Source: a virus
Length of the DNA: 64,000 nucleotides
Virus record (IMG/VR): IMGVR_UViG_3300046694_000223
Span: 102,581 to 166,580 of that record
Reading direction: 5' to 3' (one strand)
In this document: piece after piece, positions 1 to 64,000 of the stretch
Numbering within the stretch: the stretch's first letter is position 1
Layout: every line of letters begins with the position of its first letter
The notes under the pieces: generated by a model
The model's input: the letters and a program-made list of their open reading frames with translations, nothing else
What the model was told of the DNA's origin: nothing
Database searches by the model: none
Made by a program: the position numbers and the translations under genes

Positions 1-407
1 ACATTCGATTTGTTTTCTGTGTTCTGAATATTTATTATGTACTCTCCAATCCGCCACTAAAGACGGATTCAAGCCAAATGTTTCTGTTCCAACATTTACT
101 ATAAACTTTTTATTGTTTTGATAACATTCTTTCCATTCTTCAATCTGTATGGCCGATTAAAGGCATTGTTGATTTTATTCCACTGTTTAGAGTGTATGTC
201 ATAATACTTAGAGTATTATTCTTATCTTCATTATTATAACCCAATTAAACACCCCCAAACCTAATTTACCATTGTGATTAAAAATTGCAATACTATTTTA
301 ATAAATAACAATAAAAAGTCCTATTCTACACAAATAAACAACTTTAAAGTCATTTATTTGCATATGTATAGAACTTTTTATGGTACACTATTTAGTTTTA
401 CCATTGG

Positions 408-671
408 TTAGATATAGGATGTTATCACTACATCAATTAGTGCAATCCCTCTTCCTCCAAACAACTTTTTCCCTTTGATTGCATGTATTTTATAGTAAGT
501 TCCCTCAATTAAGTCTGCCTTAGTTGGATTGTTGATCTGCCACACATACCGCTCTCTATTGGTTTCAAAGGTGTAAGTACTAACGTCTTTTGGTCTCAAG
601 TATCTATCATAAAAATCGTTCCCATGATCCACCTGTACCAATTTGACAATCAATTCAACTTGGTCGTCCAT
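408..671 (-). CDS. Hypothetical phage protein
   Basis: 87-aa ORF abutting 672..974, co-oriented with the early region. Confidence 0.6.
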   Translation of the reverse strand: MDDQVELIVKLVQVDHGNDFYDRYLRPKDVSTYTFETNRERYVWQINNPTKADLIEGTYYKIHAIKGKKLFGGRGIALIDVVITSYI

Positions 672-974
672 CTACTTATATCCTTTCAATAAGTCTGGTT
701 TGATATAGTAAGCATTAATTAGTTCAACCGACAATAGTCTAAATATCCTATAATAGTCTTGTTTAAAATTTTTATTAAATATTGCTAAAGTTTCTTTAGT
801 CAGATCTTCGCTGTTCAACATTTCCTTTTTAAGAATATTGATTCCCTCAACAATTCTTTCCCCTTGATCAACTTCAATTTCATATCTTACTTCATAACAA
901 TATCTATTCGCTCCACCATTCATTTGAACTAAAAACTTTTTATGTTTGGGAAGATGCTTGTATGTAATATTCAT
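672..974 (-). CDS. Hypothetical phage protein
   Basis: 100-aa ORF with AAGGGTGG RBS-like sequence upstream. Confidence 0.65.
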   Translation of the reverse strand: MNITYKHLPKHKKFLVQMNGGANRYCYEVRYEIEVDQGERIVEGINILKKEMLNSEDLTKETLAIFNKNFKQDYYRIFRLLSVELINAYYIKPDLLKGYK

Positions 975-1047
975 TTATATCCCACCCTTCTTATATGGTA
1001 TATATTTATTTAACATCACATATTTATTCTTTATAAAAAAATAACTA

Positions 1048-1332
1048 TTATTCTAAGTTGTTTTTAATTTCTATAAATGGAATAACTTTGTTTTCTAATG
1101 TATCAAATATTCTGTACAATTCGGTATTGAAATTACTAAAAGCATGAACGCTATCGCTTTTTAAATTTGTTATCTTCCAGGTTTCAAGTCTACTTTCAGG
1201 ATCAAAATAAACCAAACGTTGTAAACAGTATCTTCCTGTTTTAGGCATAATTGCGACTGCACCTCGATGTAATATTTTGCCTATGAATTCATATCTAACT
1301 CTGTTATGATTGCCTAACAAGTGTCTCTCCAT
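1048..1332 (-). CDS. Hypothetical phage protein (start may lie further upstream)
   Basis: 94-aa ORF co-oriented with neighbours. Confidence 0.55.
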   Translation of the reverse strand: MERHLLGNHNRVRYEFIGKILHRGAVAIMPKTGRYCLQRLVYFDPESRLETWKITNLKSDSVHAFSNFNTELYRIFDTLENKVIPFIEIKNNLE

Positions 1333-1445
1333 TTATATGGGGAGATTTTTCTATGCTTAAATTTTGAGACGATTATCGTTCCACCCTTAATATACTAGAT
1401 TACCATTAATAAGTCAATACTCAATTATTCTCAGGAGGATGCATC

Positions 1446-1676
1446 ATGTCATGGGTTGAGATAAAATTACAATACATACTCGATAGCAAAGGCTTAACCA
1501 GAAGAGATCTTTCTAGACGTACTAAAATTAGGCCAGGAACAATTAATGAGATGTGTAATAATACCGCCAAGCAAATACCGCTGAATAATATTGTCTTAGT
1601 TTGTGACGAATTAGATATTGATATCATTGATTTATTTAAATATCATAAAGATGACTCTAAAAAAGAAGAGGAATAA
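1446..1676 (+). CDS. Cro/C1-type (YozG/HTH_26-like) helix-turn-helix regulator
   Basis: KGLTRRDLSRRTKIRPGTINEMC...LVCDELDIDIIDLF pattern; AGGAGG RBS. Confidence 0.85.
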   Translation: MSWVEIKLQYILDSKGLTRRDLSRRTKIRPGTINEMCNNTAKQIPLNNIVLVCDELDIDIIDLFKYHKDDSKKEEE

Positions 1677-1690
1677 AACCCTCTTCTTTT
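1661..1690. terminator. Bidirectional intrinsic terminator between convergent HTH and MazF genes
   Basis: AAAAGAAGAGG...CCTCTTCTTTT inverted repeat. Confidence 0.75.
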
Positions 1691-1697
1691 ATTTTTA

Positions 1698-2102
1698 TTA
1701 GTAAACTTTAATTTCTGCAAATGCAACTCTAATTGCTTCAGCAATTTTGCTTTGATACTCAAACGGGAGATCGATTAATTTTTTAATGAGTCTATGTTTA
1801 TTAATAGATGTAGTTTGTTCGCAAAGCAATACACTATCCTTTACAAATCCAATCTCTGATGCAATCAATTCTACATGTGTTGGAAGAGGTCTTTTTGTTT
1901 TACTTCCGGTTGTTGGAGCTACCATTACTGTTGGAGAGAATTTGTTTTGAAGATTATTAGACAGAATAACAACTGGTCTTCTACCACCCTGTACTGATCC
2001 ATCTGCTTGTAGATCTGCCAACCAAACTTCATATTGAGTTGTATAAACATTAATATTTTTATTCATTTCCACTCGTTCCATAACCATGTTCATATGTAGC
2101 AC
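1698..2102 (-). CDS. mazF: MazF/PemK-family endoribonuclease (NdoA-like)
   Basis: VWLADL..GSVQGGRRPVVILSN..NKFSPTVMVAPTT..LPTHVE..DSVLLCEQ closely follows Bacillus NdoA/EndoA. Confidence 0.9.
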   Translation of the reverse strand: MLHMNMVMERVEMNKNINVYTTQYEVWLADLQADGSVQGGRRPVVILSNNLQNKFSPTVMVAPTTGSKTKRPLPTHVELIASEIGFVKDSVLLCEQTTSINKHRLIKKLIDLPFEYQSKIAEAIRVAFAEIKVY

Positions 2103-2184
2103 GCTCCTGATTATTATTATTATTCTTGCTTCACTCTATTTTTTCTATCACTATGTACTTTTATTATTAACTATTTATATATTT

Positions 2185-2228
2185 ATTATACCTAGTGATA
2201 GTAATTTTCACAAGCGAACGTTTGTTCT
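2185..2228 (-). promoter_or_regulatory. sigmaA promoter of mazF (TTGTGA-17-TATAAT) with adjacent LexA/DinR SOS box
   Basis: CGAACGTTTGTTCT at 2215-2228 matches the Bacillota GAAC-N4-GTTC box and abuts the -35 element. Confidence 0.65.
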
Positions 2229-2532
2229 AAACGTCAATAAATTCAAATGTTTTTGTTTTTGTCAATACAAATGTTGTTGCACAAAATTTCCTTACATAAA
2301 TTAGGATAATAGCGTGTTTTGGTGTTGACATTCTCTGAAAATTGAAAAGTACTGCATTGCTACCAGGAATACGAATATATGTGACAAATATCCCTCTTAT
2401 TTTGTATTAACCACATATCTTTACTGTTAAACATAAAAACACTTCGAATACTCAAAAATTACAAAAAGACATAATAAAAAACCCTTTGTTTATAAGGGTT
2501 TTTTATTCGCACTTCTTGATGAAATTCGTATT

Positions 2533-2688
2533 TTATGAAACTACAACAACTGTCAGCGGTATTGCATTTAACAAAAGAACTGCTGCGGCCATCCCGAGAT
2601 TCATCTTTGTTGTTTTATACTTTCCAATTAACCCGGGTACTGCCAAGCTTAATGACACAACGAAAACGATAATCGCAAGTGTATGCAT
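2533..2688 (-). CDS. Small membrane protein (51 aa, not in the ORF track)
   Basis: MHTLAIIVFVVSLSLAVPGLIG...AAAVLLLNAIPLTVVVVS; GGAGG RBS; two hydrophobic segments. Confidence 0.7.
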   Translation of the reverse strand: MHTLAIIVFVVSLSLAVPGLIGKYKTTKMNLGMAAAVLLLNAIPLTVVVVS

Positions 2689-2754
2689 TGCTATTCCTCC
2701 TTGTTCATTTATGAATTTATTTTACCTCAATTCATTGATGAACACAAAGAGGAA

Positions 2755-2973
2755 TCAATTTCTTTTAAGAATATTGCCAACAACCTTAAAACTCTCATCT
2801 TGTTCAAGATAGTCCTCAAGTCCACACCATTCTCTCTGTTGTCCAATTTCAACCCCATATGCTCTATTAACATCATCCCATAAGACAACGGCCTTAATCA
2901 TGCTATCGCCCATTAAAACGTCTCCTATCCTAACATAATCACCATTAAGCACTGATCCAGTGTTATGATTCAT
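2755..2973 (-). CDS. YopX-like small phage protein
   Basis: GDVL..VVLWDD...FKVVGNI resembles the YopX C-terminus; AAAGGAG RBS. Confidence 0.55.
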   Translation of the reverse strand: MNHNTGSVLNGDYVRIGDVLMGDSMIKAVVLWDDVNRAYGVEIGQQREWCGLEDYLEQDESFKVVGNILKRN

Positions 2974-3044
2974 TGTTCGTTCTCCTTTGGTTTTGATAAA
3001 AGATGCCTTTCATTCTCCTAACCCTCGAATTGTGTAACAAACAT

Positions 3045-3230
3045 TTATTTTGATCCTTGGTAAACTGGCAATTCTAATCCCATTAGTTCCATCTTGCTCC
3101 AATAAGATTCCGTAACTGTCGCACGTAATAATTCCTCTATACTAACGCTTCCACCAGATGCTTCAATATCATGTTTAAGTGCCTTCCATACAGACTCATG
3201 CAAAGATAGGTCGATGGGCATAGTAATCAT
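3045..3230 (-). CDS. Hypothetical phage protein
   Basis: 61-aa ORF with AAGGAG RBS. Confidence 0.65.
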   Translation of the reverse strand: MITMPIDLSLHESVWKALKHDIEASGGSVSIEELLRATVTESYWSKMELMGLELPVYQGSK

Positions 3231-3301
3231 TTATACATCACTCCTTATTTTAATACTTCGCAATATACACCTATCATTTAACTTTATAAAACATTCCATT
3301 A

Positions 3302-3535
3302 TCAGAAGTTAAAACATAACGCCGTAATTTCTGATAACCATAATATTAAAACTAGACATCCAGCGGTTAAACAAAATCCAATTAACGAAAATACGATTTT
3401 CAAGTATTTCCGCTCACTCATTTCTTTAAACGTTAAGATAAACTCACTTTCACTATGATATGACATTATCCCTCTATATAAATATTTACAGAGCATTACA
3501 GTCGCATAAGAGTAAATTAGAAAAAATACAAGCAT
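3302..3535 (-). CDS. Small membrane protein
   Basis: Two hydrophobic stretches; AAGGAGAG RBS. Confidence 0.65.
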   Translation of the reverse strand: MLVFFLIYSYATVMLCKYLYRGIMSYHSESEFILTFKEMSERKYLKIVFSLIGFCLTAGCLVLILWLSEITALCFNF

Positions 3536-3568
3536 TGTTCGTACTCTCCTTTTAAATTAGCCAATTGA

Positions 3569-4087
3569 TTAAGATTCAACAGCCAATAGACCGCGAACAC
3601 GTTCAATTTCATCATCGCTGTGAACTGTCCCACCAGTATTAAAGTCAATATACCATTGAAGAACTTCTTTGCGGCTTTTTAAATCATTAATATTGATTTT
3701 AACACCTTGGGTCATTCTTGGGCTGTCTTCATATTCTCTAAAGTAACTACCAAATACCCTTATTTCATTATGTATAAATCTCTTGATTGCTGTTGCTCTT
3801 TGTAGTCCATCTACACAGACAAAATCATTTAAATAATCACCCGATGTCCATCCAGCACAATTCAAATAAATTACCCTTGCTGTCTTGCCGCCCTTAAGAA
3901 GATATTCAATATATGCAATTTGCTGTTCCTCACTCCAAACATGTCCACGTTGGAAATCTGGATTCATTTGTAATCCTTCTTTTTCAAACTCCTCGATTGC
4001 CTTAACGAAGCGTTCTAAATCATAATCACACTCCCAATTTCCAACACGGGTGAATTGAGGAATATCTCTAAATTTCATACTATTCAC
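3569..4087 (-). CDS. DUF262 (ParB-like/GmrS N-terminal) domain protein
   Basis: NPDFQRGHVWSEEQQ and VDGLQRATAI motifs. Confidence 0.85.
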   Translation of the reverse strand: MNSMKFRDIPQFTRVGNWECDYDLERFVKAIEEFEKEGLQMNPDFQRGHVWSEEQQIAYIEYLLKGGKTARVIYLNCAGWTSGDYLNDFVCVDGLQRATAIKRFIHNEIRVFGSYFREYEDSPRMTQGVKININDLKSRKEVLQWYIDFNTGGTVHSDDEIERVRGLLAVES

Positions 4088-4116
4088 TTCCTTTATTTTT
4101 TGATGAAACAGTCATT

Positions 4117-4278
4117 TCAAGATATTTTTGGGTCAACTTTACAAACATCTGAAGGCAACGATTCCTTCCCCGCTAACGCACGAGCAAAAGATCCATCCTT
4201 AAATCCTGCTCGAATCGCCTCTCTAAAGCCTTTTTCATATTCTTCTTTGGCTTCCTGTTTCTGCTCATTATTGTTCAT
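4117..4278 (-). CDS. Hypothetical phage protein (likely start MNNNEQ)
   Basis: AAGGAGAG RBS upstream of the internal Met; stop overlaps the junction palindrome. Confidence 0.5.
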   Translation of the reverse strand: MNNNEQKQEAKEEYEKGFREAIRAGFKDGSFARALAGKESLPSDVCKVDPKIS

Positions 4279-4516
4279 CTTGATCTCTCCTTTTTCTGAT
4301 AAGTTTAGCCATTTTATTGTGAGAGGAGAAATTAATTGTTTTAAACGTCTCAAAATCTCCGCTTAAGCCCCGAACTTGCACTGACTTGTCTTCAGGGTGA
4401 ACCTCATATCCCATACCCTCAACTTCTTTGTCGAAATCGAAGATAATCTTAAACCCTTGTGACTCATATACTAACAATCTCTCTTGAATATCTAAATGAA
4501 AATTTTTATTTTCCAT
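4268..4516 (-). CDS. Hypothetical phage protein
   Basis: 82-aa ORF with GGGGAGG RBS. Confidence 0.65.
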   Translation of the reverse strand: MENKNFHLDIQERLLVYESQGFKIIFDFDKEVEGMGYEVHPEDKSVQVRGLSGDFETFKTINFSSHNKMAKLIRKRRDQDEQ

Positions 4517-4557
4517 GATAATCCTCCCCTTTTTATTATTATAAAATAGTTATATTA

Positions 4558-4896
4558 TTAAGATTCAAAATGTCTTTTCCAGCCCATAACAGATACATTA
4601 AAAATATTATCAACACCTTCTAGCCTAACAGTTCTTTCGCTCTTGTCTTTTTCTGCAACTTTGTTTAAATTAACTGCAACTCCCAGATCAACATTAACAA
4701 GATTACTGTTGCTAGAAGCCAAAACCAGACATACTTCTTCAAAAGTTTGAGGATAATTCAAATCTCCATAAACAGTAGTAATTACAACTTCTTTCCGATT
4801 GACCACTCTAACACTTCTTACTGCCAAAATCTCATCATCATTAACCCATACGACTTCATTAGCATTATTTTCGTTCTTTTTAATTAGTCCAATCAT
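4558..4896 (-). CDS. LytTR-like DNA-binding domain protein
   Basis: LVNVDLGVAVNLNKV resembles the LytTR motif; GGAGG RBS. Confidence 0.55.
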   Translation of the reverse strand: MIGLIKKNENNANEVVWVNDDEILAVRSVRVVNRKEVVITTVYGDLNYPQTFEEVCLVLASSNSNLVNVDLGVAVNLNKVAEKDKSERTVRLEGVDNIFNVSVMGWKRHFES

Positions 4897-4927
4897 CTCA
4901 AGACCTCCGTAGTCATTTTATCTAAAA

Positions 4928-5134
4928 TTAAGCTATATTGACAATTCTAACAAACTGCTGTTTGCTCACATACCATCCTTTTGGGTTATCAATATTGTAC
5001 CGTTCACTCTCTTGATCTGTAACCCAGAAACTCGCTCCACCATAATTATTATTAGTGACATATAATTGACCATGTTTTTCAAACTCAACAAGATCACCTT
5101 TGCCAACTTTAGCAATTTTAGCACCAAAATCCAT
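4928..5134 (-). CDS. Hypothetical phage protein (SH3-like beta-rich)
   Basis: 68-aa ORF with GAGGAG RBS. Confidence 0.6.
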   Translation of the reverse strand: MDFGAKIAKVGKGDLVEFEKHGQLYVTNNNYGGASFWVTDQESERYNIDNPKGWYVSKQQFVRIVNIA

Positions 5135-5243
5135 TTTTGATCATCTCCTCTTATTTTAAAACCCTTATAAATATTGACTTTTTTCGACCCAATATCCTCA
5201 TGAAATCAACCTTTTATAAATACAATCTACAAACTTTGTGGTT

Positions 5244-5480
5244 TCATTCTGGTTTTAACATACTCAGATCCGCTTCCACATCACGTCCAAAAGTTACGCG
5301 CAACTTATGCATAATCTCTGATTCACGACACGATAATTTAAGTTTCACTCTTTCATCATCATCTAGTTCAAACTCATGTGTGTATGGTAAACTCCTAACC
5401 AAAATCCACTTCATGGCTTCATCCTCCGTCCTCGATGCACTATATGTGTATGCCATACACTTTAATTGATCATTTTTCAT
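5244..5480 (-). CDS. Hypothetical phage protein
   Basis: 78-aa ORF in the co-oriented array. Confidence 0.55.
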   Translation of the reverse strand: MKNDQLKCMAYTYSASRTEDEAMKWILVRSLPYTHEFELDDDERVKLKLSCRESEIMHKLRVTFGRDVEADLSMLKPE

Positions 5481-5698
5481 AAATATTTTACTTAAGCATA
5501 CTTCGCCATCCTAACATGCAATCCCTTAATCTCAGCCTCAACCATCATTAACCGTTGTGGCGATGACTTAGAAACCGCAGAATCCTTCAGTGCTTCCAGA
5601 TCGCGAATTTGTACAGCAATGATTGATCTCATTTTAGCATTATCACTATTCAATTTACCATTCTCCTTCATATGTATAATATCCTTCTTGACTCCTTT

Positions 5699-5745
5699 AT
5701 TTTACCACACACTTAATTATTGTTCAACATATATTTATTTATTAA
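5699..5745 (-). promoter_or_regulatory. Early sigmaA promoter with upstream AATAAATATAT box
   Basis: TTAATAAATAAATATATG-TTGAAC-17-TAAAAT with extended TG. Confidence 0.75.
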
Positions 5746-5887
5746 ACGAAAATGGCGAACACATATTTATGTCCGCCACATCAGTTATTTATGATTTTGA
5801 CTATATTTCTTAGCAGCATCAAGTAATCCAATTTCTACCCCTTCTACAGACACTACAACGCATTTTCCGCCCTTAACTCGTCCATTC

Positions 5888-6061
5888 TTATACATAACTG
5901 TATTCCTTTCCAGAACGGTTGTAGACGGCTACAGAAGACCCGTAGCGCTGTGTAAGTGAATAAACTTTGTCCAATACAATCCAGTAAAATGATTCTTTAT
6001 TTTGCTGCTGATCAATAGTTTCAACTACTTGATTATTAACAATAAAGTCCCATGTTTTCAT
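5888..6061 (-). CDS. Hypothetical protein (57 aa, not in the ORF track)
   Basis: MKTWDFIVNNQVVETID...; AAAGGA RBS. Confidence 0.55.
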   Translation of the reverse strand: MKTWDFIVNNQVVETIDQQQNKESFYWIVLDKVYSLTQRYGSSVAVYNRSGKEYSYV

Positions 6062-6114
6062 ATATATATCATCCTTTGTATATTTATTTTTATAATTTTA
6101 ATAAAATTTCTCTT

Positions 6115-6276
6115 TCACAACCTTCTAAATTCCAGTTCCATAATTTCATCTGAATACCTGAACGATTTATTCAAGAATCCAATGTTATGAATTCCTTTAC
6201 TCACTCCGGCATCATATTTATACAGGTTGTATCTGAGCAATATTCGTTTCCATTCTATTTTAAGATATAAAATCAC
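6115..6276 (-). CDS. Hypothetical phage protein (likely GTG start)
   Basis: GGGAGG RBS before the GTG; bounded by palindromes at 6101 and 6303. Confidence 0.55.
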   Translation of the reverse strand: MILYLKIEWKRILLRYNLYKYDAGVSKGIHNIGFLNKSFRYSDEIMELEFRRL

Positions 6277-6311
6277 TTTCAACCTCCCATTTATATATTT
6301 ACGTGAAAGAC

Positions 6312-6686
6312 TTATTTCATCTGCTCGTAAAAGAATATCCAATATGGATAGCCATTTGAAACATTGCAGCCCTCCATAATTGCAGTAAGCTTGATTGTCC
6401 TGCCAAGGTATAGACCAAGAAATTTTTCAGTATCTTGCGGTTCTCTATTATTAAAGTATTGTCCTTGATTCGACCATATCTCCAAACAATATTTATTATA
6501 TTTATCATAATCCCATTGTAAAAGTCTATCTGAGTAAACACAGGCATTATTCTCTGAATAATCTTGCTTCCAAATGACATATGGGTCATAGCTATATGGA
6601 TGCGTTTCTCTTGTTCGTTTAACTTCTTCACCCTTTAAGTCGCGATACATTGAGTGAGCTTTCCATTTCAAATAATCATCATTCAT
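6312..6686 (-). CDS. Hypothetical phage protein
   Basis: 124-aa ORF bounded by palindromes at 6303 and 6710. Confidence 0.7.
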   Translation of the reverse strand: MNDDYLKWKAHSMYRDLKGEEVKRTRETHPYSYDPYVIWKQDYSENNACVYSDRLLQWDYDKYNKYCLEIWSNQGQYFNNREPQDTEKFLGLYLGRTIKLTAIMEGCNVSNGYPYWIFFYEQMK

Positions 6687-6726
6687 TCTTAATTTTCCCC
6701 TTCATTGCTGTGAAATACTTCTTTTA

Positions 6727-6942
6727 TCATCTTAGATCGGATCTTTGAATAACAGTTTCTCCTTCATTTACAAGCTTTGCTACAAGTTCAATATATGGGC
6801 TGTCATATTTCTTTCTGGATATAACCGTTCTGTAACCGCCAATTCTCAAAATTTCACCAGTTGCAATTATCCCATCATAATGAAAATAAAAATCTGAATT
6901 GCTATTCAAAATAGTTAAATGATAATTTGTTCTATTGCTCAT
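6727..6942 (-). CDS. Hypothetical phage protein (likely start MSNRTN)
   Basis: Bounded by palindromes at 6710 and 6959; AAGGGG RBS. Confidence 0.6.
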   Translation of the reverse strand: MSNRTNYHLTILNSNSDFYFHYDGIIATGEILRIGGYRTVISRKKYDSPYIELVAKLVNEGETVIQRSDLR

Positions 6943-6980
6943 ACATGCCCAACCCCTTGTAAAAGAATCCATTTATCGGC

Positions 6981-7229
6981 TTATTGGTTTGCTGCATACT
7001 TCCATGCCTTTGTATATCCTGAATCATTCCCATCTCGTTTGACTAACTCGTCATAACAAACATCTACTTGCCAATGATAATCAGATCTTGGATTGTTATT
7101 GGCGTAAGCCGAAAGCCAAATTTTTTGTTTAGTTTCATCCATCAACTTTTCATAATCCATCTCAGTAATTTTATCAACATATTCAATCTTTGGTACTCCA
7201 TAATTATCTTTACCTGTATACTTTTCCAT
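6981..7229 (-). CDS. Hypothetical phage protein
   Basis: 82 aa, GGAGG RBS, bounded by palindromes. Confidence 0.7.
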   Translation of the reverse strand: MEKYTGKDNYGVPKIEYVDKITEMDYEKLMDETKQKIWLSAYANNNPRSDYHWQVDVCYDELVKRDGNDSGYTKAWKYAANQ

Positions 7230-7265
7230 TTCGATTTTGCCTCCTATGGTTTCTTGATAAATTAA

Positions 7266-7466
7266 TCATTTGCTCATAACTTTAAATTCATCTCTTTCAA
7301 ATACCGGAGTAATCTCACCATATTTGCCAGATATAGAGCCGCCGCCGATATGAAACCATCTTCCATCCCATTGTTTTATAAACCCCCAATGCCCTATGTA
7401 TTGAGATTCTTTGTTGATGATTGATACTTTTTTACCAATCATGTTCTCAGGTTTCAATTTTCCCAA
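7266..7466 (-). CDS. Small SH3/KOW-like protein
   Basis: IGKKVSII...G.WGFIK pattern; bounded by palindromes. Confidence 0.55.
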   Translation of the reverse strand: MGKLKPENMIGKKVSIINKESQYIGHWGFIKQWDGRWFHIGGGSISGKYGEITPVFERDEFKVMSK

Positions 7467-7486
7467 CTCCTTCTGAAAGGATCATA

Positions 7487-7675
7487 TTACTGCAATTCAA
7501 TCTCATATACGTCTTCAATCCATTGTCTAATTGTATCAGACCATTGGCTATAACCTAGATTCCATGCAACCAAATTATCAAACACATCTTCTTTGGACAT
7601 TTTATCAACTTCTTCTGGTGTCACTTCCAATCTTTCACTCATCGTCTTGTATATGTATGACGGATACTTTTTCAT
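7487..7675 (-). CDS. Hypothetical phage protein
   Basis: 62 aa, AAGGAG RBS, bounded by palindromes. Confidence 0.7.
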   Translation of the reverse strand: MKKYPSYIYKTMSERLEVTPEEVDKMSKEDVFDNLVAWNLGYSQWSDTIRQWIEDVYEIELQ

Positions 7676-7711
7676 GTTAATTCTCCTTTTTGATAAAAAT
7701 ATATAACTTCA

Positions 7712-7960
7712 TTACAACTGTTCTAGTACTTCATCATAGAACTTTTCTGGCAACATCCTTGATGTTTCTCTTCCAGCAACAAATGGATATGACCACTCTT
7801 CAAAGTTTAATCGGATTCTGAATTCTCCATTAATTCCTGATTTCTCTGCACCAGCATATTGATATGTATTTGGTATTAGTTCATCTTTTCTCATTTCTCC
7901 AAGGATTTTAAGCAGTGACTGTCTGTTAATTTCAATTGTGTTTGTGCTCACTATGATCAT
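7712..7960 (-). CDS. Hypothetical phage protein
   Basis: 82 aa, GAGGAG RBS, bounded by palindromes. Confidence 0.65.
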   Translation of the reverse strand: MIIVSTNTIEINRQSLLKILGEMRKDELIPNTYQYAGAEKSGINGEFRIRLNFEEWSYPFVAGRETSRMLPEKFYDEVLEQL

Positions 7961-8359
7961 CTCCTCATGAAAATCTAGAGTTACTCTTTCAGTGCTTCAT
8001 CCATCATTTTTTGAATACGTTTTACATCATCAATTCTTTCATCGTCCCTATTGCCTCTAGCCCATTTCCATAAGATATTATCAATCAGTTCAAGATCGTC
8101 TTTATCAATTTCTAGATTAAATAATTCCTTTTTTATGATTTTCACTAAACACTACCACCCTTCTTATTATGCGGCCTTCACTTTATGGATCAAGATAATC
8201 CCTTTATCATCCTTACACATTTCTACAAACTGTTTCATTTCTCCTTCATCATCAAAACTGTACACATTCACTGCTAACTTGTCACAAATCTTTTCAATGA
8301 TTTTTACTTGATGCATTAATCCGTTTCACCTCATGTATGTATGTTTCTTATCTGTAATT

Positions 8360-8406
8360 ATCTTATCACATAATTATTATATAATCAATATATATTTATT
8401 AATTAA
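8360..8406 (-). promoter_or_regulatory. Early sigmaA promoter with AATAAATATAT box
   Basis: box-TTGATT-17-TAAGAT with extended TG. Confidence 0.7.
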
Positions 8407-8418
8407 AATTAATATTCC

Positions 8419-8601
8419 CTAAATTTCTATATGTACTCTCCCCTGGTTAGTGCACTTCATCAACCTAACATTGCTAACCCATGGATCACTCTGCCAACAT
8501 TTATACACCTTGTTAGCCACCGCAAAAGACGATATAAAACCAGTTTCAAATGGATGAGATGAATGTTCTGCTTCAATTAGATAACGGTCATATGATGACA
8601 T
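8419..8601 (-). CDS. Hypothetical phage protein
   Basis: 60-aa ORF with AAGGAG upstream. Confidence 0.5.
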   Translation of the reverse strand: MSSYDRYLIEAEHSSHPFETGFISSFAVANKVYKCWQSDPWVSNVRLMKCTNQGRVHIEI

Positions 8602-8716
8602 ATGGGGCCTTCAGCTCCTTTTAATTTTGTATTAGTACAACGAATAACAAAAAATACACACCGATTATATTCTAGATGTGTATTTTCATAATTGTGATAT
8701 GTATTTGTATATTTAT

Positions 8717-8884
8717 TTATAACAACGCTGCTACAGCAACTACAACAACTATGAAGACTACACTGACAATGATTATTGCTTTCTCAATATCTGCTACTAC
8801 ATCGGGAAACGTTTTAATTTTTTCTTCGCGCATACTCATGATAATATTACCCTGATCGTCACGACAGCGGATTGCTGTTTGCAT
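8717..8884 (-). CDS. Small C-terminally anchored membrane protein (55 aa, not in the ORF track)
   Basis: MQTAIRCRDD...AIIIVSVVFIVVVVAVAALL; AAGGAGG RBS. Confidence 0.65.
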   Translation of the reverse strand: MQTAIRCRDDQGNIIMSMREEKIKTFPDVVADIEKAIIIVSVVFIVVVVAVAALL

Positions 8885-8911
8885 TGAAAATTCCTCCTTT
8901 TATTTAATCTA

Positions 8912-9010
8912 TCAACCAACAACTTTTACAATCCAAAATCCCCATACCACAATAGCAGCAACTAACATCCAATTGTCAAACCAAAAATCCTTAACTTTCA
9001 CCCTCAACAT
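8912..9010 (-). CDS. Single-pass membrane peptide (32 aa, not in the ORF track)
   Basis: MLRVKVKDFWFDNWMLVAAIVVWGFWIVKVVG; GAGGAGG upstream. Confidence 0.5.
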   Translation of the reverse strand: MLRVKVKDFWFDNWMLVAAIVVWGFWIVKVVG

Positions 9011-9012
9011 AT

Positions 9013-9222
9013 TCATTCATATTCCTCCTCATCGTTAATATTCATCGTCACAGCCTCCTCATTGCCTTTCTGCCGCATTCTCTGGTGAATACTATATATA
9101 CTTATTCCTTTAACATATTGACACTTGTAGCAAGTCACAGGAAGCCCGTTAGATATACAGTAATAGTACGCTGCTTGTGTAACGGGCTTGTTGCAGTAAG
9201 TGCAAGTGTGATTATCGCTCAT
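9013..9222 (-). CDS. Small Zn-finger protein
   Basis: CTYC...C...CYKC. Confidence 0.65.
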   Translation of the reverse strand: MSDNHTCTYCNKPVTQAAYYYCISNGLPVTCYKCQYVKGISIYSIHQRMRQKGNEEAVTMNINDEEEYE

Positions 9223-10229
9223 AGTGAAGAAATATATTTGTCATACAGTTCTTGCAGTCCCTTTGTGCGTCCTTCGATTGCACTCTTCTTTGTTCCTCCA
9301 GCTCCACAATGTTTACGATATGCATCTGATTTGTTCCATGTTTTTGAATAGTCATGTAAGAATGGAATTAGATTATGATTAAATTCATTGTTTACAATTA
9401 GATTCACAAACGACACAAGATTAATTTTAGTAACAAATTTATTGTATTCGGGAAAAGCCTGATTGATCATGTTAAATGCTTGAGTAACTTTATCAACAAC
9501 ATCTTCCGTAATTTCATTTTCGCTCACTGCTTTTTCAACATCTTTATTACCGAACGCTTCCCATTCATAACCACCAACCAACACCAAAGATTGAAGAACA
9601 GATATTTGACGTTCAGACTTCTTTACTGAGCCATCAGGAAAGTGCGCAGTAGTTGTGTATAAAGTGTTATTAGTCACTGTATCATGAACATACTGCTGAA
9701 CTTTAGATGAGGCTGAAACAAGCGCCAGATGTTCCTTGGACATTGGAACAGAGGAATTAAGGCGATAGAAAATTTGAGAAACTACTGTTTCTTCGTCATC
9801 GTCATCTTCAAGTTCAATTACGCGAATGGTTAGTGAATATCCGTTTAAAGCATTTTGCACTTCTTCGTCCAGTTCTGAATATTTCTTTCCTGCTATCTCA
9901 TGCATTTCACCTGTTGATTCAATATATACGGGTGGCAGGTCATCAGTAAGCGCAAATTTGTCGTTTCTGTAATCATAGATAGTGTTTAATCTTTGAAGCC
10001 CATCCAAAACATCATACACATTTACCATCTTCCCATTAACTTCTCTTTGATGTTTGATTGCATACACATCTGGAATAAATAAACGTAAAGCTGAATCAAT
10101 CAAGAGTGATCTATTTACTGGCTTCCACTGGCCTCCAGGACGTTGCAGAGGATTATCAAAGACAATAGTTCCACGATTAATGCCCGTTACAATCTCATTA
10201 ATATTTCTTTGCCATGCTGATCTTTTCAT
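9219..10229 (-). CDS. DUF262 (ParB-like/GmrS-type) domain protein
   Basis: NPLQR..QW, LIDS, VLDGLQRLNTI, FYRLNS motifs. Confidence 0.85.
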   Translation of the reverse strand: MKRSAWQRNINEIVTGINRGTIVFDNPLQRPGGQWKPVNRSLLIDSALRLFIPDVYAIKHQREVNGKMVNVYDVLDGLQRLNTIYDYRNDKFALTDDLPPVYIESTGEMHEIAGKKYSELDEEVQNALNGYSLTIRVIELEDDDDEETVVSQIFYRLNSSVPMSKEHLALVSASSKVQQYVHDTVTNNTLYTTTAHFPDGSVKKSERQISVLQSLVLVGGYEWEAFGNKDVEKAVSENEITEDVVDKVTQAFNMINQAFPEYNKFVTKINLVSFVNLIVNNEFNHNLIPFLHDYSKTWNKSDAYRKHCGAGGTKKSAIEGRTKGLQELYDKYISSL

Positions 10230-10243
10230 TTATAAAACCTCCG

Positions 10244-10468
10244 TCAATTGTTATTGTATTTTTCTTTCAATTCATTTAGATCAATGTTTAAAATTATAGA
10301 TAAATTCATTAGTTCATCTGCGGATAAGTTATTGCGGATCAACTTGCCACTAAAGGTTTTTTCATTCATTCCCATTCGTTCAGCAACCATAAATATTTTT
10401 AATTTTCTATCGTACTTTATTATCTTCTTGATGTAGTCTCCCATGTTGAAATCAGTTATTGTAATCAC
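10244..10468 (-). CDS. Cro/C1-like HTH regulator
   Basis: VAERMGMNEKTFSGKL...LSIILNIDLNEL. Confidence 0.75.
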   Translation of the reverse strand: MITITDFNMGDYIKKIIKYDRKLKIFMVAERMGMNEKTFSGKLIRNNLSADELMNLSIILNIDLNELKEKYNNN

Positions 10469-10589
10469 CTTCTTACTTCATTTCTCCTGCTTTCTTAATT
10501 CAATCTTACCATAATAATTCTTCAATATAAAGTCTTTTCTTCATATTGAAGAATTATTACCAGATAAAATTGACATTTCATTTGGTCTA

Positions 10590-10805
10590 TCACTTAGTTA
10601 AAGTACCGTTCACCATTTCCAAACTATCCACCAAAGCATTCAACAACCTAATTTCAGAAATAGGATAATCAGAAATCTTGCCCACTCTATTACCTTCAGA
10701 ATCTTTATGCATTACTTTTATGTATCTTACTCCAGCTTCGTTATATTCTGTCACCCATATCTGAAGACCATTTTCTGTATCACCTGTATACAACCATGAT
10801 TCCAT
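10590..10805 (-). CDS. Hypothetical phage protein
   Basis: 71 aa, AAGGAG RBS, bounded by palindromes at 10564 and 10824. Confidence 0.7.
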   Translation of the reverse strand: MESWLYTGDTENGLQIWVTEYNEAGVRYIKVMHKDSEGNRVGKISDYPISEIRLLNALVDSLEMVNGTLTK

Positions 10806-10845
10806 TTTATTTGCTCCTTTTATATAAAATTAAAAGTTCATCAAA

Positions 10846-11103
10846 TTATTTCTCGTCCAAGACAATGCTCCAGAAGTTTTCATTCTGTTGTGCAATCATC
10901 AAATCCGTTAAGATGTTCTCATTTTCGTAACCTGTAAGATTTACAAATACCAGTTGTCTAAATTCGGTATCTGGAGCATGATATTTAGATCCGTCAATAA
11001 CTTTATCTCTCCAAACAATTTTACATCCATTTGGTTTTACAGCTTTCATATTACCATTCTTTGCGAGTATTTGAACAGCTTCGAATAGATTTAGATTCTC
11101 CAT
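10846..11103 (-). CDS. Hypothetical phage protein
   Basis: 85 aa, GGAGG RBS, first gene after a promoter. Confidence 0.7.
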   Translation of the reverse strand: MENLNLFEAVQILAKNGNMKAVKPNGCKIVWRDKVIDGSKYHAPDTEFRQLVFVNLTGYENENILTDLMIAQQNENFWSIVLDEK

Positions 11104-11150
11104 TAATTACCGCCTCCACACTATTGTATTTGTTTCTCTTCTTATCTATA

Positions 11151-11198
11151 AGAATACACTATACACAATTTATTGTCAACTATATATTTATTCATTAA
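11151..11198 (-). promoter_or_regulatory. Early sigmaA promoter with AATAAATATAT box
   Basis: box-TTGACA-17-TATTCT. Confidence 0.75.
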
Positions 11199-11239
11199 AT
11201 GAAAAATGCCTAGTGATTAATTCACCAAGCACTCACTTT

Positions 11240-11494
11240 TTATTTAAAATTAACCAACTCATACTTTCCTCTTTCCAATCTCCTGTAATCATTAAACACT
11301 TCAACGTGATTTTGTTTAGCATTAATGCAGCACTTAGATACGATATGTGTTCTAATCGTTCTTGTATTATAATTTGAACCGTTCTGTACCATCAATGTTA
11401 TGGCTTCAATAGGTGTAAATTCATTTTTACCCTTATCCTTTACTAACGTTCTGACCGTCTTCAACAACTCATCTCTACACGTTGTATAAGCCAT
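11240..11494 (-). CDS. Putative winged-helix DNA-binding protein (likely start MAYTTC)
   Basis: FTPIEAITLM...TIRTHI...RRLERGKYEL; GGGAGG RBS. Confidence 0.55.
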   Translation of the reverse strand: MAYTTCRDELLKTVRTLVKDKGKNEFTPIEAITLMVQNGSNYNTRTIRTHIVSKCCINAKQNHVEVFNDYRRLERGKYELVNFK

Positions 11495-11607
11495 TTTAAC
11501 GCCTCCCATAGCTCTTTCTGCCATAGTAACACATCTAAATAAATCGCGTAAGTAATGACCTGTTGTGACTCTGTGTTGTGATTATAGGCGATGAAAGACG
11601 GGTTTTA

Positions 11608-11790
11608 TCAAATGACAGTTACGAATTTTTCAACATCGCTCACATTCATTGTCATAATTTCTTTTGAATCTTCATGTCTCAATACTAATTCAAATCTGCT
11701 CCCTGCAACAATCATAAAAACTTCCCCGTTTTGACTGATTGCGTTGTAACCACTTCTAATTACATCATTTGCTGTTTTCAAGGTTATCAC
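11608..11790 (-). CDS. Hypothetical phage protein
   Basis: 60 aa, bounded by palindromes at 11591 and 11804. Confidence 0.6.
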   Translation of the reverse strand: MITLKTANDVIRSGYNAISQNGEVFMIVAGSRFELVLRHEDSKEIMTMNVSDVEKFVTVI

Positions 11791-11833
11791 TCCTTATATT
11801 TTAATAAATTCACTCTTTTATCTGCTTGTGTAA

Positions 11834-12196
11834 TTATTGAACATATCGGTATGATTCAAAGTCGTTAAGACATTCTTCACATACTCTGCCATTAAAAAGA
11901 ACTTTTTTTTCTTTAATGAAATCGAATCTTCTTCCAATTACTTTTGAAACTGATACGTGTCTTCCGCAGCAACGGCAATATTCTTTGTATGCACACACCT
12001 CTTCAAGCTTGGCATTGGTTACGCCCTGCTCCATTACCTCGTAGGCATATTCAATGCTTTCAAAAGTATTATCAATAACCTGCTCCCATCCATTATCAAT
12101 TAAAGAAAAAAGTTTCTTGTTACTGGTCTTTTCTGCATCCAGCACTAGAGCTACAGCACCACTTTCAGATTCTTTAATAAAACCATAGATGTGCAT
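11834..12196 (-). CDS. Hypothetical protein with C-terminal Cys cluster
   Basis: CRCC...CEEC; GGAGG RBS. Confidence 0.65.
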   Translation of the reverse strand: MHIYGFIKESESGAVALVLDAEKTSNKKLFSLIDNGWEQVIDNTFESIEYAYEVMEQGVTNAKLEEVCAYKEYCRCCGRHVSVSKVIGRRFDFIKEKKVLFNGRVCEECLNDFESYRYVQ

Positions 12197-12270
12197 TGTT
12201 ATTCCTCCAAAAAAGATATTTGATCTTAGTATAACATGAAGTTATTAGAGCTTATGAAATGAGTAATTTA

Positions 12271-12462
12271 TTAAATGTCTGCCAATTCTTCAATAGTAAC
12301 GTGTCCATCTTTGATGAACGTATCACTTACACCAAATTCACCGTTTCTGTCAAAAAATATATTCACTCCAGCATTTGAACAAAGATAAGTTCCCACTTTG
12401 GATTTATTTAAGTTCTTGTACGTTATTTCGTATGGTACTCCACGTTCGAATTTCATGTTCAT
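12271..12462 (-). CDS. Hypothetical phage protein
   Basis: 63 aa, AGGAGG RBS. Confidence 0.65.
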   Translation of the reverse strand: MNMKFERGVPYEITYKNLNKSKVGTYLCSNAGVNIFFDRNGEFGVSDTFIKDGHVTIEELADI

Positions 12463-12477
12463 TACCTCCTATAGATA

Positions 12478-12855
12478 TTAAACAGTCATTAATTCCTTTA
12501 ATTCCTCATTTATCATTTCAACTTCTTTTCTGAATTTTTCTTCTGACATTTCCCAAATAACATCACGAGGTTTATCAAATAATGAGATAACATCCTCTGC
12601 CGCTTCTCCATTGCAATCCAGTATCACTCTGATTCTCTTCTTAATCTCTGTACGTTGCTCATGTGCTGTCTGCATAACTTTCTCGTCTCTATCTTTAACC
12701 CACTGAGGGATCAACTTGAATTTATTGCGGCTGCTATATAATGTATGTCCGTCCGAAACCTCGCCTTTACCATTACATTCGTAACAAGTACCGCCATCAA
12801 TTGCAATATAGTTGAGTATTACTTTTCTGCCGTGATATTTCGGGCATTTCTTCAT
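12478..12855 (-). CDS. Zn-ribbon (CxxCxGxG-like) protein
   Basis: CPKYHG...CYECNGKG; AGGAGG RBS. Confidence 0.65.
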   Translation of the reverse strand: MKKCPKYHGRKVILNYIAIDGGTCYECNGKGEVSDGHTLYSSRNKFKLIPQWVKDRDEKVMQTAHEQRTEIKKRIRVILDCNGEAAEDVISLFDKPRDVIWEMSEEKFRKEVEMINEELKELMTV

Positions 12856-13143
12856 GTTGGCCGCCTCCTATGTATTAATCTTATGAATACATCATATCAC
12901 ACTTTTATGTGTTTGTATATATTTATTTATTAAATTATTCTCACTAATATTTATACAATATTGTGTATTTTCTCATGAAAAATACGACACTCATAAACTA
13001 AGTATCGTATGAATATTCATATAAAATTTGATGAAATCTTGTTTTTATCAGGTTTATTTACTTTGATAATTTAAATTGATCGCGAGACATAAAATTAATA
13101 TTTCTTCTTATATAAAAATAAGAGGGGAAGAAATCCCCCCCTG

Positions 13144-13392
13144 CTATCTTGTCATTTCCCAAAGTTTTAAATTTTCTTTCATGATGATGTTCATTTCATC
13201 TACATATTGTTTTTGCTCACTTTTCGATAATCCTGCTTGATTGAACGTTTCCAACAATTGATTTGCGTAGTTATTCTTTTGAATTCTACCTTCGCTTGCA
13301 TCCCATTTTGCCATTAGAACATTAGCTTTTCTAAGAAATCCCGTTGCCGCTTCTACGCCCATTTTCTTATCAAGTATTCCGCTAATTGTCAT
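13144..13392 (-). CDS. Hypothetical phage protein
   Basis: 82 aa with its own promoter (13438-13485) and a hairpin terminator near 13121-13143. Confidence 0.7.
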   Translation of the reverse strand: MTISGILDKKMGVEAATGFLRKANVLMAKWDASEGRIQKNNYANQLLETFNQAGLSKSEQKQYVDEMNIIMKENLKLWEMTR

Positions 13393-13515
13393 TCTAATTC
13401 GCTCCTTTAGAATATGTATTATCTTCTTCTTGTTTTAATTATACTCACTTCAGAAATAATTGCAATACTTTTATTATATTTATTTTTATAAACATATCAT
13501 GAAATATGGTATTTA

Positions 13516-14100
13516 TCAAGATACTTTGTCTAATTCAACTGCAATTTCTTGCTTCCAGTTAATAAGTGCAACAATATTACGTTGCAATTCTTTATTGCTG
13601 AGATAAGTCTCACTATTATTCATGCTGTCGCTCATCGATTCAATCTCATTGCTCACTGCTTCCTTAATATCATGAAGATATCTACTTGCATAATTTAATG
13701 GGAAATTACCATTCCAATCTCGAAGAGAATAAAAACAGGTTCCATCCGAGTAACTTTGTTTATGTAAAGAAAGCACTTCGCCATTTTTAGAGTTTGATTT
13801 AAATAAAATTTCATTGTTTACAATCTTCTTCTGCCCCTTTATTTCTTCCCCGGCCATATAACAGGCTCCGCAAGATTCACTATCAAAATCTGAATTTAAT
13901 TTAATTAATGTATTATCAATTAAACAATATATATTTGAATCTACAATATAATAGGACTTTCCGCTGTTAAATCGTTTATCTTCTACCCACTCTTCGTTAA
14001 TATTTTTGTTGTATACAATAACTTCAAATTCATATTTAAGATTGCCGAATTTATCTTCAAATTGATTTTTATCAAAATTCATTCTTTTCAAGAAAACCAC
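13516..14100 (-). CDS. Hypothetical phage protein
   Basis: 194-aa ORF; stop overlaps the palindrome at 13499. Confidence 0.7.
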   Translation of the reverse strand: MVFLKRMNFDKNQFEDKFGNLKYEFEVIVYNKNINEEWVEDKRFNSGKSYYIVDSNIYCLIDNTLIKLNSDFDSESCGACYMAGEEIKGQKKIVNNEILFKSNSKNGEVLSLHKQSYSDGTCFYSLRDWNGNFPLNYASRYLHDIKEAVSNEIESMSDSMNNSETYLSNKELQRNIVALINWKQEIAVELDKVS

Positions 14101-14104
14101 TCCC

Positions 14105-14350
14105 CTATAATTTTTTCTTGTTAAAGTTTCTTATTCGGGCTGGATACCTATTTAAAAAATCTGCTATTTCATTCATCTTTTCTATAACCCGATGTTCGTT
14201 TCCCCCAATAATGTAATAGTTTTTTTCAATTTCCTTTGATTCTTCAAGTAACGCTTGAGCTTCTATTCCTCTATTAATAACATCGCCTAGAAGTTTTTTG
14301 TGCTTATCAAGTTCTTTTAGTGCATCCATTTTCTGTGTCTCCATTATCAC
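14105..14350 (-). CDS. Hypothetical phage protein
   Basis: 81 aa, AAGGAG RBS. Confidence 0.65.
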   Translation of the reverse strand: MIMETQKMDALKELDKHKKLLGDVINRGIEAQALLEESKEIEKNYYIIGGNEHRVIEKMNEIADFLNRYPARIRNFNKKKL

Positions 14351-14368
14351 TATCTCCTTATAAAATTA

Positions 14369-14551
14369 TCATTTCGTGAGTATATTTTCTAATTGAACCT
14401 TTGTTAATTCACTCATTTTAATATTGTTATTCTTGGCAAGCTCTAATGTGTCACGAATGAACTCTTTCTTTGCTCCTTCGGGCCAGCATCTCCGACAGCT
14501 AATGACTCTAATCATATATTTATATTTTTCTTCCGCCTCAGTATTTACCAT
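14369..14551 (-). CDS. Hypothetical phage protein
   Basis: 60 aa; stop lies inside the palindrome at 14360. Confidence 0.55.
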   Translation of the reverse strand: MVNTEAEEKYKYMIRVISCRRCWPEGAKKEFIRDTLELAKNNNIKMSELTKVQLENILTK

Positions 14552-14829
14552 GCTTCAGTATCTCCGTATTGACTTTTGCCTGTAGCATATTCATAAGCTT
14601 TAAGGAAGATTTCCATTGTGTTTTCATCGATCATTTTTGATGTCCAATTGTCTTCAACATCACCATCAACATAAAAGTCATCAGATCCAAACCGCGAATT
14701 CGTATTAATAAGAGCAAAGGAGTTAGGGGCAATTACTGTATCTGTATCAAAGTTAGTAACTACGATAGTTGTAAAGTTTTCACGGTTAATTACTTTTAGT
14801 TGGTTCATATGTATCACGCTCCGCTTCAT
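14545..14829 (-). CDS. Hypothetical phage protein
   Basis: Downstream of promoter TAGACA-17-TATGAT (14841-14887). Confidence 0.65.
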   Translation of the reverse strand: MKRSVIHMNQLKVINRENFTTIVVTNFDTDTVIAPNSFALINTNSRFGSDDFYVDGDVEDNWTSKMIDENTMEIFLKAYEYATGKSQYGDTEAW

Positions 14830-14889
14830 TTGATATTTACATCATAACACATTTATTTATTTCTGTCTACATATATTTATTAATTAAAG

Positions 14890-15183
14890 CTATTCGCATT
14901 CATATTCCCGTATCAACTTCTTTGCAATCCATCGGTCAGACATTTCAGCTATGTGCATTTCGTTAAAGTCATCTTCAAACATTCCATTACCTTTATATGC
15001 TGCCCATGCTCCATCTTCAGCAAGTTCCAGGAACACTCTGCGAAGCTCTGGAACCGTGTATTCATTACACTTGATATCTCCACCAGTTGCAGCGGAAACG
15101 GCCTTAGACACTCTCTTGATCAGCGTTTCAATCGGAGTTACCTTTTTGACTTGTGCTAATGTTGTTGTTGTCATATATATCAC
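14890..15183 (-). CDS. Hypothetical phage protein
   Basis: Downstream of promoter TTGAAC-17-TATAAT (15205-15251). Confidence 0.65.
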   Translation of the reverse strand: MIYMTTTTLAQVKKVTPIETLIKRVSKAVSAATGGDIKCNEYTVPELRRVFLELAEDGAWAAYKGNGMFEDDFNEMHIAEMSDRWIAKKLIREYECE

Positions 15184-15285
15184 CTCTTCATTAGGAATAA
15201 CTAAATTATAGCATGTATAAATTCATAGTTCAACATATATTTATTAATTAAAAAAGACCCGTTAAGGTCTGTTTTAAAAAGCCGT

Positions 15286-15723
15286 TTACACACTTATTTC
15301 ACATTCTAAAACTAAATCGATTAATTTTATAGTTGGCTCCCATGGTCTTTTTTCAATAGATCCGGTTAATACCGTTGTAGTCATATTATTAATAAAAAAA
15401 TTATCAGTAGAACAAATCCCATGTGACTTTAAAGCTTCTAAATAATCCTTTTCTTTTTTCAAGCCTTTAGAGTGACAGTACCATCTTGTGAGCATGCCTA
15501 CTAGTAAATCATCTACACAAAAGCAAAAATCTGGATTCGCAAGAGCCATTTTAAATCTAATTGTTGGTGTTTCGTAATAAGTAATCTCCGCTAAGACTTT
15601 TTGACCCTTGGAGAATTCAACATTCCCAGTGAAATTAATCCCCCATATTTTATTAGCAAAAAAATTAGCTTTTCGTTTTAGTTCTGCACCGTACTGTTCA
15701 TAATTTATGGGGGATTTTTTCAT
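15286..15723 (-). CDS. SprT-like fold protein lacking HExxH
   Basis: ANKIWGINF...DDLLVGMLTRWYCHSKG...LKSHGICST resembles small phage SprT-like proteins. Confidence 0.4.
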   Translation of the reverse strand: MKKSPINYEQYGAELKRKANFFANKIWGINFTGNVEFSKGQKVLAEITYYETPTIRFKMALANPDFCFCVDDLLVGMLTRWYCHSKGLKKEKDYLEALKSHGICSTDNFFINNMTTTVLTGSIEKRPWEPTIKLIDLVLECEISV

Positions 15724-15738
15724 TAGAAATTCGCTCCT

Positions 15739-16104
15739 CTATTCTTCTTCAATAAAATTCCCTTCGTTGTCGAACTGTTCACTATCTTTACTGTCAATAA
15801 AAACTTCTTTAAAGAATTTAATATCATTCTGATCATCAACAACCATTAAGGCTTCATCACGAGTATTAACATAAATTTTTGCATTTTTAGGTGAGAAGTC
15901 ATATCCCGCAATACCCTCTAGATAACTCATTGTTTCGGTTGGAGCAAACAGGATTACCTCTTCCTCAGAAAATACATACGTAAACAGTTCAAGGCTGTCT
16001 ACTGTTAGTTCGTAATATTCTGCTATGTATCCCATTTGTTTTGGAGTTAACTGCGCACCTTCGTTAGCAATCTTGTTGTACTTTTCCGAAATAATATTAA
16101 TCAT
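15739..16104 (-). CDS. Acidic hypothetical protein
   Basis: 121 aa, very D/E-rich; promoter TTGACT-17-TACAAT at 16158-16186. Confidence 0.7.
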   Translation of the reverse strand: MINIISEKYNKIANEGAQLTPKQMGYIAEYYELTVDSLELFTYVFSEEEVILFAPTETMSYLEGIAGYDFSPKNAKIYVNTRDEALMVVDDQNDIKFFKEVFIDSKDSEQFDNEGNFIEEE

Positions 16105-16273
16105 CTAATCATTCTCCTTTTAATATAATATATTATGCGGTACTTGACCACGTAATTATTGTAACATGTTGTTTATAATTAGTCAACTATTTATTTATTT
16201 TTATTTATTAAACTATTTGAAATAAGTGTTTTATCATGACTTGGTTCAATGAGGGCCAACATCTGATTGACCA

Positions 16274-19200
16274 CTATACAATTTCTTGTTGACCCCAGTT
16301 CAACCTAGTGTATCCGTCTTGATCCTTTTCTTTCGTCATCAGCATGTTTAGAATATCGAAATCAACCCCGAAACGCTCAAATAATTCTTCATCATCTATG
16401 TTGTCATCTTTCATGAATAAATTAAGCTTTTCTTTGCTCAATATCAATTTAAGCAAATTACTTTCGATACTATTTTCATATGTTACGTAATGAATTTCTT
16501 TATTATCGGCCTCAGAATCAAAACGAATAAATCTCGCTGTAAACTGGTGTAAGCTGGCCCCGTTCCAGGATAATTCCGTTACAATGATTTTATTTACATA
16601 ATTTATGCTTACACTACTAGACAATGATTGCTGAGTGCAAACCATAATAGGGTTGGTATGTTTTTTCATTTCTAAAATCATTTCTTTACGCTGCTTAAGG
16701 CTCATATCTTCACCTGTAACAATAAATAATTTGCGTTCTGGGAAAAGCTCTCTAATATATCTCGCATAACTATAAACTGTCTTCTTAAAACGACACCCGA
16801 TAACTACAGGTTCATTATTCCATTCCTTTATCATAGCAAATACTTTTTTAAATTTAGATGAGTATCCTTTACCGCTATATTCATTAAATAAGTGTGCAGC
16901 GCTGCAACTTCTAATTAACATATTGAGTTGCTGAATGATTTCTAACATCCTATCTTTTCGACTGTTTCCAGTTCTCTGTACGTTTCTAGCCATTTCATAA
17001 AATTCATCAACAATCTTTTTATATAGTACATATTCATGGTTATTAAATGTGCAAGTATCTTGAAATCTACTTGCAATGGATCTTCCCGTAATTTCTTCAA
17101 ACGTTCTAGTAATAATTGTAGAGTCAATAATATTTTTAAGAATATCTGAATTATAAATATGTTGCGTAGACTGCGACACGCCGAATACAGTTATTTTTTC
17201 TGGGATGTGGCTTTCCTGGAATAACTTTTGCCCTTTATGATATTGCGGATAAGGCTTTAAATAGTGTGAATTTCGTTCTGTTTTCAGCTCTTTAGTTTTT
17301 TTATCTTGTACATAAATTTCTTCACAGCGATTAATAAAATTCACCGATGAATTAAAGAGCAATTGAAATTGCGGAAATGCTTCCCCTATTGAATTTCTAA
17401 CACTTGTACCCGTAGTCAAAAGTTTATGTTTTGCATTCCTAAATACATTCAAAGTCGCTTTTGTTCTTTTGCTTGTCATTGTTGCTATACTGTCGGATTC
17501 ATCCAGTACTAGGCCAATTTTATGCTCGTTTAAGCGTATGAATTTCTTAATATGTCTTTGGTACTTGGTTAACATATTAAACGTCACTAGAACGATGTCA
17601 GAAGGCTTAATTCTTGCAATACTTTTTAATGAATCAATCTTAACAAATGGGATTCCGTAACTATCTAAAGCAGATTCAAAAGTGCCAGTAATTGCAATCG
17701 CTGGAGCAATAATAAACACGTTTTTAACATTGCTGTGTTGTAAATGATATTGAGCATAAGCAATTGCTGCCAATGATTTACCGCCTCCACAATCCCACTG
17801 TAACAGGCCGTAACGCTTCTGTAGCATCTTTCCTATATCTTCCTTTTGAATTCTGTTCAACTCAATTACACGGTCATTTAGAGAGTCATTAAGCCTATAT
17901 GAATTTAACCATTCAGAAATATAACCGTTCTGCTGCATTTCTTTAAATGGCTTACTTTGCTGTTTGTATGCTTTCATTTTTCTATTCAATAATTTTCTAT
18001 AGGTTTGATCTTCAAATGGATATTCTCCCTTTATAATCATGTCAATAAAACTAATCTCTTTGACTCCCGTAAACTTAGACAGATATACTTTATTCTTATG
18101 AGAGTATCCCTTTAATTTTAATCCGCTATTGGTCTTAATCAGTTTAATACAATCTTGCTCATTTTTATGTTGATTCTTTAAGACTCGCTTAAGATATGAC
18201 AATACTTTATTAGGCGTTAAACGGACTTTTTCCCATTCTTCGAACTTCATTCCTTCGGGTTTTTCTTGATCGTAATATTTATTGACTTGTTCCATACATG
18301 CGGCATATTTGTTGTTAATATTTTTTGATCGTTTGATATCAAATAGGTATTTTTTAACTTTTGACTGAAATTCTAAATTATTTTTACTTTCCTTTTGGTT
18401 ATTCTGTACTTGCTCAAAGAATAATTTATGCTTTATTTTTTCCTTTTGTTCAATTACTGGTGCAATATATGTATTATAAATTGATTCGCTGTTTAAGTCT
18501 GAAATTTCGCTTAACATTGATAGTCTTGTAATATACAAATTATCATTTGTTACATGTTCACTCTTTTTAGAAAAGAACATAATTTTTGTACGGAATTTAT
18601 CGACTCCGCTAGAATTAAAAGAATCAGACGGTAACTCCGCTTGATGGATAAAATTGTACATATCATTCATTTGTTTGATCATTCCACCGTCTGAGAAATC
18701 ATCTGATAAAAAGGAAACCGGAACAATTAAGGCAAGTATCCCGCACGGTTTCAAAAGTTCATAGGCTTTAATGCAATAGTATAGTTGACTCAGATATTCC
18801 GTTCTATTTATATAAAGTTTTAAATTAAAAGGTGGATTACCTAAAACATAATCGAAGGTTGTCCTTGGGCTATATTCGCGTACATCTCCGCATGTTGCGT
18901 CAATATCAGGATAGAGATATTTCATAACTTTATAATTATTTATATTTAGTTCATTTGCATATACGTTTTGATGGTTCGGCAACCAATTAATAAAGTTTCC
19001 ACTACCCGCCGTTAAATCTGCAACTAACTGGAATTGATCAATTTTTAAGCAATTAATAAGAAATTTAGATAATGAATGAGGTGTAAAGAATTCTCCTACT
19101 TCACGCAATTTTTTAGCCTCAGTGAATGAGTAAAAGGAATCGAAGTCTTTAAATTCTAAACCATGCAAACCACCCGAACCGCTGTACATGTCGTATATAT

Positions 19201-19333
19201 TCTGCTTAGTAATCCCATGTTTTGAACATGAATCATTCTGAATCATAAATTGAATTTTTTCGTTTATTTCTTTGCGCTTGTTTTGTGGAACTACTATATT
19301 TGAAATTTGATACACTTGTTTATCCTCCATCAA
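16274..19333 (-). CDS. N6-adenine DNA methyltransferase-SF2/SNF2 helicase fusion (DarB-like)
   Basis: GEFFTP, DLTAGSGNF, GNPPF MTase motifs; WDCGGGKS Walker A, LDESD Walker B, TTGT, C-terminal helicase domain. Confidence 0.85.
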   Translation of the reverse strand: MMEDKQVYQISNIVVPQNKRKEINEKIQFMIQNDSCSKHGITKQNIYDMYSGSGGLHGLEFKDFDSFYSFTEAKKLREVGEFFTPHSLSKFLINCLKIDQFQLVADLTAGSGNFINWLPNHQNVYANELNINNYKVMKYLYPDIDATCGDVREYSPRTTFDYVLGNPPFNLKLYINRTEYLSQLYYCIKAYELLKPCGILALIVPVSFLSDDFSDGGMIKQMNDMYNFIHQAELPSDSFNSSGVDKFRTKIMFFSKKSEHVTNDNLYITRLSMLSEISDLNSESIYNTYIAPVIEQKEKIKHKLFFEQVQNNQKESKNNLEFQSKVKKYLFDIKRSKNINNKYAACMEQVNKYYDQEKPEGMKFEEWEKVRLTPNKVLSYLKRVLKNQHKNEQDCIKLIKTNSGLKLKGYSHKNKVYLSKFTGVKEISFIDMIIKGEYPFEDQTYRKLLNRKMKAYKQQSKPFKEMQQNGYISEWLNSYRLNDSLNDRVIELNRIQKEDIGKMLQKRYGLLQWDCGGGKSLAAIAYAQYHLQHSNVKNVFIIAPAIAITGTFESALDSYGIPFVKIDSLKSIARIKPSDIVLVTFNMLTKYQRHIKKFIRLNEHKIGLVLDESDSIATMTSKRTKATLNVFRNAKHKLLTTGTSVRNSIGEAFPQFQLLFNSSVNFINRCEEIYVQDKKTKELKTERNSHYLKPYPQYHKGQKLFQESHIPEKITVFGVSQSTQHIYNSDILKNIIDSTIITRTFEEITGRSIASRFQDTCTFNNHEYVLYKKIVDEFYEMARNVQRTGNSRKDRMLEIIQQLNMLIRSCSAAHLFNEYSGKGYSSKFKKVFAMIKEWNNEPVVIGCRFKKTVYSYARYIRELFPERKLFIVTGEDMSLKQRKEMILEMKKHTNPIMVCTQQSLSSSVSINYVNKIIVTELSWNGASLHQFTARFIRFDSEADNKEIHYVTYENSIESNLLKLILSKEKLNLFMKDDNIDDEELFERFGVDFDILNMLMTKEKDQDGYTRLNWGQQEIV

Positions 19334-19382
19334 AAGAGAATCAGCACTTTATATAACTGATTCCCCGTATATTATTTTATTC

Positions 19383-21737
19383 TTATGCGGTTTGTTGGTT
19401 GTGACCACAATATTCATTTGCAAACTTGGCTGCAATTGTATGAGAGATAAACTCAATTTCCACTTTACCGTTTTTCAATATTTTTATTGATTTAACTTTG
19501 GAGAAGTTCAATTCATGTACTCCGAAAACTTCTTCATTTTTTCCATTCATGATCTTCCGTGACATAGTATCTAGTTCATTATTAAGTACCGTAAAGCCTG
19601 TTTCAAAGTGGTATATAGCGTTAAATATCATTTCAACTTTATTATTGCTATTATAGTGTATTTTCTCGGTTCCCCATTTGGACCACGATGTATCGATATA
19701 TAGATAATCCTTTATCGAAATTTTATTTCCTTTTGGAGTTATATCTTTGTGACTTACTGAATCGCGTAACTTTTGTTTAATTTCCGCTTCTGCTTTTTCA
19801 GTAAAATTGTACCCGTCTAATTGAATCGTTATCTCATCTATAATATTATTATACGTTACATTTGAATCAAACTTCTTTTGAATTTTATCTTCGTTGATTG
19901 TAACATTATATTTATTTTTAAAATAATAACAAACAATTGAAATGAATCTATCTTTAATTTTGACAATGTTTTTTTCTAAGTCATATGAAGCAAATCCAGC
20001 GTCAAAACTTGTGCTTTTAGGGTATTTTGTTCCAAGCACTCCTACTTCTGAGTATTTAATTCCGTGTGCGGTGACTTGCGGTTTAATTGCCTGCAATTGT
20101 TCATTTAGATTGTTATAGGCCGCTATTGTCTGTTTGTAGATTGATTCTTGATCTTTGCAGAAATCCAAATCTTCACTGGAAACTTTTTGATCTGCTGTGA
20201 TTTCAATATTGTCAAATTTATTAAAGATATCATCAAAAGAGTCAAAAGAAATAGGTTCATCTGAGTTGTAATCTGTATTTTCATTAATATATGTATTATC
20301 CATTGTATCACCTTCCTGTTTCGTTTCTGCTGTTTCATTTTGGTTAAACTCATAATAGATTATGTTATCGTTATGACTGTCTGTAACTGTTTTAGAGGCC
20401 GTTTCTTGCGTGTTCTGTGTTTCTGTGTCGCTATCTCTGTTAACAGTGTTAGAGGGCATTACAAGAGCCTGAGCAAATTCCAAGCGCTCCGGTGTTTGTT
20501 TGGCGTACCACTTCCCGCCACGCCGAGACCACTTAAAGCCGTTTGCGTACAAGGTGGATAATTCTTTTTCTGTTAGGGTTTTGGTGAACTTCAATTCAAT
20601 ACCGTTCAATTCTTCATTGATTGTCATTGTAACGCTTTTAGAAGCCTCTACAATTTCGCCTTTTGCTGTTTCTTCATTAACTGTTACAACTTCTTCAGCA
20701 TCAACAGTAACAGCCTCTTTACTTGCTCTAGGGGCCTTGCCAACCTTAACCCATTTTTCAACTTCTGTTACTTCATCAAAAGTAGTCATTTGATGAACGA
20801 TTGTTTTTCCTTCTTGAATAGATTTCATCATTCTTTCTTCCAGGTCGTAGTATCTAGTGCAGTTTTTCAATTGTTGATATCCTCTTTTTTCACTGCCCAC
20901 ATTTTCATAGGAAATACGAGTTTTGCCGTTCACTTCATAGATGTTTGTTACCAACCAGAATCCGCCACGATGAGCAAATTTGAAATAATCTCCAACTTCA
21001 ATATTTTTCTTATCAAATGGTACAGGCCTAGTAACCTTTTTAGTTACCTGTTCAGTCACTAACTGCATTGTTTCAAAATCGGCAGATCCAACTTCTGAAC
21101 CATCTGTAACAGTAATTGTATTAACAATTTTTTCAATTCTGGAGATGAATTTATTAAAAGCGTTGATTGCTTTTTGTTTGTCTTCGTCTTCGTGATTTGT
21201 TGCGCCGTCCCAATTATATGGAAGATCGGAAAATTTACCGATACCTGTACCTTTATCAACTAAAACGCCATCTTTTTCAATGTGCCATTTTGAAGTGGAG
21301 GGATTAACATTTTTAAATTCTGGATAGATTGCAACAACCTCTTCAGTCCAGCCTTCGCTCTGTTTTTCAAGCAGTTTTTCGATTGCTGATTTTGCAGATT
21401 CCTCTTCTTGTTGGCTTGCACCTTTTTCAGTAGTCATGTTTTGAAGTTTTGCAATTTTGTTTTGGATATCTTTAGTTGTACTATTGAATGATCTTTTTGT
21501 AACTGTGCGGCCACTATCACTAAGAGAAGAAACATCAACCAGCAACACATAACCATTTTTAGAAGCAATACCACGACTCCAGGAAGCTGGGCAGTAATAA
21601 TCTGTCATGCTGTCAGATTGATCAGGAGAATAACCAAAAACTTCCCATCCTTTAGCCATAAGAGCATGAGCGATGTTTACCCTTGCTTCTCTGAAATCGT
21701 AATAGTTATATGTTCTAGCCATTTGTAAAACCTCCAT
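19383..21737 (-). CDS. Large multidomain (polyvalent-type) protein, likely start MARTYN
   Basis: DUF2786-like KIAKL..GASQQEEESAKSAIEKLL; NGIELKF..GFKWSRRGGKWYAKQT domain; C-terminal IKILKNGKVEIEF. Confidence 0.7.
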   Translation of the reverse strand: MEVLQMARTYNYYDFREARVNIAHALMAKGWEVFGYSPDQSDSMTDYYCPASWSRGIASKNGYVLLVDVSSLSDSGRTVTKRSFNSTTKDIQNKIAKLQNMTTEKGASQQEEESAKSAIEKLLEKQSEGWTEEVVAIYPEFKNVNPSTSKWHIEKDGVLVDKGTGIGKFSDLPYNWDGATNHEDEDKQKAINAFNKFISRIEKIVNTITVTDGSEVGSADFETMQLVTEQVTKKVTRPVPFDKKNIEVGDYFKFAHRGGFWLVTNIYEVNGKTRISYENVGSEKRGYQQLKNCTRYYDLEERMMKSIQEGKTIVHQMTTFDEVTEVEKWVKVGKAPRASKEAVTVDAEEVVTVNEETAKGEIVEASKSVTMTINEELNGIELKFTKTLTEKELSTLYANGFKWSRRGGKWYAKQTPERLEFAQALVMPSNTVNRDSDTETQNTQETASKTVTDSHNDNIIYYEFNQNETAETKQEGDTMDNTYINENTDYNSDEPISFDSFDDIFNKFDNIEITADQKVSSEDLDFCKDQESIYKQTIAAYNNLNEQLQAIKPQVTAHGIKYSEVGVLGTKYPKSTSFDAGFASYDLEKNIVKIKDRFISIVCYYFKNKYNVTINEDKIQKKFDSNVTYNNIIDEITIQLDGYNFTEKAEAEIKQKLRDSVSHKDITPKGNKISIKDYLYIDTSWSKWGTEKIHYNSNNKVEMIFNAIYHFETGFTVLNNELDTMSRKIMNGKNEEVFGVHELNFSKVKSIKILKNGKVEIEFISHTIAAKFANEYCGHNQQTA

Positions 21738-21767
21738 GTGAATAATATGTATTAACTTCTTATCTAT

Positions 21768-21814
21768 ATATTAAACCATTGTTAGCTTAAAGTCAACATA
21801 TATTTATTCTTTAA
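21768..21814 (-). promoter_or_regulatory. Early sigmaA promoter with AATAAATATAT box
   Basis: box-TTGACT-17-TAATAT. Confidence 0.7.
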
Positions 21815-21838
21815 ACAAAAAAGAAGCCTTTTGGCCTC

Positions 21839-22132
21839 TTAGTTTTTCATCATCCAAGACAAGGCCTTAGATGGATATCCTTTTGTGAAAACAACTTTCC
21901 ATTGTCCGTTATCTTCAAGTACGCTCAATGTCCCTGCTCCATATTTACCCTGTTCTGATATACCATATTGAATACCTTCAAACATAACTTTTTTACCTGA
22001 TTTAGCGTAACCCGTTTTTGTCATGTTTGATCCAGTAAGAGATACTTCTGTAAATTTGGCGCATTTTGCTTGCTCTTTGTGTTCTTGCATTGCCGCTTTG
22101 ATTCGTGCCGCTCTATCATAGTCCCATTCCAT
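21839..22132 (-). CDS. Hypothetical phage protein
   Basis: 97 aa, promoter TTGACA-17-TATTAT (22170-22217), GGAGG RBS. Confidence 0.7.
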   Translation of the reverse strand: MEWDYDRAARIKAAMQEHKEQAKCAKFTEVSLTGSNMTKTGYAKSGKKVMFEGIQYGISEQGKYGAGTLSVLEDNGQWKVVFTKGYPSKALSWMMKN

Positions 22133-22363
22133 AGAAATCGCCTCCGATATGTATTACTTCTTATCTATAATAATAAACCATTCGTTTGTTGTTGTCAATC
22201 ATATATTTATTCATAAAATAAAAAGAGAGAATTCGCATTCTCCCCTTAATGAAATCAACTGTATTATATTTATACATTATTATGTATATTATTCATCAAT
22301 TATACACCTTTATAGATCTTATAATGAATACTTATGCATTAAAAACTTCATAAAACAAGTATT

Positions 22364-22609
22364 TCATGAGAAGTTGAGTAGGTTACAACACATCTGAGCA
22401 TCTTTTTCATTTTTAAATGAAACATAGTCATTATCACCAATAAATCCACTACTTTCTGCATATCCACCACATTCTTTTACAATTTTGATTTGATTTTTGT
22501 TTAGTAGGCTAAATTTCAATTCAAAATCAAAATCATTCTTATCATAAACGAAAAATGTATCTGTGTTATCAATAGTTTTATTGACATTCAATTCCCGAAC
22601 TTTTTCCAT
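22364..22609 (-). CDS. Hypothetical phage protein
   Basis: 81 aa, promoter TTGCAA-17-TAAGAT; stop lies within the palindrome at 22350. Confidence 0.65.
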   Translation of the reverse strand: MEKVRELNVNKTIDNTDTFFVYDKNDFDFELKFSLLNKNQIKIVKECGGYAESSGFIGDNDYVSFKNEKDAQMCCNLLNFS

Positions 22610-22722
22610 ATGAATTCATCTCCTAATATATATCATTAACTTAAGTACATCTTATCACAATATTATGTAAATTGCAATATTTTTATTCATTAAGTCCATT
22701 CAATTCATAAGCATTATGTACC

Positions 22723-22962
22723 TTATTCCTCTTCTCCGCTCATCAACCCAATCAAATTAAAAGCATACTCATTCATAAACACTTTAACCTGTTCCCGCAT
22801 TTCCTCTTCCGTCATTACTCCATGCTTATAAGCTTCAGCAACTCCGGTCAAATCTTCATGAGATAGATTATAGAAGTGTTTGAATTGATCCAGTCTATTA
22901 TTGTTTTCAAATGTATTTAGAATCATATCGGTTATGTACTGGTTATTGGTCATTGTAGACAC
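22723..22962 (-). CDS. Hypothetical phage protein
   Basis: 79 aa, AGGAG RBS. Confidence 0.6.
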   Translation of the reverse strand: MSTMTNNQYITDMILNTFENNNRLDQFKHFYNLSHEDLTGVAEAYKHGVMTEEEMREQVKVFMNEYAFNLIGLMSGEEE

Positions 22963-23051
22963 TCCTATGTAAATTATATTGGTAACTATGTATTAGAATC
23001 AATTATAACGCTCTGTGAGGCTCCAGGAAAGGCCAGAGCATAGTAAGAGGA

Positions 23052-23384
23052 TTAATAGACGGTGATAATAACCATTGCTGTGTTAGCAGCGTTCAGAGTG
23101 ACTACAACATGACGTTTATTGAAACCTTTCACACAATAACGATACTCATTATATTTACTATCATAGACAGGCTCAGAGACCGCTTTAGGAAACTTGAGTA
23201 TAAATAGCATACGCTCCTCAGTAAAGCATCTGTTAGGCTGATTAAGGCGTTCTAGAGCGTGTGAGGAGTAAGTGAAGGCTGATTGTTTGGTGAGTGATGG
23301 AATGATAGATAGTGCTTCCTGCTGAGTTAATGGGATTGGTTGTGATTGGCTGTATACTGCTGCTAAGTTTGGCAATGGATTCAC
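23052..23384 (-). CDS. DUF4258-like (RelE-fold-like) protein
   Basis: YSSHALERL...MVIITVY pattern. Confidence 0.55.
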   Translation of the reverse strand: MNPLPNLAAVYSQSQPIPLTQQEALSIIPSLTKQSAFTYSSHALERLNQPNRCFTEERMLFILKFPKAVSEPVYDSKYNEYRYCVKGFNKRHVVVTLNAANTAMVIITVY

Positions 23385-23550
23385 CTCCTATTGATAGTTA
23401 TAATTTTATCATGGATTAATTAATAAGTAAATATATATTATTTGTGAATGGTCATTCTATCTAATTCGACATCCAAAGAACCACATTCAACATCTTCGAT
23501 TCTATATTTTTTACCTAATAAATCTCTAGGTGACCAGTTTGAATAAATGT

Positions 23551-23889
23551 TTACGACTTGCCCATCAACCAAAGAAAACATCTTCCAGCTATACCGTTCC
23601 ATTTTGGACTGAGATCCGAAATGAAATCAACAATTGCAGGGAATACATCGATATCAGTATTTTCTTTTATCTTCTTTGCTAAACGGTAAGAGTCTTTTGT
23701 AATCAATGCTTTTTTACTTGTTGTCATGTTCATATGCACCAATATTTCCATGATCGGCTTCCATTGTTCAGTGTCATAAATTCTTTGTATTTCGCTGTAA
23801 AGTCTATTATCGGAATCATCAAACCAATCCCAATTGCTCCCCTTAAGTTTCTTAAATAAATGGTAATGTTCCATTGTTTCACCCTCCAT
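23551..23889 (-). CDS. Hypothetical phage protein
   Basis: 112-aa ORF, GGAGG RBS before MEHYH. Confidence 0.55.
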   Translation of the reverse strand: MEGETMEHYHLFKKLKGSNWDWFDDSDNRLYSEIQRIYDTEQWKPIMEILVHMNMTTSKKALITKDSYRLAKKIKENTDIDVFPAIVDFISDLSPKWNGIAGRCFLWLMGKS

Positions 23890-23943
23890 AATTTAAAGTA
23901 GTTTATAAATAAGGAAAAGGAGGCTTTTCAGCCTCTCTCTTGT

Positions 23944-24624
23944 TTAGTATATGCATAAGCTTTCGTTTCCGCTGTTGTCTAATGAATACTGAGCGAATCC
24001 TGTAGTTGAATCAAATTCTGCATCAAGTTCCTCGTTTATTGAGTTAACAATTATTGATTGTAGCCACTCGTTTAGTTTCTTATCTACTGGATATTTTGAA
24101 GTAATTTTATCAATTTCATTCTGTACTTTTTCTATTGAAATTTCAAATCCTTTTGGTTGTTTAGCATATTCTTTTCCTAGCTGTCTGAGTTCTTCTTCTA
24201 CTCTCTTTTCATTTACAGTCTTGATTCGTTTTCCATCTGCAACCGTCATATTTTTAATTTTATTAAAACATGTGTAAATTTTAGTCATTTCTTCTTCTGT
24301 ATAAAATTCTTTCCCATAATCAATTTCTGATTTTAGAGCGCTTATATATTTTGCTTCTCCGCATCTTACATCATAGAATAATTGTTTGATTCTTATAGAT
24401 AGTATATATTTATTCTCTTCAGGTGTTCTATTATTCTTCTCATCCTCTTCTTGCTTTCTTATTTCGCGTCCTGCTTCCTGTTCCTCTTTAGTAATTACGT
24501 TATAAGCGTTTAAGCCGTATTCTTGTTGGTGTTTATGACACATTACCGGATATTGTTTTTTAGTGCAATATTGAAAAGCTGATGGAGTTACGGACTTTCC
24601 ACAAACTGAGCATATGTATGACAT
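23944..24624 (-). CDS. Protein with N-terminal Zn-finger and helical body
   Basis: CSVC...C...CHKH; promoter at 24658-24705. Confidence 0.75.
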   Translation of the reverse strand: MSYICSVCGKSVTPSAFQYCTKKQYPVMCHKHQQEYGLNAYNVITKEEQEAGREIRKQEEDEKNNRTPEENKYILSIRIKQLFYDVRCGEAKYISALKSEIDYGKEFYTEEEMTKIYTCFNKIKNMTVADGKRIKTVNEKRVEEELRQLGKEYAKQPKGFEISIEKVQNEIDKITSKYPVDKKLNEWLQSIIVNSINEELDAEFDSTTGFAQYSLDNSGNESLCIY

Positions 24625-24707
24625 TTGTGTTGCCTCCTTGTTTCATCTCTTGAATACATTATATCACATGAGACAACACAAATACAACATATATTTATTC
24701 TTTAAAT

Positions 24708-25067
24708 CTAATTTAGAAATTCAATCGAATGTATATTATCCCAGTTCTCGTTATCATAATCCTGAACAGTCCAAGCAATTTCAATTTCATCACCAACAGA
24801 TAATTTAGTCGGTGCATCTGGAATGGATGATAATTGGGATTGAAGAAGAAAGATCCCTTCACCTGTGTCTGTGATTAGTTCTCCGTAAATTTCACCTTGA
24901 GGCGTTACGTCAACAATGCGGAAGTCTTCAAATATGTATTGATGTGATTGAGTTGTGGATGTTGGAACGGATTGGATCTGAGTGGAATTGATTGGAGATA
25001 GCGGGATTTGAGTTAGGGAAAGTGAGATGAATAGAGCGAATAGGATTGATTTCATTGTGGTATCCAC
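24708..25067 (-). CDS. Putative secreted protein
   Basis: MKSILFALFISLSL signal-like N-terminus, Ser/Thr/Gln linker, small beta domain. Confidence 0.6.
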   Translation of the reverse strand: MDTTMKSILFALFISLSLTQIPLSPINSTQIQSVPTSTTQSHQYIFEDFRIVDVTPQGEIYGELITDTGEGIFLLQSQLSSIPDAPTKLSVGDEIEIAWTVQDYDNENWDNIHSIEFLN

Positions 25068-25098
25068 CTTTATATTTTTATTGTTAAATGTTAAATTA

Positions 25099-25671
25099 TC
25101 AAACAGTCATAGACTTCCACCATTTCATTCCTTCAAACGATGTGAACCCACCATCCTCTAGGATGGATTGTAAAGCCTTCTTTCCTCCTATCGGTTGATA
25201 AGGCGAGATCCCGTCAGAGAATCCCAGGAAACCAAATACAGGATGATATAAGACGAATCCTTTAGGCATAGTGTAGCTGCTCTTGTTGATAGCAAATTTT
25301 TGGCCGGACAGTTTAACTATTTTTAGTTCTGAGTTAATTTGATCAGTTGTAGAGACAGATTGAGCATATTTGATAACAAGTGCAGCAAGAACAGAAGAAC
25401 ATGCTTCACACATTGCGATTAGTTCAGGATCAACCTTGATACCATATGTGACAAGCTCAATATTAAAAGATTCCTGTACAAGAGATTTTTCACCGTCACA
25501 AAGATCCGAGTAGTGGGTAGCAGAAAATTCATCGATGATAATTGTAGCAAGAACATCAGATAGAACATCAACTTTGTTGGAAGTGGAAAGTAAAGAGAAA
25601 TTGGAAAGTGTAGGATAATCATTTGCAACAGATACGATGTAGAATGAGTTAGAAAGTGTTTGAACTGTCAT
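25099..25671 (-). CDS. Hypothetical phage protein (likely start MTVQTL)
   Basis: AAAGGAG RBS before the internal Met. Confidence 0.6.
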   Translation of the reverse strand: MTVQTLSNSFYIVSVANDYPTLSNFSLLSTSNKVDVLSDVLATIIIDEFSATHYSDLCDGEKSLVQESFNIELVTYGIKVDPELIAMCEACSSVLAALVIKYAQSVSTTDQINSELKIVKLSGQKFAINKSSYTMPKGFVLYHPVFGFLGFSDGISPYQPIGGKKALQSILEDGGFTSFEGMKWWKSMTV

Positions 25672-25749
25672 GTAAAGGACTCCTTTCACCTCATCCGATT
25701 TATTCGGCCTGTTGGTTTGAAACGGTGAACAGTGGATCATATGTATTGC

Positions 25750-25980
25750 TTATTGGGTAACATATTTATTAATAAGTCTGAACGCTGCTCGACCTGCATT
25801 GATCTTCTCTCCAATTGCAGCAGCAGGACAAGAAGCAAGTCTAAGCAATTTGTTAATGGTTTTGTCATTGAGGCCGATATCATTGATATCATTGTACATA
25901 ATGCTGATTGCTTCAGATACATCTGGAAACTGTTCAAAGAAATTGTCCATCAACGTTTCAACCGGAATAATTTTGCTCAT
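25750..25980 (-). CDS. Hypothetical phage protein (likely start MSKIIP)
   Basis: AAGGGAG RBS; promoter at 26027-26072. Confidence 0.65.
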   Translation of the reverse strand: MSKIIPVETLMDNFFEQFPDVSEAISIMYNDINDIGLNDKTINKLLRLASCPAAAIGEKINAGRAAFRLINKYVTQ

Positions 25981-26269
25981 TATATATCGTCTCCCTTTAG
26001 GAATATGTATTTGATTTGGTAAGTTCATTATAACACGATATCGTAGTTTATTTCAATATATTTATTTATTAAATTGATGAATTAATTATTCTCAAGAATA
26101 AACGAGGCTACTACTTCAATTGCAAACAGAACCGTAAATACTGAGGATTCTAACGCCCATTTATATTGTTTCTTCCGTATTTCCTTAATCATTCGACTAA
26201 TAGAATATATACACATTGCGAAATAAATGTAAATCATATCTTCACCTCCCCCTTTTATAAACCTTTTTT

Positions 26270-26605
26270 TCAGGCGACAACACTCTTCAATTTAGCAATT
26301 GCAATATCATTGTTCCAGTCTGTTTTCTTGAGATCATAGCCCAAGGAATTAAGTTTTGACTCAAGTTTATCAATTTTACGTGAATTGCTTGATGTTGCTA
26401 AGGCTGTACGCTTACCAGAAATTTTACTGCGGTCATCCCATGTCTTGAGCAATTCAATAGCAACCTTATTTGCTTCGGTGTCATTTTCATCGATCTTTTT
26501 AAGTTCTTCAATTTCATTTGCAAACTGTTCTTCCCATCTGAGGACCGCATTATATTTATTCTGCATCATTTGAATTTCGTTGCGACCAGTAGTTTCTGTA
26601 ATCAT
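26270..26605 (-). CDS. Hypothetical phage protein
   Basis: 111 aa, AAGGAG RBS, promoter at 26649-26703. Confidence 0.7.
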   Translation of the reverse strand: MITETTGRNEIQMMQNKYNAVLRWEEQFANEIEELKKIDENDTEANKVAIELLKTWDDRSKISGKRTALATSSNSRKIDKLESKLNSLGYDLKKTDWNNDIAIAKLKSVVA

Positions 26606-26699
26606 TGTTATCGGCTCCTTTTATGTATCTCGTTTTTGGTTATACCTAATTATAACACGGTTATACATGCAATGCAATAGGTTTTTATATATTTATTTA

Positions 26700-27098
26700 T
26701 TAAATGGGCATACTATTCCCCTCTTCAATATCACGGTTAACACGCTGCAAATATTGAAGTGACGTTTCAATGATACATGTTTCAGGATTGAACTTTTCAA
26801 CGTTAGAACGCTCATAGAATTCACCAATGATAGATCCGTCTTTACTACTTACAACCCATGAACCGGAGTAGTGGTCTAGTTCTGGAATGTGATTAGATAT
26901 AATTACATTTTTACTCAGGTGTTCACCTGTGAGATCAATAAAGATACCAGGATTAAGAATGTCGGTGTTGTCATCAATAATTGTGATATTGTTAACATCT
27001 GTTTGAGTTGTGTTTCCGTTTTCCCATTTAATAACAATATCTTTGCCAAATGAATCGGAGTATTCATTGATGATAATACCATACGTTTCACCTGTCAC
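26700..27098 (-). CDS. Hypothetical phage protein
   Basis: 132 aa, overlaps the upstream gene's stop. Confidence 0.6.
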   Translation of the reverse strand: MTGETYGIIINEYSDSFGKDIVIKWENGNTTQTDVNNITIIDDNTDILNPGIFIDLTGEHLSKNVIISNHIPELDHYSGSWVVSSKDGSIIGEFYERSNVEKFNPETCIIETSLQYLQRVNRDIEEGNSMPI

Positions 27099-27439
27099 TA
27101 TGAGGCCGATGAGATTAGTTGTAATGAGTTGGTTGATATTGTTGGTAACAGTGAGTTGCGAAGGCCAGAGACGGTTACAGGAGTGTTAGAATGGTTATGA
27201 GTAATAATACCCTTTGCTCTATATTGATCAACAACACCGCTGAAACCATCGAAGGATACAAAGATAGATTTAGCAACATTGATTGCAAAGTCAACATGAG
27301 GAATGATTTCTACTTTACTGTCTGTTAATCGAACATAACCAACGTGAACACCGTCAATGTGTAACTCGTGCAGATTAAACATGCTGGAGTCTTTAGCGGT
27401 AACACCTTGGATAGTGTTGATCTGGTTAATAGTTGTCAT
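27098..27439 (-). CDS. Hypothetical phage protein, first gene of the leftward early region
   Basis: AGGAGG RBS; promoter TTGTAA-17-TATAAT at 27474-27528. Confidence 0.7.
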   Translation of the reverse strand: MTTINQINTIQGVTAKDSSMFNLHELHIDGVHVGYVRLTDSKVEIIPHVDFAINVAKSIFVSFDGFSGVVDQYRAKGIITHNHSNTPVTVSGLRNSLLPTISTNSLQLISSAS

Positions 27440-27529
27440 ATGTATGACCTCCTGTTATTTAACTTTATAATTCATTATAGCATGGATTAAATATTATTAC
27501 AATGTTTTTGTATATATTTATTTATTAAA

Positions 27530-29130
27530 ATGGATTGGTATTCTGGGCTGTGGTCAGTAAGGAATGAGTGTGGTATAGTTGGGATGTTGTGATAGTGGAT
27601 GAGATGAACGTTAATGTCGTTGTGATATATACATAGAGATAATAATAATGTGAGATAGTTACTGAGTATACATAGCAATGAGTATATCTTATTGATATAT
27701 ATCGTATTGATATATAAAATAATTGGAACACAAACATCATATTGCATTATGCTATATATCATGTTGATACATGTGATGTATAATGACTAATATCAACCAG
27801 TGAGTGACCATTAAGATAAATTATATTTAGACTTAGTATAAATTCAAAATAGATAATGATGTGATAGATGGTGATGATAATTGGGTAGATAGCCAGTGGC
27901 AATCTAATTGAGAATAGAGTGATAATAGATTTAGACTTAGTATAAATATAATGTGATGCCATAATTTAGCGGCCTCGCGTTATCGTTCGATTCTGCGAGT
28001 GTGTATAGTGGATATATACAGTGATATCATATGTGATCTGCCTGGGATTGAAAAATTAAAATGAAAATATGGTCAATTTCAGAAAAATTTTAAATAAAAT
28101 TGAGTGAGATAGGCAGCATATAACTGGTGAGTTGTCAAGGTGGATCATACAAGCTAGATAGCATACAACTATACTTATGTGCTATCTATTAAGGGATACC
28201 GGGGGTAGTTTACAACCCAATAAATGGTAAATTTAGAAAATAGTCCGCTATCTGTTCCACTCCTACACTCAACTCAATTTTTACTTTTCATCTCATCTCA
28301 CATTCATCTCCAGAAATTTTATCTTCTCAAAACTGTACCATCAATTTTTCCATCACCTTCCATTTATCCCCCAATCTAACCTTAATTTCAATCGTAATTT
28401 CAATCGTAAACCCCTTATATTCCCTACACTTTTTCCCCTTAATTTCCTCTAAAATCACCTCATTTTCCTCATTTATCACCTATTTCCTCTCAATAACCCT
28501 TATATTTCCTCAACTTTTACGATTACTCTATATATCGCAATCCATCTCTTATCATCAACTCACCAACTCAAACACATATCAGCACATCTCAAACACCAAT
28601 TGATCCTTATTCCATCTACACTTTTCACCTCTCGCTAACCTCAAATTATCACCATTTTTCTAATTCTAATCGACACTCTACTCTCATCATTTATCACTCA
28701 CGATTAAAATTTATCATCACATCACCATGTCTCCAGGGGAGGGGGTATATTAACATAAAAAAGGTAGCACCCAATATCCTGGATACTACCTACATATAAT
28801 TATTCAACTTTAATTTTCATTCATCTTCCACATTACACTTTCCATCACAACTCAATTTCAATTTTAAACTCAGATTCCTTTATAATTTATAATAAATACA
28901 CACCTAAACTATGTATCTGGTCTATTTATTCATCCCAATATATTCTCCACAAAATTATACATAAATTATAATGAATTTAATAATCAATCATCCACAGACA
29001 ATCAACTATTCAAATATAAAATTTAAACTCAAAAATTTATCCTCTTCTTTTGTTTTTGATCTTTGTTTTTTCATCTTTGTTTTTTCATCTTTCAAAATTT
29101 CAAACTCGCAAAGGTTGGGAGCTGCGCGAC
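27530..29130. other. Long non-coding region with abrupt strand-composition flip
   Basis: G/purine-rich plus strand to ~28210, C/pyrimidine-rich thereafter; only low-complexity ORFs. Confidence 0.7.
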
Positions 29131-29139
29131 CCCCTTTAA

Positions 29140-29302
29140 ATACTGAGTATACTATCTATTATTTATATATTATATATAGGTTTTATGTTTATATTTATAC
29201 ATGGTATTTTATGCAGACATGTTTTACCATCCTGACTTGCATTATTTCCAATAGTGACTTGCATAAAATACCATCCTGCCTTGCATAAAATACCATTAGG
29301 TT
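29140..29302. repeat. Candidate replication origin: AT-rich tract plus four 22-bp iterons and one inverted copy
   Basis: TTGCAT at 29237, 29259, 29281 (22-bp period; unit TTGCATAAAATACCATCCTGMC); inverted ATGGTATTTTATGCA at 29201-29215. Confidence 0.7.
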
Positions 29303-29332
29303 AATATTCCCGTCAAATCAATAAAAAAGAGA

Positions 29333-29959
29333 CTAAAGAATATTCTCTAGTCTCACACTGTAATGGTTATTATATTTACTAAAAATAACCTTATCATTAT
29401 CATCATATCTGTAATCTGTTCCAAGCTTATGTTTATCGATATGTAGTAACTTTTCCTTCTTCAATATCTCATTGTACTTAACAATTGTCTTACTGTTCAA
29501 GCCTGTCTCAGCAGATATTGTTTTAATACTTGTATAGCAGAACTGATTATTTGTGATCTTTCTATTGATATAGCTCTCATAATAAAACAACAATCTAACT
29601 CCATTGGCCCCAATAGTACCATAATATTTCATGATGTTCATATATACTTGAGTAAAATTGGACTTCACTTTCAGTAATTCATTATTCAAAGCAACTTTTC
29701 CAACAGAGTGTGAATCAATTGATACTGGATTTAATAAATATCCCTCATCGTATATCTTTGTTAATGATTTTTTAATTGTTCTGTTATCATTAATGTCAAA
29801 GATATCTTTTAAGTGTGACTTACTATGTATTATAAACTCAGATGAACTATTCTCAAATTCCAATTCTTTAAACTTTGTTATGATCATAAATTCTAAAGAT
29901 GAAACATTGGGATTACGAATAACTTGATTTGGTATCTGAACATGTCTAATATTACTCAT
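29333..29959 (-). CDS. Putative replication initiator (tandem winged-HTH)
   Basis: Two HTH-like halves, e.g. FCYTSIKTISAETGLNSKTIVKYNEILKKEKLL; adjacent to iterons. Confidence 0.6.
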   Translation of the reverse strand: MSNIRHVQIPNQVIRNPNVSSLEFMIITKFKELEFENSSSEFIIHSKSHLKDIFDINDNRTIKKSLTKIYDEGYLLNPVSIDSHSVGKVALNNELLKVKSNFTQVYMNIMKYYGTIGANGVRLLFYYESYINRKITNNQFCYTSIKTISAETGLNSKTIVKYNEILKKEKLLHIDKHKLGTDYRYDDNDKVIFSKYNNHYSVRLENIL

Positions 29960-32237
29960 TTTTCACAGCAGCCTTTAAGAGATCGCAAAGATGTGTATTT
30001 CTTCTCATATTATCAACCTTACGAATAGCGAAATTCAGCGTTTCAGCCTGAGTCAAGAATATACACTTCTTCTTACTACGTGTAATGGCTGTATATACAA
30101 GGTTTGCAGACGCTTGATACTTATTTGATTTATCCAAAATACATAGTGTTGCCTCTGAACCGCTACCCTGGCTTTTGTGAATTGTATAACACCAACTATG
30201 TAATAACTGCATTGCCAACCCGAAATCCAATCTTACTACGGAATCATCAAACTGAATAATAATCCCTTTCTTTTCACTTTCTCTAATTTGATCATCATCG
30301 TCTACATCGTATTTATTCACAGGTCTTTTCTCATCTTCAAATTTAATATCAATTATAATTCCAGAATCGCCATTCACCACGTCTGTTCCTTCGTCATCAA
30401 TATTTGGAATGTCGTACATATTAACAGTGTTCATGACAAAATCATTTACTCGAATTATGTTCTCTTTCTCATATCCATATTCGTATTGCTTCTTCGCGCC
30501 ATCATCTGGATTAACAACCGATTGTATATATTTATTTATTTCAACTGTTCCAAGTTTTCCTTTCTTTGTTGGAGTTAAAACCATAATATCTTCAGGCGGA
30601 AACAATTTCATTAATACGTTATAATATCCTTTATAGTGAGATTCCATATTACATTGATCTACACAATGTAAAAGAAAATCTTCTCCAAACAGTATCTTAT
30701 CATTAACAAAACTGTCTTTGACAAAGTGTTTTCCTTGACGGATCTTCGTTGCAATGTCCAGGATTCCACCTTTATCTTGTCTAAATACAATATCTAGCTT
30801 CGTAAGAGGGATTGTTCCGCACTGGATTATATCATGAAGGAAGTTCCCGGCCTGAATACTGAGGAGTTGAAAGTCGTCACCTACAAAAAGTAGTCTTGTT
30901 TTAGGATTCTTAATTTTAGCCAGCAACGAAGATAAAATAAATACGTCTGTCATTCCTGATTCATCCATAATCACGAAGTCTTCATAAATCTCATATAGAT
31001 GTTCTTCGTCTTTTCCACCTCGACCATACCCAATCTTTCTATGTGTGGTTAGTGCATTAAATCCGGTATATTTCTTTGTAACCTTAGCAGCCTTTGCCGA
31101 AGGAGATACCATTGTGTAAGTTAAACCCAGCCAATCCAATAATTCAATTAGAAACATTTGCATCTGACTTTTTCCGGTTCCTGCGTACCCCACCAACAAG
31201 TTAACCGAATTCTTTTGTATGTTTCTAAAGAAATCCTTTTGTTGATGTGTCAATCCTTTAGGTATAATATCAATATATTTATTCTCTATGTATTTGATAA
31301 ACTCTTCTGGATCAAAATCTAATGGTTCACCATTCTTCAGTATTTCAGTCAATCTTTTTGCAATGTAAAATTCCGCATTATATGTTTTAATTAAAGACAC
31401 TTTATCATCAATAAATTTCAATTCATCAGTCTCATCTAACAGATTATGTATTTGATCAATCTCTAACTCCAACTTTTCTGACGCGTTTCTCAGCAGTTCT
31501 TCCCGGTACATAAAAGTATGTCCGCTTTGCTGGTTCTCGTCAATAGCAAATCTAATTCCGTATTTGATTCGATTAGGATCATCGTGAGCAACACCCATCA
31601 GTTTTGCAATTTTATCTGCTTTCTTGAATCCATATCCGTGAATCCTGGTTAATTCGTATGGATTCTCTTCAATTTTCTGTATAGCTAACTCTTTACTTTT
31701 AAACACTTCTTCGAGCTTTAAAATAACATCATACGTAATTCCATACTTTCCAAGTCTGCTTAAAATTTCTTTATATGCTATGTTTTCAATGATTCTATTT
31801 TTGACTCGTTGGTATACCACTGGTCCAAAACTCTTCACTTTTTTATAATCAAATTTATCATCAACGAATAGTTTAATAATATCTTCATCTGGATAGGTGG
31901 TATAAATTTCCTTCAGTTGTTGTTCAGTTACCATTGTTGCAAGAAAGGACTTTTGACCATCCATTGTTTCTGGAATGTCTTGGTATACAGACAACACATT
32001 GTAACTTGCTCCATACTGAGGATCGATTTTCTCTAACTGAATTTGAGCGTCATATTCAACTCCAATTTCAAGTCTCTGCATCACTCCTTTTATCGAAACT
32101 CGGTTGTAATCATTGAGAATTACATTTTGACTTTCCGTCTTACATGAATAAATTCTAAAATCACCTTTATTGTCTGCTTCTCTTTTTGGATACATCATTC
32201 GATCTGGTGTTAACTTCAACTCAATAATAGGATTCAA
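29952..32237 (-). CDS. recD2: RecD2-like SF1B helicase
   Basis: ENPYEL..IHGYGFKKAD, GYAGTGKS, MDESGM, GDDFQL, TIHKSQGS, YTAITR motifs. Confidence 0.92.
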   Translation of the reverse strand: MNPIIELKLTPDRMMYPKREADNKGDFRIYSCKTESQNVILNDYNRVSIKGVMQRLEIGVEYDAQIQLEKIDPQYGASYNVLSVYQDIPETMDGQKSFLATMVTEQQLKEIYTTYPDEDIIKLFVDDKFDYKKVKSFGPVVYQRVKNRIIENIAYKEILSRLGKYGITYDVILKLEEVFKSKELAIQKIEENPYELTRIHGYGFKKADKIAKLMGVAHDDPNRIKYGIRFAIDENQQSGHTFMYREELLRNASEKLELEIDQIHNLLDETDELKFIDDKVSLIKTYNAEFYIAKRLTEILKNGEPLDFDPEEFIKYIENKYIDIIPKGLTHQQKDFFRNIQKNSVNLLVGYAGTGKSQMQMFLIELLDWLGLTYTMVSPSAKAAKVTKKYTGFNALTTHRKIGYGRGGKDEEHLYEIYEDFVIMDESGMTDVFILSSLLAKIKNPKTRLLFVGDDFQLLSIQAGNFLHDIIQCGTIPLTKLDIVFRQDKGGILDIATKIRQGKHFVKDSFVNDKILFGEDFLLHCVDQCNMESHYKGYYNVLMKLFPPEDIMVLTPTKKGKLGTVEINKYIQSVVNPDDGAKKQYEYGYEKENIIRVNDFVMNTVNMYDIPNIDDEGTDVVNGDSGIIIDIKFEDEKRPVNKYDVDDDDQIRESEKKGIIIQFDDSVVRLDFGLAMQLLHSWCYTIHKSQGSGSEATLCILDKSNKYQASANLVYTAITRSKKKCIFLTQAETLNFAIRKVDNMRRNTHLCDLLKAAVKNE

Positions 32238-33305
32238 TTACTCAACACTCTCCTTTTTATTTTCGATTTTATCATTAACAATTTTCTGTGCATCTCTCTT
32301 CATCTGATGAATCACTCCTTCGTTTTGTCTCATAAGTAATTGAATTAATTCCTCTTTACTTAATTCCTCAAAAACACCATCCTCAATTTTCTCGCCAATT
32401 CTAAGACTCAGGCTATTACTCATGTCATTATCTTTGTGTCTATATTTTTCTGTTACATTGTAACTGCTGTGGTTGTAGTGCTCTTTGGCTTCTTCCAATG
32501 TTCCATACATAGATGCAACGTTTCTGAAGCTATGGAATACAACATTTCTTTGTTCGGAGATACCAAGCTTATCCTTTAAATAAGTCATCATATCCTGAAT
32601 TGCCCCAGTGCTTAAGTGAAATATTTTATTATCATTGTATCTCGCATAATACTTCTGATCCTTGATTTTCAGTAGATACTGATAAAGATCTTCTGAAATT
32701 GGAACAGTATGCTTCTTACCACATTTACCGATTACAGTCACTTCGTAATATTTATTACTTGGATGTTTTACAATGTCATTCCATTCTAATTTACGTAGCG
32801 AATCCTTACGAAAGCTTGTTGTGTATGCCATTCTAATCAATGCCGATTTTTCTACTCCTTTGACAGTAGCAACAATAATATCTGCCATTTTTTCAGCCTC
32901 ATGAGTATAGAGCGCCCCACATCTTACCGAGTCATCAGCAAGTGGATTGATTCTGGTGGTAACCGATTTAACATCATAATCATTCTTCTCCAGGAACACG
33001 TACAGTGATTGGATGGCAGCAATGACATTGTTGATTGAAGTGTTAGTGTATTGTCTTTCTCCTTCTTCATCAAGAATTTCTTTTAGAAAGTTTCGGTATT
33101 TCAAAACATCTGCATTTCGGATGTATAAGTCCTCTCTTGTTAAGAGTTCAAGGTCTTTACCTTTAAACCATTGAAAGAACTTTCTCAAACCACGTTCATA
33201 ATTTTCAGATGTGTGTTTGCTTTCAAATCCTTTTAGGTGTGTCTGGATATCCTCCCACACACTTCCCGTATGTAATCCCACTACATTATTTGTTACAGTA
33301 CTCAT
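32238..33305 (-). CDS. Tyrosine recombinase with intact catalytic set (likely start MSTVTN)
   Basis: R (TTSFRK), K (GKCGK), HxxR (FHSFR), H (NHSS), Y (TEKY); AAGGAAGGTG RBS. Confidence 0.85.
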   Translation of the reverse strand: MSTVTNNVVGLHTGSVWEDIQTHLKGFESKHTSENYERGLRKFFQWFKGKDLELLTREDLYIRNADVLKYRNFLKEILDEEGERQYTNTSINNVIAAIQSLYVFLEKNDYDVKSVTTRINPLADDSVRCGALYTHEAEKMADIIVATVKGVEKSALIRMAYTTSFRKDSLRKLEWNDIVKHPSNKYYEVTVIGKCGKKHTVPISEDLYQYLLKIKDQKYYARYNDNKIFHLSTGAIQDMMTYLKDKLGISEQRNVVFHSFRNVASMYGTLEEAKEHYNHSSYNVTEKYRHKDNDMSNSLSLRIGEKIEDGVFEELSKEELIQLLMRQNEGVIHQMKRDAQKIVNDKIENKKESVE

Positions 33306-33380
33306 ATTGTTCACCTTCCTTCTTGTAGATATTGTTTTTAATAAATTCATTGTGTCTGCATCCATCTGTCTCATAAACAC

Positions 33381-33538
33381 ATCATATCACATTATTATGT
33401 TTATGTATATATTTATTCATTAAATTCTTCATCTTTTTTGTTATATATAATGAAGCAACATAGAACCCTCTTCATGTGTTGTCCGGTAAATTTAATAAAT
33501 AAATATATGTTGACGATGCAATATTATCATGTTATATT
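33381..33538. promoter_or_regulatory. Divergent control region: leftward promoter for the recombinase operon and rightward promoter for the RNAP operon
   Basis: Leftward TG-TATGAT with the box over the -35 position; rightward box-TTGACG-17-TATATT. Confidence 0.7.
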
Positions 33539-33629
33539 ATAAACACAGAGAGAGATTGTTAAACACAAGACAAACTCTCCTGAATAAAACATACGAGGGT
33601 ATAAAAGAAAGGGCAAGGGAATACATAAT

Positions 33630-33896
33630 ATGAAAAAAACACAGGAGATTAAAATGAATTATCAAGGGTTTTCAATTAAAGAGATGGAAGATAAGTATTA
33701 TGATGGAGATGCAGATTATCTAGATGAGAAGTTTGTTTCTAAAGGAATGAAAGAAGGATTGAGCGATTGTACGAAGTATTTAGATTCTAATGTGGTAGAC
33801 GATGAAGTACTTTGGATGATGAATAATGCTAATAGTGGAGTGTTTTATAGAGAACCGTTTCAAGGACAATTTAGTTTCACAAATACATATGAATAA
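33630..33896 (+). CDS. Acidic hypothetical protein
   Basis: 88 aa, first gene of the rightward operon. Confidence 0.65.
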   Translation: MKKTQEIKMNYQGFSIKEMEDKYYDGDADYLDEKFVSKGMKEGLSDCTKYLDSNVVDDEVLWMMNNANSGVFYREPFQGQFSFTNTYE

Positions 33897-33930
33897 ATAT
33901 AGTTTAATAAATACATAAGGAGTTGAATTA

Positions 33931-34230
33931 ATGAGAGAATATAAAATTAATAATTTTGAGGAAGCAATGACAGTTTTAAATCAGGCAAAAGAATGTAATA
34001 GACAGTTTGAAATTTCGGGAGCTTATGATATCGACGATGAGCACTACTCTTCTTATATACAAGAAAGATATATATTTTGTTTGAGTTATTTTTTCCTTGG
34101 TAAAATGTTAATAAACAATGAAAATACATCTAAAGCAATGATATTCGAATTTACTATTTGGGATTATATTGCAGGAAGAATCAGTATGAAAAAGTTAATT
34201 AAGTGCTTGAAAAGTGAAAATCTAATATAA
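33931..34230 (+). CDS. Hypothetical phage protein
   Basis: 99 aa, AAGGAG RBS. Confidence 0.65.
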   Translation: MREYKINNFEEAMTVLNQAKECNRQFEISGAYDIDDEHYSSYIQERYIFCLSYFFLGKMLINNENTSKAMIFEFTIWDYIAGRISMKKLIKCLKSENLI

Positions 34231-34245
34231 CCGGAGGAAAATTTA

Positions 34246-37035
34246 TTGGCAAAGCAAAAGACGAGTCTTAAATACATACTAAAAATTAATTCCACTAGAA
34301 TCCGCAAAGCGAACTGGGACTTGAAAATTTCATTGTCTGAAGCCTTAGATAATGACGAGATTGTTTCTTTAGCAGATAGTTCCGTAATTAGATTCATTAA
34401 ACAAATACATAGAGAACAATCTGATAATGACTTAGATATTGAAAAAGAAATCAAAAAAGTAAAAAATGAAATTAAAAAGATAAAAAAAGAATCTAATTCG
34501 ACTGAAAACAGGGCAAAAATCAAGAAACTATACATAAAACTTAATGATTTGAGATATGTCCCAGAATACATATGCGTTATCATTGATAAAATTTCTGATT
34601 TTGACAGAATGAATAGAAAAAAAGGATTTTATATTAACGGGAAAAGATTTAACCGCCTATTGGCAACGACTGGTGGCGCAAAAAACAGTACCGTCGTTTA
34701 TATGAGTGAAGATATACATGAAATAATCAATAATAAAATCGACAATGGGAGAAATAAAAATACTACGTTTGTTCCAGCAAAATTAGAGGCTTATAAAGCT
34801 TTGTCTTGTAGCGCAAGTGTACCTGTCTCAGATCCAAAGGGAATTATTGTTGTAAAAGATTGTATTACCTCATTCAAGGAAAATGTAATTAGGATATATG
34901 ATGAAGAAGACAGTAAATTCCCTAAAATGGAAGAAGTGGATGATTATTTATGTGAAAACAATGCAAGCGATGGGTTCGGTTTGGCGCTACCTTCTCTTCT
35001 GGAGAGATGGAATAAGGAGCTTGGAGAAGATTATGTTCCCAGTGGTATGTGTATAAGAGGAAGTTTCATCAAAGGTATGATATTCCCCTTTATGTATACA
35101 GATTTTGCTGATACGATAGCAAAAAAAGATACTGTGATAGATATATGGGGAGACGAAAGGAATATCCATGATGCGGAACTAATACTTACCGAATCAATGT
35201 TAAAGCTGTGGGGTTCTTATGATAATATGGAACACTACTTGAGATGTTGCAAGGAAAATTCCTATACTCTGAGTGTCACTAAAGTTGCTCCAGAAAAACT
35301 AGAGAACCAAAGAAATCTCAACTATCAATTTATACAGTCTCTTGATCTGAGTGATGAACAGATTGATTCGTTAATTTACCCGACAATAAGAATGATTAAA
35401 GATTCTTTGGGCGATGACCATATGAAGTCCCTCCTATTTCTTAGAGGAGATCATCTAACAGACGAAAATGTACTAAGCAGCCAATATGATTTTTCAATGG
35501 CAATAATGGCAGATCATCGAATGAATAATGACCCATTTATTAAAAATAGAATTTATGACATGATTTCTAAAAGAATAGATGATGCCAAGAAAGGTGACTT
35601 GATTGTCGAGGGCAATTTTAGTATTGCATCTGGCGACCCCTACTCTCTTTGTCAAAGCATGTTTGGTATTACATCGACAGGAATTTTAAAAGCAGGAGAG
35701 TTTTATAGCAATCACTGGAATGAAAAAGGTATTAGTGAAGTGGTTGCATTTAGAGCGCCAATGACATTACACAATAATATTCGTACATTTAAATTGATTA
35801 AATCAGAAGAGACTGAACAATGGTACAAATATATGAAAACTGTAACAATCGTGAATTCATTTGATAGTACAGCAAATGCTCTAAACGGTATGGATTTCGA
35901 TGCCGACTTAGTATTGACTGTTAACAATGATATTATTAAAGGTGCTGTAAGAAACCTAAAGCCAATTATTTGTACTCAGAAAAGTGCCGACAAGACCATT
36001 CCAAACGAACAATCTCTAATTAAGGCCAATAAACTCTCCTTTGGTGATGAGATTGGAGCAGTTACAAATAGGGGTACGGCAATGTATGATGTGCTTGCTA
36101 CACTGGATAAGAACAGTAATGAATATAAAGAAGTTTTATATCGTATTACATGTGTTCAGCATTATCAGCAAAATGCAATAGACAAAACAAAGGGCATACA
36201 GAGTAATCCTATGCCAAAGGAGTGGTATGATAAAAAATCAAATGAAATAAACGAAAAAGATAATGATGAAATCAAAGAACTAAAAAGGCTTAACAATCTT
36301 ATTGTTGCAGATAAAAAACCATATTTCTTCATATACATATATCCTCATCTAATGAAAAAATATAAAAGGTATGTCGCAAACAACAACACTAACTGCAATT
36401 ATCGATTTGGTATTTCTCTGAAACAAATGTTAAATAAAAAAAATAAGTCTGAGGAAGAAAAAGAGTTCATTGAATCTTACCTAGAAGACTTCCCAGTATC
36501 ACTTGCTAACTCTACAATGAACAGAATTTGTTGGAAGATTGAAAACGAATTTAAAACTCCAACAAAAAAGAGCAAGGATATTATATTTGATTATAAAATA
36601 ATGAAATCTTCTAAATATTACGACAAATCTCTTAAAAAGAGAATCATTGAACTACATAATGAACATAATCAAAAAGTTCAATCTCACATGAGATCAGTTA
36701 AAAATTCTAGAGAGGACGATGAAACTAAAACAGAAAAAAGACAAAGATTCACAGAAGAATTTAAAAGAAAGGCCCTTGATGTATGTAGCGATATTGAAGA
36801 GTTAACAAATGTTATTATAGATATCTGTTATAAAGAAAAAACAGGCAAGACTAAACAATTTTTGTGGGATGTGTGTGGAGAACGAATCATTAAAAACCTT
36901 CTTCGGAACAATGATGAGAAGATTAGATTTCCAACGCAAGATGAAAGCGGTGATATTTATTATGGTGGACTGAGATTTAAAGAAATCGAGAAAAATTACA
37001 ATGAGGTGGGCTTAGATGAAATTGATTTTGAATGA
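34246..37035 (+). CDS. yonO: YonO-like single-subunit DNA-dependent RNA polymerase
   Basis: 929 aa; NGMDFDAD catalytic DxDxD loop, FRAP motif, IDKTKG; position upstream of HU and morphogenesis genes as in SPbeta. Confidence 0.85.
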   Translation: MAKQKTSLKYILKINSTRIRKANWDLKISLSEALDNDEIVSLADSSVIRFIKQIHREQSDNDLDIEKEIKKVKNEIKKIKKESNSTENRAKIKKLYIKLNDLRYVPEYICVIIDKISDFDRMNRKKGFYINGKRFNRLLATTGGAKNSTVVYMSEDIHEIINNKIDNGRNKNTTFVPAKLEAYKALSCSASVPVSDPKGIIVVKDCITSFKENVIRIYDEEDSKFPKMEEVDDYLCENNASDGFGLALPSLLERWNKELGEDYVPSGMCIRGSFIKGMIFPFMYTDFADTIAKKDTVIDIWGDERNIHDAELILTESMLKLWGSYDNMEHYLRCCKENSYTLSVTKVAPEKLENQRNLNYQFIQSLDLSDEQIDSLIYPTIRMIKDSLGDDHMKSLLFLRGDHLTDENVLSSQYDFSMAIMADHRMNNDPFIKNRIYDMISKRIDDAKKGDLIVEGNFSIASGDPYSLCQSMFGITSTGILKAGEFYSNHWNEKGISEVVAFRAPMTLHNNIRTFKLIKSEETEQWYKYMKTVTIVNSFDSTANALNGMDFDADLVLTVNNDIIKGAVRNLKPIICTQKSADKTIPNEQSLIKANKLSFGDEIGAVTNRGTAMYDVLATLDKNSNEYKEVLYRITCVQHYQQNAIDKTKGIQSNPMPKEWYDKKSNEINEKDNDEIKELKRLNNLIVADKKPYFFIYIYPHLMKKYKRYVANNNTNCNYRFGISLKQMLNKKNKSEEEKEFIESYLEDFPVSLANSTMNRICWKIENEFKTPTKKSKDIIFDYKIMKSSKYYDKSLKKRIIELHNEHNQKVQSHMRSVKNSREDDETKTEKRQRFTEEFKRKALDVCSDIEELTNVIIDICYKEKTGKTKQFLWDVCGERIIKNLLRNNDEKIRFPTQDESGDIYYGGLRFKEIEKNYNEVGLDEIDFE

Positions 37036-37798
37036 GAAAGAATACATAGATAAAGTATTAAACAACGAGATCGAAAATGATAATCTTTCAGATACTGTTA
37101 GAACATTAGTAAAATATTATGTTGTAAAAGGAAACGATAAAGTAGACATTGCTGATAAAATCGAAGTGTATTTAAAGGATCGATTAAAAGAAAAATATAG
37201 GGTAAAAAAATGGGAAAGTTATATATCCAGTGTCATATCTTCTACTTTTAAAACTAAAAGAAACTATGAGCGCTCTGGAAAAACTTTTCAATTAAACGAA
37301 ATAAACAATGTTTTTGTCTCAGACAACGAACTAGAAAGAATTAAGTTAATTGAAAACTTAAACGCAGAAAAGATAGCATTCGTTTTGTTGGTTTATGGAA
37401 AGATCAATCAAATCATCGGCGGAGATGGTAAAGTAGGTACGTATTGCAACAGAGAGTTCTTTAAAGACTGTGGCCTCTCCTTTTCTAATGCAAATAGAAA
37501 TTTGATTAATCACTTAAAACAATTGGGATATGTAACTCCATCAGATAATCATCAGTCGTCTTTTGTAGAGATTAATATTGCAGATGAAGATAGTGCATAT
37601 GATGAAGAAGACGGAATAAATATTTGCGAATTCAGAGATTTTGTATTACTTTATGAAAAATGGAGAGGTATTAGAGTTGACTATTGTGAGTGTGGCGTTC
37701 CAATTCGTATATCTTCAAATAGAAACAAATATTGCAAGGAGTGTAGCAAGGTTAAGCGAAGAGAAAAACAACGTGAGTGGGATAGGAATAATAGATGA
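37016..37798 (+). CDS. Hypothetical protein with wHTH-like segment and C-terminal Zn-finger
   Basis: CECG...NKYCKEC; overlaps the RNAP stop. Confidence 0.75.
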   Translation: MKLILNEKEYIDKVLNNEIENDNLSDTVRTLVKYYVVKGNDKVDIADKIEVYLKDRLKEKYRVKKWESYISSVISSTFKTKRNYERSGKTFQLNEINNVFVSDNELERIKLIENLNAEKIAFVLLVYGKINQIIGGDGKVGTYCNREFFKDCGLSFSNANRNLINHLKQLGYVTPSDNHQSSFVEINIADEDSAYDEEDGINICEFRDFVLLYEKWRGIRVDYCECGVPIRISSNRNKYCKECSKVKRREKQREWDRNNR

Positions 37799-37939
37799 TG
37801 TAGTAATCCGACATTTAGAAAACACCGAAAAACCATTATAAACACTAGGTTTTTTGACTATTTTTCAAAAACGCTAATAGGGAAGAATAAATATATAATA
37901 TTCTTCTTCATTTTATTAAACTAAGGGAGATATTTAATT

Positions 37940-38260
37940 ATGAATAAACAGGATTTGATCATTGCGGTTGTGGGTAAAACAGGATTGGATAAGAAAACCG
38001 TTACTTTGGCAGTAGAGTCTACTTTTGAAGAAATTGCAAATGCTTTGGCTAACGGCGAAAAGGTATCGCTGCATGGATTTGGAGCATTCGAAGTACGCGA
38101 ACGTGCTGCTCGTCAAGGAGTTAATCCAAAACTGCTTAAGGAATTGAAGGATCAGGGTATTGACGCAGAAGCCGCAAGACTTCAAGCTGCTATTCAAATT
38201 GAGGCAAGTAAAGCTCCTGCTTTTAAAGCCGCAAAATCACTAAAAGACGCTGTTAAATAA
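37940..38260 (+). CDS. hup: HU-family histone-like DNA-binding protein (YonN-like) with arm insertion
   Basis: MNKQDLI...[25 protein letters not shown]...[14 protein letters not shown]. Confidence 0.92.
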
Positions 38261-38299
38261 TAAATATTCATATAAAACAATAGTTTTATCATATATACA

Positions 38300-38560
38300 T
38301 ATTCAAGAGATGTATTATCTCAACTGAAAGTCGATAAGGTAGAAAAGGTTCTCTACACGCTTGGAACGCACGTTGTGTACGCTCCAAGTCATCAGAGATG
38401 CAGGATATGCCGCCCTGCTATCGACTTCGATTAACTTACCCCTGAACAAGGGAACCCGTAAGAAGAAACTGAAAGACTAAGAATGCAATGATATAAGCCG
38501 AAATGGCAAGTTTTATTTAATAGTACACAAGGTTCACAAATGAGGGGATTAACCTCCCCT
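38300..38560 (+). ncRNA. Candidate structured RNA (multibranch fold)
   Basis: AAGTCGATA/TATCGACTT closing stem enclosing three hairpins, plus flanking hairpins; GC-richer than surroundings; no ORF. Confidence 0.5.
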
Positions 38561-38586
38561 CCATCCTACCCAACGAGGTAACGCCT

Positions 38587-39780
38587 ATGAAAAATAAGGT
38601 CGTAGTTGACACTAACGCCCTGCTGCAACATATTGAAGTTCTTGATATTGAAAATTCAATCATTATTCCTGAAATTGTACTTCATGAACTTGATAAATTA
38701 AAAGTTGGCATTACCGATACGGCGTTTCGTGCTCGTCAGGCGGTTCGCAAATTAAAATCGAAAACAGATATCTTCTATGATCATGAATTCGGAAAACAGC
38801 ATCCAGCAGCACAACTCAGTAACGATGATGTCATTGTTGCTTGCGCTGAATTTCACGATGCCTCTCTCATATCTGGCGATTTTCTTGCACAACTTAAAGC
38901 AAAATCTCTTGGTGTAGACGTATATGAACCCGACGATGCTTATAGTGAAGATTCCTATTGTGGATATAAAGAAATCACAATGAGCGAATCTGAAATGGCT
39001 TACTTTTACGAAAATAGAAATATTAATAAATATAATCTTCTAACTAACGAATACATAATTATCATAGGAGAGTCTGGTCAACCCGTAGATGTTAAGAAGT
39101 GGAACGGTAAAGAGTTTGTTGATTGTGCGGAAAAGAATTTATCTACTGTAGCAATGGGAAAATTCAAGCCACTCGACATGCATCAGATTGCCGCTATTGA
39201 TTCATTGATTACAAATGATATTACACTTCTGCGTGGTAAAGCAGGTTCTGGTAAAAGTTTGCTCGCGTTTGCATATGCAATGCATCAACTCGAAAAGGGC
39301 AGAATTAATAAACTCATCTGTCTGGTAAATCCTGTTCCCGTACGGGGAGCGCAAGAAATCGGCTTTTATAAAGGTGATAAGAACGAGAAGTTATTGCAGA
39401 GCGGCATTGGAAACTTACTGATTAGCAAATTGGGTAATAAAGAAGAAGTTGAGGCGCTGATTGCCACTGGAAGACTTGTATTGATTCCATTTGTTGATAT
39501 TCGAGGATATGACACTGGTGATAAATCGTTGGTATGGATTTCTGAAGCACAAAATCTATCTGTTGACTTGATGAAGCTTGGTCTGCAGCGCATTGGTAAG
39601 GGTAGCCAGATTATCATTGATGGCGATGACAAAACACAGGTAGATTCAGATTCTTATGCTGGAATTAATAATGGGATAAAGCGCACAAGCACAGTATTCC
39701 GTGGTGAACAACTATACGGTGAAGTTGAATTTAAAACAATTTATCGTTCTAAGATTGCAGCGATTGCTGATCGTATGTAA
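38587..39780 (+). CDS. phoH: PIN-PhoH fusion protein
   Basis: VVDTNAL..ELDKLK..NDD..SGD PIN domain; GKAGSGKS, RG, SEAQN, GD..Q PhoH motifs. Confidence 0.9.
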   Translation: MKNKVVVDTNALLQHIEVLDIENSIIIPEIVLHELDKLKVGITDTAFRARQAVRKLKSKTDIFYDHEFGKQHPAAQLSNDDVIVACAEFHDASLISGDFLAQLKAKSLGVDVYEPDDAYSEDSYCGYKEITMSESEMAYFYENRNINKYNLLTNEYIIIIGESGQPVDVKKWNGKEFVDCAEKNLSTVAMGKFKPLDMHQIAAIDSLITNDITLLRGKAGSGKSLLAFAYAMHQLEKGRINKLICLVNPVPVRGAQEIGFYKGDKNEKLLQSGIGNLLISKLGNKEEVEALIATGRLVLIPFVDIRGYDTGDKSLVWISEAQNLSVDLMKLGLQRIGKGSQIIIDGDDKTQVDSDSYAGINNGIKRTSTVFRGEQLYGEVEFKTIYRSKIAAIADRM

Positions 39781-39812
39781 TTAATAAAAATACATATTAG
39801 GGAGTAATATAA

Positions 39813-39983
39813 ATGAAATCTAATAAAGAAAAACTGATCGGCCTCAATGAAATTCGTGAGGCTGCTTTTGAACTATATCCAAATGCAAGTAAAATTACAA
39901 TTACTATTGATGGAGATAAGATCAAAGTCTCTCCTATCGAAGACTATGAAATTCCAGTAGGACTAAATACTGAAGAGGAGTGA
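39813..39983 (+). CDS. Small protein (56 aa, not in the ORF track)
   Basis: MKSNKEKLIGLNEIREAAF...; AGGGAG RBS. Confidence 0.6.
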   Translation: MKSNKEKLIGLNEIREAAFELYPNASKITITIDGDKIKVSPIEDYEIPVGLNTEEE

Positions 39984-39987
39984 TTGA

Positions 39988-41178
39988 ATGTTAACTCCTT
40001 TGAATATCTTAGAAAACGAGTCATATGAGGAATTTCTTATCAGACTCGGCTCTAATAAAGAAGAATTAGAACTATCTTGGGGTAAGATTGCTTCCATTAT
40101 GAACGAACATCTTAGCGAAGACTTCTCTGAGTCCAAATATAGAAAAGAATATCATCTACTAAGTCGAGGAATTACTATTGGAGTAAAGAAATCGGCTGAT
40201 AATGAGTATGTTCGTGAGATTGAAGATAAGACTGTTGAATTACAGAAACAGAAATACCAATTCCAGGATCAGAAGCGAGAATATAATAACAAAATAAAGT
40301 TGATTGCCAAGTATGAACATTTGAAAGAAGAAATTACTTCTGCAATTAAACAACTTGAAAAGGTTAAACCTCTCCCCTACTCTCCCATCAAGGAGAGTAT
40401 TTCTGATGTTAGGGCTAATGTCTTGTGGAGCGATTTTCACTACGGCCAAGAATCAAATAATACTCTAAATATATATAATCCAGACGTTTTCAATAAGAGA
40501 TTTGAACATCTAGTATCCAAAACAATCCACTACTGTAAGAAGCACAATGTCGATGAATTAACAATAGGATCTATTGGTGATCAGATTGCCGGATTCATTC
40601 ATCTCACCTCTCGCATTGAACAGAGTGAAGATGTTATTTCTCAGATTCAATATATTTCTGAACGACTTGCTGAAGCGATTGCTGAAATCTCAAAATATGT
40701 TCGTAAAGTTAGAGTGATTAATATAATCGGCAATCACTCTCGGACATTCCAAAATAAAAATGATTCAATTATGAAAGAAAATTTCGAAAACATCATTCCA
40801 TGGTATTTGGAAAGTCGTCTACATGGGTTTGATAACGTTGAAGTATTAAAAGGCGAAGATGGCTATTTTGTTGATGACACATTTAGTAAGCCACATTTAT
40901 ATACTCATGGCGATGTAGATCATGTATCTAGTATTGCAAGAACCATTCCTCAATTCCTCGGCATTATCCCCTCTTACTGCTTTCAGGGTCATATTCATCA
41001 TGATACCGTTAAAGATTATGGTAGAACAACTGTGATCTCGAATGGCAGTCTGTGTGGAGCCGATTCTTATGCGGTATCTAAGCGCATGTATGCAGATGCT
41101 ATGCAAAAGATGCATATTTTTGACGACAACGGAAGAATCGAATACAAGATTGATATTAATTTGCAGGATGTAAAATAA
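39988..41178 (+). CDS. Calcineurin-like metallophosphoesterase (YonJ-like)
   Basis: SDFHYG, IGD, GNHS, THGD, GHIHH. Confidence 0.88.
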   Translation: MLTPLNILENESYEEFLIRLGSNKEELELSWGKIASIMNEHLSEDFSESKYRKEYHLLSRGITIGVKKSADNEYVREIEDKTVELQKQKYQFQDQKREYNNKIKLIAKYEHLKEEITSAIKQLEKVKPLPYSPIKESISDVRANVLWSDFHYGQESNNTLNIYNPDVFNKRFEHLVSKTIHYCKKHNVDELTIGSIGDQIAGFIHLTSRIEQSEDVISQIQYISERLAEAIAEISKYVRKVRVINIIGNHSRTFQNKNDSIMKENFENIIPWYLESRLHGFDNVEVLKGEDGYFVDDTFSKPHLYTHGDVDHVSSIARTIPQFLGIIPSYCFQGHIHHDTVKDYGRTTVISNGSLCGADSYAVSKRMYADAMQKMHIFDDNGRIEYKIDINLQDVK

Positions 41179-41366
41179 CAAATAAAAGTATAAATATACA
41201 CAAATTATACATAGTCAAATAGATATCTTACTCAAGGGAGGCGTTTAAAATTACTGAGGATGAATACTGGAATACCAATCCCGATGGAGATCCGCGAGAC
41301 CTCCCCTCTACTTTTCTGTCTGATGAGGACATTGCCACAGATACAAATGTAATTATTGTTCCGAAT

Positions 41367-41621
41367 ATGAAAATTAATCTCAATCTAATTCTTGATAATT
41401 ATGTTGAAGTATTGTGCAAAGCAAAAACTAAAGATGAGTTGAAATTTGAATTAATGAAGCTTTGGGGTCATGCCTCTAGTCATGGAGCGCTTGCTGAGAG
41501 ACTAGATAAATTGAATATGGAAGTTGATATGCTACAAATGGATATTGATGCTATGAATGACGGGTACACATTCGAGATCGAACTTGTTGATGGTGACGGA
41601 GAAGACGATGATTATGTTTGA
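41367..41621 (+). CDS. Hypothetical protein
   Basis: 84-aa ORF; the true start may be a non-ATG codon upstream. Confidence 0.55.
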   Translation: MKINLNLILDNYVEVLCKAKTKDELKFELMKLWGHASSHGALAERLDKLNMEVDMLQMDIDAMNDGYTFEIELVDGDGEDDDYV

Positions 41622-41808
41622 TTTATTGTTAAAATAAGAAGAACTCCTTGGACGATTGCTAATCTAGAATCGCCCTTTTTATTGTTCTTATTTTTTAAAT
41701 GAGGATGCCCCTGCTACAAGGGTTTGCATTAAACAGTGGACACTCCCCCGCTATCCTCATTTAAGTTTTACTTTTTGTTGTGAAATGGGAGTTTTATTAA
41801 ATTAAATT

Positions 41809-43005
41809 ATGGACGGATGCTTTGATCGTCTAGGGGAGGACTATATGGTAATTAAATCAGAAAACCTAGTTAGAAAAAAAAGATCTAAAAATCCTTTATT
41901 ATATAGAGTTTGTATTTCATGCAAAAAAGAACATAACATTAAAACTGGTTTCTATCATACCAATAGTACACTCTATGATGATGGTAAATATCCAGTCTGT
42001 AAAGAATGTCTTACCAAAAACCTGCCCCTGGCAAACCCAAAAGATTTAAATTACATCTCTGCGGTCAATGGATTGCTGGCAGAAATAAATCGACCTTATA
42101 TTCATGAATTATGGTTAATATCTGCCGAAGAATCCGAAAGACGAGATATGGATTTTCTAGGTGTGTATATGAAAAACATCTCCATGCCTCATACTAAAGA
42201 ACTTTCTCATAAGGATAGCGATATCATTACGGATAAAGAAAGTATGCTTCATCAAGAACAAGGTCCATCGCCTGAATCCACAAACAAGATGAATATTACT
42301 ACTTCAAACGTAGCAACCAATAAATACGAAGATGAAGATGTCGTTTTAACTCCTGAAGATATTCAGTCTCAAAGGGACTGTCATAGGCTATTGGGATACG
42401 ATCCGTTTGATGGCTATCTAGCGTTAGACAGGAAGTTTATGTATGCAGAGATAATTCCATATCTTGACGAAGATACTCTTGAAGATCAACATAAAATTTC
42501 AATTATTATTCAATTAATAAATAACAATAGTCAGATAAGAAAAATGGACCTACTGATTAATAAGTTAAGTTCTGACTTTGAGAGTCTATTGAAGAATAGT
42601 GCAGAAATAAAGAATCTTACTGCAATTAAAAAACAAATTACAGACAATAACGATAAGTTAGCTAAAGAAAACGCAATAGCTATCAAGCATCGTGGTGATA
42701 AAAAGGCAGGTCGCAGTACTCTCGGGTATCTTATGAAAGATCTGCGGGAATTAGGATTTGAAGATGCTGAGGAAGATTATTACGACATGAAAAAAGCCTA
42801 TGGTATGAAAATGACAGCAGACATTAGTTCTAAAGCAATTATTAGTCAGTTGAATTTTGATGAAAAAGATATCGAAGATATGTTTAAAGACCAAAGGGAT
42901 TTAATAATCGAACTGCAAAGATCTAAAGAAGAACTCGAAGAGAGATTGCGTTTGGCGAATAAACAAATACTTGATTTAAAGACTAGTGGTGAAGCCAATG
43001 CGTAA
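41809..43005 (+). CDS. Putative terminase small subunit / packaging-associated protein
   Basis: N-terminal CxxC..CxxC; directly upstream of the large terminase; likely start MVIKSE. Confidence 0.65.
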   Translation: MDGCFDRLGEDYMVIKSENLVRKKRSKNPLLYRVCISCKKEHNIKTGFYHTNSTLYDDGKYPVCKECLTKNLPLANPKDLNYISAVNGLLAEINRPYIHELWLISAEESERRDMDFLGVYMKNISMPHTKELSHKDSDIITDKESMLHQEQGPSPESTNKMNITTSNVATNKYEDEDVVLTPEDIQSQRDCHRLLGYDPFDGYLALDRKFMYAEIIPYLDEDTLEDQHKISIIIQLINNNSQIRKMDLLINKLSSDFESLLKNSAEIKNLTAIKKQITDNNDKLAKENAIAIKHRGDKKAGRSTLGYLMKDLRELGFEDAEEDYYDMKKAYGMKMTADISSKAIISQLNFDEKDIEDMFKDQRDLIIELQRSKEELEERLRLANKQILDLKTSGEANA

Positions 43006-44833
43006 GCGATCTAAAGAGTTATTATCTCATAGAAAAATTGAGCTTTATGAAAAAAATGCAGAGATAATTAAGTTTTGGAGAAGAAATCCTGTAATTGCTT
43101 GCGAACAAATACTAGGAATTAAGTTACTGGACTCTCAAAAATATGTTTTGAATGAATCATGGACTAAACCATATGTAGTATGGTGCTGTTCGCGGAATTT
43201 CGGCAAAAGCTTCATCGGTGCAATATTTATGATATTGAAGTTTCTCTTATTTGAGAACCAGCAAATATACATAATTTCAAGTGTTGGTAGTCAATCACAA
43301 GAAACATTTTTGAAGATTGAAAAAATAGCAAAACAAAGAATTGAATCAACGAAATCACTAAAAGACATTTTTAGGAATGAAGTTGTAACCAGTCCTGCTA
43401 ACCAGGATGGATTTACACATAATCCAGCAAGTTTTCACACTCTTTCTTATAATGGCAGCGAAATATTCACTCTTAATGGAAACCCTGATAACAACCGCTC
43501 AAAACGTGCCACAGCCGTATTTTTTGATGAAGCAGGATTTTCTAGTGATGAAATTGTTATGATTTCTGAGGCATTTGCTACTCAAGATAGTAACTTTGCA
43601 ACCTCTACTGACTCTGGTTTCAATCTAGATTCACAAAGAAAAAAGAATCCTACTCAACTAATCTATGCTTCCTCTGCAAGTGATGTCGATACCATCTTCT
43701 TCAAAAGATACAGGGAATTTTCCAAAAAGATGATTATGGGTGATGACAGATATTTTGTTGCAGATATCCCCTGTGACATTCCTCTAGATCCTCTGATGGA
43801 TGGAGAAAAACACCCTCCTCTGCTTAAGAAAGAGCAAGTTGACAATGCAATGAAGACAAATCGAGAAAAAGCGCTTAGAGAGTATTACAACCGCTTTACA
43901 ACCGATGGTGGCGAGGCCCAGGTAATCAAGAGAGGTATTATTACTCGCAACTCTATTAATCAATTACCCGTTATGTCGAACCCCGATAATGGTGATAAGT
44001 TTGTTTTGGCATTTGACCCCGCAAGAAGTTACGATAATTCAATTTGCTCTGTAATGAGGATTGTTGAAGATCCAAACATTGGATACTATGGTGAGATTGT
44101 AAATAGTGTAAGCTTTTCTGATTTGTCTAAGAAGAAACGTACCCCAATGATGACTCCAGACCAAATAGCTTATTTTAAGGAAATGCTGTTGAACTATAAT
44201 GGTAAAGCCCCTGATTATGAGAATATATTAAGTGTTCTTTTTGATAGTGGAGCTGGCGGTGGCGGGATCAATGCATTTGCTGATAATTTATTGGACGAAT
44301 GGACTGATACCAAAGGAGTTAAGCATAAAGGACTAATTGATTCATCACACGATGAATATAAAAATGTTTCTTCGAGATATCCCACAGCAGTAAATAAACT
44401 ACGCTTGATTTCTCCTAAAAAATATAAAGTGCAGATGGTTGAACAGTTAAAAGAACTGATGGAATTAGATTTGATTAAGTTTACTAAAGAATATGATGGT
44501 AAGGGATATGCCAATCTTATTATCGATGACGACAAAGAAAGAAATATTAAAGAGCGTCATTTAACAATGGAAGAAGAAATAGCTCTTGTCAACATTGATC
44601 TTATGAAGGAAGAAACCGTAAGTATTCATAGATTTAAGTCGGGAAATAATAACGTCTCTTATGATTTACCAAAAGATAAAGAGAACAAGATCGGTGACGA
44701 TAGATTCTATACGCTGTTGCTGCTTGCTCATTTCCTTTATGAATTAAGAAGAGAAAGTATTACAAAAAAGAAACGAACCACATCTAATCCTATGGATTTC
44801 TTCTTCATGAAAAAACCAAATGTTTACGGTTAA
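42986..44833 (+). CDS. terL: Terminase large subunit (YonF-like)
   Basis: SRNFGKS Walker A, FFDEAG Walker B, AFDPARSYD and DDRFY nuclease motifs. Confidence 0.92.
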   Translation: MVKPMRKRSKELLSHRKIELYEKNAEIIKFWRRNPVIACEQILGIKLLDSQKYVLNESWTKPYVVWCCSRNFGKSFIGAIFMILKFLLFENQQIYIISSVGSQSQETFLKIEKIAKQRIESTKSLKDIFRNEVVTSPANQDGFTHNPASFHTLSYNGSEIFTLNGNPDNNRSKRATAVFFDEAGFSSDEIVMISEAFATQDSNFATSTDSGFNLDSQRKKNPTQLIYASSASDVDTIFFKRYREFSKKMIMGDDRYFVADIPCDIPLDPLMDGEKHPPLLKKEQVDNAMKTNREKALREYYNRFTTDGGEAQVIKRGIITRNSINQLPVMSNPDNGDKFVLAFDPARSYDNSICSVMRIVEDPNIGYYGEIVNSVSFSDLSKKKRTPMMTPDQIAYFKEMLLNYNGKAPDYENILSVLFDSGAGGGGINAFADNLLDEWTDTKGVKHKGLIDSSHDEYKNVSSRYPTAVNKLRLISPKKYKVQMVEQLKELMELDLIKFTKEYDGKGYANLIIDDDKERNIKERHLTMEEEIALVNIDLMKEETVSIHRFKSGNNNVSYDLPKDKENKIGDDRFYTLLLLAHFLYELRRESITKKKRTTSNPMDFFFMKKPNVYG

Positions 44834-44881
44834 TAGAATTAATCTCATCAACTATCGGCATAAAGGCGGTGATAATACTAA

Positions 44882-46393
44882 ATGCCAGAAGAAAAGCAAT
44901 TAACAAAAGAAGAAGCACTTGAGCAAAAACATGCTCATTATGCTGAGACTTTTCAAAAGTTACAACTCATTGATCTCTCAACTTATCCATATCGAACCCA
45001 AGAAAAACTAATCGGTACGTTTACAAGAGAAGATCTGCGAAGATACATACTTGCTCCTGAGTTAGATGCAAATCAGAAACAGCTCAGACGTATAAGCAAA
45101 TTCCTCTACAATGCATCTCCTCAATACAATATGTTGGTCAACTACCTCTCTTCTATTCTTACTCTTGATTTTCTCATCAAGCCAGTCAGCCAGAATCCAA
45201 AGAAAATTAAGAAGAAAGAATATGAGAATAAATATTATCAATTTGTTAGCTTTGTTGAGAAGATGAACATTCGTCATGAGTTTTCTAAGATATTGGAATC
45301 TGTTTATCGAGATGGTGTTTATTGTGGCTATGTCCATCAAGATAATAGTGACTTCTTCTTTCAACAATTAGATCCTGATTATTGCAAGATCACATATTTT
45401 GAACGTGGAATGTATTTCATTAGCTTCAATCTTGTGTATTTTTATACATATCCCGAACGTTTAGCAATGTTTCCGCAAGAGTTCAGAGATGCATACAGAG
45501 ATAATAGTTCAAATATTAAGAATAAACGTTCGACTTATTGGTATCCACTAAAGTCTGAAAATGTAATTTGTATAAAAACGGACGAATCAAACTGGTACTT
45601 TCTTCCTCCTAATGTTTCTTCATTTGAGTCTGCTTTGAACATTAATGACTTCAAACAACTTGATAAATCTGAGGCTGAGATGGGGAATTATAAATTACTA
45701 TTTCAAAAAATTCCCATCAATGAGAAAAGTGGAACTGAAAATGAGTTTTTAATTACGCCTGACTTTGCGCAGACTTTTCACGATAACATTCAAAGTAATG
45801 TTCCTATGCAGGTAGGTGTTATTACTTCTCCAATGGAAGTTAAGGACATATCGTTCGATAAAGACTCTGTTGACAGAAATAAGGTTGCTGAAGCCACAAG
45901 TCAATATTGGTCTGATACGGGTGTAAGCCAATTACTATTTAGTAGTAATGATAAGACCACATCTGCCTCTCTTGCTAAAGCAATTATGGTTGATGAGGCG
46001 AAGTCATTTAAAATACTCTATCAAGTTGAACGATGGCTGAATATATATTTAAGCCGTTTCTTTGGTGATAAAATGTTTAAAGTTGAGATGCCTAAACTCA
46101 GTATTTTTAATCGTGATGAATTTATGGCTAGAGCAAAAGAAGCCTCCTCGCTTGGTTTCCCCGAAAAAAGACTCATAAACGCTGCAATGGGTAACGATCC
46201 TAGTGCTATGTTTATGGATGCATTTCTTGAAAATGAAATTCTCGATTTGCCAAATAAATTCATTCCACTTTCATCTAGCTATACCGCAAGTGGTTCTGCT
46301 TCCGATGGTGGGAGACCGCAGAATAAGAGTGCGTCTGATTCTAAAGAAAAGACCATTGAAAATGATTCGAATGGAGACGGCATGAGAGAATAA
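44882..46393 (+). CDS. Portal protein (YonE-like)
   Basis: 503 aa after TerL; GGRP C-terminal motif. Confidence 0.85.
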   Translation: MPEEKQLTKEEALEQKHAHYAETFQKLQLIDLSTYPYRTQEKLIGTFTREDLRRYILAPELDANQKQLRRISKFLYNASPQYNMLVNYLSSILTLDFLIKPVSQNPKKIKKKEYENKYYQFVSFVEKMNIRHEFSKILESVYRDGVYCGYVHQDNSDFFFQQLDPDYCKITYFERGMYFISFNLVYFYTYPERLAMFPQEFRDAYRDNSSNIKNKRSTYWYPLKSENVICIKTDESNWYFLPPNVSSFESALNINDFKQLDKSEAEMGNYKLLFQKIPINEKSGTENEFLITPDFAQTFHDNIQSNVPMQVGVITSPMEVKDISFDKDSVDRNKVAEATSQYWSDTGVSQLLFSSNDKTTSASLAKAIMVDEAKSFKILYQVERWLNIYLSRFFGDKMFKVEMPKLSIFNRDEFMARAKEASSLGFPEKRLINAAMGNDPSAMFMDAFLENEILDLPNKFIPLSSSYTASGSASDGGRPQNKSASDSKEKTIENDSNGDGMRE

Positions 46394-46404
46394 TTAATTT
46401 ATTC

Positions 46405-48093
46405 TTGATTGGAGGTGAGAAATTGAAAAAAGATAAACACTTATCTTTTAATGCAAATTTTGAAGATATTCGTGAGCACGATAGCCAATTTTTAAAAGTA
46501 AAAATGAAAGTATTTGCTTTTGGAGAGAATCGAAACAATTCAGATATTTCGGAAGAAGCTTTTGAATTAGCTAAACAGACTATCTTTAATATTCCAGTTG
46601 TCGCAAAATACACTGACGATATGGATAAAGATGGAGCTGATGGAGATCTCGAAGGTCACAATCCATATTTGACTACAGATAAATCCGGCAATCTTACTAT
46701 TAAAAATGATACATATCCAATTGGAGTAATCTCTTCTGATGCAAATGTTTCATATGAAGAAGTAAATGAAGGAACCGAAGATAGCCCAGATATGAAGACT
46801 TATGTGGTTGTGGACAATGTGTATCTTTGGAAACGTTATGAAGCAACACAAAAAATTCAGGAATGGATGAGTCAAGGCATTAAACCTAAAGTGTCTATGG
46901 AAATTGGTGAAGTTAAAGGAAGTTATTCTAAGGAATCAGGATGTTATAAAATAAACTCTTTTATATTCGAAGCCGTTGCTGCTTTAGGCAGTAATGTAAC
47001 TCCATGCTTTCCTATGGCACAACTTGAACAATATTCCACATCAACATTTGAAGAATCATTCTTTGAAATGTTAAAAGAACTACAATTCTCTATTAATAAC
47101 GGGCAACATTTAGCAAGTAATGTTGCACCAGATTCGCAAGAAGGAGGTAACAAAGTGCCTGATAATATTGCTTCTCTGTTGGAAAAATATAATCTAACAG
47201 AAGAACAGTTGATTGAAAAAGAGATTGTTTATTCTGAGTTTTCAATTGAAGAATTGGAAGAAAAGATTAAAGAATCTTTTGAACAAACTAAACCCATCGA
47301 ACCACAACCTGCTGATCCAGTAGCAACAAATAGTTTCTCGCTGACATCGGAGCAACTTGAAGGTGAGCTTCGTAAATGGTTGGCTTGTATCGAAACAATC
47401 ACTGAAGTTTATTATGGAGAAGTATATACATCTCCTCGTTACTACTATGTAGATGATAAACGTGATGAGAAAGTTGTTATTGCAAGAGATGATAAAGACT
47501 GGTCTTTGGTCGGATTTACATATTCAGAAAATGGTGATGCCATTGAAATTGATGTTGAATCAAAACAAAGATATAAGGTTGATTATCAACCTATGCAATT
47601 GGCAGAAGGTGATATGCAGTACTCAGTAAATGTAATTGCAGACACAGTTTCTTCTGCAAAGTCAGAATTCATGATCACGGCAAAAGAAAAAGAAGTTTCC
47701 ACTAAGTTTGAAACTGAAAAAGAAGAGCTGCAAGGCCAGTTAACGAAACTTCAAGAAAGTTATTCCGAACTTGAAGGTAAAGCAACCTTGTTTGAAACTC
47801 AGTTGAATGAAAAACTTCAAAGTGAACGCCAGTCAGCAGAGAATGAAGTATTCGAACAGTTCTCTCTTGAATTGACTGATGATGAAATGAAACCCGTTAG
47901 AAACATTTCTTCCACTCTTTCTATTGATGATATTACCGAAAAGTTGTTTGCTCTGGCTGGTAAGAAGAAGGTTAAGTTTAATTTCAGCAAACATGATAGA
48001 CCTCTTGGCTATCAAATTCCTGCTGATAATTCTAAGTCGTCTGGCAAAGCGTATGACGAATTGTTTGAAAAATATAAAAAAAGTGATGAATAA
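46405..48093 (+). CDS. Prohead protease/scaffold (YonD-like)
   Basis: NRNNSDIS, VSMEI, ALGSNVTPCF protease domain plus acidic coiled-coil tail. Confidence 0.8.
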   Translation: MIGGEKLKKDKHLSFNANFEDIREHDSQFLKVKMKVFAFGENRNNSDISEEAFELAKQTIFNIPVVAKYTDDMDKDGADGDLEGHNPYLTTDKSGNLTIKNDTYPIGVISSDANVSYEEVNEGTEDSPDMKTYVVVDNVYLWKRYEATQKIQEWMSQGIKPKVSMEIGEVKGSYSKESGCYKINSFIFEAVAALGSNVTPCFPMAQLEQYSTSTFEESFFEMLKELQFSINNGQHLASNVAPDSQEGGNKVPDNIASLLEKYNLTEEQLIEKEIVYSEFSIEELEEKIKESFEQTKPIEPQPADPVATNSFSLTSEQLEGELRKWLACIETITEVYYGEVYTSPRYYYVDDKRDEKVVIARDDKDWSLVGFTYSENGDAIEIDVESKQRYKVDYQPMQLAEGDMQYSVNVIADTVSSAKSEFMITAKEKEVSTKFETEKEELQGQLTKLQESYSELEGKATLFETQLNEKLQSERQSAENEVFEQFSLELTDDEMKPVRNISSTLSIDDITEKLFALAGKKKVKFNFSKHDRPLGYQIPADNSKSSGKAYDELFEKYKKSDE

Positions 48094-48151
48094 AGGCTCC
48101 TACAAAGTAGGTGCTTTTTATTTTACAAAAATTTAGGAGGAAAAAATTATT

Positions 48152-48637
48152 ATGGCATACGGTGCAGTTCGTATTGATAAAGCCCAGGCTACTAAGGCCG
48201 GAAATATTAAGAGTGTGCAGTTGGCTTCCACACCACTAGAAAATGGTTTTGTATTCTTTGCAGATGCTTTGGTTACAGGAACGCGTGAAGCATATCAGGT
48301 TGTACGTCCAGCCACGGCAGATTTGGCAACTCGCAATCTAGTTATTCATGCAAGTGTTCCCACTACATATCTCGCTGGTCAAACAGTTGTTGATTTTGTT
48401 CTGGAAGCTGGTAAAACAGGTCGCGCTTATGTTCCAGAAGTTGGAGACATCTTCACATTCACAGACAATATAATTGATGGAACTTCAGTTCTCAATCAAT
48501 ATCTAATTCCACAAGATGGTTCTTTTAAATTGGTGCCTAGTTCCACTATTGGTTCTACAAAGTTCTCTGCAAAAGTTATTGAGAAAACAACTTTGTACGG
48601 CCTTCCTGCCACTGCATTCGAAGTAGTTAAAAACTAA
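48152..48637 (+). CDS. Capsid decoration/minor head protein (YonC-like)
   Basis: 161 aa between scaffold and capsid; strong AGGAGG RBS. Confidence 0.7.
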   Translation: MAYGAVRIDKAQATKAGNIKSVQLASTPLENGFVFFADALVTGTREAYQVVRPATADLATRNLVIHASVPTTYLAGQTVVDFVLEAGKTGRAYVPEVGDIFTFTDNIIDGTSVLNQYLIPQDGSFKLVPSSTIGSTKFSAKVIEKTTLYGLPATAFEVVKN

Positions 48638-48669
48638 AAATAATCAATCTTAGGAGGATATGAGTTTAT

Positions 48670-49671
48670 ATGAAGACAAAAAATACCGTTGCACAACTTG
48701 CACTTGATCACTATCAGGGCAAAGTGACTCAATTTAGCAAGGACGAAGCAGAACATACTCTTCGTTGTGCATTTAATGAAATTCTGGATTTGGGAAGTCA
48801 CAAAAACTTCCGCCGTGCGATGAAGCATAATGGTCGTGCAATGTTTGATGTTATGGAAGATGTATTGGACACACTGATTACAGAAGGTTTGGAAAATCAG
48901 TTTGATGGTTTCGTTGACTACAAGACAGTAGCGGTCGGTGACAAACCAGCATTTATGGTTGATGATTATCACCTGTTTAATGTTGCTACACTGGCTGCTG
49001 GTACTAACAATATTCGCCGTCAGAAACTAGATCGTTCTGCATTCTATGTTCCTACTGAATATAAGGGTGTAAAGATTTATGCTGAATTCGAAGAGTATCT
49101 TGCAGGTAAAGTAGACTTTGCCAAGATGATTGCTAAAGTTCAGCGCTCCATGAATGCTCAAATGGCGGCAGATGTTAATACTGCAATCACTGCCGGATAC
49201 TCTGCTCTGTCTGCTCCTTATGCGTATAACGGAGTTTGGGATCTGACTCAATTCAACACTCTGATTCAGCATGTTGAAGCAGCCACTGGCGTAAAAGCAA
49301 TGGTTATGGGTAGCCGTACTGCATTGCAGAAAGCAGCTCCATCTCTGGTAGCATACAACGGCTCAGTTATTGAAAGCCGCAATGATCTCGGATTCTATAA
49401 GGTTATTGACGGAACTACTATGTTTGAAATCAAACAATCTCATATTCCCGGAACAGATACTTTTGCTGTTGGAACAGATTACTTACTCGTTGTTCCTCAA
49501 GGCGAAGAAAAGATTGTTAAGGGTGTTCTTGAAGGTGATGCCATTATCGAAGAAACAACTAACGGTCTAAATGGTAATCAGGATCAGTCCATGGAATACC
49601 TGTTTGAGAAGAAATATGGCTTTGGTGTTGTTACATCGACCAAGTACGGTGTATATACATTCTCGTCTTAA
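48670..49671 (+). CDS. Major capsid protein (YonB-like)
   Basis: 333 aa, position, strong RBS, downstream hairpin at 49689-49710. Confidence 0.85.
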   Translation: MKTKNTVAQLALDHYQGKVTQFSKDEAEHTLRCAFNEILDLGSHKNFRRAMKHNGRAMFDVMEDVLDTLITEGLENQFDGFVDYKTVAVGDKPAFMVDDYHLFNVATLAAGTNNIRRQKLDRSAFYVPTEYKGVKIYAEFEEYLAGKVDFAKMIAKVQRSMNAQMAADVNTAITAGYSALSAPYAYNGVWDLTQFNTLIQHVEAATGVKAMVMGSRTALQKAAPSLVAYNGSVIESRNDLGFYKVIDGTTMFEIKQSHIPGTDTFAVGTDYLLVVPQGEEKIVKGVLEGDAIIEETTNGLNGNQDQSMEYLFEKKYGFGVVTSTKYGVYTFSS

Positions 49672-49729
49672 TTAATAAATATAATATTGGGGAAGATTTC
49701 TTTCTTCCCCTCCATCTTATTGGGGAGGC

Positions 49730-50215
49730 ATGAAAATGGTTACATCAGCAAGAAAAAGAAAACTCACAGAAGATACCTATGTAACAATTATTAGTAACTG
49801 TAGAGGATCTTTGGTTTACAAGAATCGTATTGGAGAAGACTGGTTGTTTGGTCAACCAGGAGATGAACAACAGATTTCTATTAAAGAGCTACGTTCTATG
49901 AAATCTTCTCATATTAAATTCTTTTCTGAACAATGGATTATTTTTGCAGAAGAAGATGAAGACGTTATCCCTCATCTTAAACTTGAAAAGTATTATCAGA
50001 ATCTAATTACTCCAGAATATATCATTGAAAAAATGGACGGTGAAGTTGGAGAATTTGAAAGATTCTTGAAATCATCAAACTCTAAAACGGCATCTATGAT
50101 TTTGTCTCTGGCTAGATCCAGATATCAAACTGGAGAACTTAATAATGCACGAGTTATTAGAATCATCGAGGATATGCTTGACGCTGATATCGATGTAGAT
50201 AACCCTCGTAGATAA
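49730..50215 (+). CDS. Head-associated protein (YonA-like)
   Basis: Synteny with the SPbeta head module. Confidence 0.6.
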   Translation: MKMVTSARKRKLTEDTYVTIISNCRGSLVYKNRIGEDWLFGQPGDEQQISIKELRSMKSSHIKFFSEQWIIFAEEDEDVIPHLKLEKYYQNLITPEYIIEKMDGEVGEFERFLKSSNSKTASMILSLARSRYQTGELNNARVIRIIEDMLDADIDVDNPRR

Positions 50216-50226
50216 TGGGGTGAACT

Positions 50227-50646
50227 ATGACCAACTACACTGAGGTGTATAGTGTTTTTCAGAGTCAAATCAATGACATGGAATTCAACAGTTTATCAGT
50301 TGTTGAAGAACTTGAAAAAGTTTATCTAATAAATTCAATCCCCAAATTTCGCAGATGCTTGCAGGATTTAGACGATAGAGACGATGAAAAACTAATTTTC
50401 AATATAGACCTCACTATAGATGAAATGCAAATATTGGGGAATTTGATGGTTGTTGAATATTTGAGTTCGCAAATTATAAGTATTAAGAATATCGAACAAT
50501 CAATGAGCAATGGAGATTTTCGTCTTACTTCTCAAGCTGAACATCTTGGAAGGTTGCTTCAGCTTAGAAAAGATAGACAATCAGAACTATCTAAGACGAT
50601 TGTTGACTACACTTATAGTTTTAGCGATCTTACAAAACTAAGATAA
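50227..50646 (+). CDS. Head-tail adaptor
   Basis: 139 aa, synteny. Confidence 0.65.
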   Translation: MTNYTEVYSVFQSQINDMEFNSLSVVEELEKVYLINSIPKFRRCLQDLDDRDDEKLIFNIDLTIDEMQILGNLMVVEYLSSQIISIKNIEQSMSNGDFRLTSQAEHLGRLLQLRKDRQSELSKTIVDYTYSFSDLTKLR

Positions 50647-50666
50647 CCACTTTGAGGTGGTGAATA

Positions 50667-51896
50667 ATGTCTTATTTAGACATATTTAATGCAAGAAACA
50701 CTGCTTATGGATCAACAATTAGAGACTCTAGAATTGCTGATACTAAGCGTAAAATTACTGGTGCATTTTTTGATCATCCATCCTACTATAACATCTCTGT
50801 CTACACTCCCTCTACTCCTCTATCCTCCACTCCTACTGATGTCTGGATTACAGACGACTCTGAATTAAAAAGTCAAAAAGTCATCACTGCTATTCCAGGT
50901 CAATCCGTAGATGTCGGATATCTCTACCTCTGGAATAATGAATACTGGCTAACAATCCAAAATGATTATCAGCTTGGTGGTATATATGATCGAGGTGTTA
51001 TTTTACGCTGTTATTCGTCAATTAAATGGCTAGACGAAAATGGTGATATAAGATCATCTTGGTTCTGTATGCAATCAAATAGTACATCTAGTTTTGGCAT
51101 TGAAGATGGTCGAGTATTAATCCTCCCCAATGAACGTAGAGAATTAACAATTCAAGATACTATTTACACCAGAAAGATCGAAAAGAATAAACGGTTTATT
51201 GTCGATGGTCGTGCTTGGCGCGTCATTGGAGTCAATAGATTAATTGATGGAATCATAACTCTAACTCTCGAAGAGAACCTGATCAATAAAGACTTGGATA
51301 ATGTTGAACTTGGTATCGCTGATTATTATAACAATATCTCCGATTATAGTGTAACTATATTAAATGGCGAAAATGTGACAATCAGTACAGACCAGACTTT
51401 GCAACTTAATGTTCAAGCAAAAAACAATGATCGAATCATAGAGTCTCCTGTCTTAGTTTATTCAATTGATTTTGATGATGTATCTACAGTATCAACAACA
51501 GGTCTAGTTACCCCTCTGAGATCTGGAATTGTAATAATTGATGTAGTATTTAAAGGTCAAACAGCGTCTATACAGGTCAACATCACTGATGTCGTTACGC
51601 AAAATTATACTTGTGAAATTGTCGGTAAGGATGAGATTACTGTTGGTAAGAGTCAATCCTATGTCATTAATTTCTATGACAATGGAGTCGAATATACTGA
51701 TGAAAGTGTAATTTCATTAAAATCTGATGATGGAGTTAGTGTGACAACTTTGGCTAGTATTAGTGCTCAAGATAGTGTTGCAAATACATTTACTGTATTG
51801 GCTGGAAGTAAAGTTGGATATGTACAATTGATTGCTGGAGATGTAGATGGTAAGAGTAGTGTTATGAAGAGAGTTAGGATTAAACCGTTGTATTAA
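50667..51896 (+). CDS. Head closure/neck protein with C-terminal Ig-like domains
   Basis: VSTVSTTGLVTPLRSGIVIIDV Big_2-like motif. Confidence 0.65.
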   Translation: MSYLDIFNARNTAYGSTIRDSRIADTKRKITGAFFDHPSYYNISVYTPSTPLSSTPTDVWITDDSELKSQKVITAIPGQSVDVGYLYLWNNEYWLTIQNDYQLGGIYDRGVILRCYSSIKWLDENGDIRSSWFCMQSNSTSSFGIEDGRVLILPNERRELTIQDTIYTRKIEKNKRFIVDGRAWRVIGVNRLIDGIITLTLEENLINKDLDNVELGIADYYNNISDYSVTILNGENVTISTDQTLQLNVQAKNNDRIIESPVLVYSIDFDDVSTVSTTGLVTPLRSGIVIIDVVFKGQTASIQVNITDVVTQNYTCEIVGKDEITVGKSQSYVINFYDNGVEYTDESVISLKSDDGVSVTTLASISAQDSVANTFTVLAGSKVGYVQLIAGDVDGKSSVMKRVRIKPLY

Positions 51897-51917
51897 GAGT
51901 CGGGAAGTGATATTACA

Positions 51918-52394
51918 ATGTCTTTTTTCTTAGAAATTAGTGAATATAAAAATACGATAATCGGTAGAATTCTAGAGGATCAGGAATTATGTAAGGCATT
52001 GTTTTATCAATCTCCTGATTTTTTAGATAAGCCAGATATTGAAGATACAACCGAACTGATATATAAGTGTATATTCCCCCATCGCTTCATTCCAGATATA
52101 AACTTAAATACTGGAACATACATTGCGCTTGCATTAGGTGATTATCGATTGGTGAATAACAGTTTTAAGACTGGCATAGTTTCAGTTAATGTATTTACTC
52201 ATAGAGATACATTCAAAACAGATTACCAATGTACAAGAGTTGACTTTATTGCCAATAAAATTGATGAAATGCTGAATTATAAAGATGGGATAGGCTTAGG
52301 AAAACTGGAATTCAAAGCATTGAATGAATATGTGGTCAATGAAAAATTCCAAGGATATGCAATCACTTATAAACCTGTGGATTTTAATAGATGA
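51918..52394 (+). CDS. Tail completion/terminator protein
   Basis: 158 aa, synteny before the tail tube. Confidence 0.6.
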   Translation: MSFFLEISEYKNTIIGRILEDQELCKALFYQSPDFLDKPDIEDTTELIYKCIFPHRFIPDINLNTGTYIALALGDYRLVNNSFKTGIVSVNVFTHRDTFKTDYQCTRVDFIANKIDEMLNYKDGIGLGKLEFKALNEYVVNEKFQGYAITYKPVDFNR

Positions 52395-53107
52395 GTGACA
52401 TCGATGAAAGTATTAGTCTTAAGCTCTTATTGGGTCAGCCAGTTAATGTTAAAGGTGTGAATATATATTCGCCAATATTAAATGAAATAGTGTCTGTTGG
52501 ATATGATACATATAATTATGGACTTTCTTCTCTTCTATTCGATAAAAATTTATTTGAAGACTTAAAGGAAATTAAAGAGTCTAATTTTAATTTGATGGTT
52601 CATTTTTTTGTCAAAGACGAAAGTTTTAGAAATTCTGTTGAGATTGGATCAAGGTTAATCTTTAAGGAAGAAATAAAAGTCGAAATTATTGATAACCGAC
52701 CATGTTTTGTTTTGGGTGATTACACTATCAATCAGAGTTCCCTTGATGATATCCAAAGATTAATAAAAATTGCAAATAGGGTCCCCGACAAAAAGCCAGA
52801 AGATGAATTCAATCCTGGCAACTCTAAAGCTAGAGAAATCATGGAAAAAATACTAAAAGATAGAGCTAAAAGACCACCAAAAAAACCGTTCACTAATCTA
52901 CATAGTATTATATCTGGCCTCTCATGGAAGTCAAATTTAGACATTTTGAAGATTGGCAATTTAACAATCTATCAAGTATATGACGGTTTTTACAGGATGG
53001 AAAACATAGATCATTATAATGGCATCCTTACAGGTATTTACACTGGAAATATTGATTCCTCAAAAATCAAATTACAAGAAAGTGCCTGGACAAAAATTAT
53101 AGATTAA
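52391..53107 (+). CDS. Tail module protein
   Basis: 238 aa, synteny. Confidence 0.6.
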   Translation: MSDIDESISLKLLLGQPVNVKGVNIYSPILNEIVSVGYDTYNYGLSSLLFDKNLFEDLKEIKESNFNLMVHFFVKDESFRNSVEIGSRLIFKEEIKVEIIDNRPCFVLGDYTINQSSLDDIQRLIKIANRVPDKKPEDEFNPGNSKAREIMEKILKDRAKRPPKKPFTNLHSIISGLSWKSNLDILKIGNLTIYQVYDGFYRMENIDHYNGILTGIYTGNIDSSKIKLQESAWTKIID

Positions 53108-53123
53108 TAGGAGGAATTTATTA

Positions 53124-53918
53124 ATGGCAACAACAAACCGTTGGGCTATTCGTGATGTCGCTACGGCATCATTTTTTGACCTTGTAACTGGAAAACTTAA
53201 GGTAAAGCTGGATAGTCTCAAAACAAGTGGCTTGGAGAACACTTCTGAGATTGTATACGTCCAGGGGGGTAGTGGGAATCCAAAACTTGTTGGATTTTCT
53301 GGGTCTCGTGCTGCAAGATTCACACTCCAGGACGCTCTTTTTTCTAATGACATGATCGCTATGATGCTTGGCACTGATGTTGTAACAGGTGCAGTTCCTG
53401 TGACTGTTAACGAAGCTCTAACTGTAACAAGCAATGCTGCAACATTGGAATATACACCAACTACTACTGGTGCGCTGAAAAGCGTCAACAAACTCCTGGC
53501 AGATGGAACTATCTCTGATCCATTGATTTATACTGCCTCCACTCCAACCACTGGACAATATAAGGTAACTGGAAAATCTATCTCTTTGTTCGCTGGAGAT
53601 GTTGCTACTGGCGGAAAAATTCTGGCCTATTATGAAACAACTGCTGGAGCAGATACTAAACAACTCAAGGCACAAACTAATAAATTTGCCGGAAGTTACA
53701 AATTGATTCTAGATGTGCTAGTTAGAGACTTTTTCACTAAGCAGGATTTCTATGCTCAGATTGTGATTCCATCTGCAAAAATTGAAGACTCTTTTAACTT
53801 GACAATGGCTCCTGATGGAGATCCTTCTGTTCTGGATATTCCTATGGAAGCTTTGGCTGTGCCTGGAACAAAAGACCTTTATACCATGTATATCTTTGAC
53901 GAAAGCGAACTGGCTTAA
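53124..53918 (+). CDS. Major tail (tube) protein
   Basis: Thr/Ala/Gly-rich, DGDPSV motif, strong RBS, followed by a terminator. Confidence 0.8.
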   Translation: MATTNRWAIRDVATASFFDLVTGKLKVKLDSLKTSGLENTSEIVYVQGGSGNPKLVGFSGSRAARFTLQDALFSNDMIAMMLGTDVVTGAVPVTVNEALTVTSNAATLEYTPTTTGALKSVNKLLADGTISDPLIYTASTPTTGQYKVTGKSISLFAGDVATGGKILAYYETTAGADTKQLKAQTNKFAGSYKLILDVLVRDFFTKQDFYAQIVIPSAKIEDSFNLTMAPDGDPSVLDIPMEALAVPGTKDLYTMYIFDESELA

Positions 53919-53936
53919 TAAAAAGATAAATATATT

Positions 53937-53973
53937 AAGCCCATCCTCATTTTTATAGTGGATGGGCTTTTTT
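53937..53973 (+). terminator. Intrinsic terminator after the tail tube gene
   Basis: AAGCCCATCC...GGATGGGCTTTTTT. Confidence 0.8.
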
Positions 53974-54010
53974 ATATCTATTTTAAATAAATTAATATTG
54001 GGAGAATTTT

Positions 54011-54748
54011 ATGAATAATCAACCAACAATCACCATAGCGGCAGCATGTCGCAACCGAGATTTTGTTATTTATAAATATCTTGATCATATTAATAACATC
54101 TCATATCCAAAGAATCTTATCTCACTCTATTTTCTTATTAATGACAGTACGGATAAAACAGAATCAATTTTACGTCAATTCAAACAATTGCATAATAATG
54201 AATACAACTCTATTACAATCGAAACAATGAATCGAAAAGTTCCCGAAGATATTCGTAGCACAAAAGTCAGAAATGAATATATATACAATCACTTGAGTAT
54301 TTTGAAGAATCATATCATGTCTAAAGTCAATACAGATAAACTCCTGTTTATTGATTCTGATATTTTAGTTCCTGATGATATAATTAACAATTTGCTCAAT
54401 GCAGATAAAAATATTATATCATCACTTATATATAATGGTTATTTGGTATCTCCTGAAGCACCGCATAAATATCCGAACATTATGAAGCTCGAAGAAAACG
54501 GACAATACAAGCATATCTCTAATTACTATGTTAAGAATGCCTCCACATTAACCGAACAGAAATTATATAAAGTTGACTTAACAGGTGCAGTTTTTCTATT
54601 AGATAAAAATGTTTATAAAAATGTGAAGTTTGGATACCATCCTCAAGGCGAAGACGCTTATTTCTGCAAGATGGCACAGGATCAAGGATTTGAGTTGTGG
54701 TGTGATGTTTCTACATTTTCAAGACATGTCATGAGCAAAGATATGTAA
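54011..54748 (+). CDS. GT-A fold glycosyltransferase (GT2/Anp1-like)
   Basis: ACRNR..YPK..NDSTDKT, LFIDSDI DxD, GAVFLL, GEDAYFC. Confidence 0.85.
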   Translation: MNNQPTITIAAACRNRDFVIYKYLDHINNISYPKNLISLYFLINDSTDKTESILRQFKQLHNNEYNSITIETMNRKVPEDIRSTKVRNEYIYNHLSILKNHIMSKVNTDKLLFIDSDILVPDDIINNLLNADKNIISSLIYNGYLVSPEAPHKYPNIMKLEENGQYKHISNYYVKNASTLTEQKLYKVDLTGAVFLLDKNVYKNVKFGYHPQGEDAYFCKMAQDQGFELWCDVSTFSRHVMSKDM

Positions 54749-54801
54749 TTTAAGAATATATAATAAAAATAAATCTATAAATTTTCAGGGAGATCGTTAA
54801 C

Positions 54802-55599
54802 ATGACTATGAATATTGCTATTATATATAGTCCCAATTGGGCTGAGTGGGCAGCGGTTGAAACATATTCTATATTTAAAACCAATGAAGGAAATATTAAA
54901 GTATATCTGATTTCTGATAAAGATGGAATTTTTGATGCCAGTTATATTACAGATTACTTTGGTGATAGATGCAAGATTGAGTTTATTAATGCAGAGGATA
55001 AATTTAAAGAGTTGATCCCTAGTACTGTTAATGTGAGTTCTAGATTTACAAGATACGCATTGTATCGATTAATGCTTCCAACTCTTGTTGATGATGATAA
55101 ATTACTTCATATCGACGCAGACGCTCTGGTCATTGGCGATGTGACTGATTTGTACAATACGAATATTGATGATTATTATATTTCTGGAGCACTAGATATT
55201 CACGCTGATCATTATAATCTGAAGAAACCATTAGGATTAACTGATAAAGATGTATATGTAAACGCTGGAGTTCTGCTTATGAATCTGAAGAAGATTAGAG
55301 AAGATAAAATTTATGATAAATGGCTATACGACATCAATCATAAAGCATTTCAAACTCACGACCAGTGTGTTATCAATAAGAGCTGCCGAAAGAAGATTTT
55401 TCTTATGGATAATAAATATAATGTTTCAATTTCAACTGGATTGAATGTTGAGAGAGATAAAGTCAGAGTTATACACTACGCAGGAACGGAGAAACCCTGG
55501 AGTAGTAATAATGTTCCTCATCCCCACTTCTGGTTCAGAACAGTAAAAGATTATCGTAAGACTTTTGGAATTGGTAAATCAGAGGTGCAAAATGGCTAA
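54802..55599 (+). CDS. GT8-family glycosyltransferase
   Basis: YRL, HIDADALV, YVNAGVLLMNL, DQCVIN, IHYAGTEKPW. Confidence 0.92.
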   Translation: MTMNIAIIYSPNWAEWAAVETYSIFKTNEGNIKVYLISDKDGIFDASYITDYFGDRCKIEFINAEDKFKELIPSTVNVSSRFTRYALYRLMLPTLVDDDKLLHIDADALVIGDVTDLYNTNIDDYYISGALDIHADHYNLKKPLGLTDKDVYVNAGVLLMNLKKIREDKIYDKWLYDINHKAFQTHDQCVINKSCRKKIFLMDNKYNVSISTGLNVERDKVRVIHYAGTEKPWSSNNVPHPHFWFRTVKDYRKTFGIGKSEVQNG

Positions 55600-56248
55600 A
55601 AAACTTATTAATAGACGAATTTTTTATTGCTGGTTCGGAGGAGCAGAGAAACCTCCAATGGTTCAAAAGTGTATTGCAAGTTGGAAAGAACATAATCCAA
55701 CTTGGGAGATTGTTGAGATTAATGAATCAAACTTCCCTGTTGATGAATATCCATTTGTTCAAGAGGCGTTAAACCGTAAAAAGTATGCTTTTGCAACCGA
55801 CATCGCAAGGCTTTATGTGCTTTATAATTATGGAGGATTATATTGTGACAGCGACTTTTTCTGTGTTAAACCTCTAGATCGTTTCCTTGAAACTCGTGCA
55901 TTCACTGGGCATGAAACTAAGGATCTAATGGTTACGGCTATTATGGGTAGTGTTAAAGGTCATGAGTGGGTGAAAATGTTGCTCGATTATTATAATGATC
56001 GTCCATATAGTGAAAACACTAATACTAACATTATTACTCAATTAAGTAGACCATGGGTTATTCGTGAAAATGAATACGGCTATAGATGGCTTAAGGGTGA
56101 TGTTACCATTTATCCGATTTCACATTTTTGTAGTTTTAATCATCAAAAACTTGAAGTAATTCCACACAAAGACGCTTACGGGTATCATTTATTCCTTGGT
56201 TCCTGGACTGGAAGACAGGTTAGAGATGTTGTGATTCCAAAGGTGTAG
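55592..56248 (+). CDS. GT32-family (DXD sugar-binding) glycosyltransferase
   Basis: YCWFGG..CIASW..AFATDIARLYVLYNYGGLYCDSD; GAGGTG RBS before MAKKL. Confidence 0.9.
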   Translation: MAKKLINRRIFYCWFGGAEKPPMVQKCIASWKEHNPTWEIVEINESNFPVDEYPFVQEALNRKKYAFATDIARLYVLYNYGGLYCDSDFFCVKPLDRFLETRAFTGHETKDLMVTAIMGSVKGHEWVKMLLDYYNDRPYSENTNTNIITQLSRPWVIRENEYGYRWLKGDVTIYPISHFCSFNHQKLEVIPHKDAYGYHLFLGSWTGRQVRDVVIPKV

Positions 56249-56285
56249 TAATTAAACAAATATATTAATGGGAGTGATTAAATAA

Positions 56286-56771
56286 ATGTCAAAAAAACTT
56301 ACTGCTGCTGAACTAAATAAACTTAGTTCCAAATTTAACGAACTAAAAAAAGTACATATTCTTGATGGTCAATATGAAGTATCTATTCATACCAGTTTCC
56401 GCGAGTCACTGATTGAAAATGTAGTTATGACATACATTGGATTACTTGAAGACTTGAAGAAAAGCGAAAATGTAACCAATGAGACAATTAAGAATACAGT
56501 TGTACTCCTTGACACATTGATTCTTAGAGAGTTTACTGATCTTCCTATCCCAAAGAAAAATGATATTCCTAACTTGATTAAATTTACACACAACTTGCTA
56601 GACAATGGTATTTTAGTTGAAGTATATAATCATATTCCAAAGGATCAAATCGAGAAAGTAAAAACTAAACTTGAACAAGTATCAAAAGGCATTGGTGAAG
56701 CAACAGCAGAGCTTGCAATTCAAGCAGCATTACAAGAAGAAAAAACAGAAGTTGATTCTGATGAACTTTAA
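56286..56771 (+). CDS. Putative tail assembly chaperone
   Basis: 161 aa, tail-module position. Confidence 0.55.
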   Translation: MSKKLTAAELNKLSSKFNELKKVHILDGQYEVSIHTSFRESLIENVVMTYIGLLEDLKKSENVTNETIKNTVVLLDTLILREFTDLPIPKKNDIPNLIKFTHNLLDNGILVEVYNHIPKDQIEKVKTKLEQVSKGIGEATAELAIQAALQEEKTEVDSDEL

Positions 56772-57204
56772 GAATGTCAATGATTTAGCCAAATACATAA
56801 ATCAGCAAGTATTGTCCAAAACACTCAAAGAAGACGTTGGTGAAAAACTGGTCAGACCAAAGTTAAAAGAGAATATCCAATCTGAGGTCTATGATGTTTA
56901 TGAAGAACCTGTTGTATATGAACGTTTAAAAGAACATGGCGGTTTACTTGACGATGCTAATATCCACGTAGATATGGTTAACTCGAACACTGTATCCATT
57001 GAGAGCAAACGTATGGATGATGGTAGAGATGTATCTGTCATTGTTGAAACTGGTGTTGGGTACAACGAGGAATGGTCTTTCCCTTATACACATAAGGGGA
57101 GGCCCTTTACTGAGGTTACGAGAGATGAATTGTTGAATGATGGTGGCGTTGAACATGCTATTTATAATGGGTTGAAGCGACAGGGATTGAATGTAAAGAA
57201 GTAG
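56761..57204 (+). CDS. Tail/neck protein (HK97 gp10-like), likely start MNFKN
   Basis: VYDVY..YER..GGL...RPFTE pattern. Confidence 0.6.
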   Translation: MNFKNVNDLAKYINQQVLSKTLKEDVGEKLVRPKLKENIQSEVYDVYEEPVVYERLKEHGGLLDDANIHVDMVNSNTVSIESKRMDDGRDVSVIVETGVGYNEEWSFPYTHKGRPFTEVTRDELLNDGGVEHAIYNGLKRQGLNVKK

Positions 57205-57242
57205 TGCGTAAGTTTTGATAAAATGGTTATTTAATAAACATT

Positions 57243-57440
57243 TTGGAGGGCGATTTAATGAATCTGACTTCTCCTATTCCCTATTATACTTTAGAAGGAC
57301 TTACTGTTTTAGCAAGTCAAGAAGAGATTTTGTCTTATGAAATGCAAAAGAAAATTGGGGATAAATTGCTTAATGAAACTAAGTTAAAAATTATAGAAGA
57401 TAAAATCGTTAATTTTTCTATATACCATAAAAACACATAA
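57243..57440 (+). CDS. Hypothetical protein
   Basis: GGAGG RBS before MNLTSP; follows the palindrome at 57218. Confidence 0.55.
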   Translation: MEGDLMNLTSPIPYYTLEGLTVLASQEEILSYEMQKKIGDKLLNETKLKIIEDKIVNFSIYHKNT

Positions 57441-57452
57441 GGATTTGATGCA

Positions 57453-58535
57453 ATGAGCAAGAAAGTAAATAAGCAGAATACGTTGCGAGAACCCGCTAAG
57501 AAATTAGAGGAAGTAACTGAAGAAATGTGGCTCAAGGTGAATGATGACTATCGCAACCTTGCAGAAGAATTCGTCTCGGTCCAGGACTTGAGTATTCAAT
57601 CGAAATCACAGTACAAAAGTGTATTGAGACAATTCGGATGGTACATGTTCAACTCAATGAACAACAAGAAGTTTTATGAAATTACAAAGCGTGACTTTAT
57701 TAGGTATCTTAGTTATATCCGTGATAACAGAAAGATGTCTTCTTCTGCCATCGGCGTTCGAAAGTCTGTAGTGTCAAGTTTGTGCAACTATATTGAGAAT
57801 GTTGTAGCAGAAGATGATTCTAACTATAAAATGTTCAGAAACTTTACTCGTGGCCTCCCTTCTATCCCCCGTAATCGTGTTTATGAAAAGGTTAAAGTCA
57901 CCAAAGAAGAATACGACATGATGATGAGTGTACTAGAAGGTGATAAGAACTGGTTGGGTATGGCATGGCTTGCTACGGCCTTCCTGGTTGGTGCTAGACG
58001 AGCAGAGATTATTCAGTTTAAAACTGAAATACTCGAATATTCAGTTGTTGAAGGACAGAACTATGTAATGTCTCATGTTGTTAGGGGAAAAGGAGCTTCG
58101 ACTGACGGCAAAAAACTAGAATATATGATCAAATTAGAAGTTCTGAAACATTGGAAAAAGTGGATTGATGAAAGAGGATACGAAAGCGAATATGTATTTA
58201 CTACAAAATATGATCATGAACCCAAAGCAATGTCTTCTGCATGGGCAAATGATTTTTGTATGAACACCCTTTCCGATATTCTTGAACGCCGAATCAATGT
58301 ACATATTTTTAAGAATTCTTGTATTACATATCTGCTTGAATCTGGAGTTCCTATGCATCTTGTTTCTAAATATGTAGCTCATCATAATGATATCTCTACA
58401 ACTCAGATCTATGATTTGCGTGACTTTGAAGAAGAAAAGAATAAGATATTTGATGTTAATGCAACATTTGATAAAGATGAGTCGGAACAATCAGAAGGAA
58501 GTTCGTCTGGATCGTTCGGTAAAAAGAAAAGATAG
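57453..58535 (+). CDS. Tyrosine recombinase family protein (YomM-like)
   Basis: GARRAE (R), RGKG (K), HIFK (HxxK in place of HxxR), AHH, TTQIY (Y). Confidence 0.85.
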   Translation: MSKKVNKQNTLREPAKKLEEVTEEMWLKVNDDYRNLAEEFVSVQDLSIQSKSQYKSVLRQFGWYMFNSMNNKKFYEITKRDFIRYLSYIRDNRKMSSSAIGVRKSVVSSLCNYIENVVAEDDSNYKMFRNFTRGLPSIPRNRVYEKVKVTKEEYDMMMSVLEGDKNWLGMAWLATAFLVGARRAEIIQFKTEILEYSVVEGQNYVMSHVVRGKGASTDGKKLEYMIKLEVLKHWKKWIDERGYESEYVFTTKYDHEPKAMSSAWANDFCMNTLSDILERRINVHIFKNSCITYLLESGVPMHLVSKYVAHHNDISTTQIYDLRDFEEEKNKIFDVNATFDKDESEQSEGSSSGSFGKKKR

Positions 58536-58545
58536 GAGATAAGTA

Positions 58546-58818
58546 ATGAAAGCAACAGTTAGAGGAATTGAAGTTGAAGGAACAGTTGAGGAAATAGCTC
58601 AACTAATTTTTGAGATTGATAAGAATAAGAAGTTGCCACCTGCCACAACTTTTCCTGTCCATCCTATTTATGAGTATCATCCCCCAGTTTATGTCACTCC
58701 TCTTCCCTCCGTACTTAATCCTGACCCAATAGTTAGACCTCAAGTATGGTGCGGTGGATATACGAGTGGTGATAGCACTATGTGTAAACAAGATCCGAAT
58801 ATTCAAATGTATAATTAG
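58546..58818 (+). CDS. Pro-rich hypothetical protein
   Basis: 90 aa, AGGAG RBS; followed by the palindrome at 58827. Confidence 0.65.
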   Translation: MKATVRGIEVEGTVEEIAQLIFEIDKNKKLPPATTFPVHPIYEYHPPVYVTPLPSVLNPDPIVRPQVWCGGYTSGDSTMCKQDPNIQMYN

Positions 58819-59161
58819 GTAACTTGATAAATCTATCATTTTACGAGGAATTCACACTTAAAAAGTCCAATGTTTATGCGGGTTTTTCGATCATTGAAAA
58901 TTGAATAATTCTCGAAATAGTCAGCATCTATTCGTAGGTGTTGGCAGTTTTGCAAATTATTTAAAATATTACCCAATGTGAAACTTTCGGGTACTCAAGC
59001 AAGGAAATTTATGGTATACTTGATACGAAGTAACCCTACTCTCAATTAAGTCATTGACCAATATAAGACTATGAATAATCTCTTCTTCTTAATCATAAAC
59101 TAACCTATCAAAATTGATAGGAGCTGTGAAAAGAATGAAGAAGAAAAAAGGAGGAAAAAGA

Positions 59162-59317
59162 ATGAGTACATTGGCGAAAGTTATTAATATTAATGATGGT
59201 CGTCAAAGCAAAAAGAATATCGCAAAGTATCAACAAGTTAAACCCATCAAAAAACTTTCCGATCGAGATATGAAAGCTTCGCAAGAATTTATAAGAAGAA
59301 GTTGGGAGCGAGATTGA
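59162..59317 (+). CDS. Small basic protein, putative antitoxin
   Basis: AGGAGG RBS before MSTLAK; stop overlaps the next gene's start. Confidence 0.55.
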   Translation: MSTLAKVININDGRQSKKNIAKYQQVKPIKKLSDRDMKASQEFIRRSWERD

Positions 59318-59886
59318 TGTCTACTTTTAAAGGAAAAGACTTGAAGTTTATTGCTCAAGATAGTTGGGATAAAATTCAGCGTGGATGGATTTATGAATGT
59401 GCCGTTCCTTATATAAGCGAACGACCGCTTTCCTTCTTTCAACGGGAAAAAGATGATAGAAACAAGGGTTCTGTGGCTAAAAATAACGGAGATTTTAAGC
59501 CCATGACAACTTATGAGATAGTGCTTCCTCTCAAACAAAGGAAAGTGGTCGTTTTATCTAATGACGATATCTGTGGTAATAAACACAAATATAATGTTGT
59601 TATTGCTCCTGTAATAAGTATATTACCAAATGAAGTTAAAGAGCCTTGGTATGATCAGGCTGTAGAAGGAACGCATCCATTTTTTGTTTACCTCCCCAAA
59701 GAGATTACAGGAAGAGAATGTTTTGTGAATACATCGGACATTATGTCGGTACATAAGAATATGCTCCTGAACGATAAAAAAGACATATCTGGATTTATGC
59801 CTCTGGTTGAATCTAAATTAGAATATTGCTTGCAACTTGGTATCTATAGCAAAAACATTGAAAATGAATATGAGGGCAATGCATAA
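59317..59886 (+). CDS. PemK/MazF-like toxin
   Basis: RGWIY...KQRKVVVLSND...VVIAPV...IMSVHKNML. Confidence 0.7.
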   Translation: MSTFKGKDLKFIAQDSWDKIQRGWIYECAVPYISERPLSFFQREKDDRNKGSVAKNNGDFKPMTTYEIVLPLKQRKVVVLSNDDICGNKHKYNVVIAPVISILPNEVKEPWYDQAVEGTHPFFVYLPKEITGRECFVNTSDIMSVHKNMLLNDKKDISGFMPLVESKLEYCLQLGIYSKNIENEYEGNA

Positions 59887-59900
59887 GTTGTATTGTAGAT

Positions 59901-59927
59901 CAAGTCACTCTGATGAGTGGCTTTTTT
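59901..59927 (+). terminator. Intrinsic terminator
   Basis: AAGTCACTC-TGAT-GAGTGGCTTTTTT. Confidence 0.8.
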
Positions 59928-60154
59928 AATATGTGTCTCTGCCCTCCCCTACTTAAGATAATTGTAGTATAACTTAAATAATTAATTAATAAATATATGT
60001 TTACAAATTGAAAATTTAGGTTATAATATAATTAAGTTCAAATAAAATACAATTGAATAATATCCTATATGATTTATGATTGAAAATTATGGCATCTCCG
60101 ATACATATCCCTTATACTTTAAGTATGAGTGGATAAATTTGGGGGTGTTTTTGT

Positions 60155-60739
60155 ATGTTAGGAATGAGAAAGATAGCTATGCTTTGTATTTGTGGGAGTT
60201 TGGTTATGGGGATTTTGAGTGGTTGTAGTTCAAATAATGTTGCTGGTTCTGTCAACACGAATAATCAAAACAGTATCGAAATTAGCAGTGAAATGAGAAC
60301 AGAATTAGACTCATTAATTAAAGATAAAGACTACGATTCGCTAATTATGAAAACGGAAGAATATAAGGATTCTAATGATGAACTGAATGCAATTTATCAC
60401 TATGCATCTGCATTAAAATCGATTCATGACGAAGATGACTACATGGTTTATTCAAATACACACGATATCCCATCTCAATACAAAGAGCGTTTCACTGAAT
60501 CAATTAATGAAGAAAAAGAATCTTATAAAGCTCAAAAAGAAAAATTAGATATCGAAAAATATAAAGATAAGCCACCTGTTATTGGTGAAACCAAGGAGCA
60601 ACTCAAAACTTCAAGTTGGGGATTGCCTAATGACATCAATAAAACCACTACCGGAGATAACGTCTCAGAACAATGGGTTTACAATGACGGAAAGTATGTA
60701 TATCTTAATAATGGAATTGTAACTGCAATTCAAGAATAA
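60155..60739 (+). CDS. Lipoprotein
   Basis: Signal peptide with ILSGC lipobox; C-terminal WGLPNDINKT..EQWVY domain; promoter with box at 59982-60027. Confidence 0.85.
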   Translation: MLGMRKIAMLCICGSLVMGILSGCSSNNVAGSVNTNNQNSIEISSEMRTELDSLIKDKDYDSLIMKTEEYKDSNDELNAIYHYASALKSIHDEDDYMVYSNTHDIPSQYKERFTESINEEKESYKAQKEKLDIEKYKDKPPVIGETKEQLKTSSWGLPNDINKTTTGDNVSEQWVYNDGKYVYLNNGIVTAIQE

Positions 60740-60794
60740 TAACTAGGGGCTAAAAGGCATCTTCTTAAATGAGGATGTCTTTTTAGTGAATAAA

Positions 60795-60998
60795 TTAATC
60801 TGGAACATATTCGATAAGATCAGAAACAGAACAGTTGAAGGCTTTGCACAACTGATCTATCCACTCCACTTCTATTCTTTTGATTTTTTCACTATAAAGC
60901 AACCCAACCGTGGCTTCTCTGATTCCTGTAATTTCGGACAGATGCTTCCTCGTCATCTTATGTTTTCCAAGCATTTCAGCTACTTTTATTTTAACCAT
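60795..60998 (-). CDS. Cro/C1-type (YozG/HTH_26-like) regulator
   Basis: MTRKHLSEITGIREATV...LCKAFNCSVSDLIEY. Confidence 0.88.
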   Translation of the reverse strand: MVKIKVAEMLGKHKMTRKHLSEITGIREATVGLLYSEKIKRIEVEWIDQLCKAFNCSVSDLIEYVPD

Positions 60999-61150
60999 CT
61001 GTCTGCCTCCATTAATTAATAAATATATGTAAATACATTATATACACAAAACTGATTTATTGCAAACAAAATTTCTAATAAACACTTTACAGATTACTCC
61101 TAGCGTAATATAATTACCTTAGATGAAATTATATTATAGGAGATGATTAA

Positions 61151-61546
61151 ATGAATACAAAAGTTCAACTAGTAACCCCACTGTTCGAACAAGGCAGTGT
61201 TTATTATGTTAGGGACGGTTTCGGACGCACCTGGCACACTGTTGCAAGCAGCCATCAAGTCGCAAAATCAAATATTAAGCGCGGAGAAGATACCTTGACA
61301 TTCAAATTATACACCACATCTAAAATGTGTGAAAGTCTCCCCGAGTATGACTTCAAAGACATGATCCTAGATATGTTAGAAAAGATGGGACTACAGGATA
61401 CATATGAATATGAAACGGTTATTGGATGGGATGACTATGCGGTGTTTTCGTTCATGAAAAGGTCTTCCATGCACCCGTGTGATCTGTTGATTGAGATAAA
61501 TAAGTTTTGTGAGGTGAAAGAAAGTCATGTCGTTAGTTACAAATGA
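61151..61546 (+). CDS. Hypothetical protein
   Basis: 131 aa, AGGAG RBS. Confidence 0.7.
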   Translation: MNTKVQLVTPLFEQGSVYYVRDGFGRTWHTVASSHQVAKSNIKRGEDTLTFKLYTTSKMCESLPEYDFKDMILDMLEKMGLQDTYEYETVIGWDDYAVFSFMKRSSMHPCDLLIEINKFCEVKESHVVSYK

Positions 61547-62864
61547 ATTCTTACTTTCTGAATTACGGAGATATTATGAGATATATAATAAAATACCAGC
61601 AGGAAAAGAATTATCCACCAATGAAAATTTCCCATCGCCAGGCATATATCGTTATAGATTTGGTAAATTATCAAATGCCATTGACTTAGCTGGCTTGAAA
61701 AGTGATAAAAAGATACAAGTAGATCGAAACTCAAAAGAAGAAATATATAAGATGATAATCGATGATTATAATTCCGGAATCCCTACAAATGAAATAGCAA
61801 AGAGGTTTGGATATTCTAGTAATTGTTCTATCTCAAACATCATTAAAAAATTCAATGTAGAAAAAAGGTTGAACAGATGGTCAGATGAAGAAATAAAGTT
61901 TTTAACTGACTATTATCCACTAACATCTTCTACGGAAATTGCGGAAAGACTGAACAGAAAAAAAGATGATGTTTTACAAAAAGCTCATAACTTAGGTCTT
62001 AAGCGGAATAATTACTATTGGACAGAGCACGAAATAACTGTTCTAAGAAATAATTATAATTTATTAAAACCAAAAGAACTTGCAAAATTGCTGAATAGAA
62101 CACCAAGGACTATAACGACTAAAGCCATAAAATTAGGACTTACAGAGAATAAAAATTGGACTGTAGAAGAAGACGAACAACTCAAATCTTTACATTCTTC
62201 ATTGCCAAATGAAGAAATAGCAGAGATTATTGGAAGATCTAGAAATTCCGTAGTTTGTAGATCGAGCATATTAAACCTAAAAAAATCTAAAGAGTATTGG
62301 GATTCGTTAAAATGTTTTAGCGAAGATGATTTATTATTAAAACTTATTGAGCTTTACAATATTCTTCAAAGAACACCAACACAATTAGACTTGAAAAATC
62401 ATAAAGATTATCCTTCATCTGCTACGTATAGACGTTATTTTGGATCATATGCAAAAGCTTGTATAAAAGCCGGATTAGAAGTTAATAATCAATTATTCGG
62501 ACACTCTCATACATGTCTTTCAAAAAATAACGACCTTTGTTTATCAAAATCAGAAAAAATAATAACGGACATTTTTATTGATAATAATACTAAATACGAA
62601 AAAGAAACATTGTATTCAAACGTTATAAGCGATGATAAATGTGGTCTAAGACGAATGGATTGGTTAATAAATAATAATATAATTGTCGAATATTTCGGTA
62701 TGCCAGACAAAGACCATTATTTGCTTAGAATGAATAATAAAATAGAATTATGCCAAACTCATAATATTACGCTTGTTCAGTTGTATAAGGAAGACATAGT
62801 TTCTAAAAATAAAACTGGATTAGTAAATAAATTTAAAGCTGTGGGAATCAAATTGTCCGTATAG
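61527..62864 (+). CDS. Homing-endonuclease-like protein with repeated DNA-binding modules and PD-(D/E)xK-like C-terminus
   Basis: Two PS..Y..FG repeats, three W(S/T)xxE..L Myb-like repeats, SKSE..D..IVEYFG nuclease motif. Confidence 0.7.
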   Translation: MSLVTNEFLLSELRRYYEIYNKIPAGKELSTNENFPSPGIYRYRFGKLSNAIDLAGLKSDKKIQVDRNSKEEIYKMIIDDYNSGIPTNEIAKRFGYSSNCSISNIIKKFNVEKRLNRWSDEEIKFLTDYYPLTSSTEIAERLNRKKDDVLQKAHNLGLKRNNYYWTEHEITVLRNNYNLLKPKELAKLLNRTPRTITTKAIKLGLTENKNWTVEEDEQLKSLHSSLPNEEIAEIIGRSRNSVVCRSSILNLKKSKEYWDSLKCFSEDDLLLKLIELYNILQRTPTQLDLKNHKDYPSSATYRRYFGSYAKACIKAGLEVNNQLFGHSHTCLSKNNDLCLSKSEKIITDIFIDNNTKYEKETLYSNVISDDKCGLRRMDWLINNNIIVEYFGMPDKDHYLLRMNNKIELCQTHNITLVQLYKEDIVSKNKTGLVNKFKAVGIKLSV

Positions 62865-63223
62865 CATCATACTTCCCTCTTATCTCTAGAGCCATTCCCT
62901 CCACTCTCTGAATGGCTCTTTTTTTGAGTTGTATTCTCATATCAAAAATCTACTAATAATTACAGCACTATTTAATAGTCAAATAATCTCAGTCAAATAG
63001 TCAAATATTTTCTATCTCAAATAGTACACAAAAAAGTCGTGGTTTTTCATCCAAATTATTTGGTTAAATATTACTACGTAATATAATCCTATGCTATAAT
63101 TAAATCACACCAGAACCCCCCACTGCGGTGTTTACGGAACTTAATTGATACTGTGGGTCTAAACCATCGCGCTGAGGGATATCCTTAAACCAAGAGGTAT
63201 AATACTTGGGAGGTGTGTAACCA

Positions 63224-63418
63224 ATGTGCAATGAGGACAAGGAGGAAAAAACAATGCCAGTAACCGAAATTAAGCCCATTCGTCCAACTACCGCTAACTA
63301 CAGTAAAGAAGACGTTCAAAAATTCGATAACTATGCTACAGAAAATAAAAAGACTCAAAGTGTGGGGATGAATAAGATGCGTGAAATGATGCGTGAATTT
63401 AGGGAGAAGAGAAAGTAG
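63224..63418 (+). CDS. Small protein, putative antitoxin of the GNAT gene
   Basis: AAGGAGG RBS before MPVTEI; directly upstream of the GNAT gene. Confidence 0.6.
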   Translation: MCNEDKEEKTMPVTEIKPIRPTTANYSKEDVQKFDNYATENKKTQSVGMNKMREMMREFREKRK

Positions 63419-63427
63419 GTTTGCTAG

Positions 63428-63928
63428 ATGCTTTCTCATAGGTATATCTCCGAAGACGACAAGGAAGCGATTGAAAATTTTCAATGTGACAGTGAGCCAA
63501 CCGTCAAAGAATTCTTGGTTGAACAGGCATACAAAATGCAGCAATTAAAAATGACGAGCACCAAGTTGTTCTTTGACGGTGATAATAAATTAATTGGATA
63601 TTTTACTTTGTATAACGATATGATGAAAATAGGAAAAGAAAAGAGAGTAAAGCATGGTTTGAGTGATTTACCGTCTGTTAAATATTATCCAGCAGTTAAA
63701 TTACACTATTTAGGTGTTGACTCCAGATATCAAAAGATAGGATATGGAAAAGAGTTACTTTTCTCGGCGCTCGATACTGTCTCTCGAATTTCCGAAGAAT
63801 CTGGATGTATTTTTATGAGCGTAGAGTCTTTAAAAAGCTCTGTTGATTTTTATTATAAGTATGAGTTTCAACATCTGAGCGACAATAAGCCCTTTACTAA
63901 TATGTTCTTTAAAATAGGCGAATTTTAA
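63428..63928 (+). CDS. GNAT acetyltransferase (TacT/AtaT toxin-like)
   Basis: FQC..FL, IGYFTL, PAVKLHYLGVDSRYQKIGYGKELL, FYYKYEF. Confidence 0.85.
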   Translation: MLSHRYISEDDKEAIENFQCDSEPTVKEFLVEQAYKMQQLKMTSTKLFFDGDNKLIGYFTLYNDMMKIGKEKRVKHGLSDLPSVKYYPAVKLHYLGVDSRYQKIGYGKELLFSALDTVSRISEESGCIFMSVESLKSSVDFYYKYEFQHLSDNKPFTNMFFKIGEF

Positions 63929-63953
63929 TTACATAATTTTTAAAAATAATTCT

Positions 63954-63984
63954 AAGTCACTCCCCCTCTCAGAGTGGCTTTTTT
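63954..63984 (+). terminator. Intrinsic terminator
   Basis: AAGTCACT...AGTGGCTTTTT. Confidence 0.75.
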
Positions 63985-64000
63985 GTATGGTTTTTAATAA

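Follow-up and report, generated by a model that had tools for sequence, protein, structure and literature searches.

The window analysed here is a stretch of 64,000 nt (positions 102,581-166,580 of IMG/VR record IMGVR_UViG_3300046694_000223) from the genome of an SPbeta-like phage, probably one of Paenibacillus. It carries a short palindromic site, with 22 copies between 2519 and 22367 and about 87 across the 166.6-kb genome, together with genes for two tyrosine recombinases. These features are listed below; sites are unstranded, their spacers are given in gene sense, and G and L numbers are our handles for other genomes with the same or a nearly identical spacer.

2478-2502, second imperfect palindrome, AAAACCC-N11-GGGTTTT, its centre about 38 bp from that of site 2519 (composite site)
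2519-2536, site, tacgaa, common to relative G003; stop codon of 2533-2688 within the arm
2996-3013, site, ggcatc
3552-3569, site, tggcta, common to G004
4103-4120, site, tgactg
4541-4558, site, taacta, common to G004
5158-5182, second palindrome of a composite site, adjoining site 5200
5200-5217, site, ggttga (G003 has ggttgg)
6101-6118, site, gagaaa
6303-6320, site, taagtc; G003 flanks unrelated on both sides
6710-6727, site, gaagta; G003 flanks unrelated on both sides
6959-6976, site, ggattc; G003 flanks unrelated on both sides
7257-7274, site, tgatta
7473-7490, degenerate site, tgatcc; intact in G003 and G004
10564-10581, site, tgtcaa
10824-10841, site, ttttaa
11591-11608, site, cccgtc; also in P. 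odorifer prophage L106
11804-11821, site, gagtga; also in G003, G004, L106 and L110
11834-12196, minus strand, 120-aa ORF, example cassette in slot tactca-gagtga
12254-12271, site, tactca; also in G003, G004, L106 and L109
13031-13048, site, acaaga (G003 has acaagg)
13499-13516, site, accata; also in L106 and L110
14360-14377, site, tgataa; also in L106 and L110
16217-16234, site, cactta
22350-22367, site, tacttg
32238-33305, minus strand, YopP-like tyrosine recombinase, 355 aa, R-K-HSFR-H-Y intact; candidate enzyme
38272-38289, site in the late region, ctattg
41780-41797, site in the late region, ctccca
57218-57235, site upstream of the yomM module
57453-58535, plus strand, YomM-like tyrosine recombinase, 360 aa, R182 K213 H284 K287 H310/311 Y320; candidate enzyme
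58827-58844, site of composite type downstream of the yomM module

The original prediction had described about 23 such copies and quoted ten, whose coordinates and spacers all match on re-checking; a position weight matrix (PWM) scan of 2519-22367 yields 21 strong matches, and the degenerate copy at 7473, whose spacer is common to a relative, brings these to 22. The spacing is specific, since with x = 6 the genome contains 27 exact copies of ATRAAA-Nx-TTTYAT, versus 0-2 for each other x from 0 to 15, and the PWM gives 80 matches at spacer 6 versus at most five at spacers 3-5 and 7-9. As had been proposed, the copies lie at gene junctions in excess of random positions (43 of 46 strict copies versus 21%, with a crude gene caller), and in 14 cases, the number claimed, the site overlaps or abuts the stop codon that ends the upstream minus-strand gene. 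The array is not confined to 2519-22367; its copies extend throughout the early arm (genome positions of about 28-126 kb), and a few lie in the late region. The idea that each gene between 6101 and 7984 has its own pair of sites holds up to about 7470 but not beyond, where candidates 7693 and 7968 have a single good arm each.

The arms are symmetric (TRAAA/TTTYA) with the inner TRAAA fixed, and a weak extension to 11 bp gives an 11-6-11 arrangement, in agreement with the tyrosine-recombinase core-site geometry proposed earlier for these sites. The information profile matches that of XerH-difH, where the protein reads the inner 5 bp but not the centre (PMC5241119). Whether arm position 7 is A or G tracks phage lineage and not YomM identity. 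We did not find the motif described in the literature searched, which consisted mostly of freely accessible papers and did not include the 1999 SPbeta genome paper.

That the spacers differ from copy to copy proves true of the whole genome: all 87 are distinct, with no duplicates in either orientation against 4.5 expected (p 0.012), and 36 pairs lie within one mismatch where 70 are expected. Near-duplicate pairs are likewise depleted in G004 (31 vs 68), SPbeta (5 vs 12.7) and FADO (3 vs 9), whereas flanking 6-mers show no such deficit; in the small sets of Perkons, E3 and Sophrita orthogonality is not significant. Mismatch position in near-duplicate spacers within genomes follows no pattern, and between orthologues 9 of 23 mismatches, few cases as these are, fall at the last base. 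Judged from these sequence counts, the spacers act as mutually orthogonal addresses. No two neighbouring sites have a spacer in common, so this array would not be expected to release single-gene circles.

Close relatives, which were found neither in the annotated phage set nor in initial viral and genome scans, were located through a methylase-helicase protein. G003 has 54 spacers in common with this genome versus 4.9 expected, and all 54 are collinear (shuffled maximum, 17), while at least one of the two 60-bp flanks is unrelated at 53 of them and both are at 29. Partner sites are identical only across AAA-N6-TTT, with no homogenisation at the variable arm positions. The same spacer order is found in one P. 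odorifer and one P. barcinonensis prophage and in 13 Bacillus SPbeta genomes. Slot tactca-gagtga illustrates what lies between such fixed points, in that three relatives hold unrelated ORFs of 52, 56+52 and 90 aa there. The gene content of relatives thus changes at the sites, as proposed earlier.

The Bacillus genomes show how the sites behave in exchange. Pairs with one flank swapped have identical spacers in 150/178 and 170/220 cases, compared with 516/49,933 unrelated pairs, which speaks against the Tn916-like recombination of non-identical spacers suggested at first. Across the 13 genomes, outer arm identity follows each site's own flank and the spacer is retained. Recently shared tracts, counted as identical tracts of at least 300 bp bordering non-homology, end inside a site in 52 of 94 cases, although sites make up about 1% of the DNA; such tracts start at or before position 8 and, with one exception, end at or after position 17 of the 28-mer. 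About 45% of recent tract ends fall outside sites, and gene junctions without a site vary too (82% vs 97%). A single spacer is kept by 64 of 67 gene families; three are found behind more than one, and therefore rare slot changes happen. Slot gatagt-tattta measures 359 bp in SPbeta and 1352 bp in phi3T, where it holds nip, a counter-defence (anti-defence) gene of that phage (PMC11984713), and the methyltransferase gene mtbP occupies slot gatcaa-tttgtc. PADLOC and PHROG scans of the cassette ORFs gave matches only for two GmrSD-N-like proteins.

Laboratory crosses between phi3Ts and SPbeta provide 17 published junctions (Suppl. Table 1, bioRxiv 10.1101/2020.05.06.055103), whose authors did not remark on the motif. 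Two of them map to isolated same-spacer sites present in both parents with unrelated flanks: junctions 7 and N1, listed with 30-bp homology and as 'non-homologous', respectively, map to the tgcata and tattcc sites. Isolated sites with a common address number six in SPbeta and phi3T (tgcata, tcgtac, agactg, tattcc, ttcaat and gtttta). Such islands make up about 180 bp in total and long homology 68.8 kb, which puts the post hoc probability of two in 17 at P ~0.001. Coordinates come from a machine-read table with a calibrated offset and hold to within 6 bp, and the phi3Ts end of N1 misses the shared 18-bp core by 14 bp. The other 15 junctions and all crossovers of four hybrids are located within homology of 0.4-20 kb or within short tracts that have no site; in the hybrid genomes themselves the crossovers fall in identical tracts of 1.4-18 kb, with one in a site-free 39-bp tract. 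Ordinary homologous recombination is therefore dominant between close relatives.

The geometry of the sites, their junction position and fixed order, the exchange of flanks, the orthogonality of the spacers and the two laboratory junctions lead us to favour, with good confidence, spacer-matched cassette replacement between phage genomes, probably by a tyrosine recombinase. The copies would be core sites with two arms of about 11 bp around a 6-bp overlap region, each with its own spacer, and strand exchange would require identical or nearly identical spacers. Sites of one genome would therefore not recombine together, but any of them could do so with its same-spacer counterpart in a related phage or prophage that occupies the same cell. 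Through a pair of crossovers, everything between two shared addresses would then be swapped for the other phage's genes, related or not.

For the enzyme itself, we put the YomM-like protein at an even chance and the YopP-like protein at roughly one in three, leaving a small share for another or a host enzyme. The YomM-like protein has Lys in place of the second catalytic Arg, as do some members of both candidate families, a point against this reading. R, K, H and Y of the YomM-like protein are invariant in 30 homologues, and its gene itself sits in a site-bounded slot. Its structure model gives a generic tyrosine-recombinase fold only, with XerH matching no better than XerA or Cre. SpP and TJE4 each have one integrase, nearer YomM than YopP, and about 10 and 7 sites, respectively; Ldl1 has 2-3 sites, and phage 949, with both enzymes, has few. 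Enzyme assignment by such co-distribution is weak, and gene context differs.

Among other explanations, the most serious is that the palindrome binds a dimeric phage protein, as a transcription roadblock or in chromosome organisation, and serves exchange only as 12-21 bp of microhomology for an annealase of the Sak4/YorG type; analogues would be mycobacteriophage stoperators for the roadblock and the boundary sequences of lambdoid phages for the microhomology. We regard this as improbable but worth keeping in view: laboratory crossovers lie mostly in long homology, SPbeta encodes the Sak4-like YorG, a crossover in microhomology would retain the spacer too, and a second protein-type palindrome stands at a fixed distance in about 10 sites. 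However, it leaves unexplained why identity between partner sites stops at AAA-N6-TTT, a regulatory site gives no reason for depletion of near-duplicate spacers, and sites are only 5 of the 128 exact islands of at least 18 bp outside the top long matches of phi3Ts and SPbeta, yet both short laboratory junctions lie there. The promoter operator is moreover a different motif: SPbeta has SPBRE, bound by MrpR (PMC10516654), and the window has a promoter motif separate from the junction site. Like the junction site, SPBRE is a repeated intergenic motif, and its ligand has a recombinase fold, but it is located in promoters and differs in sequence.

The original prediction favoured capture, excision and reordering of single genes. 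Integrons (IntI/attC) and Tn916 coupling sequences need no spacer identity for recombination, and cassettes are reordered or moved by them; the array resembles them in its small promoterless genes, in a stop codon within the arm with the RBS directly after, in the likely use of a tyrosine recombinase and in the three families behind more than one spacer. Here, in contrast, exchanged sites share their spacers, order is fixed (54/54 collinear, with no reordering or insertion at one attI), genes are slot-bound (64/67) and the sites give no signal of attC-like hairpins. Against the integron-integrase model TIGR02249 both recombinases fall short (YomM-like, 25.7 bits against a cut-off of 265; YopP-like, no match). 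We consider this origin very unlikely.

Similarly unlikely is that host XerC/XerD act on the sites, as they do on the pdif/dif modules of Acinetobacter Rep_3 plasmids (PMC13141974), despite a likeness that extends to accessory genes between 11-6-11 sites, to exchange through identical or nearly identical 6-bp spacers, as in our swapped pairs, and to replacement of single modules by two crossovers between two replicons. The pdif sites serve a host heterodimer, with asymmetric C and D arms in alternating orientation, a handful of sites and repeated spacers that lead to inversions and deletions within a plasmid; here about 87 sites in a phage have unique spacers, fixed order and symmetric arms with AAAA/TTTT beside the spacer rather than ATAA/TTAT. 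Distinct XerC and XerD arms, with such cores and alternating orientation, are not present in these sites, and the strict pattern hardly occurs in 93 genomes of the host genus. A hairpin of RNA or single-strand DNA (terminator, processing site or attC-like), to which an inverted repeat after the stop codon and before the RBS might point, was rejected as next to impossible, since pairing between the arms of one site does not exceed that of shuffled arms, A.C mismatches equal G.U in frequency and mean RNA energy is -1.7 kcal/mol.

Spacer-matched replacement has a close engineered counterpart in recombinase-mediated cassette exchange, where heterospecific lox/FRT spacer variants recombine only with their own kind to give double-crossover replacement; that design uses two or three variants, and the phage array is natural and has dozens. 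XerH/difH is similar in having one protein on both arms, a 6-bp centre, a read inner 5 bp and a loose outer part, but it is a single chromosomal site for dimer resolution without cassettes (PMC5241119). In the PeSL cassettes of the T4-type phages RB49 and phi1, promoter-terminator units with long shared sequence that form mini-circles (PMC2839356), repeated intergenic elements likewise mark modular exchange in accessory regions. The sites described here differ in being 16-28 bp long, free of hairpin or promoter, and individually addressed.

We lean towards the broader view that recombination addresses, mutually orthogonal and in a set order, extend over the whole genome of SPbeta-like phages, which would also have their own recombinase for them. 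Phages resident in one cell could in this way replace unrelated accessory genes allelically, those for counter-defence among them, and selection would keep the 6-bp addresses distinct in the manner of a code. It has long been asked how phages can swap unrelated genes at gene boundaries and still preserve their gene order, and the usual answer has been rare illegitimate recombination combined with selection. In the present group, to which the model phages SPbeta and phi3T belong, the exchange points are explicit and can be predicted from sequence, which makes the question directly testable. Engineering could profit from a recombinase that has dozens of natural orthogonal sites, and the slots, which carry genes as important as nip and mtbP, offer an objective way of listing the accessory genes of these phages.

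The window covers bases 102581-166580 of a virus record that is 166,580 bp long and has terminal repeats. The phage is SPbeta-like, with Paenibacillus as its probable host: the protein encoded at 57453-58535 shares 60% identity with SPbeta YomM, the one at 32238-33305 shows a 29% match to SPbeta YopP, and the methylase-helicase has its nearest named relatives in Paenibacillus. Positions are window coordinates unless another genome is named.

Selected genes of the window
1446-1676 (+), Cro/C1-type HTH gene where the early array ends, convergent with the next gene
1698-2102 (-), MazF/PemK-like toxin gene, with no antitoxin gene evident beside it
3569-4087 and 9219-10229 (-), two GmrSD-N/DUF262-like proteins (PADLOC matches NsnA and PD-T4-2_A); the short gene lies behind another address in the related phage genome G003, at 70% DNA identity
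16274-21737 (-), N6-methylase-helicase (1019 aa) and a 784-aa protein of no recognised family, without internal sites and kept together in Paenibacillus prophages

The junction site is an imperfect palindrome with TRAAA/TTTYA arms around a 6-bp spacer, and every copy quoted in the original prediction is present at its place. Between 2519 and 22367, where about 23 copies had been counted, we find 21 strong copies and one degenerate copy (7473), and 14 overlap or touch a stop codon, as claimed; of the pairs of boundary sites proposed for 6101-7984, the candidates at 7693 and 7968 each possess just a single arm. The exact motif occurs 27 times with a 6-bp spacer and 0-2 times at other spacer lengths; arm conservation reaches weakly out to 11 bp, and the whole genome holds ~87 sites, most in the early arm. 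The expected enrichment at gene junctions is borne out: by a crude gene caller, 43 of 46 strict copies lie there, compared with 21% of positions drawn at random. The same site is present in SPbeta and its relatives, at 28-45 per genome in the DNA covered.

We call a site's own spacer its address, the interval between two addresses a slot, and the gene or genes filling it a cassette. G003 (174.5 kb) is about half alignable to this genome, yet the two have 54 spacers in common (4.9 expected); since orthologous sites were picked by spacer identity, the evidence lies not in that identity itself but in the collinearity of 54/54 (maximum in shuffles 17) and in the flanks, at least one 60-bp flank being unrelated at 53/54 sites and both at 29. 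Some nine other pairs in synteny have a single-base difference in the spacer. At variable arm positions, partner sites disagree roughly as often as they agree, which confines their identity to AAA-N6-TTT. A prophage of P. odorifer, in which hardly any accessory DNA can be aligned, holds tgataa, accata, tactca, gagtga and cccgtc in window order, and the slot tactca-gagtga contains four unrelated gene sets across four phages. In these comparisons the spacer behaves as the address of its site. The ~3 kb at 7490-10560 lack strong sites where G003, the related phage G004 and the prophage have five or six (cagtta, gtctga, ttatgt, ctatat); addresses can decay or disappear. In phi3Ts, 18-23-bp A-rich stretches near other sites (~58068, 70531, 107374, 120504) match the tcggtc site in its right arm and leader and are possibly remnants of older sites.

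Across 13 B. subtilis SPbeta-group genomes, alignment blocks begin at left edges and stop at right edges of sites with nine-fold enrichment. Where two sites share one flank but not the other, their spacers are identical in 150/178 and 170/220 cases, against 516/49933 unrelated pairs, and each outer arm follows its own flank. Spacer order is fixed, and no genome duplicates a spacer beyond one 15-bp tandem repeat. Among families directly behind a site in at least two genomes, 64/67 keep their address, and at 30/52 addresses two to six different families take this place. The prediction that breakpoints in relatives fall within sites holds in part: among identical tracts of at least 300 bp, 52 of 94 ends bordering non-homology lie in sites and 42 elsewhere. 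Site-bound tracts start at position 8 of the 28-mer or earlier and, with one exception, end at 17 or later, limits that bracket AAA plus the spacer. By crude gene calls, site-free junctions vary too (82% versus 97% at sites, p 1e-9), and sites are not the sole break points.

Spacers within one genome avoid each other. Among 87, either orientation, none is repeated (4.5 expected, p 0.012), and pairs with at most one mismatch number 36 against 70 expected, with 0/2000 permutations as low; near-duplicates are likewise scarce in G004 (31 versus 68), SPbeta (5 versus 12.7) and FADO (3 versus 9). Flanking 6-mers show no such deficit, and in smaller site sets it is not significant. Such avoidance would be expected if two like spacers could delete or invert whatever DNA lies between them, whereas reading the sites as regulatory gives no such expectation. 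Tested as pdif modules or PeSL, the array fails, and it fails both sets of tests for the integron and Tn916-type array, with crossover between non-identical spacers, originally proposed. A hairpin is rejected, with arms pairing no better than shuffled arms, A.C as common as G.U, and a mean RNA folding energy of -1.7 kcal/mol.

For exchange between like addresses, we suggest that one tyrosine recombinase, as a tetramer, would join same-address sites of two co-resident phage genomes, and that two crossovers would exchange the cassettes between the joined addresses. Partners differing between two shared addresses would gain or lose addresses, and a stop codon in the left arm with an RBS after the right arm would let swaps respect reading frames. 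XerH on difH has five fixed inner bases, loose outer bases and a centre that is unread but must be identical (PMC5241119), and the site here resembles it in all three. In pdif systems a module is replaced through two crossovers, each between sites with identical spacers (PMC13141974); the array, though it fails the pdif tests, would work likewise, or like engineered heterospecific-lox exchange.

Promoters carry a motif separate from the junction site, and TTGACA-17-TATTCT is seen near 11170 on the minus strand. The motif, AT-rich and operator-like (ATTTA-N5-TAAAT), has 19 copies genome-wide, located directly upstream of sigma-A-type promoters on the minus strand, and is analogous to SPBRE; a Pfam search of this genome found no third, MrpR-like integrase-fold gene. 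Some nine junction sites are composite, with a second imperfect palindrome (AAAACCC-N11-GGGTTTT type) ~38 bp away, centre to centre, on either side. G003 retains it at the same addresses; often too weak for a terminator, it is possibly an accessory-protein site.

Motifs accompanying the junction sites
~5731, 8392, 11184, 12919, 14873, 15237, 21800 and 22203, ATTTA-N5-TAAAT at minus-strand promoters
~24691, 26058, 26689 and 27514, the same
2478-2502, second palindrome
5158-5182, second palindrome
beside 58827, second palindrome; six more elsewhere in the genome

Both candidate enzymes, YomM-like and YopP-like, are found throughout the phage group. The YopP-like protein has a complete catalytic set here, but its SPbeta counterpart has Lys in place of the second Arg. 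In the YomM-like protein, of generic recombinase fold in a predicted model, the second Arg is Lys here, and R182, K213, H284 and Y320 are invariant in 30 homologues. In favour of YomM, its gene has sites on both sides (57218, 58827) and is itself swapped like a cassette (identity to G003 is 63%, versus 96% for YopP-like), and phages SpP and TJE4 carry the site with a single integrase each, nearer YomM. Against it count the few sites of phages Ldl1 and 949, a differing gene context, and an arm preference that tracks lineage. In lactococcal 949-group phages, where the junction motif is weak, the gene for the YopP-like integrase comes first at the end of the genome (phage 949, 148-1167).

Published recombinants offer a laboratory view. 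Four phi3T x SPbeta hybrid genomes, with crossovers in long identical tracts, are little informative. Seventeen phi3Ts x SPbeta junctions are tabulated (Supplementary Table 1, bioRxiv 10.1101/2020.05.06.055103), junction 7 with a stated homology of 30 bp and N1 called non-homologous. As mapped from that table, with the offset calibrated on block ends to within 6 bp, junction 7 (phi3Ts 62417-62446) is exactly the tgcata site joined to the SPbeta tgcata site, both flanks unrelated; the SPbeta end of N1 is the first base of the 18 bp that both phages share at their tattcc sites, and its phi3Ts end lies 9 bp before the phi3Ts tattcc site. Six isolated same-address sites offer ~180 bp against 68.8 kb of long homology, giving a post hoc P of ~0.001 for two junctions. 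Long homology accounts for the remaining 15. Close relatives thus recombine mainly by homologous recombination, and the sites matter at unrelated genes. One slot contains the counter-defence gene nip, and the phi3T-SPbeta alignment resumes exactly at the right-hand site of that slot; the DNA methyltransferase gene mtbP fills slot gatcaa-tttgtc (SPbeta 113658-115065), where an identical phi3Ts/SPbeta tract spans one site to the other. Literature searches found no published description of the site system; its proposed chemistry is familiar, but a phage genome with dozens of orthogonal addresses in a set order is not.

Follow-up and report, generated by a model that had tools for sequence, protein, structure and literature searches.

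In lambda-type attP, a core site is accompanied by arm sites and by accessory segments (H2 and H') bent by IHF; in the IRS of Tn4430, the core is joined by two accessory motifs, DR1 and DR2. Integrons carry a single attI site beside an IntI-type integrase and the Pc promoter, and attC ends each cassette. REP, BIME, and REPIN elements are short imperfect palindromes found just after genes in either orientation, some as inverted doublets, and some of them terminate transcription or bind proteins. REPs are confined to particular species, occur in high copy number, and go with a RAYT gene. In SaPI/PICI-type origins, iterons lie behind primase/helicase genes.

Promoter-early stem-loops (PeSLs) are composite cassettes of T4-type phages that combine a promoter with a terminator; at their center is a sigma-70 promoter, relative to which the stem-loop has five different positions (PMC2839356, PMC4122927). 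SPBRE, a repeated intergenic element of SPbeta, is the operator of MrpR (YopR), a protein of recombinase fold (PMC10516654).

Here we describe composite sites in a large, SPbeta-like, Bacillus-type phage (genome G000, 166,580 bp). The window, the whole stretch of 64,000 nucleotides that was analyzed, covers positions 102581-166580 of that genome. Gene junctions carry an 18-bp palindrome, the core (ATRAAA-N6-TTTYAT), whose spacer is specific to each site; the genome holds 91. Beside about 10% of these cores lies a second element of about 27 bp, motif 2, with the consensus A4-6 CC(C/G) (GC/TT) ATAAACA YTGG(G/AC) T4-6. Each genome has about 10 such composite sites and about 80 simple ones.

Like PeSLs, the composites recur as short compound motifs between a large phage's accessory genes, lie at points of gene replacement between related phages, and include a stem-loop right after a stop codon. 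Unlike PeSLs, they have no promoter: the partner is the 18-bp palindrome with its site-specific spacer, it stands at a fixed distance, and most copies fail to fold. Sequence reading and scans found no -35/-10 pairs inside the composites, and PeSL membership was rejected.

Composite sites in the window

The window contains the following features (coordinates are those of the window; a strand is assigned only to copy 4):

2476..2504, motif 2 copy 1: perfect hairpin form A6 CCCTT-TGTTTAT-AAGGG T6; dG -12.2 kcal/mol
2505..2518, linker of composite 1: 14 nt
2519..2536, exact core of composite 1: ATGAAA-ttcgta-TTTTAT
5158..5186, motif 2 copy 2: AAAACCCTTATAAATATTGAC T6; no stable hairpin, dG 0 to -0.3
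5187..5199, linker of composite 2: about 15 nt from the end of the T-run; terminates in TCCTC
5200..5217, exact core of composite 2: ATGAAA-tcaacc-TTTTAT
37828..37856, + strand, motif 2 copy 4: AAAAACCATTATAAACACTAGG T6; no core
58827..58844, degenerate core of composite 3: + strand sequence ATAAAT-ctatca-TTTTAC; downstream of the YomM-like module
58860..58887, motif 2 copy 3: reverse complement AAAAACCCGCATAAACATTGGAC T5; GC variant; weak hairpin, dG -1.9

Copy 1 lies 14 nt past its core in the gene (minus) direction, and is the only window copy picked up by a terminator scan. Its linker is not conserved among paralogous sites and has 10 of 14 bases in common with the orthologue in a related phage, G004; the core has the same spacer at G004 97514, and G004 homology stops at this core. 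Copy 2 is followed directly by the ribosome-binding site and start codon of the next (minus) gene, and its core has an orthologue at G004 93573 with the spacer ccaacc. Copy 3 is found 15 nt past its core in the gene (plus) direction; read in reverse complement, the 15 nt end in TCCTC at the core, and a scan found no canonical terminator nearby. Its core, read in reverse complement (GTAAAA-N6-ATTTAT), has two mismatches to the consensus, and the G004 orthologue at 39585 is intact (ATGAAA-tgatag-TTTTAT). Copy 4 comes after a 260-aa gene at 37016-37798.

An earlier note on this DNA, made from the sequence alone, had reported these four copies, the start-to-start offsets of 41-42 bp between motif 2 and core, and the absence of a core at ~37828. 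All are present as described, and the G004 orthologue of the last copy (58767) likewise lacks a core. The 2478 copy, however, does not mark the downstream end of the core array: cores resume upstream of the window, beyond an 8.7-kb gap. Only one copy, in the composite just downstream of the YomM-like module (58827-58887), is near that gene.

TCCTC is the reverse complement of a purine-rich flank (nARGA) that is present after most cores in the gene direction. This flank is general to cores, and TCCTC was rejected as a composite-specific signal.

A fixed distance between motif 2 and core

The whole genome contains ten motif 2 copies, nine of them adjoining a core, and the composites are scattered across about 145 kb. 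From the A/T-run edge of motif 2 to the core is 13-16 nt in all nine; the linker is likewise 13-16 nt in the 24 composites of a set that includes relatives. A shuffled genome gave 3-5 loose motif 2 matches, none near cores. Given 91 cores, chance would put at least 9 of 10 copies into a 3-nt spacing window with a probability of 4e-22 genome-wide and of 1e-14 when restricted to intergenic DNA. Motif 2 is a separate, selected element, and its placement at a fixed distance from the core is a real, selected arrangement.

Side and orientation are free. Motif 2 may precede or follow the core; relative to it, 17-18 copies point forward and 6-7 point in reverse, and measured against transcription the split is about 16 to 7.

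Conservation in related phages

Related phages of ~175 kb have the same composites, in the same order and with the same palindrome spacers. G004 has ten composites and G001 has five. All nine G000 composites have a G004 orthologue with matching core spacer and order; in G001 all core spacers are different, yet the distance between motif 2 and core is kept. G003 and one Paenibacillus genome locus each contain one composite, with the same 22-nt gap from TGG to core, and in one lineage the gap is 13 nt, about one helical turn shorter. The earlier note had made its reading depend on conserved spacing in homologous phages; the spacing is conserved in these relatives, and the reading is not refuted on this count. 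Motif 2 is absent from SPbeta, although SPbeta has cores. Cores therefore work without it.

The unit of about 60 bp (motif 2, linker, and core) forms an island of identity between unrelated genes, the flanking genes having been replaced on one or both sides. Homology breaks off where the core ends on its far side; in five of the nine orthologous pairs there is a second break, at the outer end of motif 2. Simple orthologous cores have only one homologous flank in 23 of 27 cases, so cores in general are breakpoints; the composites are not breakpoints more frequently. Between some orthologues the orientation of motif 2 flips, and in one pair (G000 105056 and G004 97548) the loop alone is inverted.

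A wider family in mobile DNA

The central 20-mer of motif 2 gave 48 viral matches, versus none for the reversed control, and at least 120 genome matches in 73 independent contexts. These span many bacterial phyla and G+C contents from 29% to 61%, almost letter for letter, and the two variable positions are almost exclusively GC or TT. The sites mark places where modules join in unrelated phages and integrative elements. Neighbors include tyrosine integrase genes (one with a Tn916-type arm-binding domain) and the restored 3' ends of guaA, metA, and tRNA genes; here motif 2 sits between the crossover region, at the restored gene end, and flanking element-specific iterons of the arm type. At least seven independent contexts place it 80-240 nt behind primase/helicase genes (AAA_25, VapE, DUF927/Cch), with element-specific iterons on both sides.

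Arrangements vary: single copies; inverted doublets folding into long perfect hairpins (L070, L083, L097); and copies at the tip of locus-specific stems (L094, L095, L181), with an invariant apex. Left and right halves combine almost independently. Five motif-bearing bacterial genomes have one to three copies each.

Motif 2 was not found in the literature searched, and had no match at or near gathering score among the Rfam 15 families. We know of no sequence-specific DNA-binding protein common to all the phyla that carry it, and the YomM-like protein is unrelated to the integrases beside motif 2 elsewhere except for the catalytic box. Overall, motif 2 looks like an undescribed, general "junction" signal. 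(The only Rfam match in the window is a skipping-rope RNA at 38329-38426.)

Hairpins and termination

Motif 2 resembles a rho-independent terminator in its A-run, G+C clamp, and T-run after a stop codon; copy 1 and similar copies qualify. A T4-6 run follows nearly all copies, and a stop codon is at or within a few nucleotides of motif 2, or of the core that precedes it. Motif 2 could thus be a weak two-way intrinsic terminator, an attenuator, or an RNA 3'-end hairpin that insulates cassettes or a restored host gene, its closeness to cores following from tight intergenic packing. We regard this as possible but doubtful.

Among 24 copies from three phages, only 5-7 reach a stability cut-off of -9 kcal/mol (range -9 to -12); the remainder fall between 0 and -6, most between 0 and -4. 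Shuffled sequences fold at -2.0 +/- 1.7 kcal/mol, and most copies do no better. Sequence is conserved all the same: copies without conserved pairing still keep the loop and the non-pairing "GAC" arm. In five of nine composites the next gene starts no more than about 40-60 nt away, directly after core and ribosome-binding site, leaving no promoter space; an efficient terminator there would therefore silence the next gene. (Three composites, at 35291 and at window positions 2476 and 58860, are followed by a long gap or a promoter-like site.) Unrelated terminators of G000 and SPbeta lie at variable distances of 4-20 nt from cores, whereas motif 2 is always 13-16 nt away. Identity over 20 bases in 73 unrelated contexts at 29-61% G+C is also unlike terminator evolution, and a separate canonical terminator sometimes follows motif 2 in other elements (L042, L180).

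Some evidence does favor a hairpin. At the homologous place after yomM, SPbeta carries an annotated stem-loop that is 7 nt away from a core; in other elements motif 2 follows guaA, metA, tRNA, capsid, and rep genes; and the loop-only inversion would be neutral in a hairpin. A relaxed-stem scan found compensatory stem variants (GCC..GGC, TCC..GGA, GTC..GAC), although the five independent cases, against about 3.6 expected, are not above chance. Where the dyad is good, as at 2476-2504, motif 2 probably doubles as a weak terminator of transcription in both directions. As a class, motif 2 does not show the stem expected of an intrinsic terminator: most copies lack a stable G+C-rich stem-loop, copies 2 and 3 among them. 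The reading in the earlier note would have been refuted if these elements acted only as terminators; as the majority do not fold stably, they are not simply terminators.

A proposed accessory module at recombination joints

The reading we prefer, with a probability of about 0.4, is that motif 2 serves recombination joints at the level of DNA, as an accessory or architectural module. In its favor are conservation of sequence without conserved pairing, free orientation, fixed spacing, the composites kept in related phages as islands of identity, the phased A/T runs, and the wider family with its neighbors. Motif 2 presumably acts on DNA and not as message. A bent or protein-bound stretch, lying on the helical face that the core also occupies, would assist the complex that assembles on the core, probably a protein of tyrosine-recombinase type and perhaps with the phage HU-like protein. 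The model, by analogy, is the help that IHF-bent segments give Int beside the core of lambda attP.

The three A/T runs of motif 2 repeat at intervals of about 10.8 bp, in helical phase with both A/T runs of the core (positions relative to core start: -40.8, -29.9, -18.4, -6.0, +4.0, and +13.4). Judged by sequence, the sites share with lambda attP and the Tn4430 IRS a dyad-symmetric core and an accessory segment centered about 35-40 bp away, at a fixed, helically phased distance that would place it on the same face. They differ in being many per genome, and motif 2 fails the IHF consensus.

Several observations go against a DNA-level module. One subset consists of good hairpins with T-runs right after stop codons; compensatory stem variants, in a number not above chance, point to a folded strand instead of duplex recognition; composites are no more often breakpoints than simple cores; the cores of SPbeta do without motif 2; the bump in A/T runs at -6 is also seen at simple cores; and no known binding protein spans all the phyla in which motif 2 occurs.

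The earlier note went further and likened the composites to a primary attI/attP-like insertion site; on such a reading, a YomM-like or other recombinase would preferentially insert cassettes there. In its favor are the fixed core-accessory distance (compare attI, with its core and DR sites, and attP, with core and arm/bending sites), the composite right after the YomM-like module, and the occurrence of motif 2 beside tyrosine-integrase genes and in att-type junctions outside this clade, which fits an arm/accessory analogy. A single primary site is contradicted: each genome has nine or ten composites, scattered and placed before or after the core with respect to transcription; simple cores equal them in breakpoint frequency; no arm-type repeats (iterons) were found flanking the phage composites; the 2478 copy is not an array end; and the YomM-like protein shares little with the integrases found beside motif 2 elsewhere. 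We consider a primary site quite unlikely. An attP-type single site beside an integrase was rejected (G000 has two PF00589 genes, and only 58827-58887 is near one), as was an integron attI, given many scattered composites and no IntI context.

Motif 2 might instead have no role of its own at the core, being a selfish or hitch-hiking mini-repeat of REP/REPIN type or part of a longer homology block for general or SSAP-driven homologous recombination. REP-like behavior is evident in its position after genes, its orientation flips between orthologues, its occurrence as singles, occasional inverted doublets, and stem tips, its near-independent halves, its patchy distribution, and its absence from SPbeta. 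A passive repeat is nevertheless improbable, since the distance to the core is kept while linker sequence drifts, and even where every core spacer differs; near-identity across phyla and G+C contents, in phages and integrative elements, argues for function; and REP families reach far higher copy numbers per genome. Beside motif 2, no transposase gene of HUH or RAYT type was seen. REP/REPIN membership was rejected on one to three copies in each of five genomes and no Y1/HUH gene among recurrent neighbors. Least probable is a strand-specific folded-DNA signal (an origin, single-strand origin, or nick-site hairpin) derived from replicative mobile elements and unlinked to cores. The contexts between iterons behind primase/helicase genes and the hairpin-tip architecture with its invariant apex fit such a signal. 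An origin is hard to reconcile with one phage carrying ten scattered copies that face both ways and are phase-locked to cores, or with the integrase, guaA, and metA contexts, where no replication gene adjoins.

Implications

If motif 2, as an accessory module, assists complexes at joint palindromes, then composite and simple sites form a natural with/without series in each genome, which could be used to dissect accessory-gene exchange in large temperate phages. In its own right, motif 2 may be a general feature of mobile DNA, found between phage genes, downstream of replication genes, and in att-type junctions, and could serve as a marker for the ends of integrated elements. More speculatively, and with greater doubt than attaches to termination, AAAACCC(GC/TT)ATAAACAYTGG(GTTTT) may be an undescribed, near-universal, host-independent junction signal of bacterial mobile DNA, architectural or folded, used by tyrosine-recombinase and perhaps replication-initiator complexes beside crossover or loading sites. 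SPbeta-like giant phages would then have multiplied it beside address-coded joint palindromes for slot-by-slot gene exchange.

Motif 2 was also compared with SPBRE. The element recovered from the ten published target promoters identified by ChAP-seq, ACAAAwAATATGTATAwAA, has a 15-19-bp consensus that resembles neither motif 2 nor core, and identity with SPBRE was rejected. A promoter-linked repeat of this phage, AATAAATAAATATATGTTGAC, is the likely SPBRE counterpart.

Core palindromes and composite sites

The palindrome ATRAAA-N6-TTTYAT, here called the core, marks gene junctions in this phage, whose 166,580-bp record carries direct terminal repeats and ends with the 64-kb window. The genome holds 27 exact cores (0–1 expected) and 50 with one mismatch (about 12 expected). 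Nearly all are intergenic, a few bases past a stop codon and 10–30 nt ahead of the next start; the arms are frequently lengthened to TGATAAAA/TTTTATCA, and the downstream side carries the purine-rich nARGA. Nucleotide comparison found no DNA-level match to any named phage. The YomM-like protein (window 57453–58535) is 60–63% identical to its counterparts in SPbeta, phi3T, and Goe phages, and SPbeta contains 14 exact cores and no motif 2. The window also encodes a 380-aa protein of the recombinase family (32238–33380, minus strand), and the phage has an HU-like protein.

Motif 2 is an element of about 27 bp: an A-run, CC(C/G), GC or TT, ATAAACA, YTGG(G/AC), and a T-run. The earlier note had placed four copies in the window, three of them beside cores at a 41–42-bp offset; all four are where it put them. 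Searching the entire genome with loose patterns recovered ten real copies, and shuffled genomes, used as the control, gave 3–5 unrelated loose matches.

Motif 2 copies from the loose pattern searches (genome positions)
15798, motif 2
about 35320, motif 2
56812, motif 2
65051, motif 2
74327, motif 2
76818, motif 2
105056, motif 2 (window copy 1)
107738, motif 2 (window copy 2)
140408, motif 2 (window copy 4)
161440, motif 2 (window copy 3)

In nine of the ten, the A- or T-run edge lies 13–16 nt from a core, forming a composite site. The chance probability of this spacing is about 1e-14, counting intergenic DNA alone. Along transcription the order is motif-linker-core-RBS in five composites and core-linker-motif in four. 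Across 24 copies from three phages, ATAAACA is directed at the core in 17–18 and away from it in 6–7; relative to transcription, the two motif orientations divide about 16 to 7.

The same 24 composites reveal a periodicity. A/T runs of three or more centre at −40.8, −29.9, −18.4, −6.0, +4.0, and +13.4 from the core start, a mean spacing of about 10.8 bp. Motif 2 accounts for the first three runs and the core arms for the final two; the bump at −6 is weaker and is present at simple cores too. Because the linker is fixed, motif 2 tracts stay in helical phase with the core tracts, a pattern that may reflect curvature or one-face binding.

Breakpoints in related phages

An IMG/VR scan with exact patterns for motif, gap, and core identified four contigs, two of them 174.5 kb and 178.9 kb long. 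One relative, G004, has ten composites; another, G001, has five. Every composite of our phage has a G004 orthologue with an identical six-base core spacer, in an order kept around the genome, and the G001 composites have different spacers at equal spacing. The distance from TGG to the core is 22 nt also in a third relative (G003) and at a locus in a Paenibacillus radicibacter genome. In two IMG/VR contigs of an SPbeta-size lineage (145 and 117 kb, 30% G+C) this gap is 13 nt, not 22: about one helical turn less. The earlier note would have counted non-conserved spacing in homologous phages against its composite sites; the spacing is conserved, so this refutation fails.

Anchored alignments with G004 show about 90% identity across motif, linker, and core. 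Three orthologous composite pairs share a single homologous flank, with homology ending at the core. In five others both flanks are unrelated, and identity runs from the distal A-run of motif 2 to the far core arm. Simple orthologous cores have one homologous flank only in 23 of 27 cases. Cores in general behave as breakpoints, and composites and simple cores do not differ in how frequently they do so.

One pair differs within the motif itself: window 2476–2504 and G004 97548–97573 are orthologous hairpins with identical stems and an inverted 7-nt loop (TGTTTAT versus ATAAATC). A loop-only flip likewise separates the copy at genome 15798 from its paralogues.

Motif 2 beyond the phages

The 20-mer AAAACCCKYATAAACAYTGG was sought in GTDB contigs (one genome per species) and in IMG/VR, with at least 120 loci found in the former and 48 in the latter; the same letters read backwards gave no matches in IMG/VR. 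The matches listed include 73 independent contexts from many phyla, at 29–61% G+C. Among these matches the two degenerate positions read, with few exceptions, GC (about 52) or TT (about 19), both of which are present in the phage, and about 55–60% of copies continue with GTTTT. Copies can close on themselves, pair with an inverted second copy in a long perfect hairpin, or cap a locus-specific stem. A full-text literature search for the sequence gave a single hit, which was irrelevant; as a widespread element the motif may itself be new.

Its surroundings recur. Among the matches listed, a guaA stop codon (IEWE*) lies 14–19 nt before motif 2 at about 26 loci, in either orientation, with differing element-specific iterons after it, and a tyrosine integrase lies 40–300 nt away at ten independent loci. 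At some loci tRNA 3′ ends or halves adjoin the motif. At least seven loci place it between iterons, 80–240 nt behind AAA_25, VapE, or DUF927/Cch primase/helicase genes.

Lachnospiraceae bacterium AC2029 carries three related integrative modules, each with the same order: a 62-nt metA 3′ fragment, motif 2, TTTTCACG repeats, and three element-specific iterons (AATGGTGTAGTA, AATGGCGTACA, or AATGGAGTAA). One module sits at the true metA end; another follows an integrase whose arm-binding domain is of the Tn916 type. A distance of 40 kb separates two modules beside the genuine metA, suggesting that the elements form a tandem pair. Motif 2 directly follows the metA fragment and precedes the element-specific iterons; this does not support an att crossover core, and would fit an element-borne arm feature.

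Hairpin or DNA site?

That motif 2 is a terminator or another RNA hairpin is somewhat unlikely. Its location after stop codons favors the idea, as do a subset of well-paired copies and, in a relaxed scan, a handful of stem variants with compensatory changes (GCC..GGC, TCC..GGA, GTC..GAC), but these variants are not above chance. A stable hairpin is not the rule: just 5–7 of 24 copies, window copy 1 among them, reach −9 to −12 kcal/mol, and the remainder fold no better than shuffles. The GAC of TTGGAC-T5 and the central ATAAACA are conserved despite not pairing. No canonical terminator is found near window copies 3 and 4, and the distance from cores to other, unrelated terminators, here and in SPbeta, ranges over 4–20 nt by no rule. 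In five composites there is no space for a promoter ahead of the next gene, which an efficient terminator at that place would shut off. Copies with dyad symmetry probably also serve as weak terminators in both directions.

We favor, tentatively and with a probability of roughly 0.4, the reading that motif 2 serves recombination joints as an accessory or architectural module. It would act at the DNA level, coupled to the core, since its orientation is free, its sequence is conserved without conserved pairing, its distance is fixed and helically phased, and it recurs beside recombinase sites elsewhere. A selfish, REP-like repeat is improbable given that fixed distance. The earlier note had read core plus motif as an attI-like primary insertion site; with composites and simple cores equal as breakpoints, we consider this very unlikely. 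An origin-type folded-DNA signal, which the primase/helicase loci might bring to mind, seems hardly probable at all.

In lambda-type attP, bent accessory segments lie beside a core. PeSL (promoter-early stem-loop) cassettes of T4-type phages are likewise composite, located at junctions, and linked to modular shuffling, but they are promoter-based and without fixed geometry (PMC2839356, PMC4122927). These are the closest described systems, and the composites belong to neither family.

Comparison with known sites

A promoter reading of motif 2 was rejected on inspection of the composites and by scans. A sigma-A promoter built from TTGAC(T) of motif 2 and ATRAAA of the core is ruled out by its 20–21-bp spacing and a −10 lacking the final T. 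No Rfam family covers motif 2. By-eye comparison with known consensuses (dif/Xer site, IHF, Fis, DnaA box, ParB parS, boxA, preQ1-I tail) yielded partial matches only, none accepted. CGCATAA is a partial match to the arm bound by XerC; TTATAAACA, confined to the TT variant, differs by one base from a DnaA box of the R2 type.

Nor does motif 2 resemble SPBRE, the MrpR (YopR) operator of SPbeta. Ten MrpR targets in SPbeta are named in PMC10516654, and from these the SPbeta record yields ACAAAwAATATGTATAwAA. A different, promoter-linked repeat in our phage, AATAAATAAATATATGTTGAC, does resemble SPBRE and likely corresponds to it. It has more than 20 copies, reading TTTAATAAATAAATATATGTTGAC and then a −10 box in the gene direction; on this sequence likeness it is probably the operator set of the phage's master repressor.

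Promoter-linked repeat (window positions; others occur)
5697–5746
8358–8407
12879–12940
14829–14890
15203–15252
21766–21815
24680–24706
26051–26078
26682–26709
27474–27535
33369–33430

Other features

In SPbeta (NC_001884 39852–39902) an exact core at 39885 lies 7 nt from an annotated stem-loop directly after yomM; by position the pair corresponds to window 58827–58887, but the hairpin sequence is unrelated.

Window 10585–10640 (minus strand, gene direction) is a long near-perfect palindrome, taataattcttcaatat ... atattgaagaattatta, directly downstream of the core at 10564, and is a candidate operator.

Window 16274–19333 (minus strand) encodes a 1019-aa methylase/helicase-type protein whose best named match is in Clostridium phage D-1873 (50% identity), not in SPbeta-group phages.

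Window 38329–38426 (plus strand) encodes a skipping-rope RNA (Rfam RF02924), scoring 64.6 bits against a gathering score of 36.7; it lies 40 nt past the exact core at 38272–38289, with the structural-gene block just downstream.
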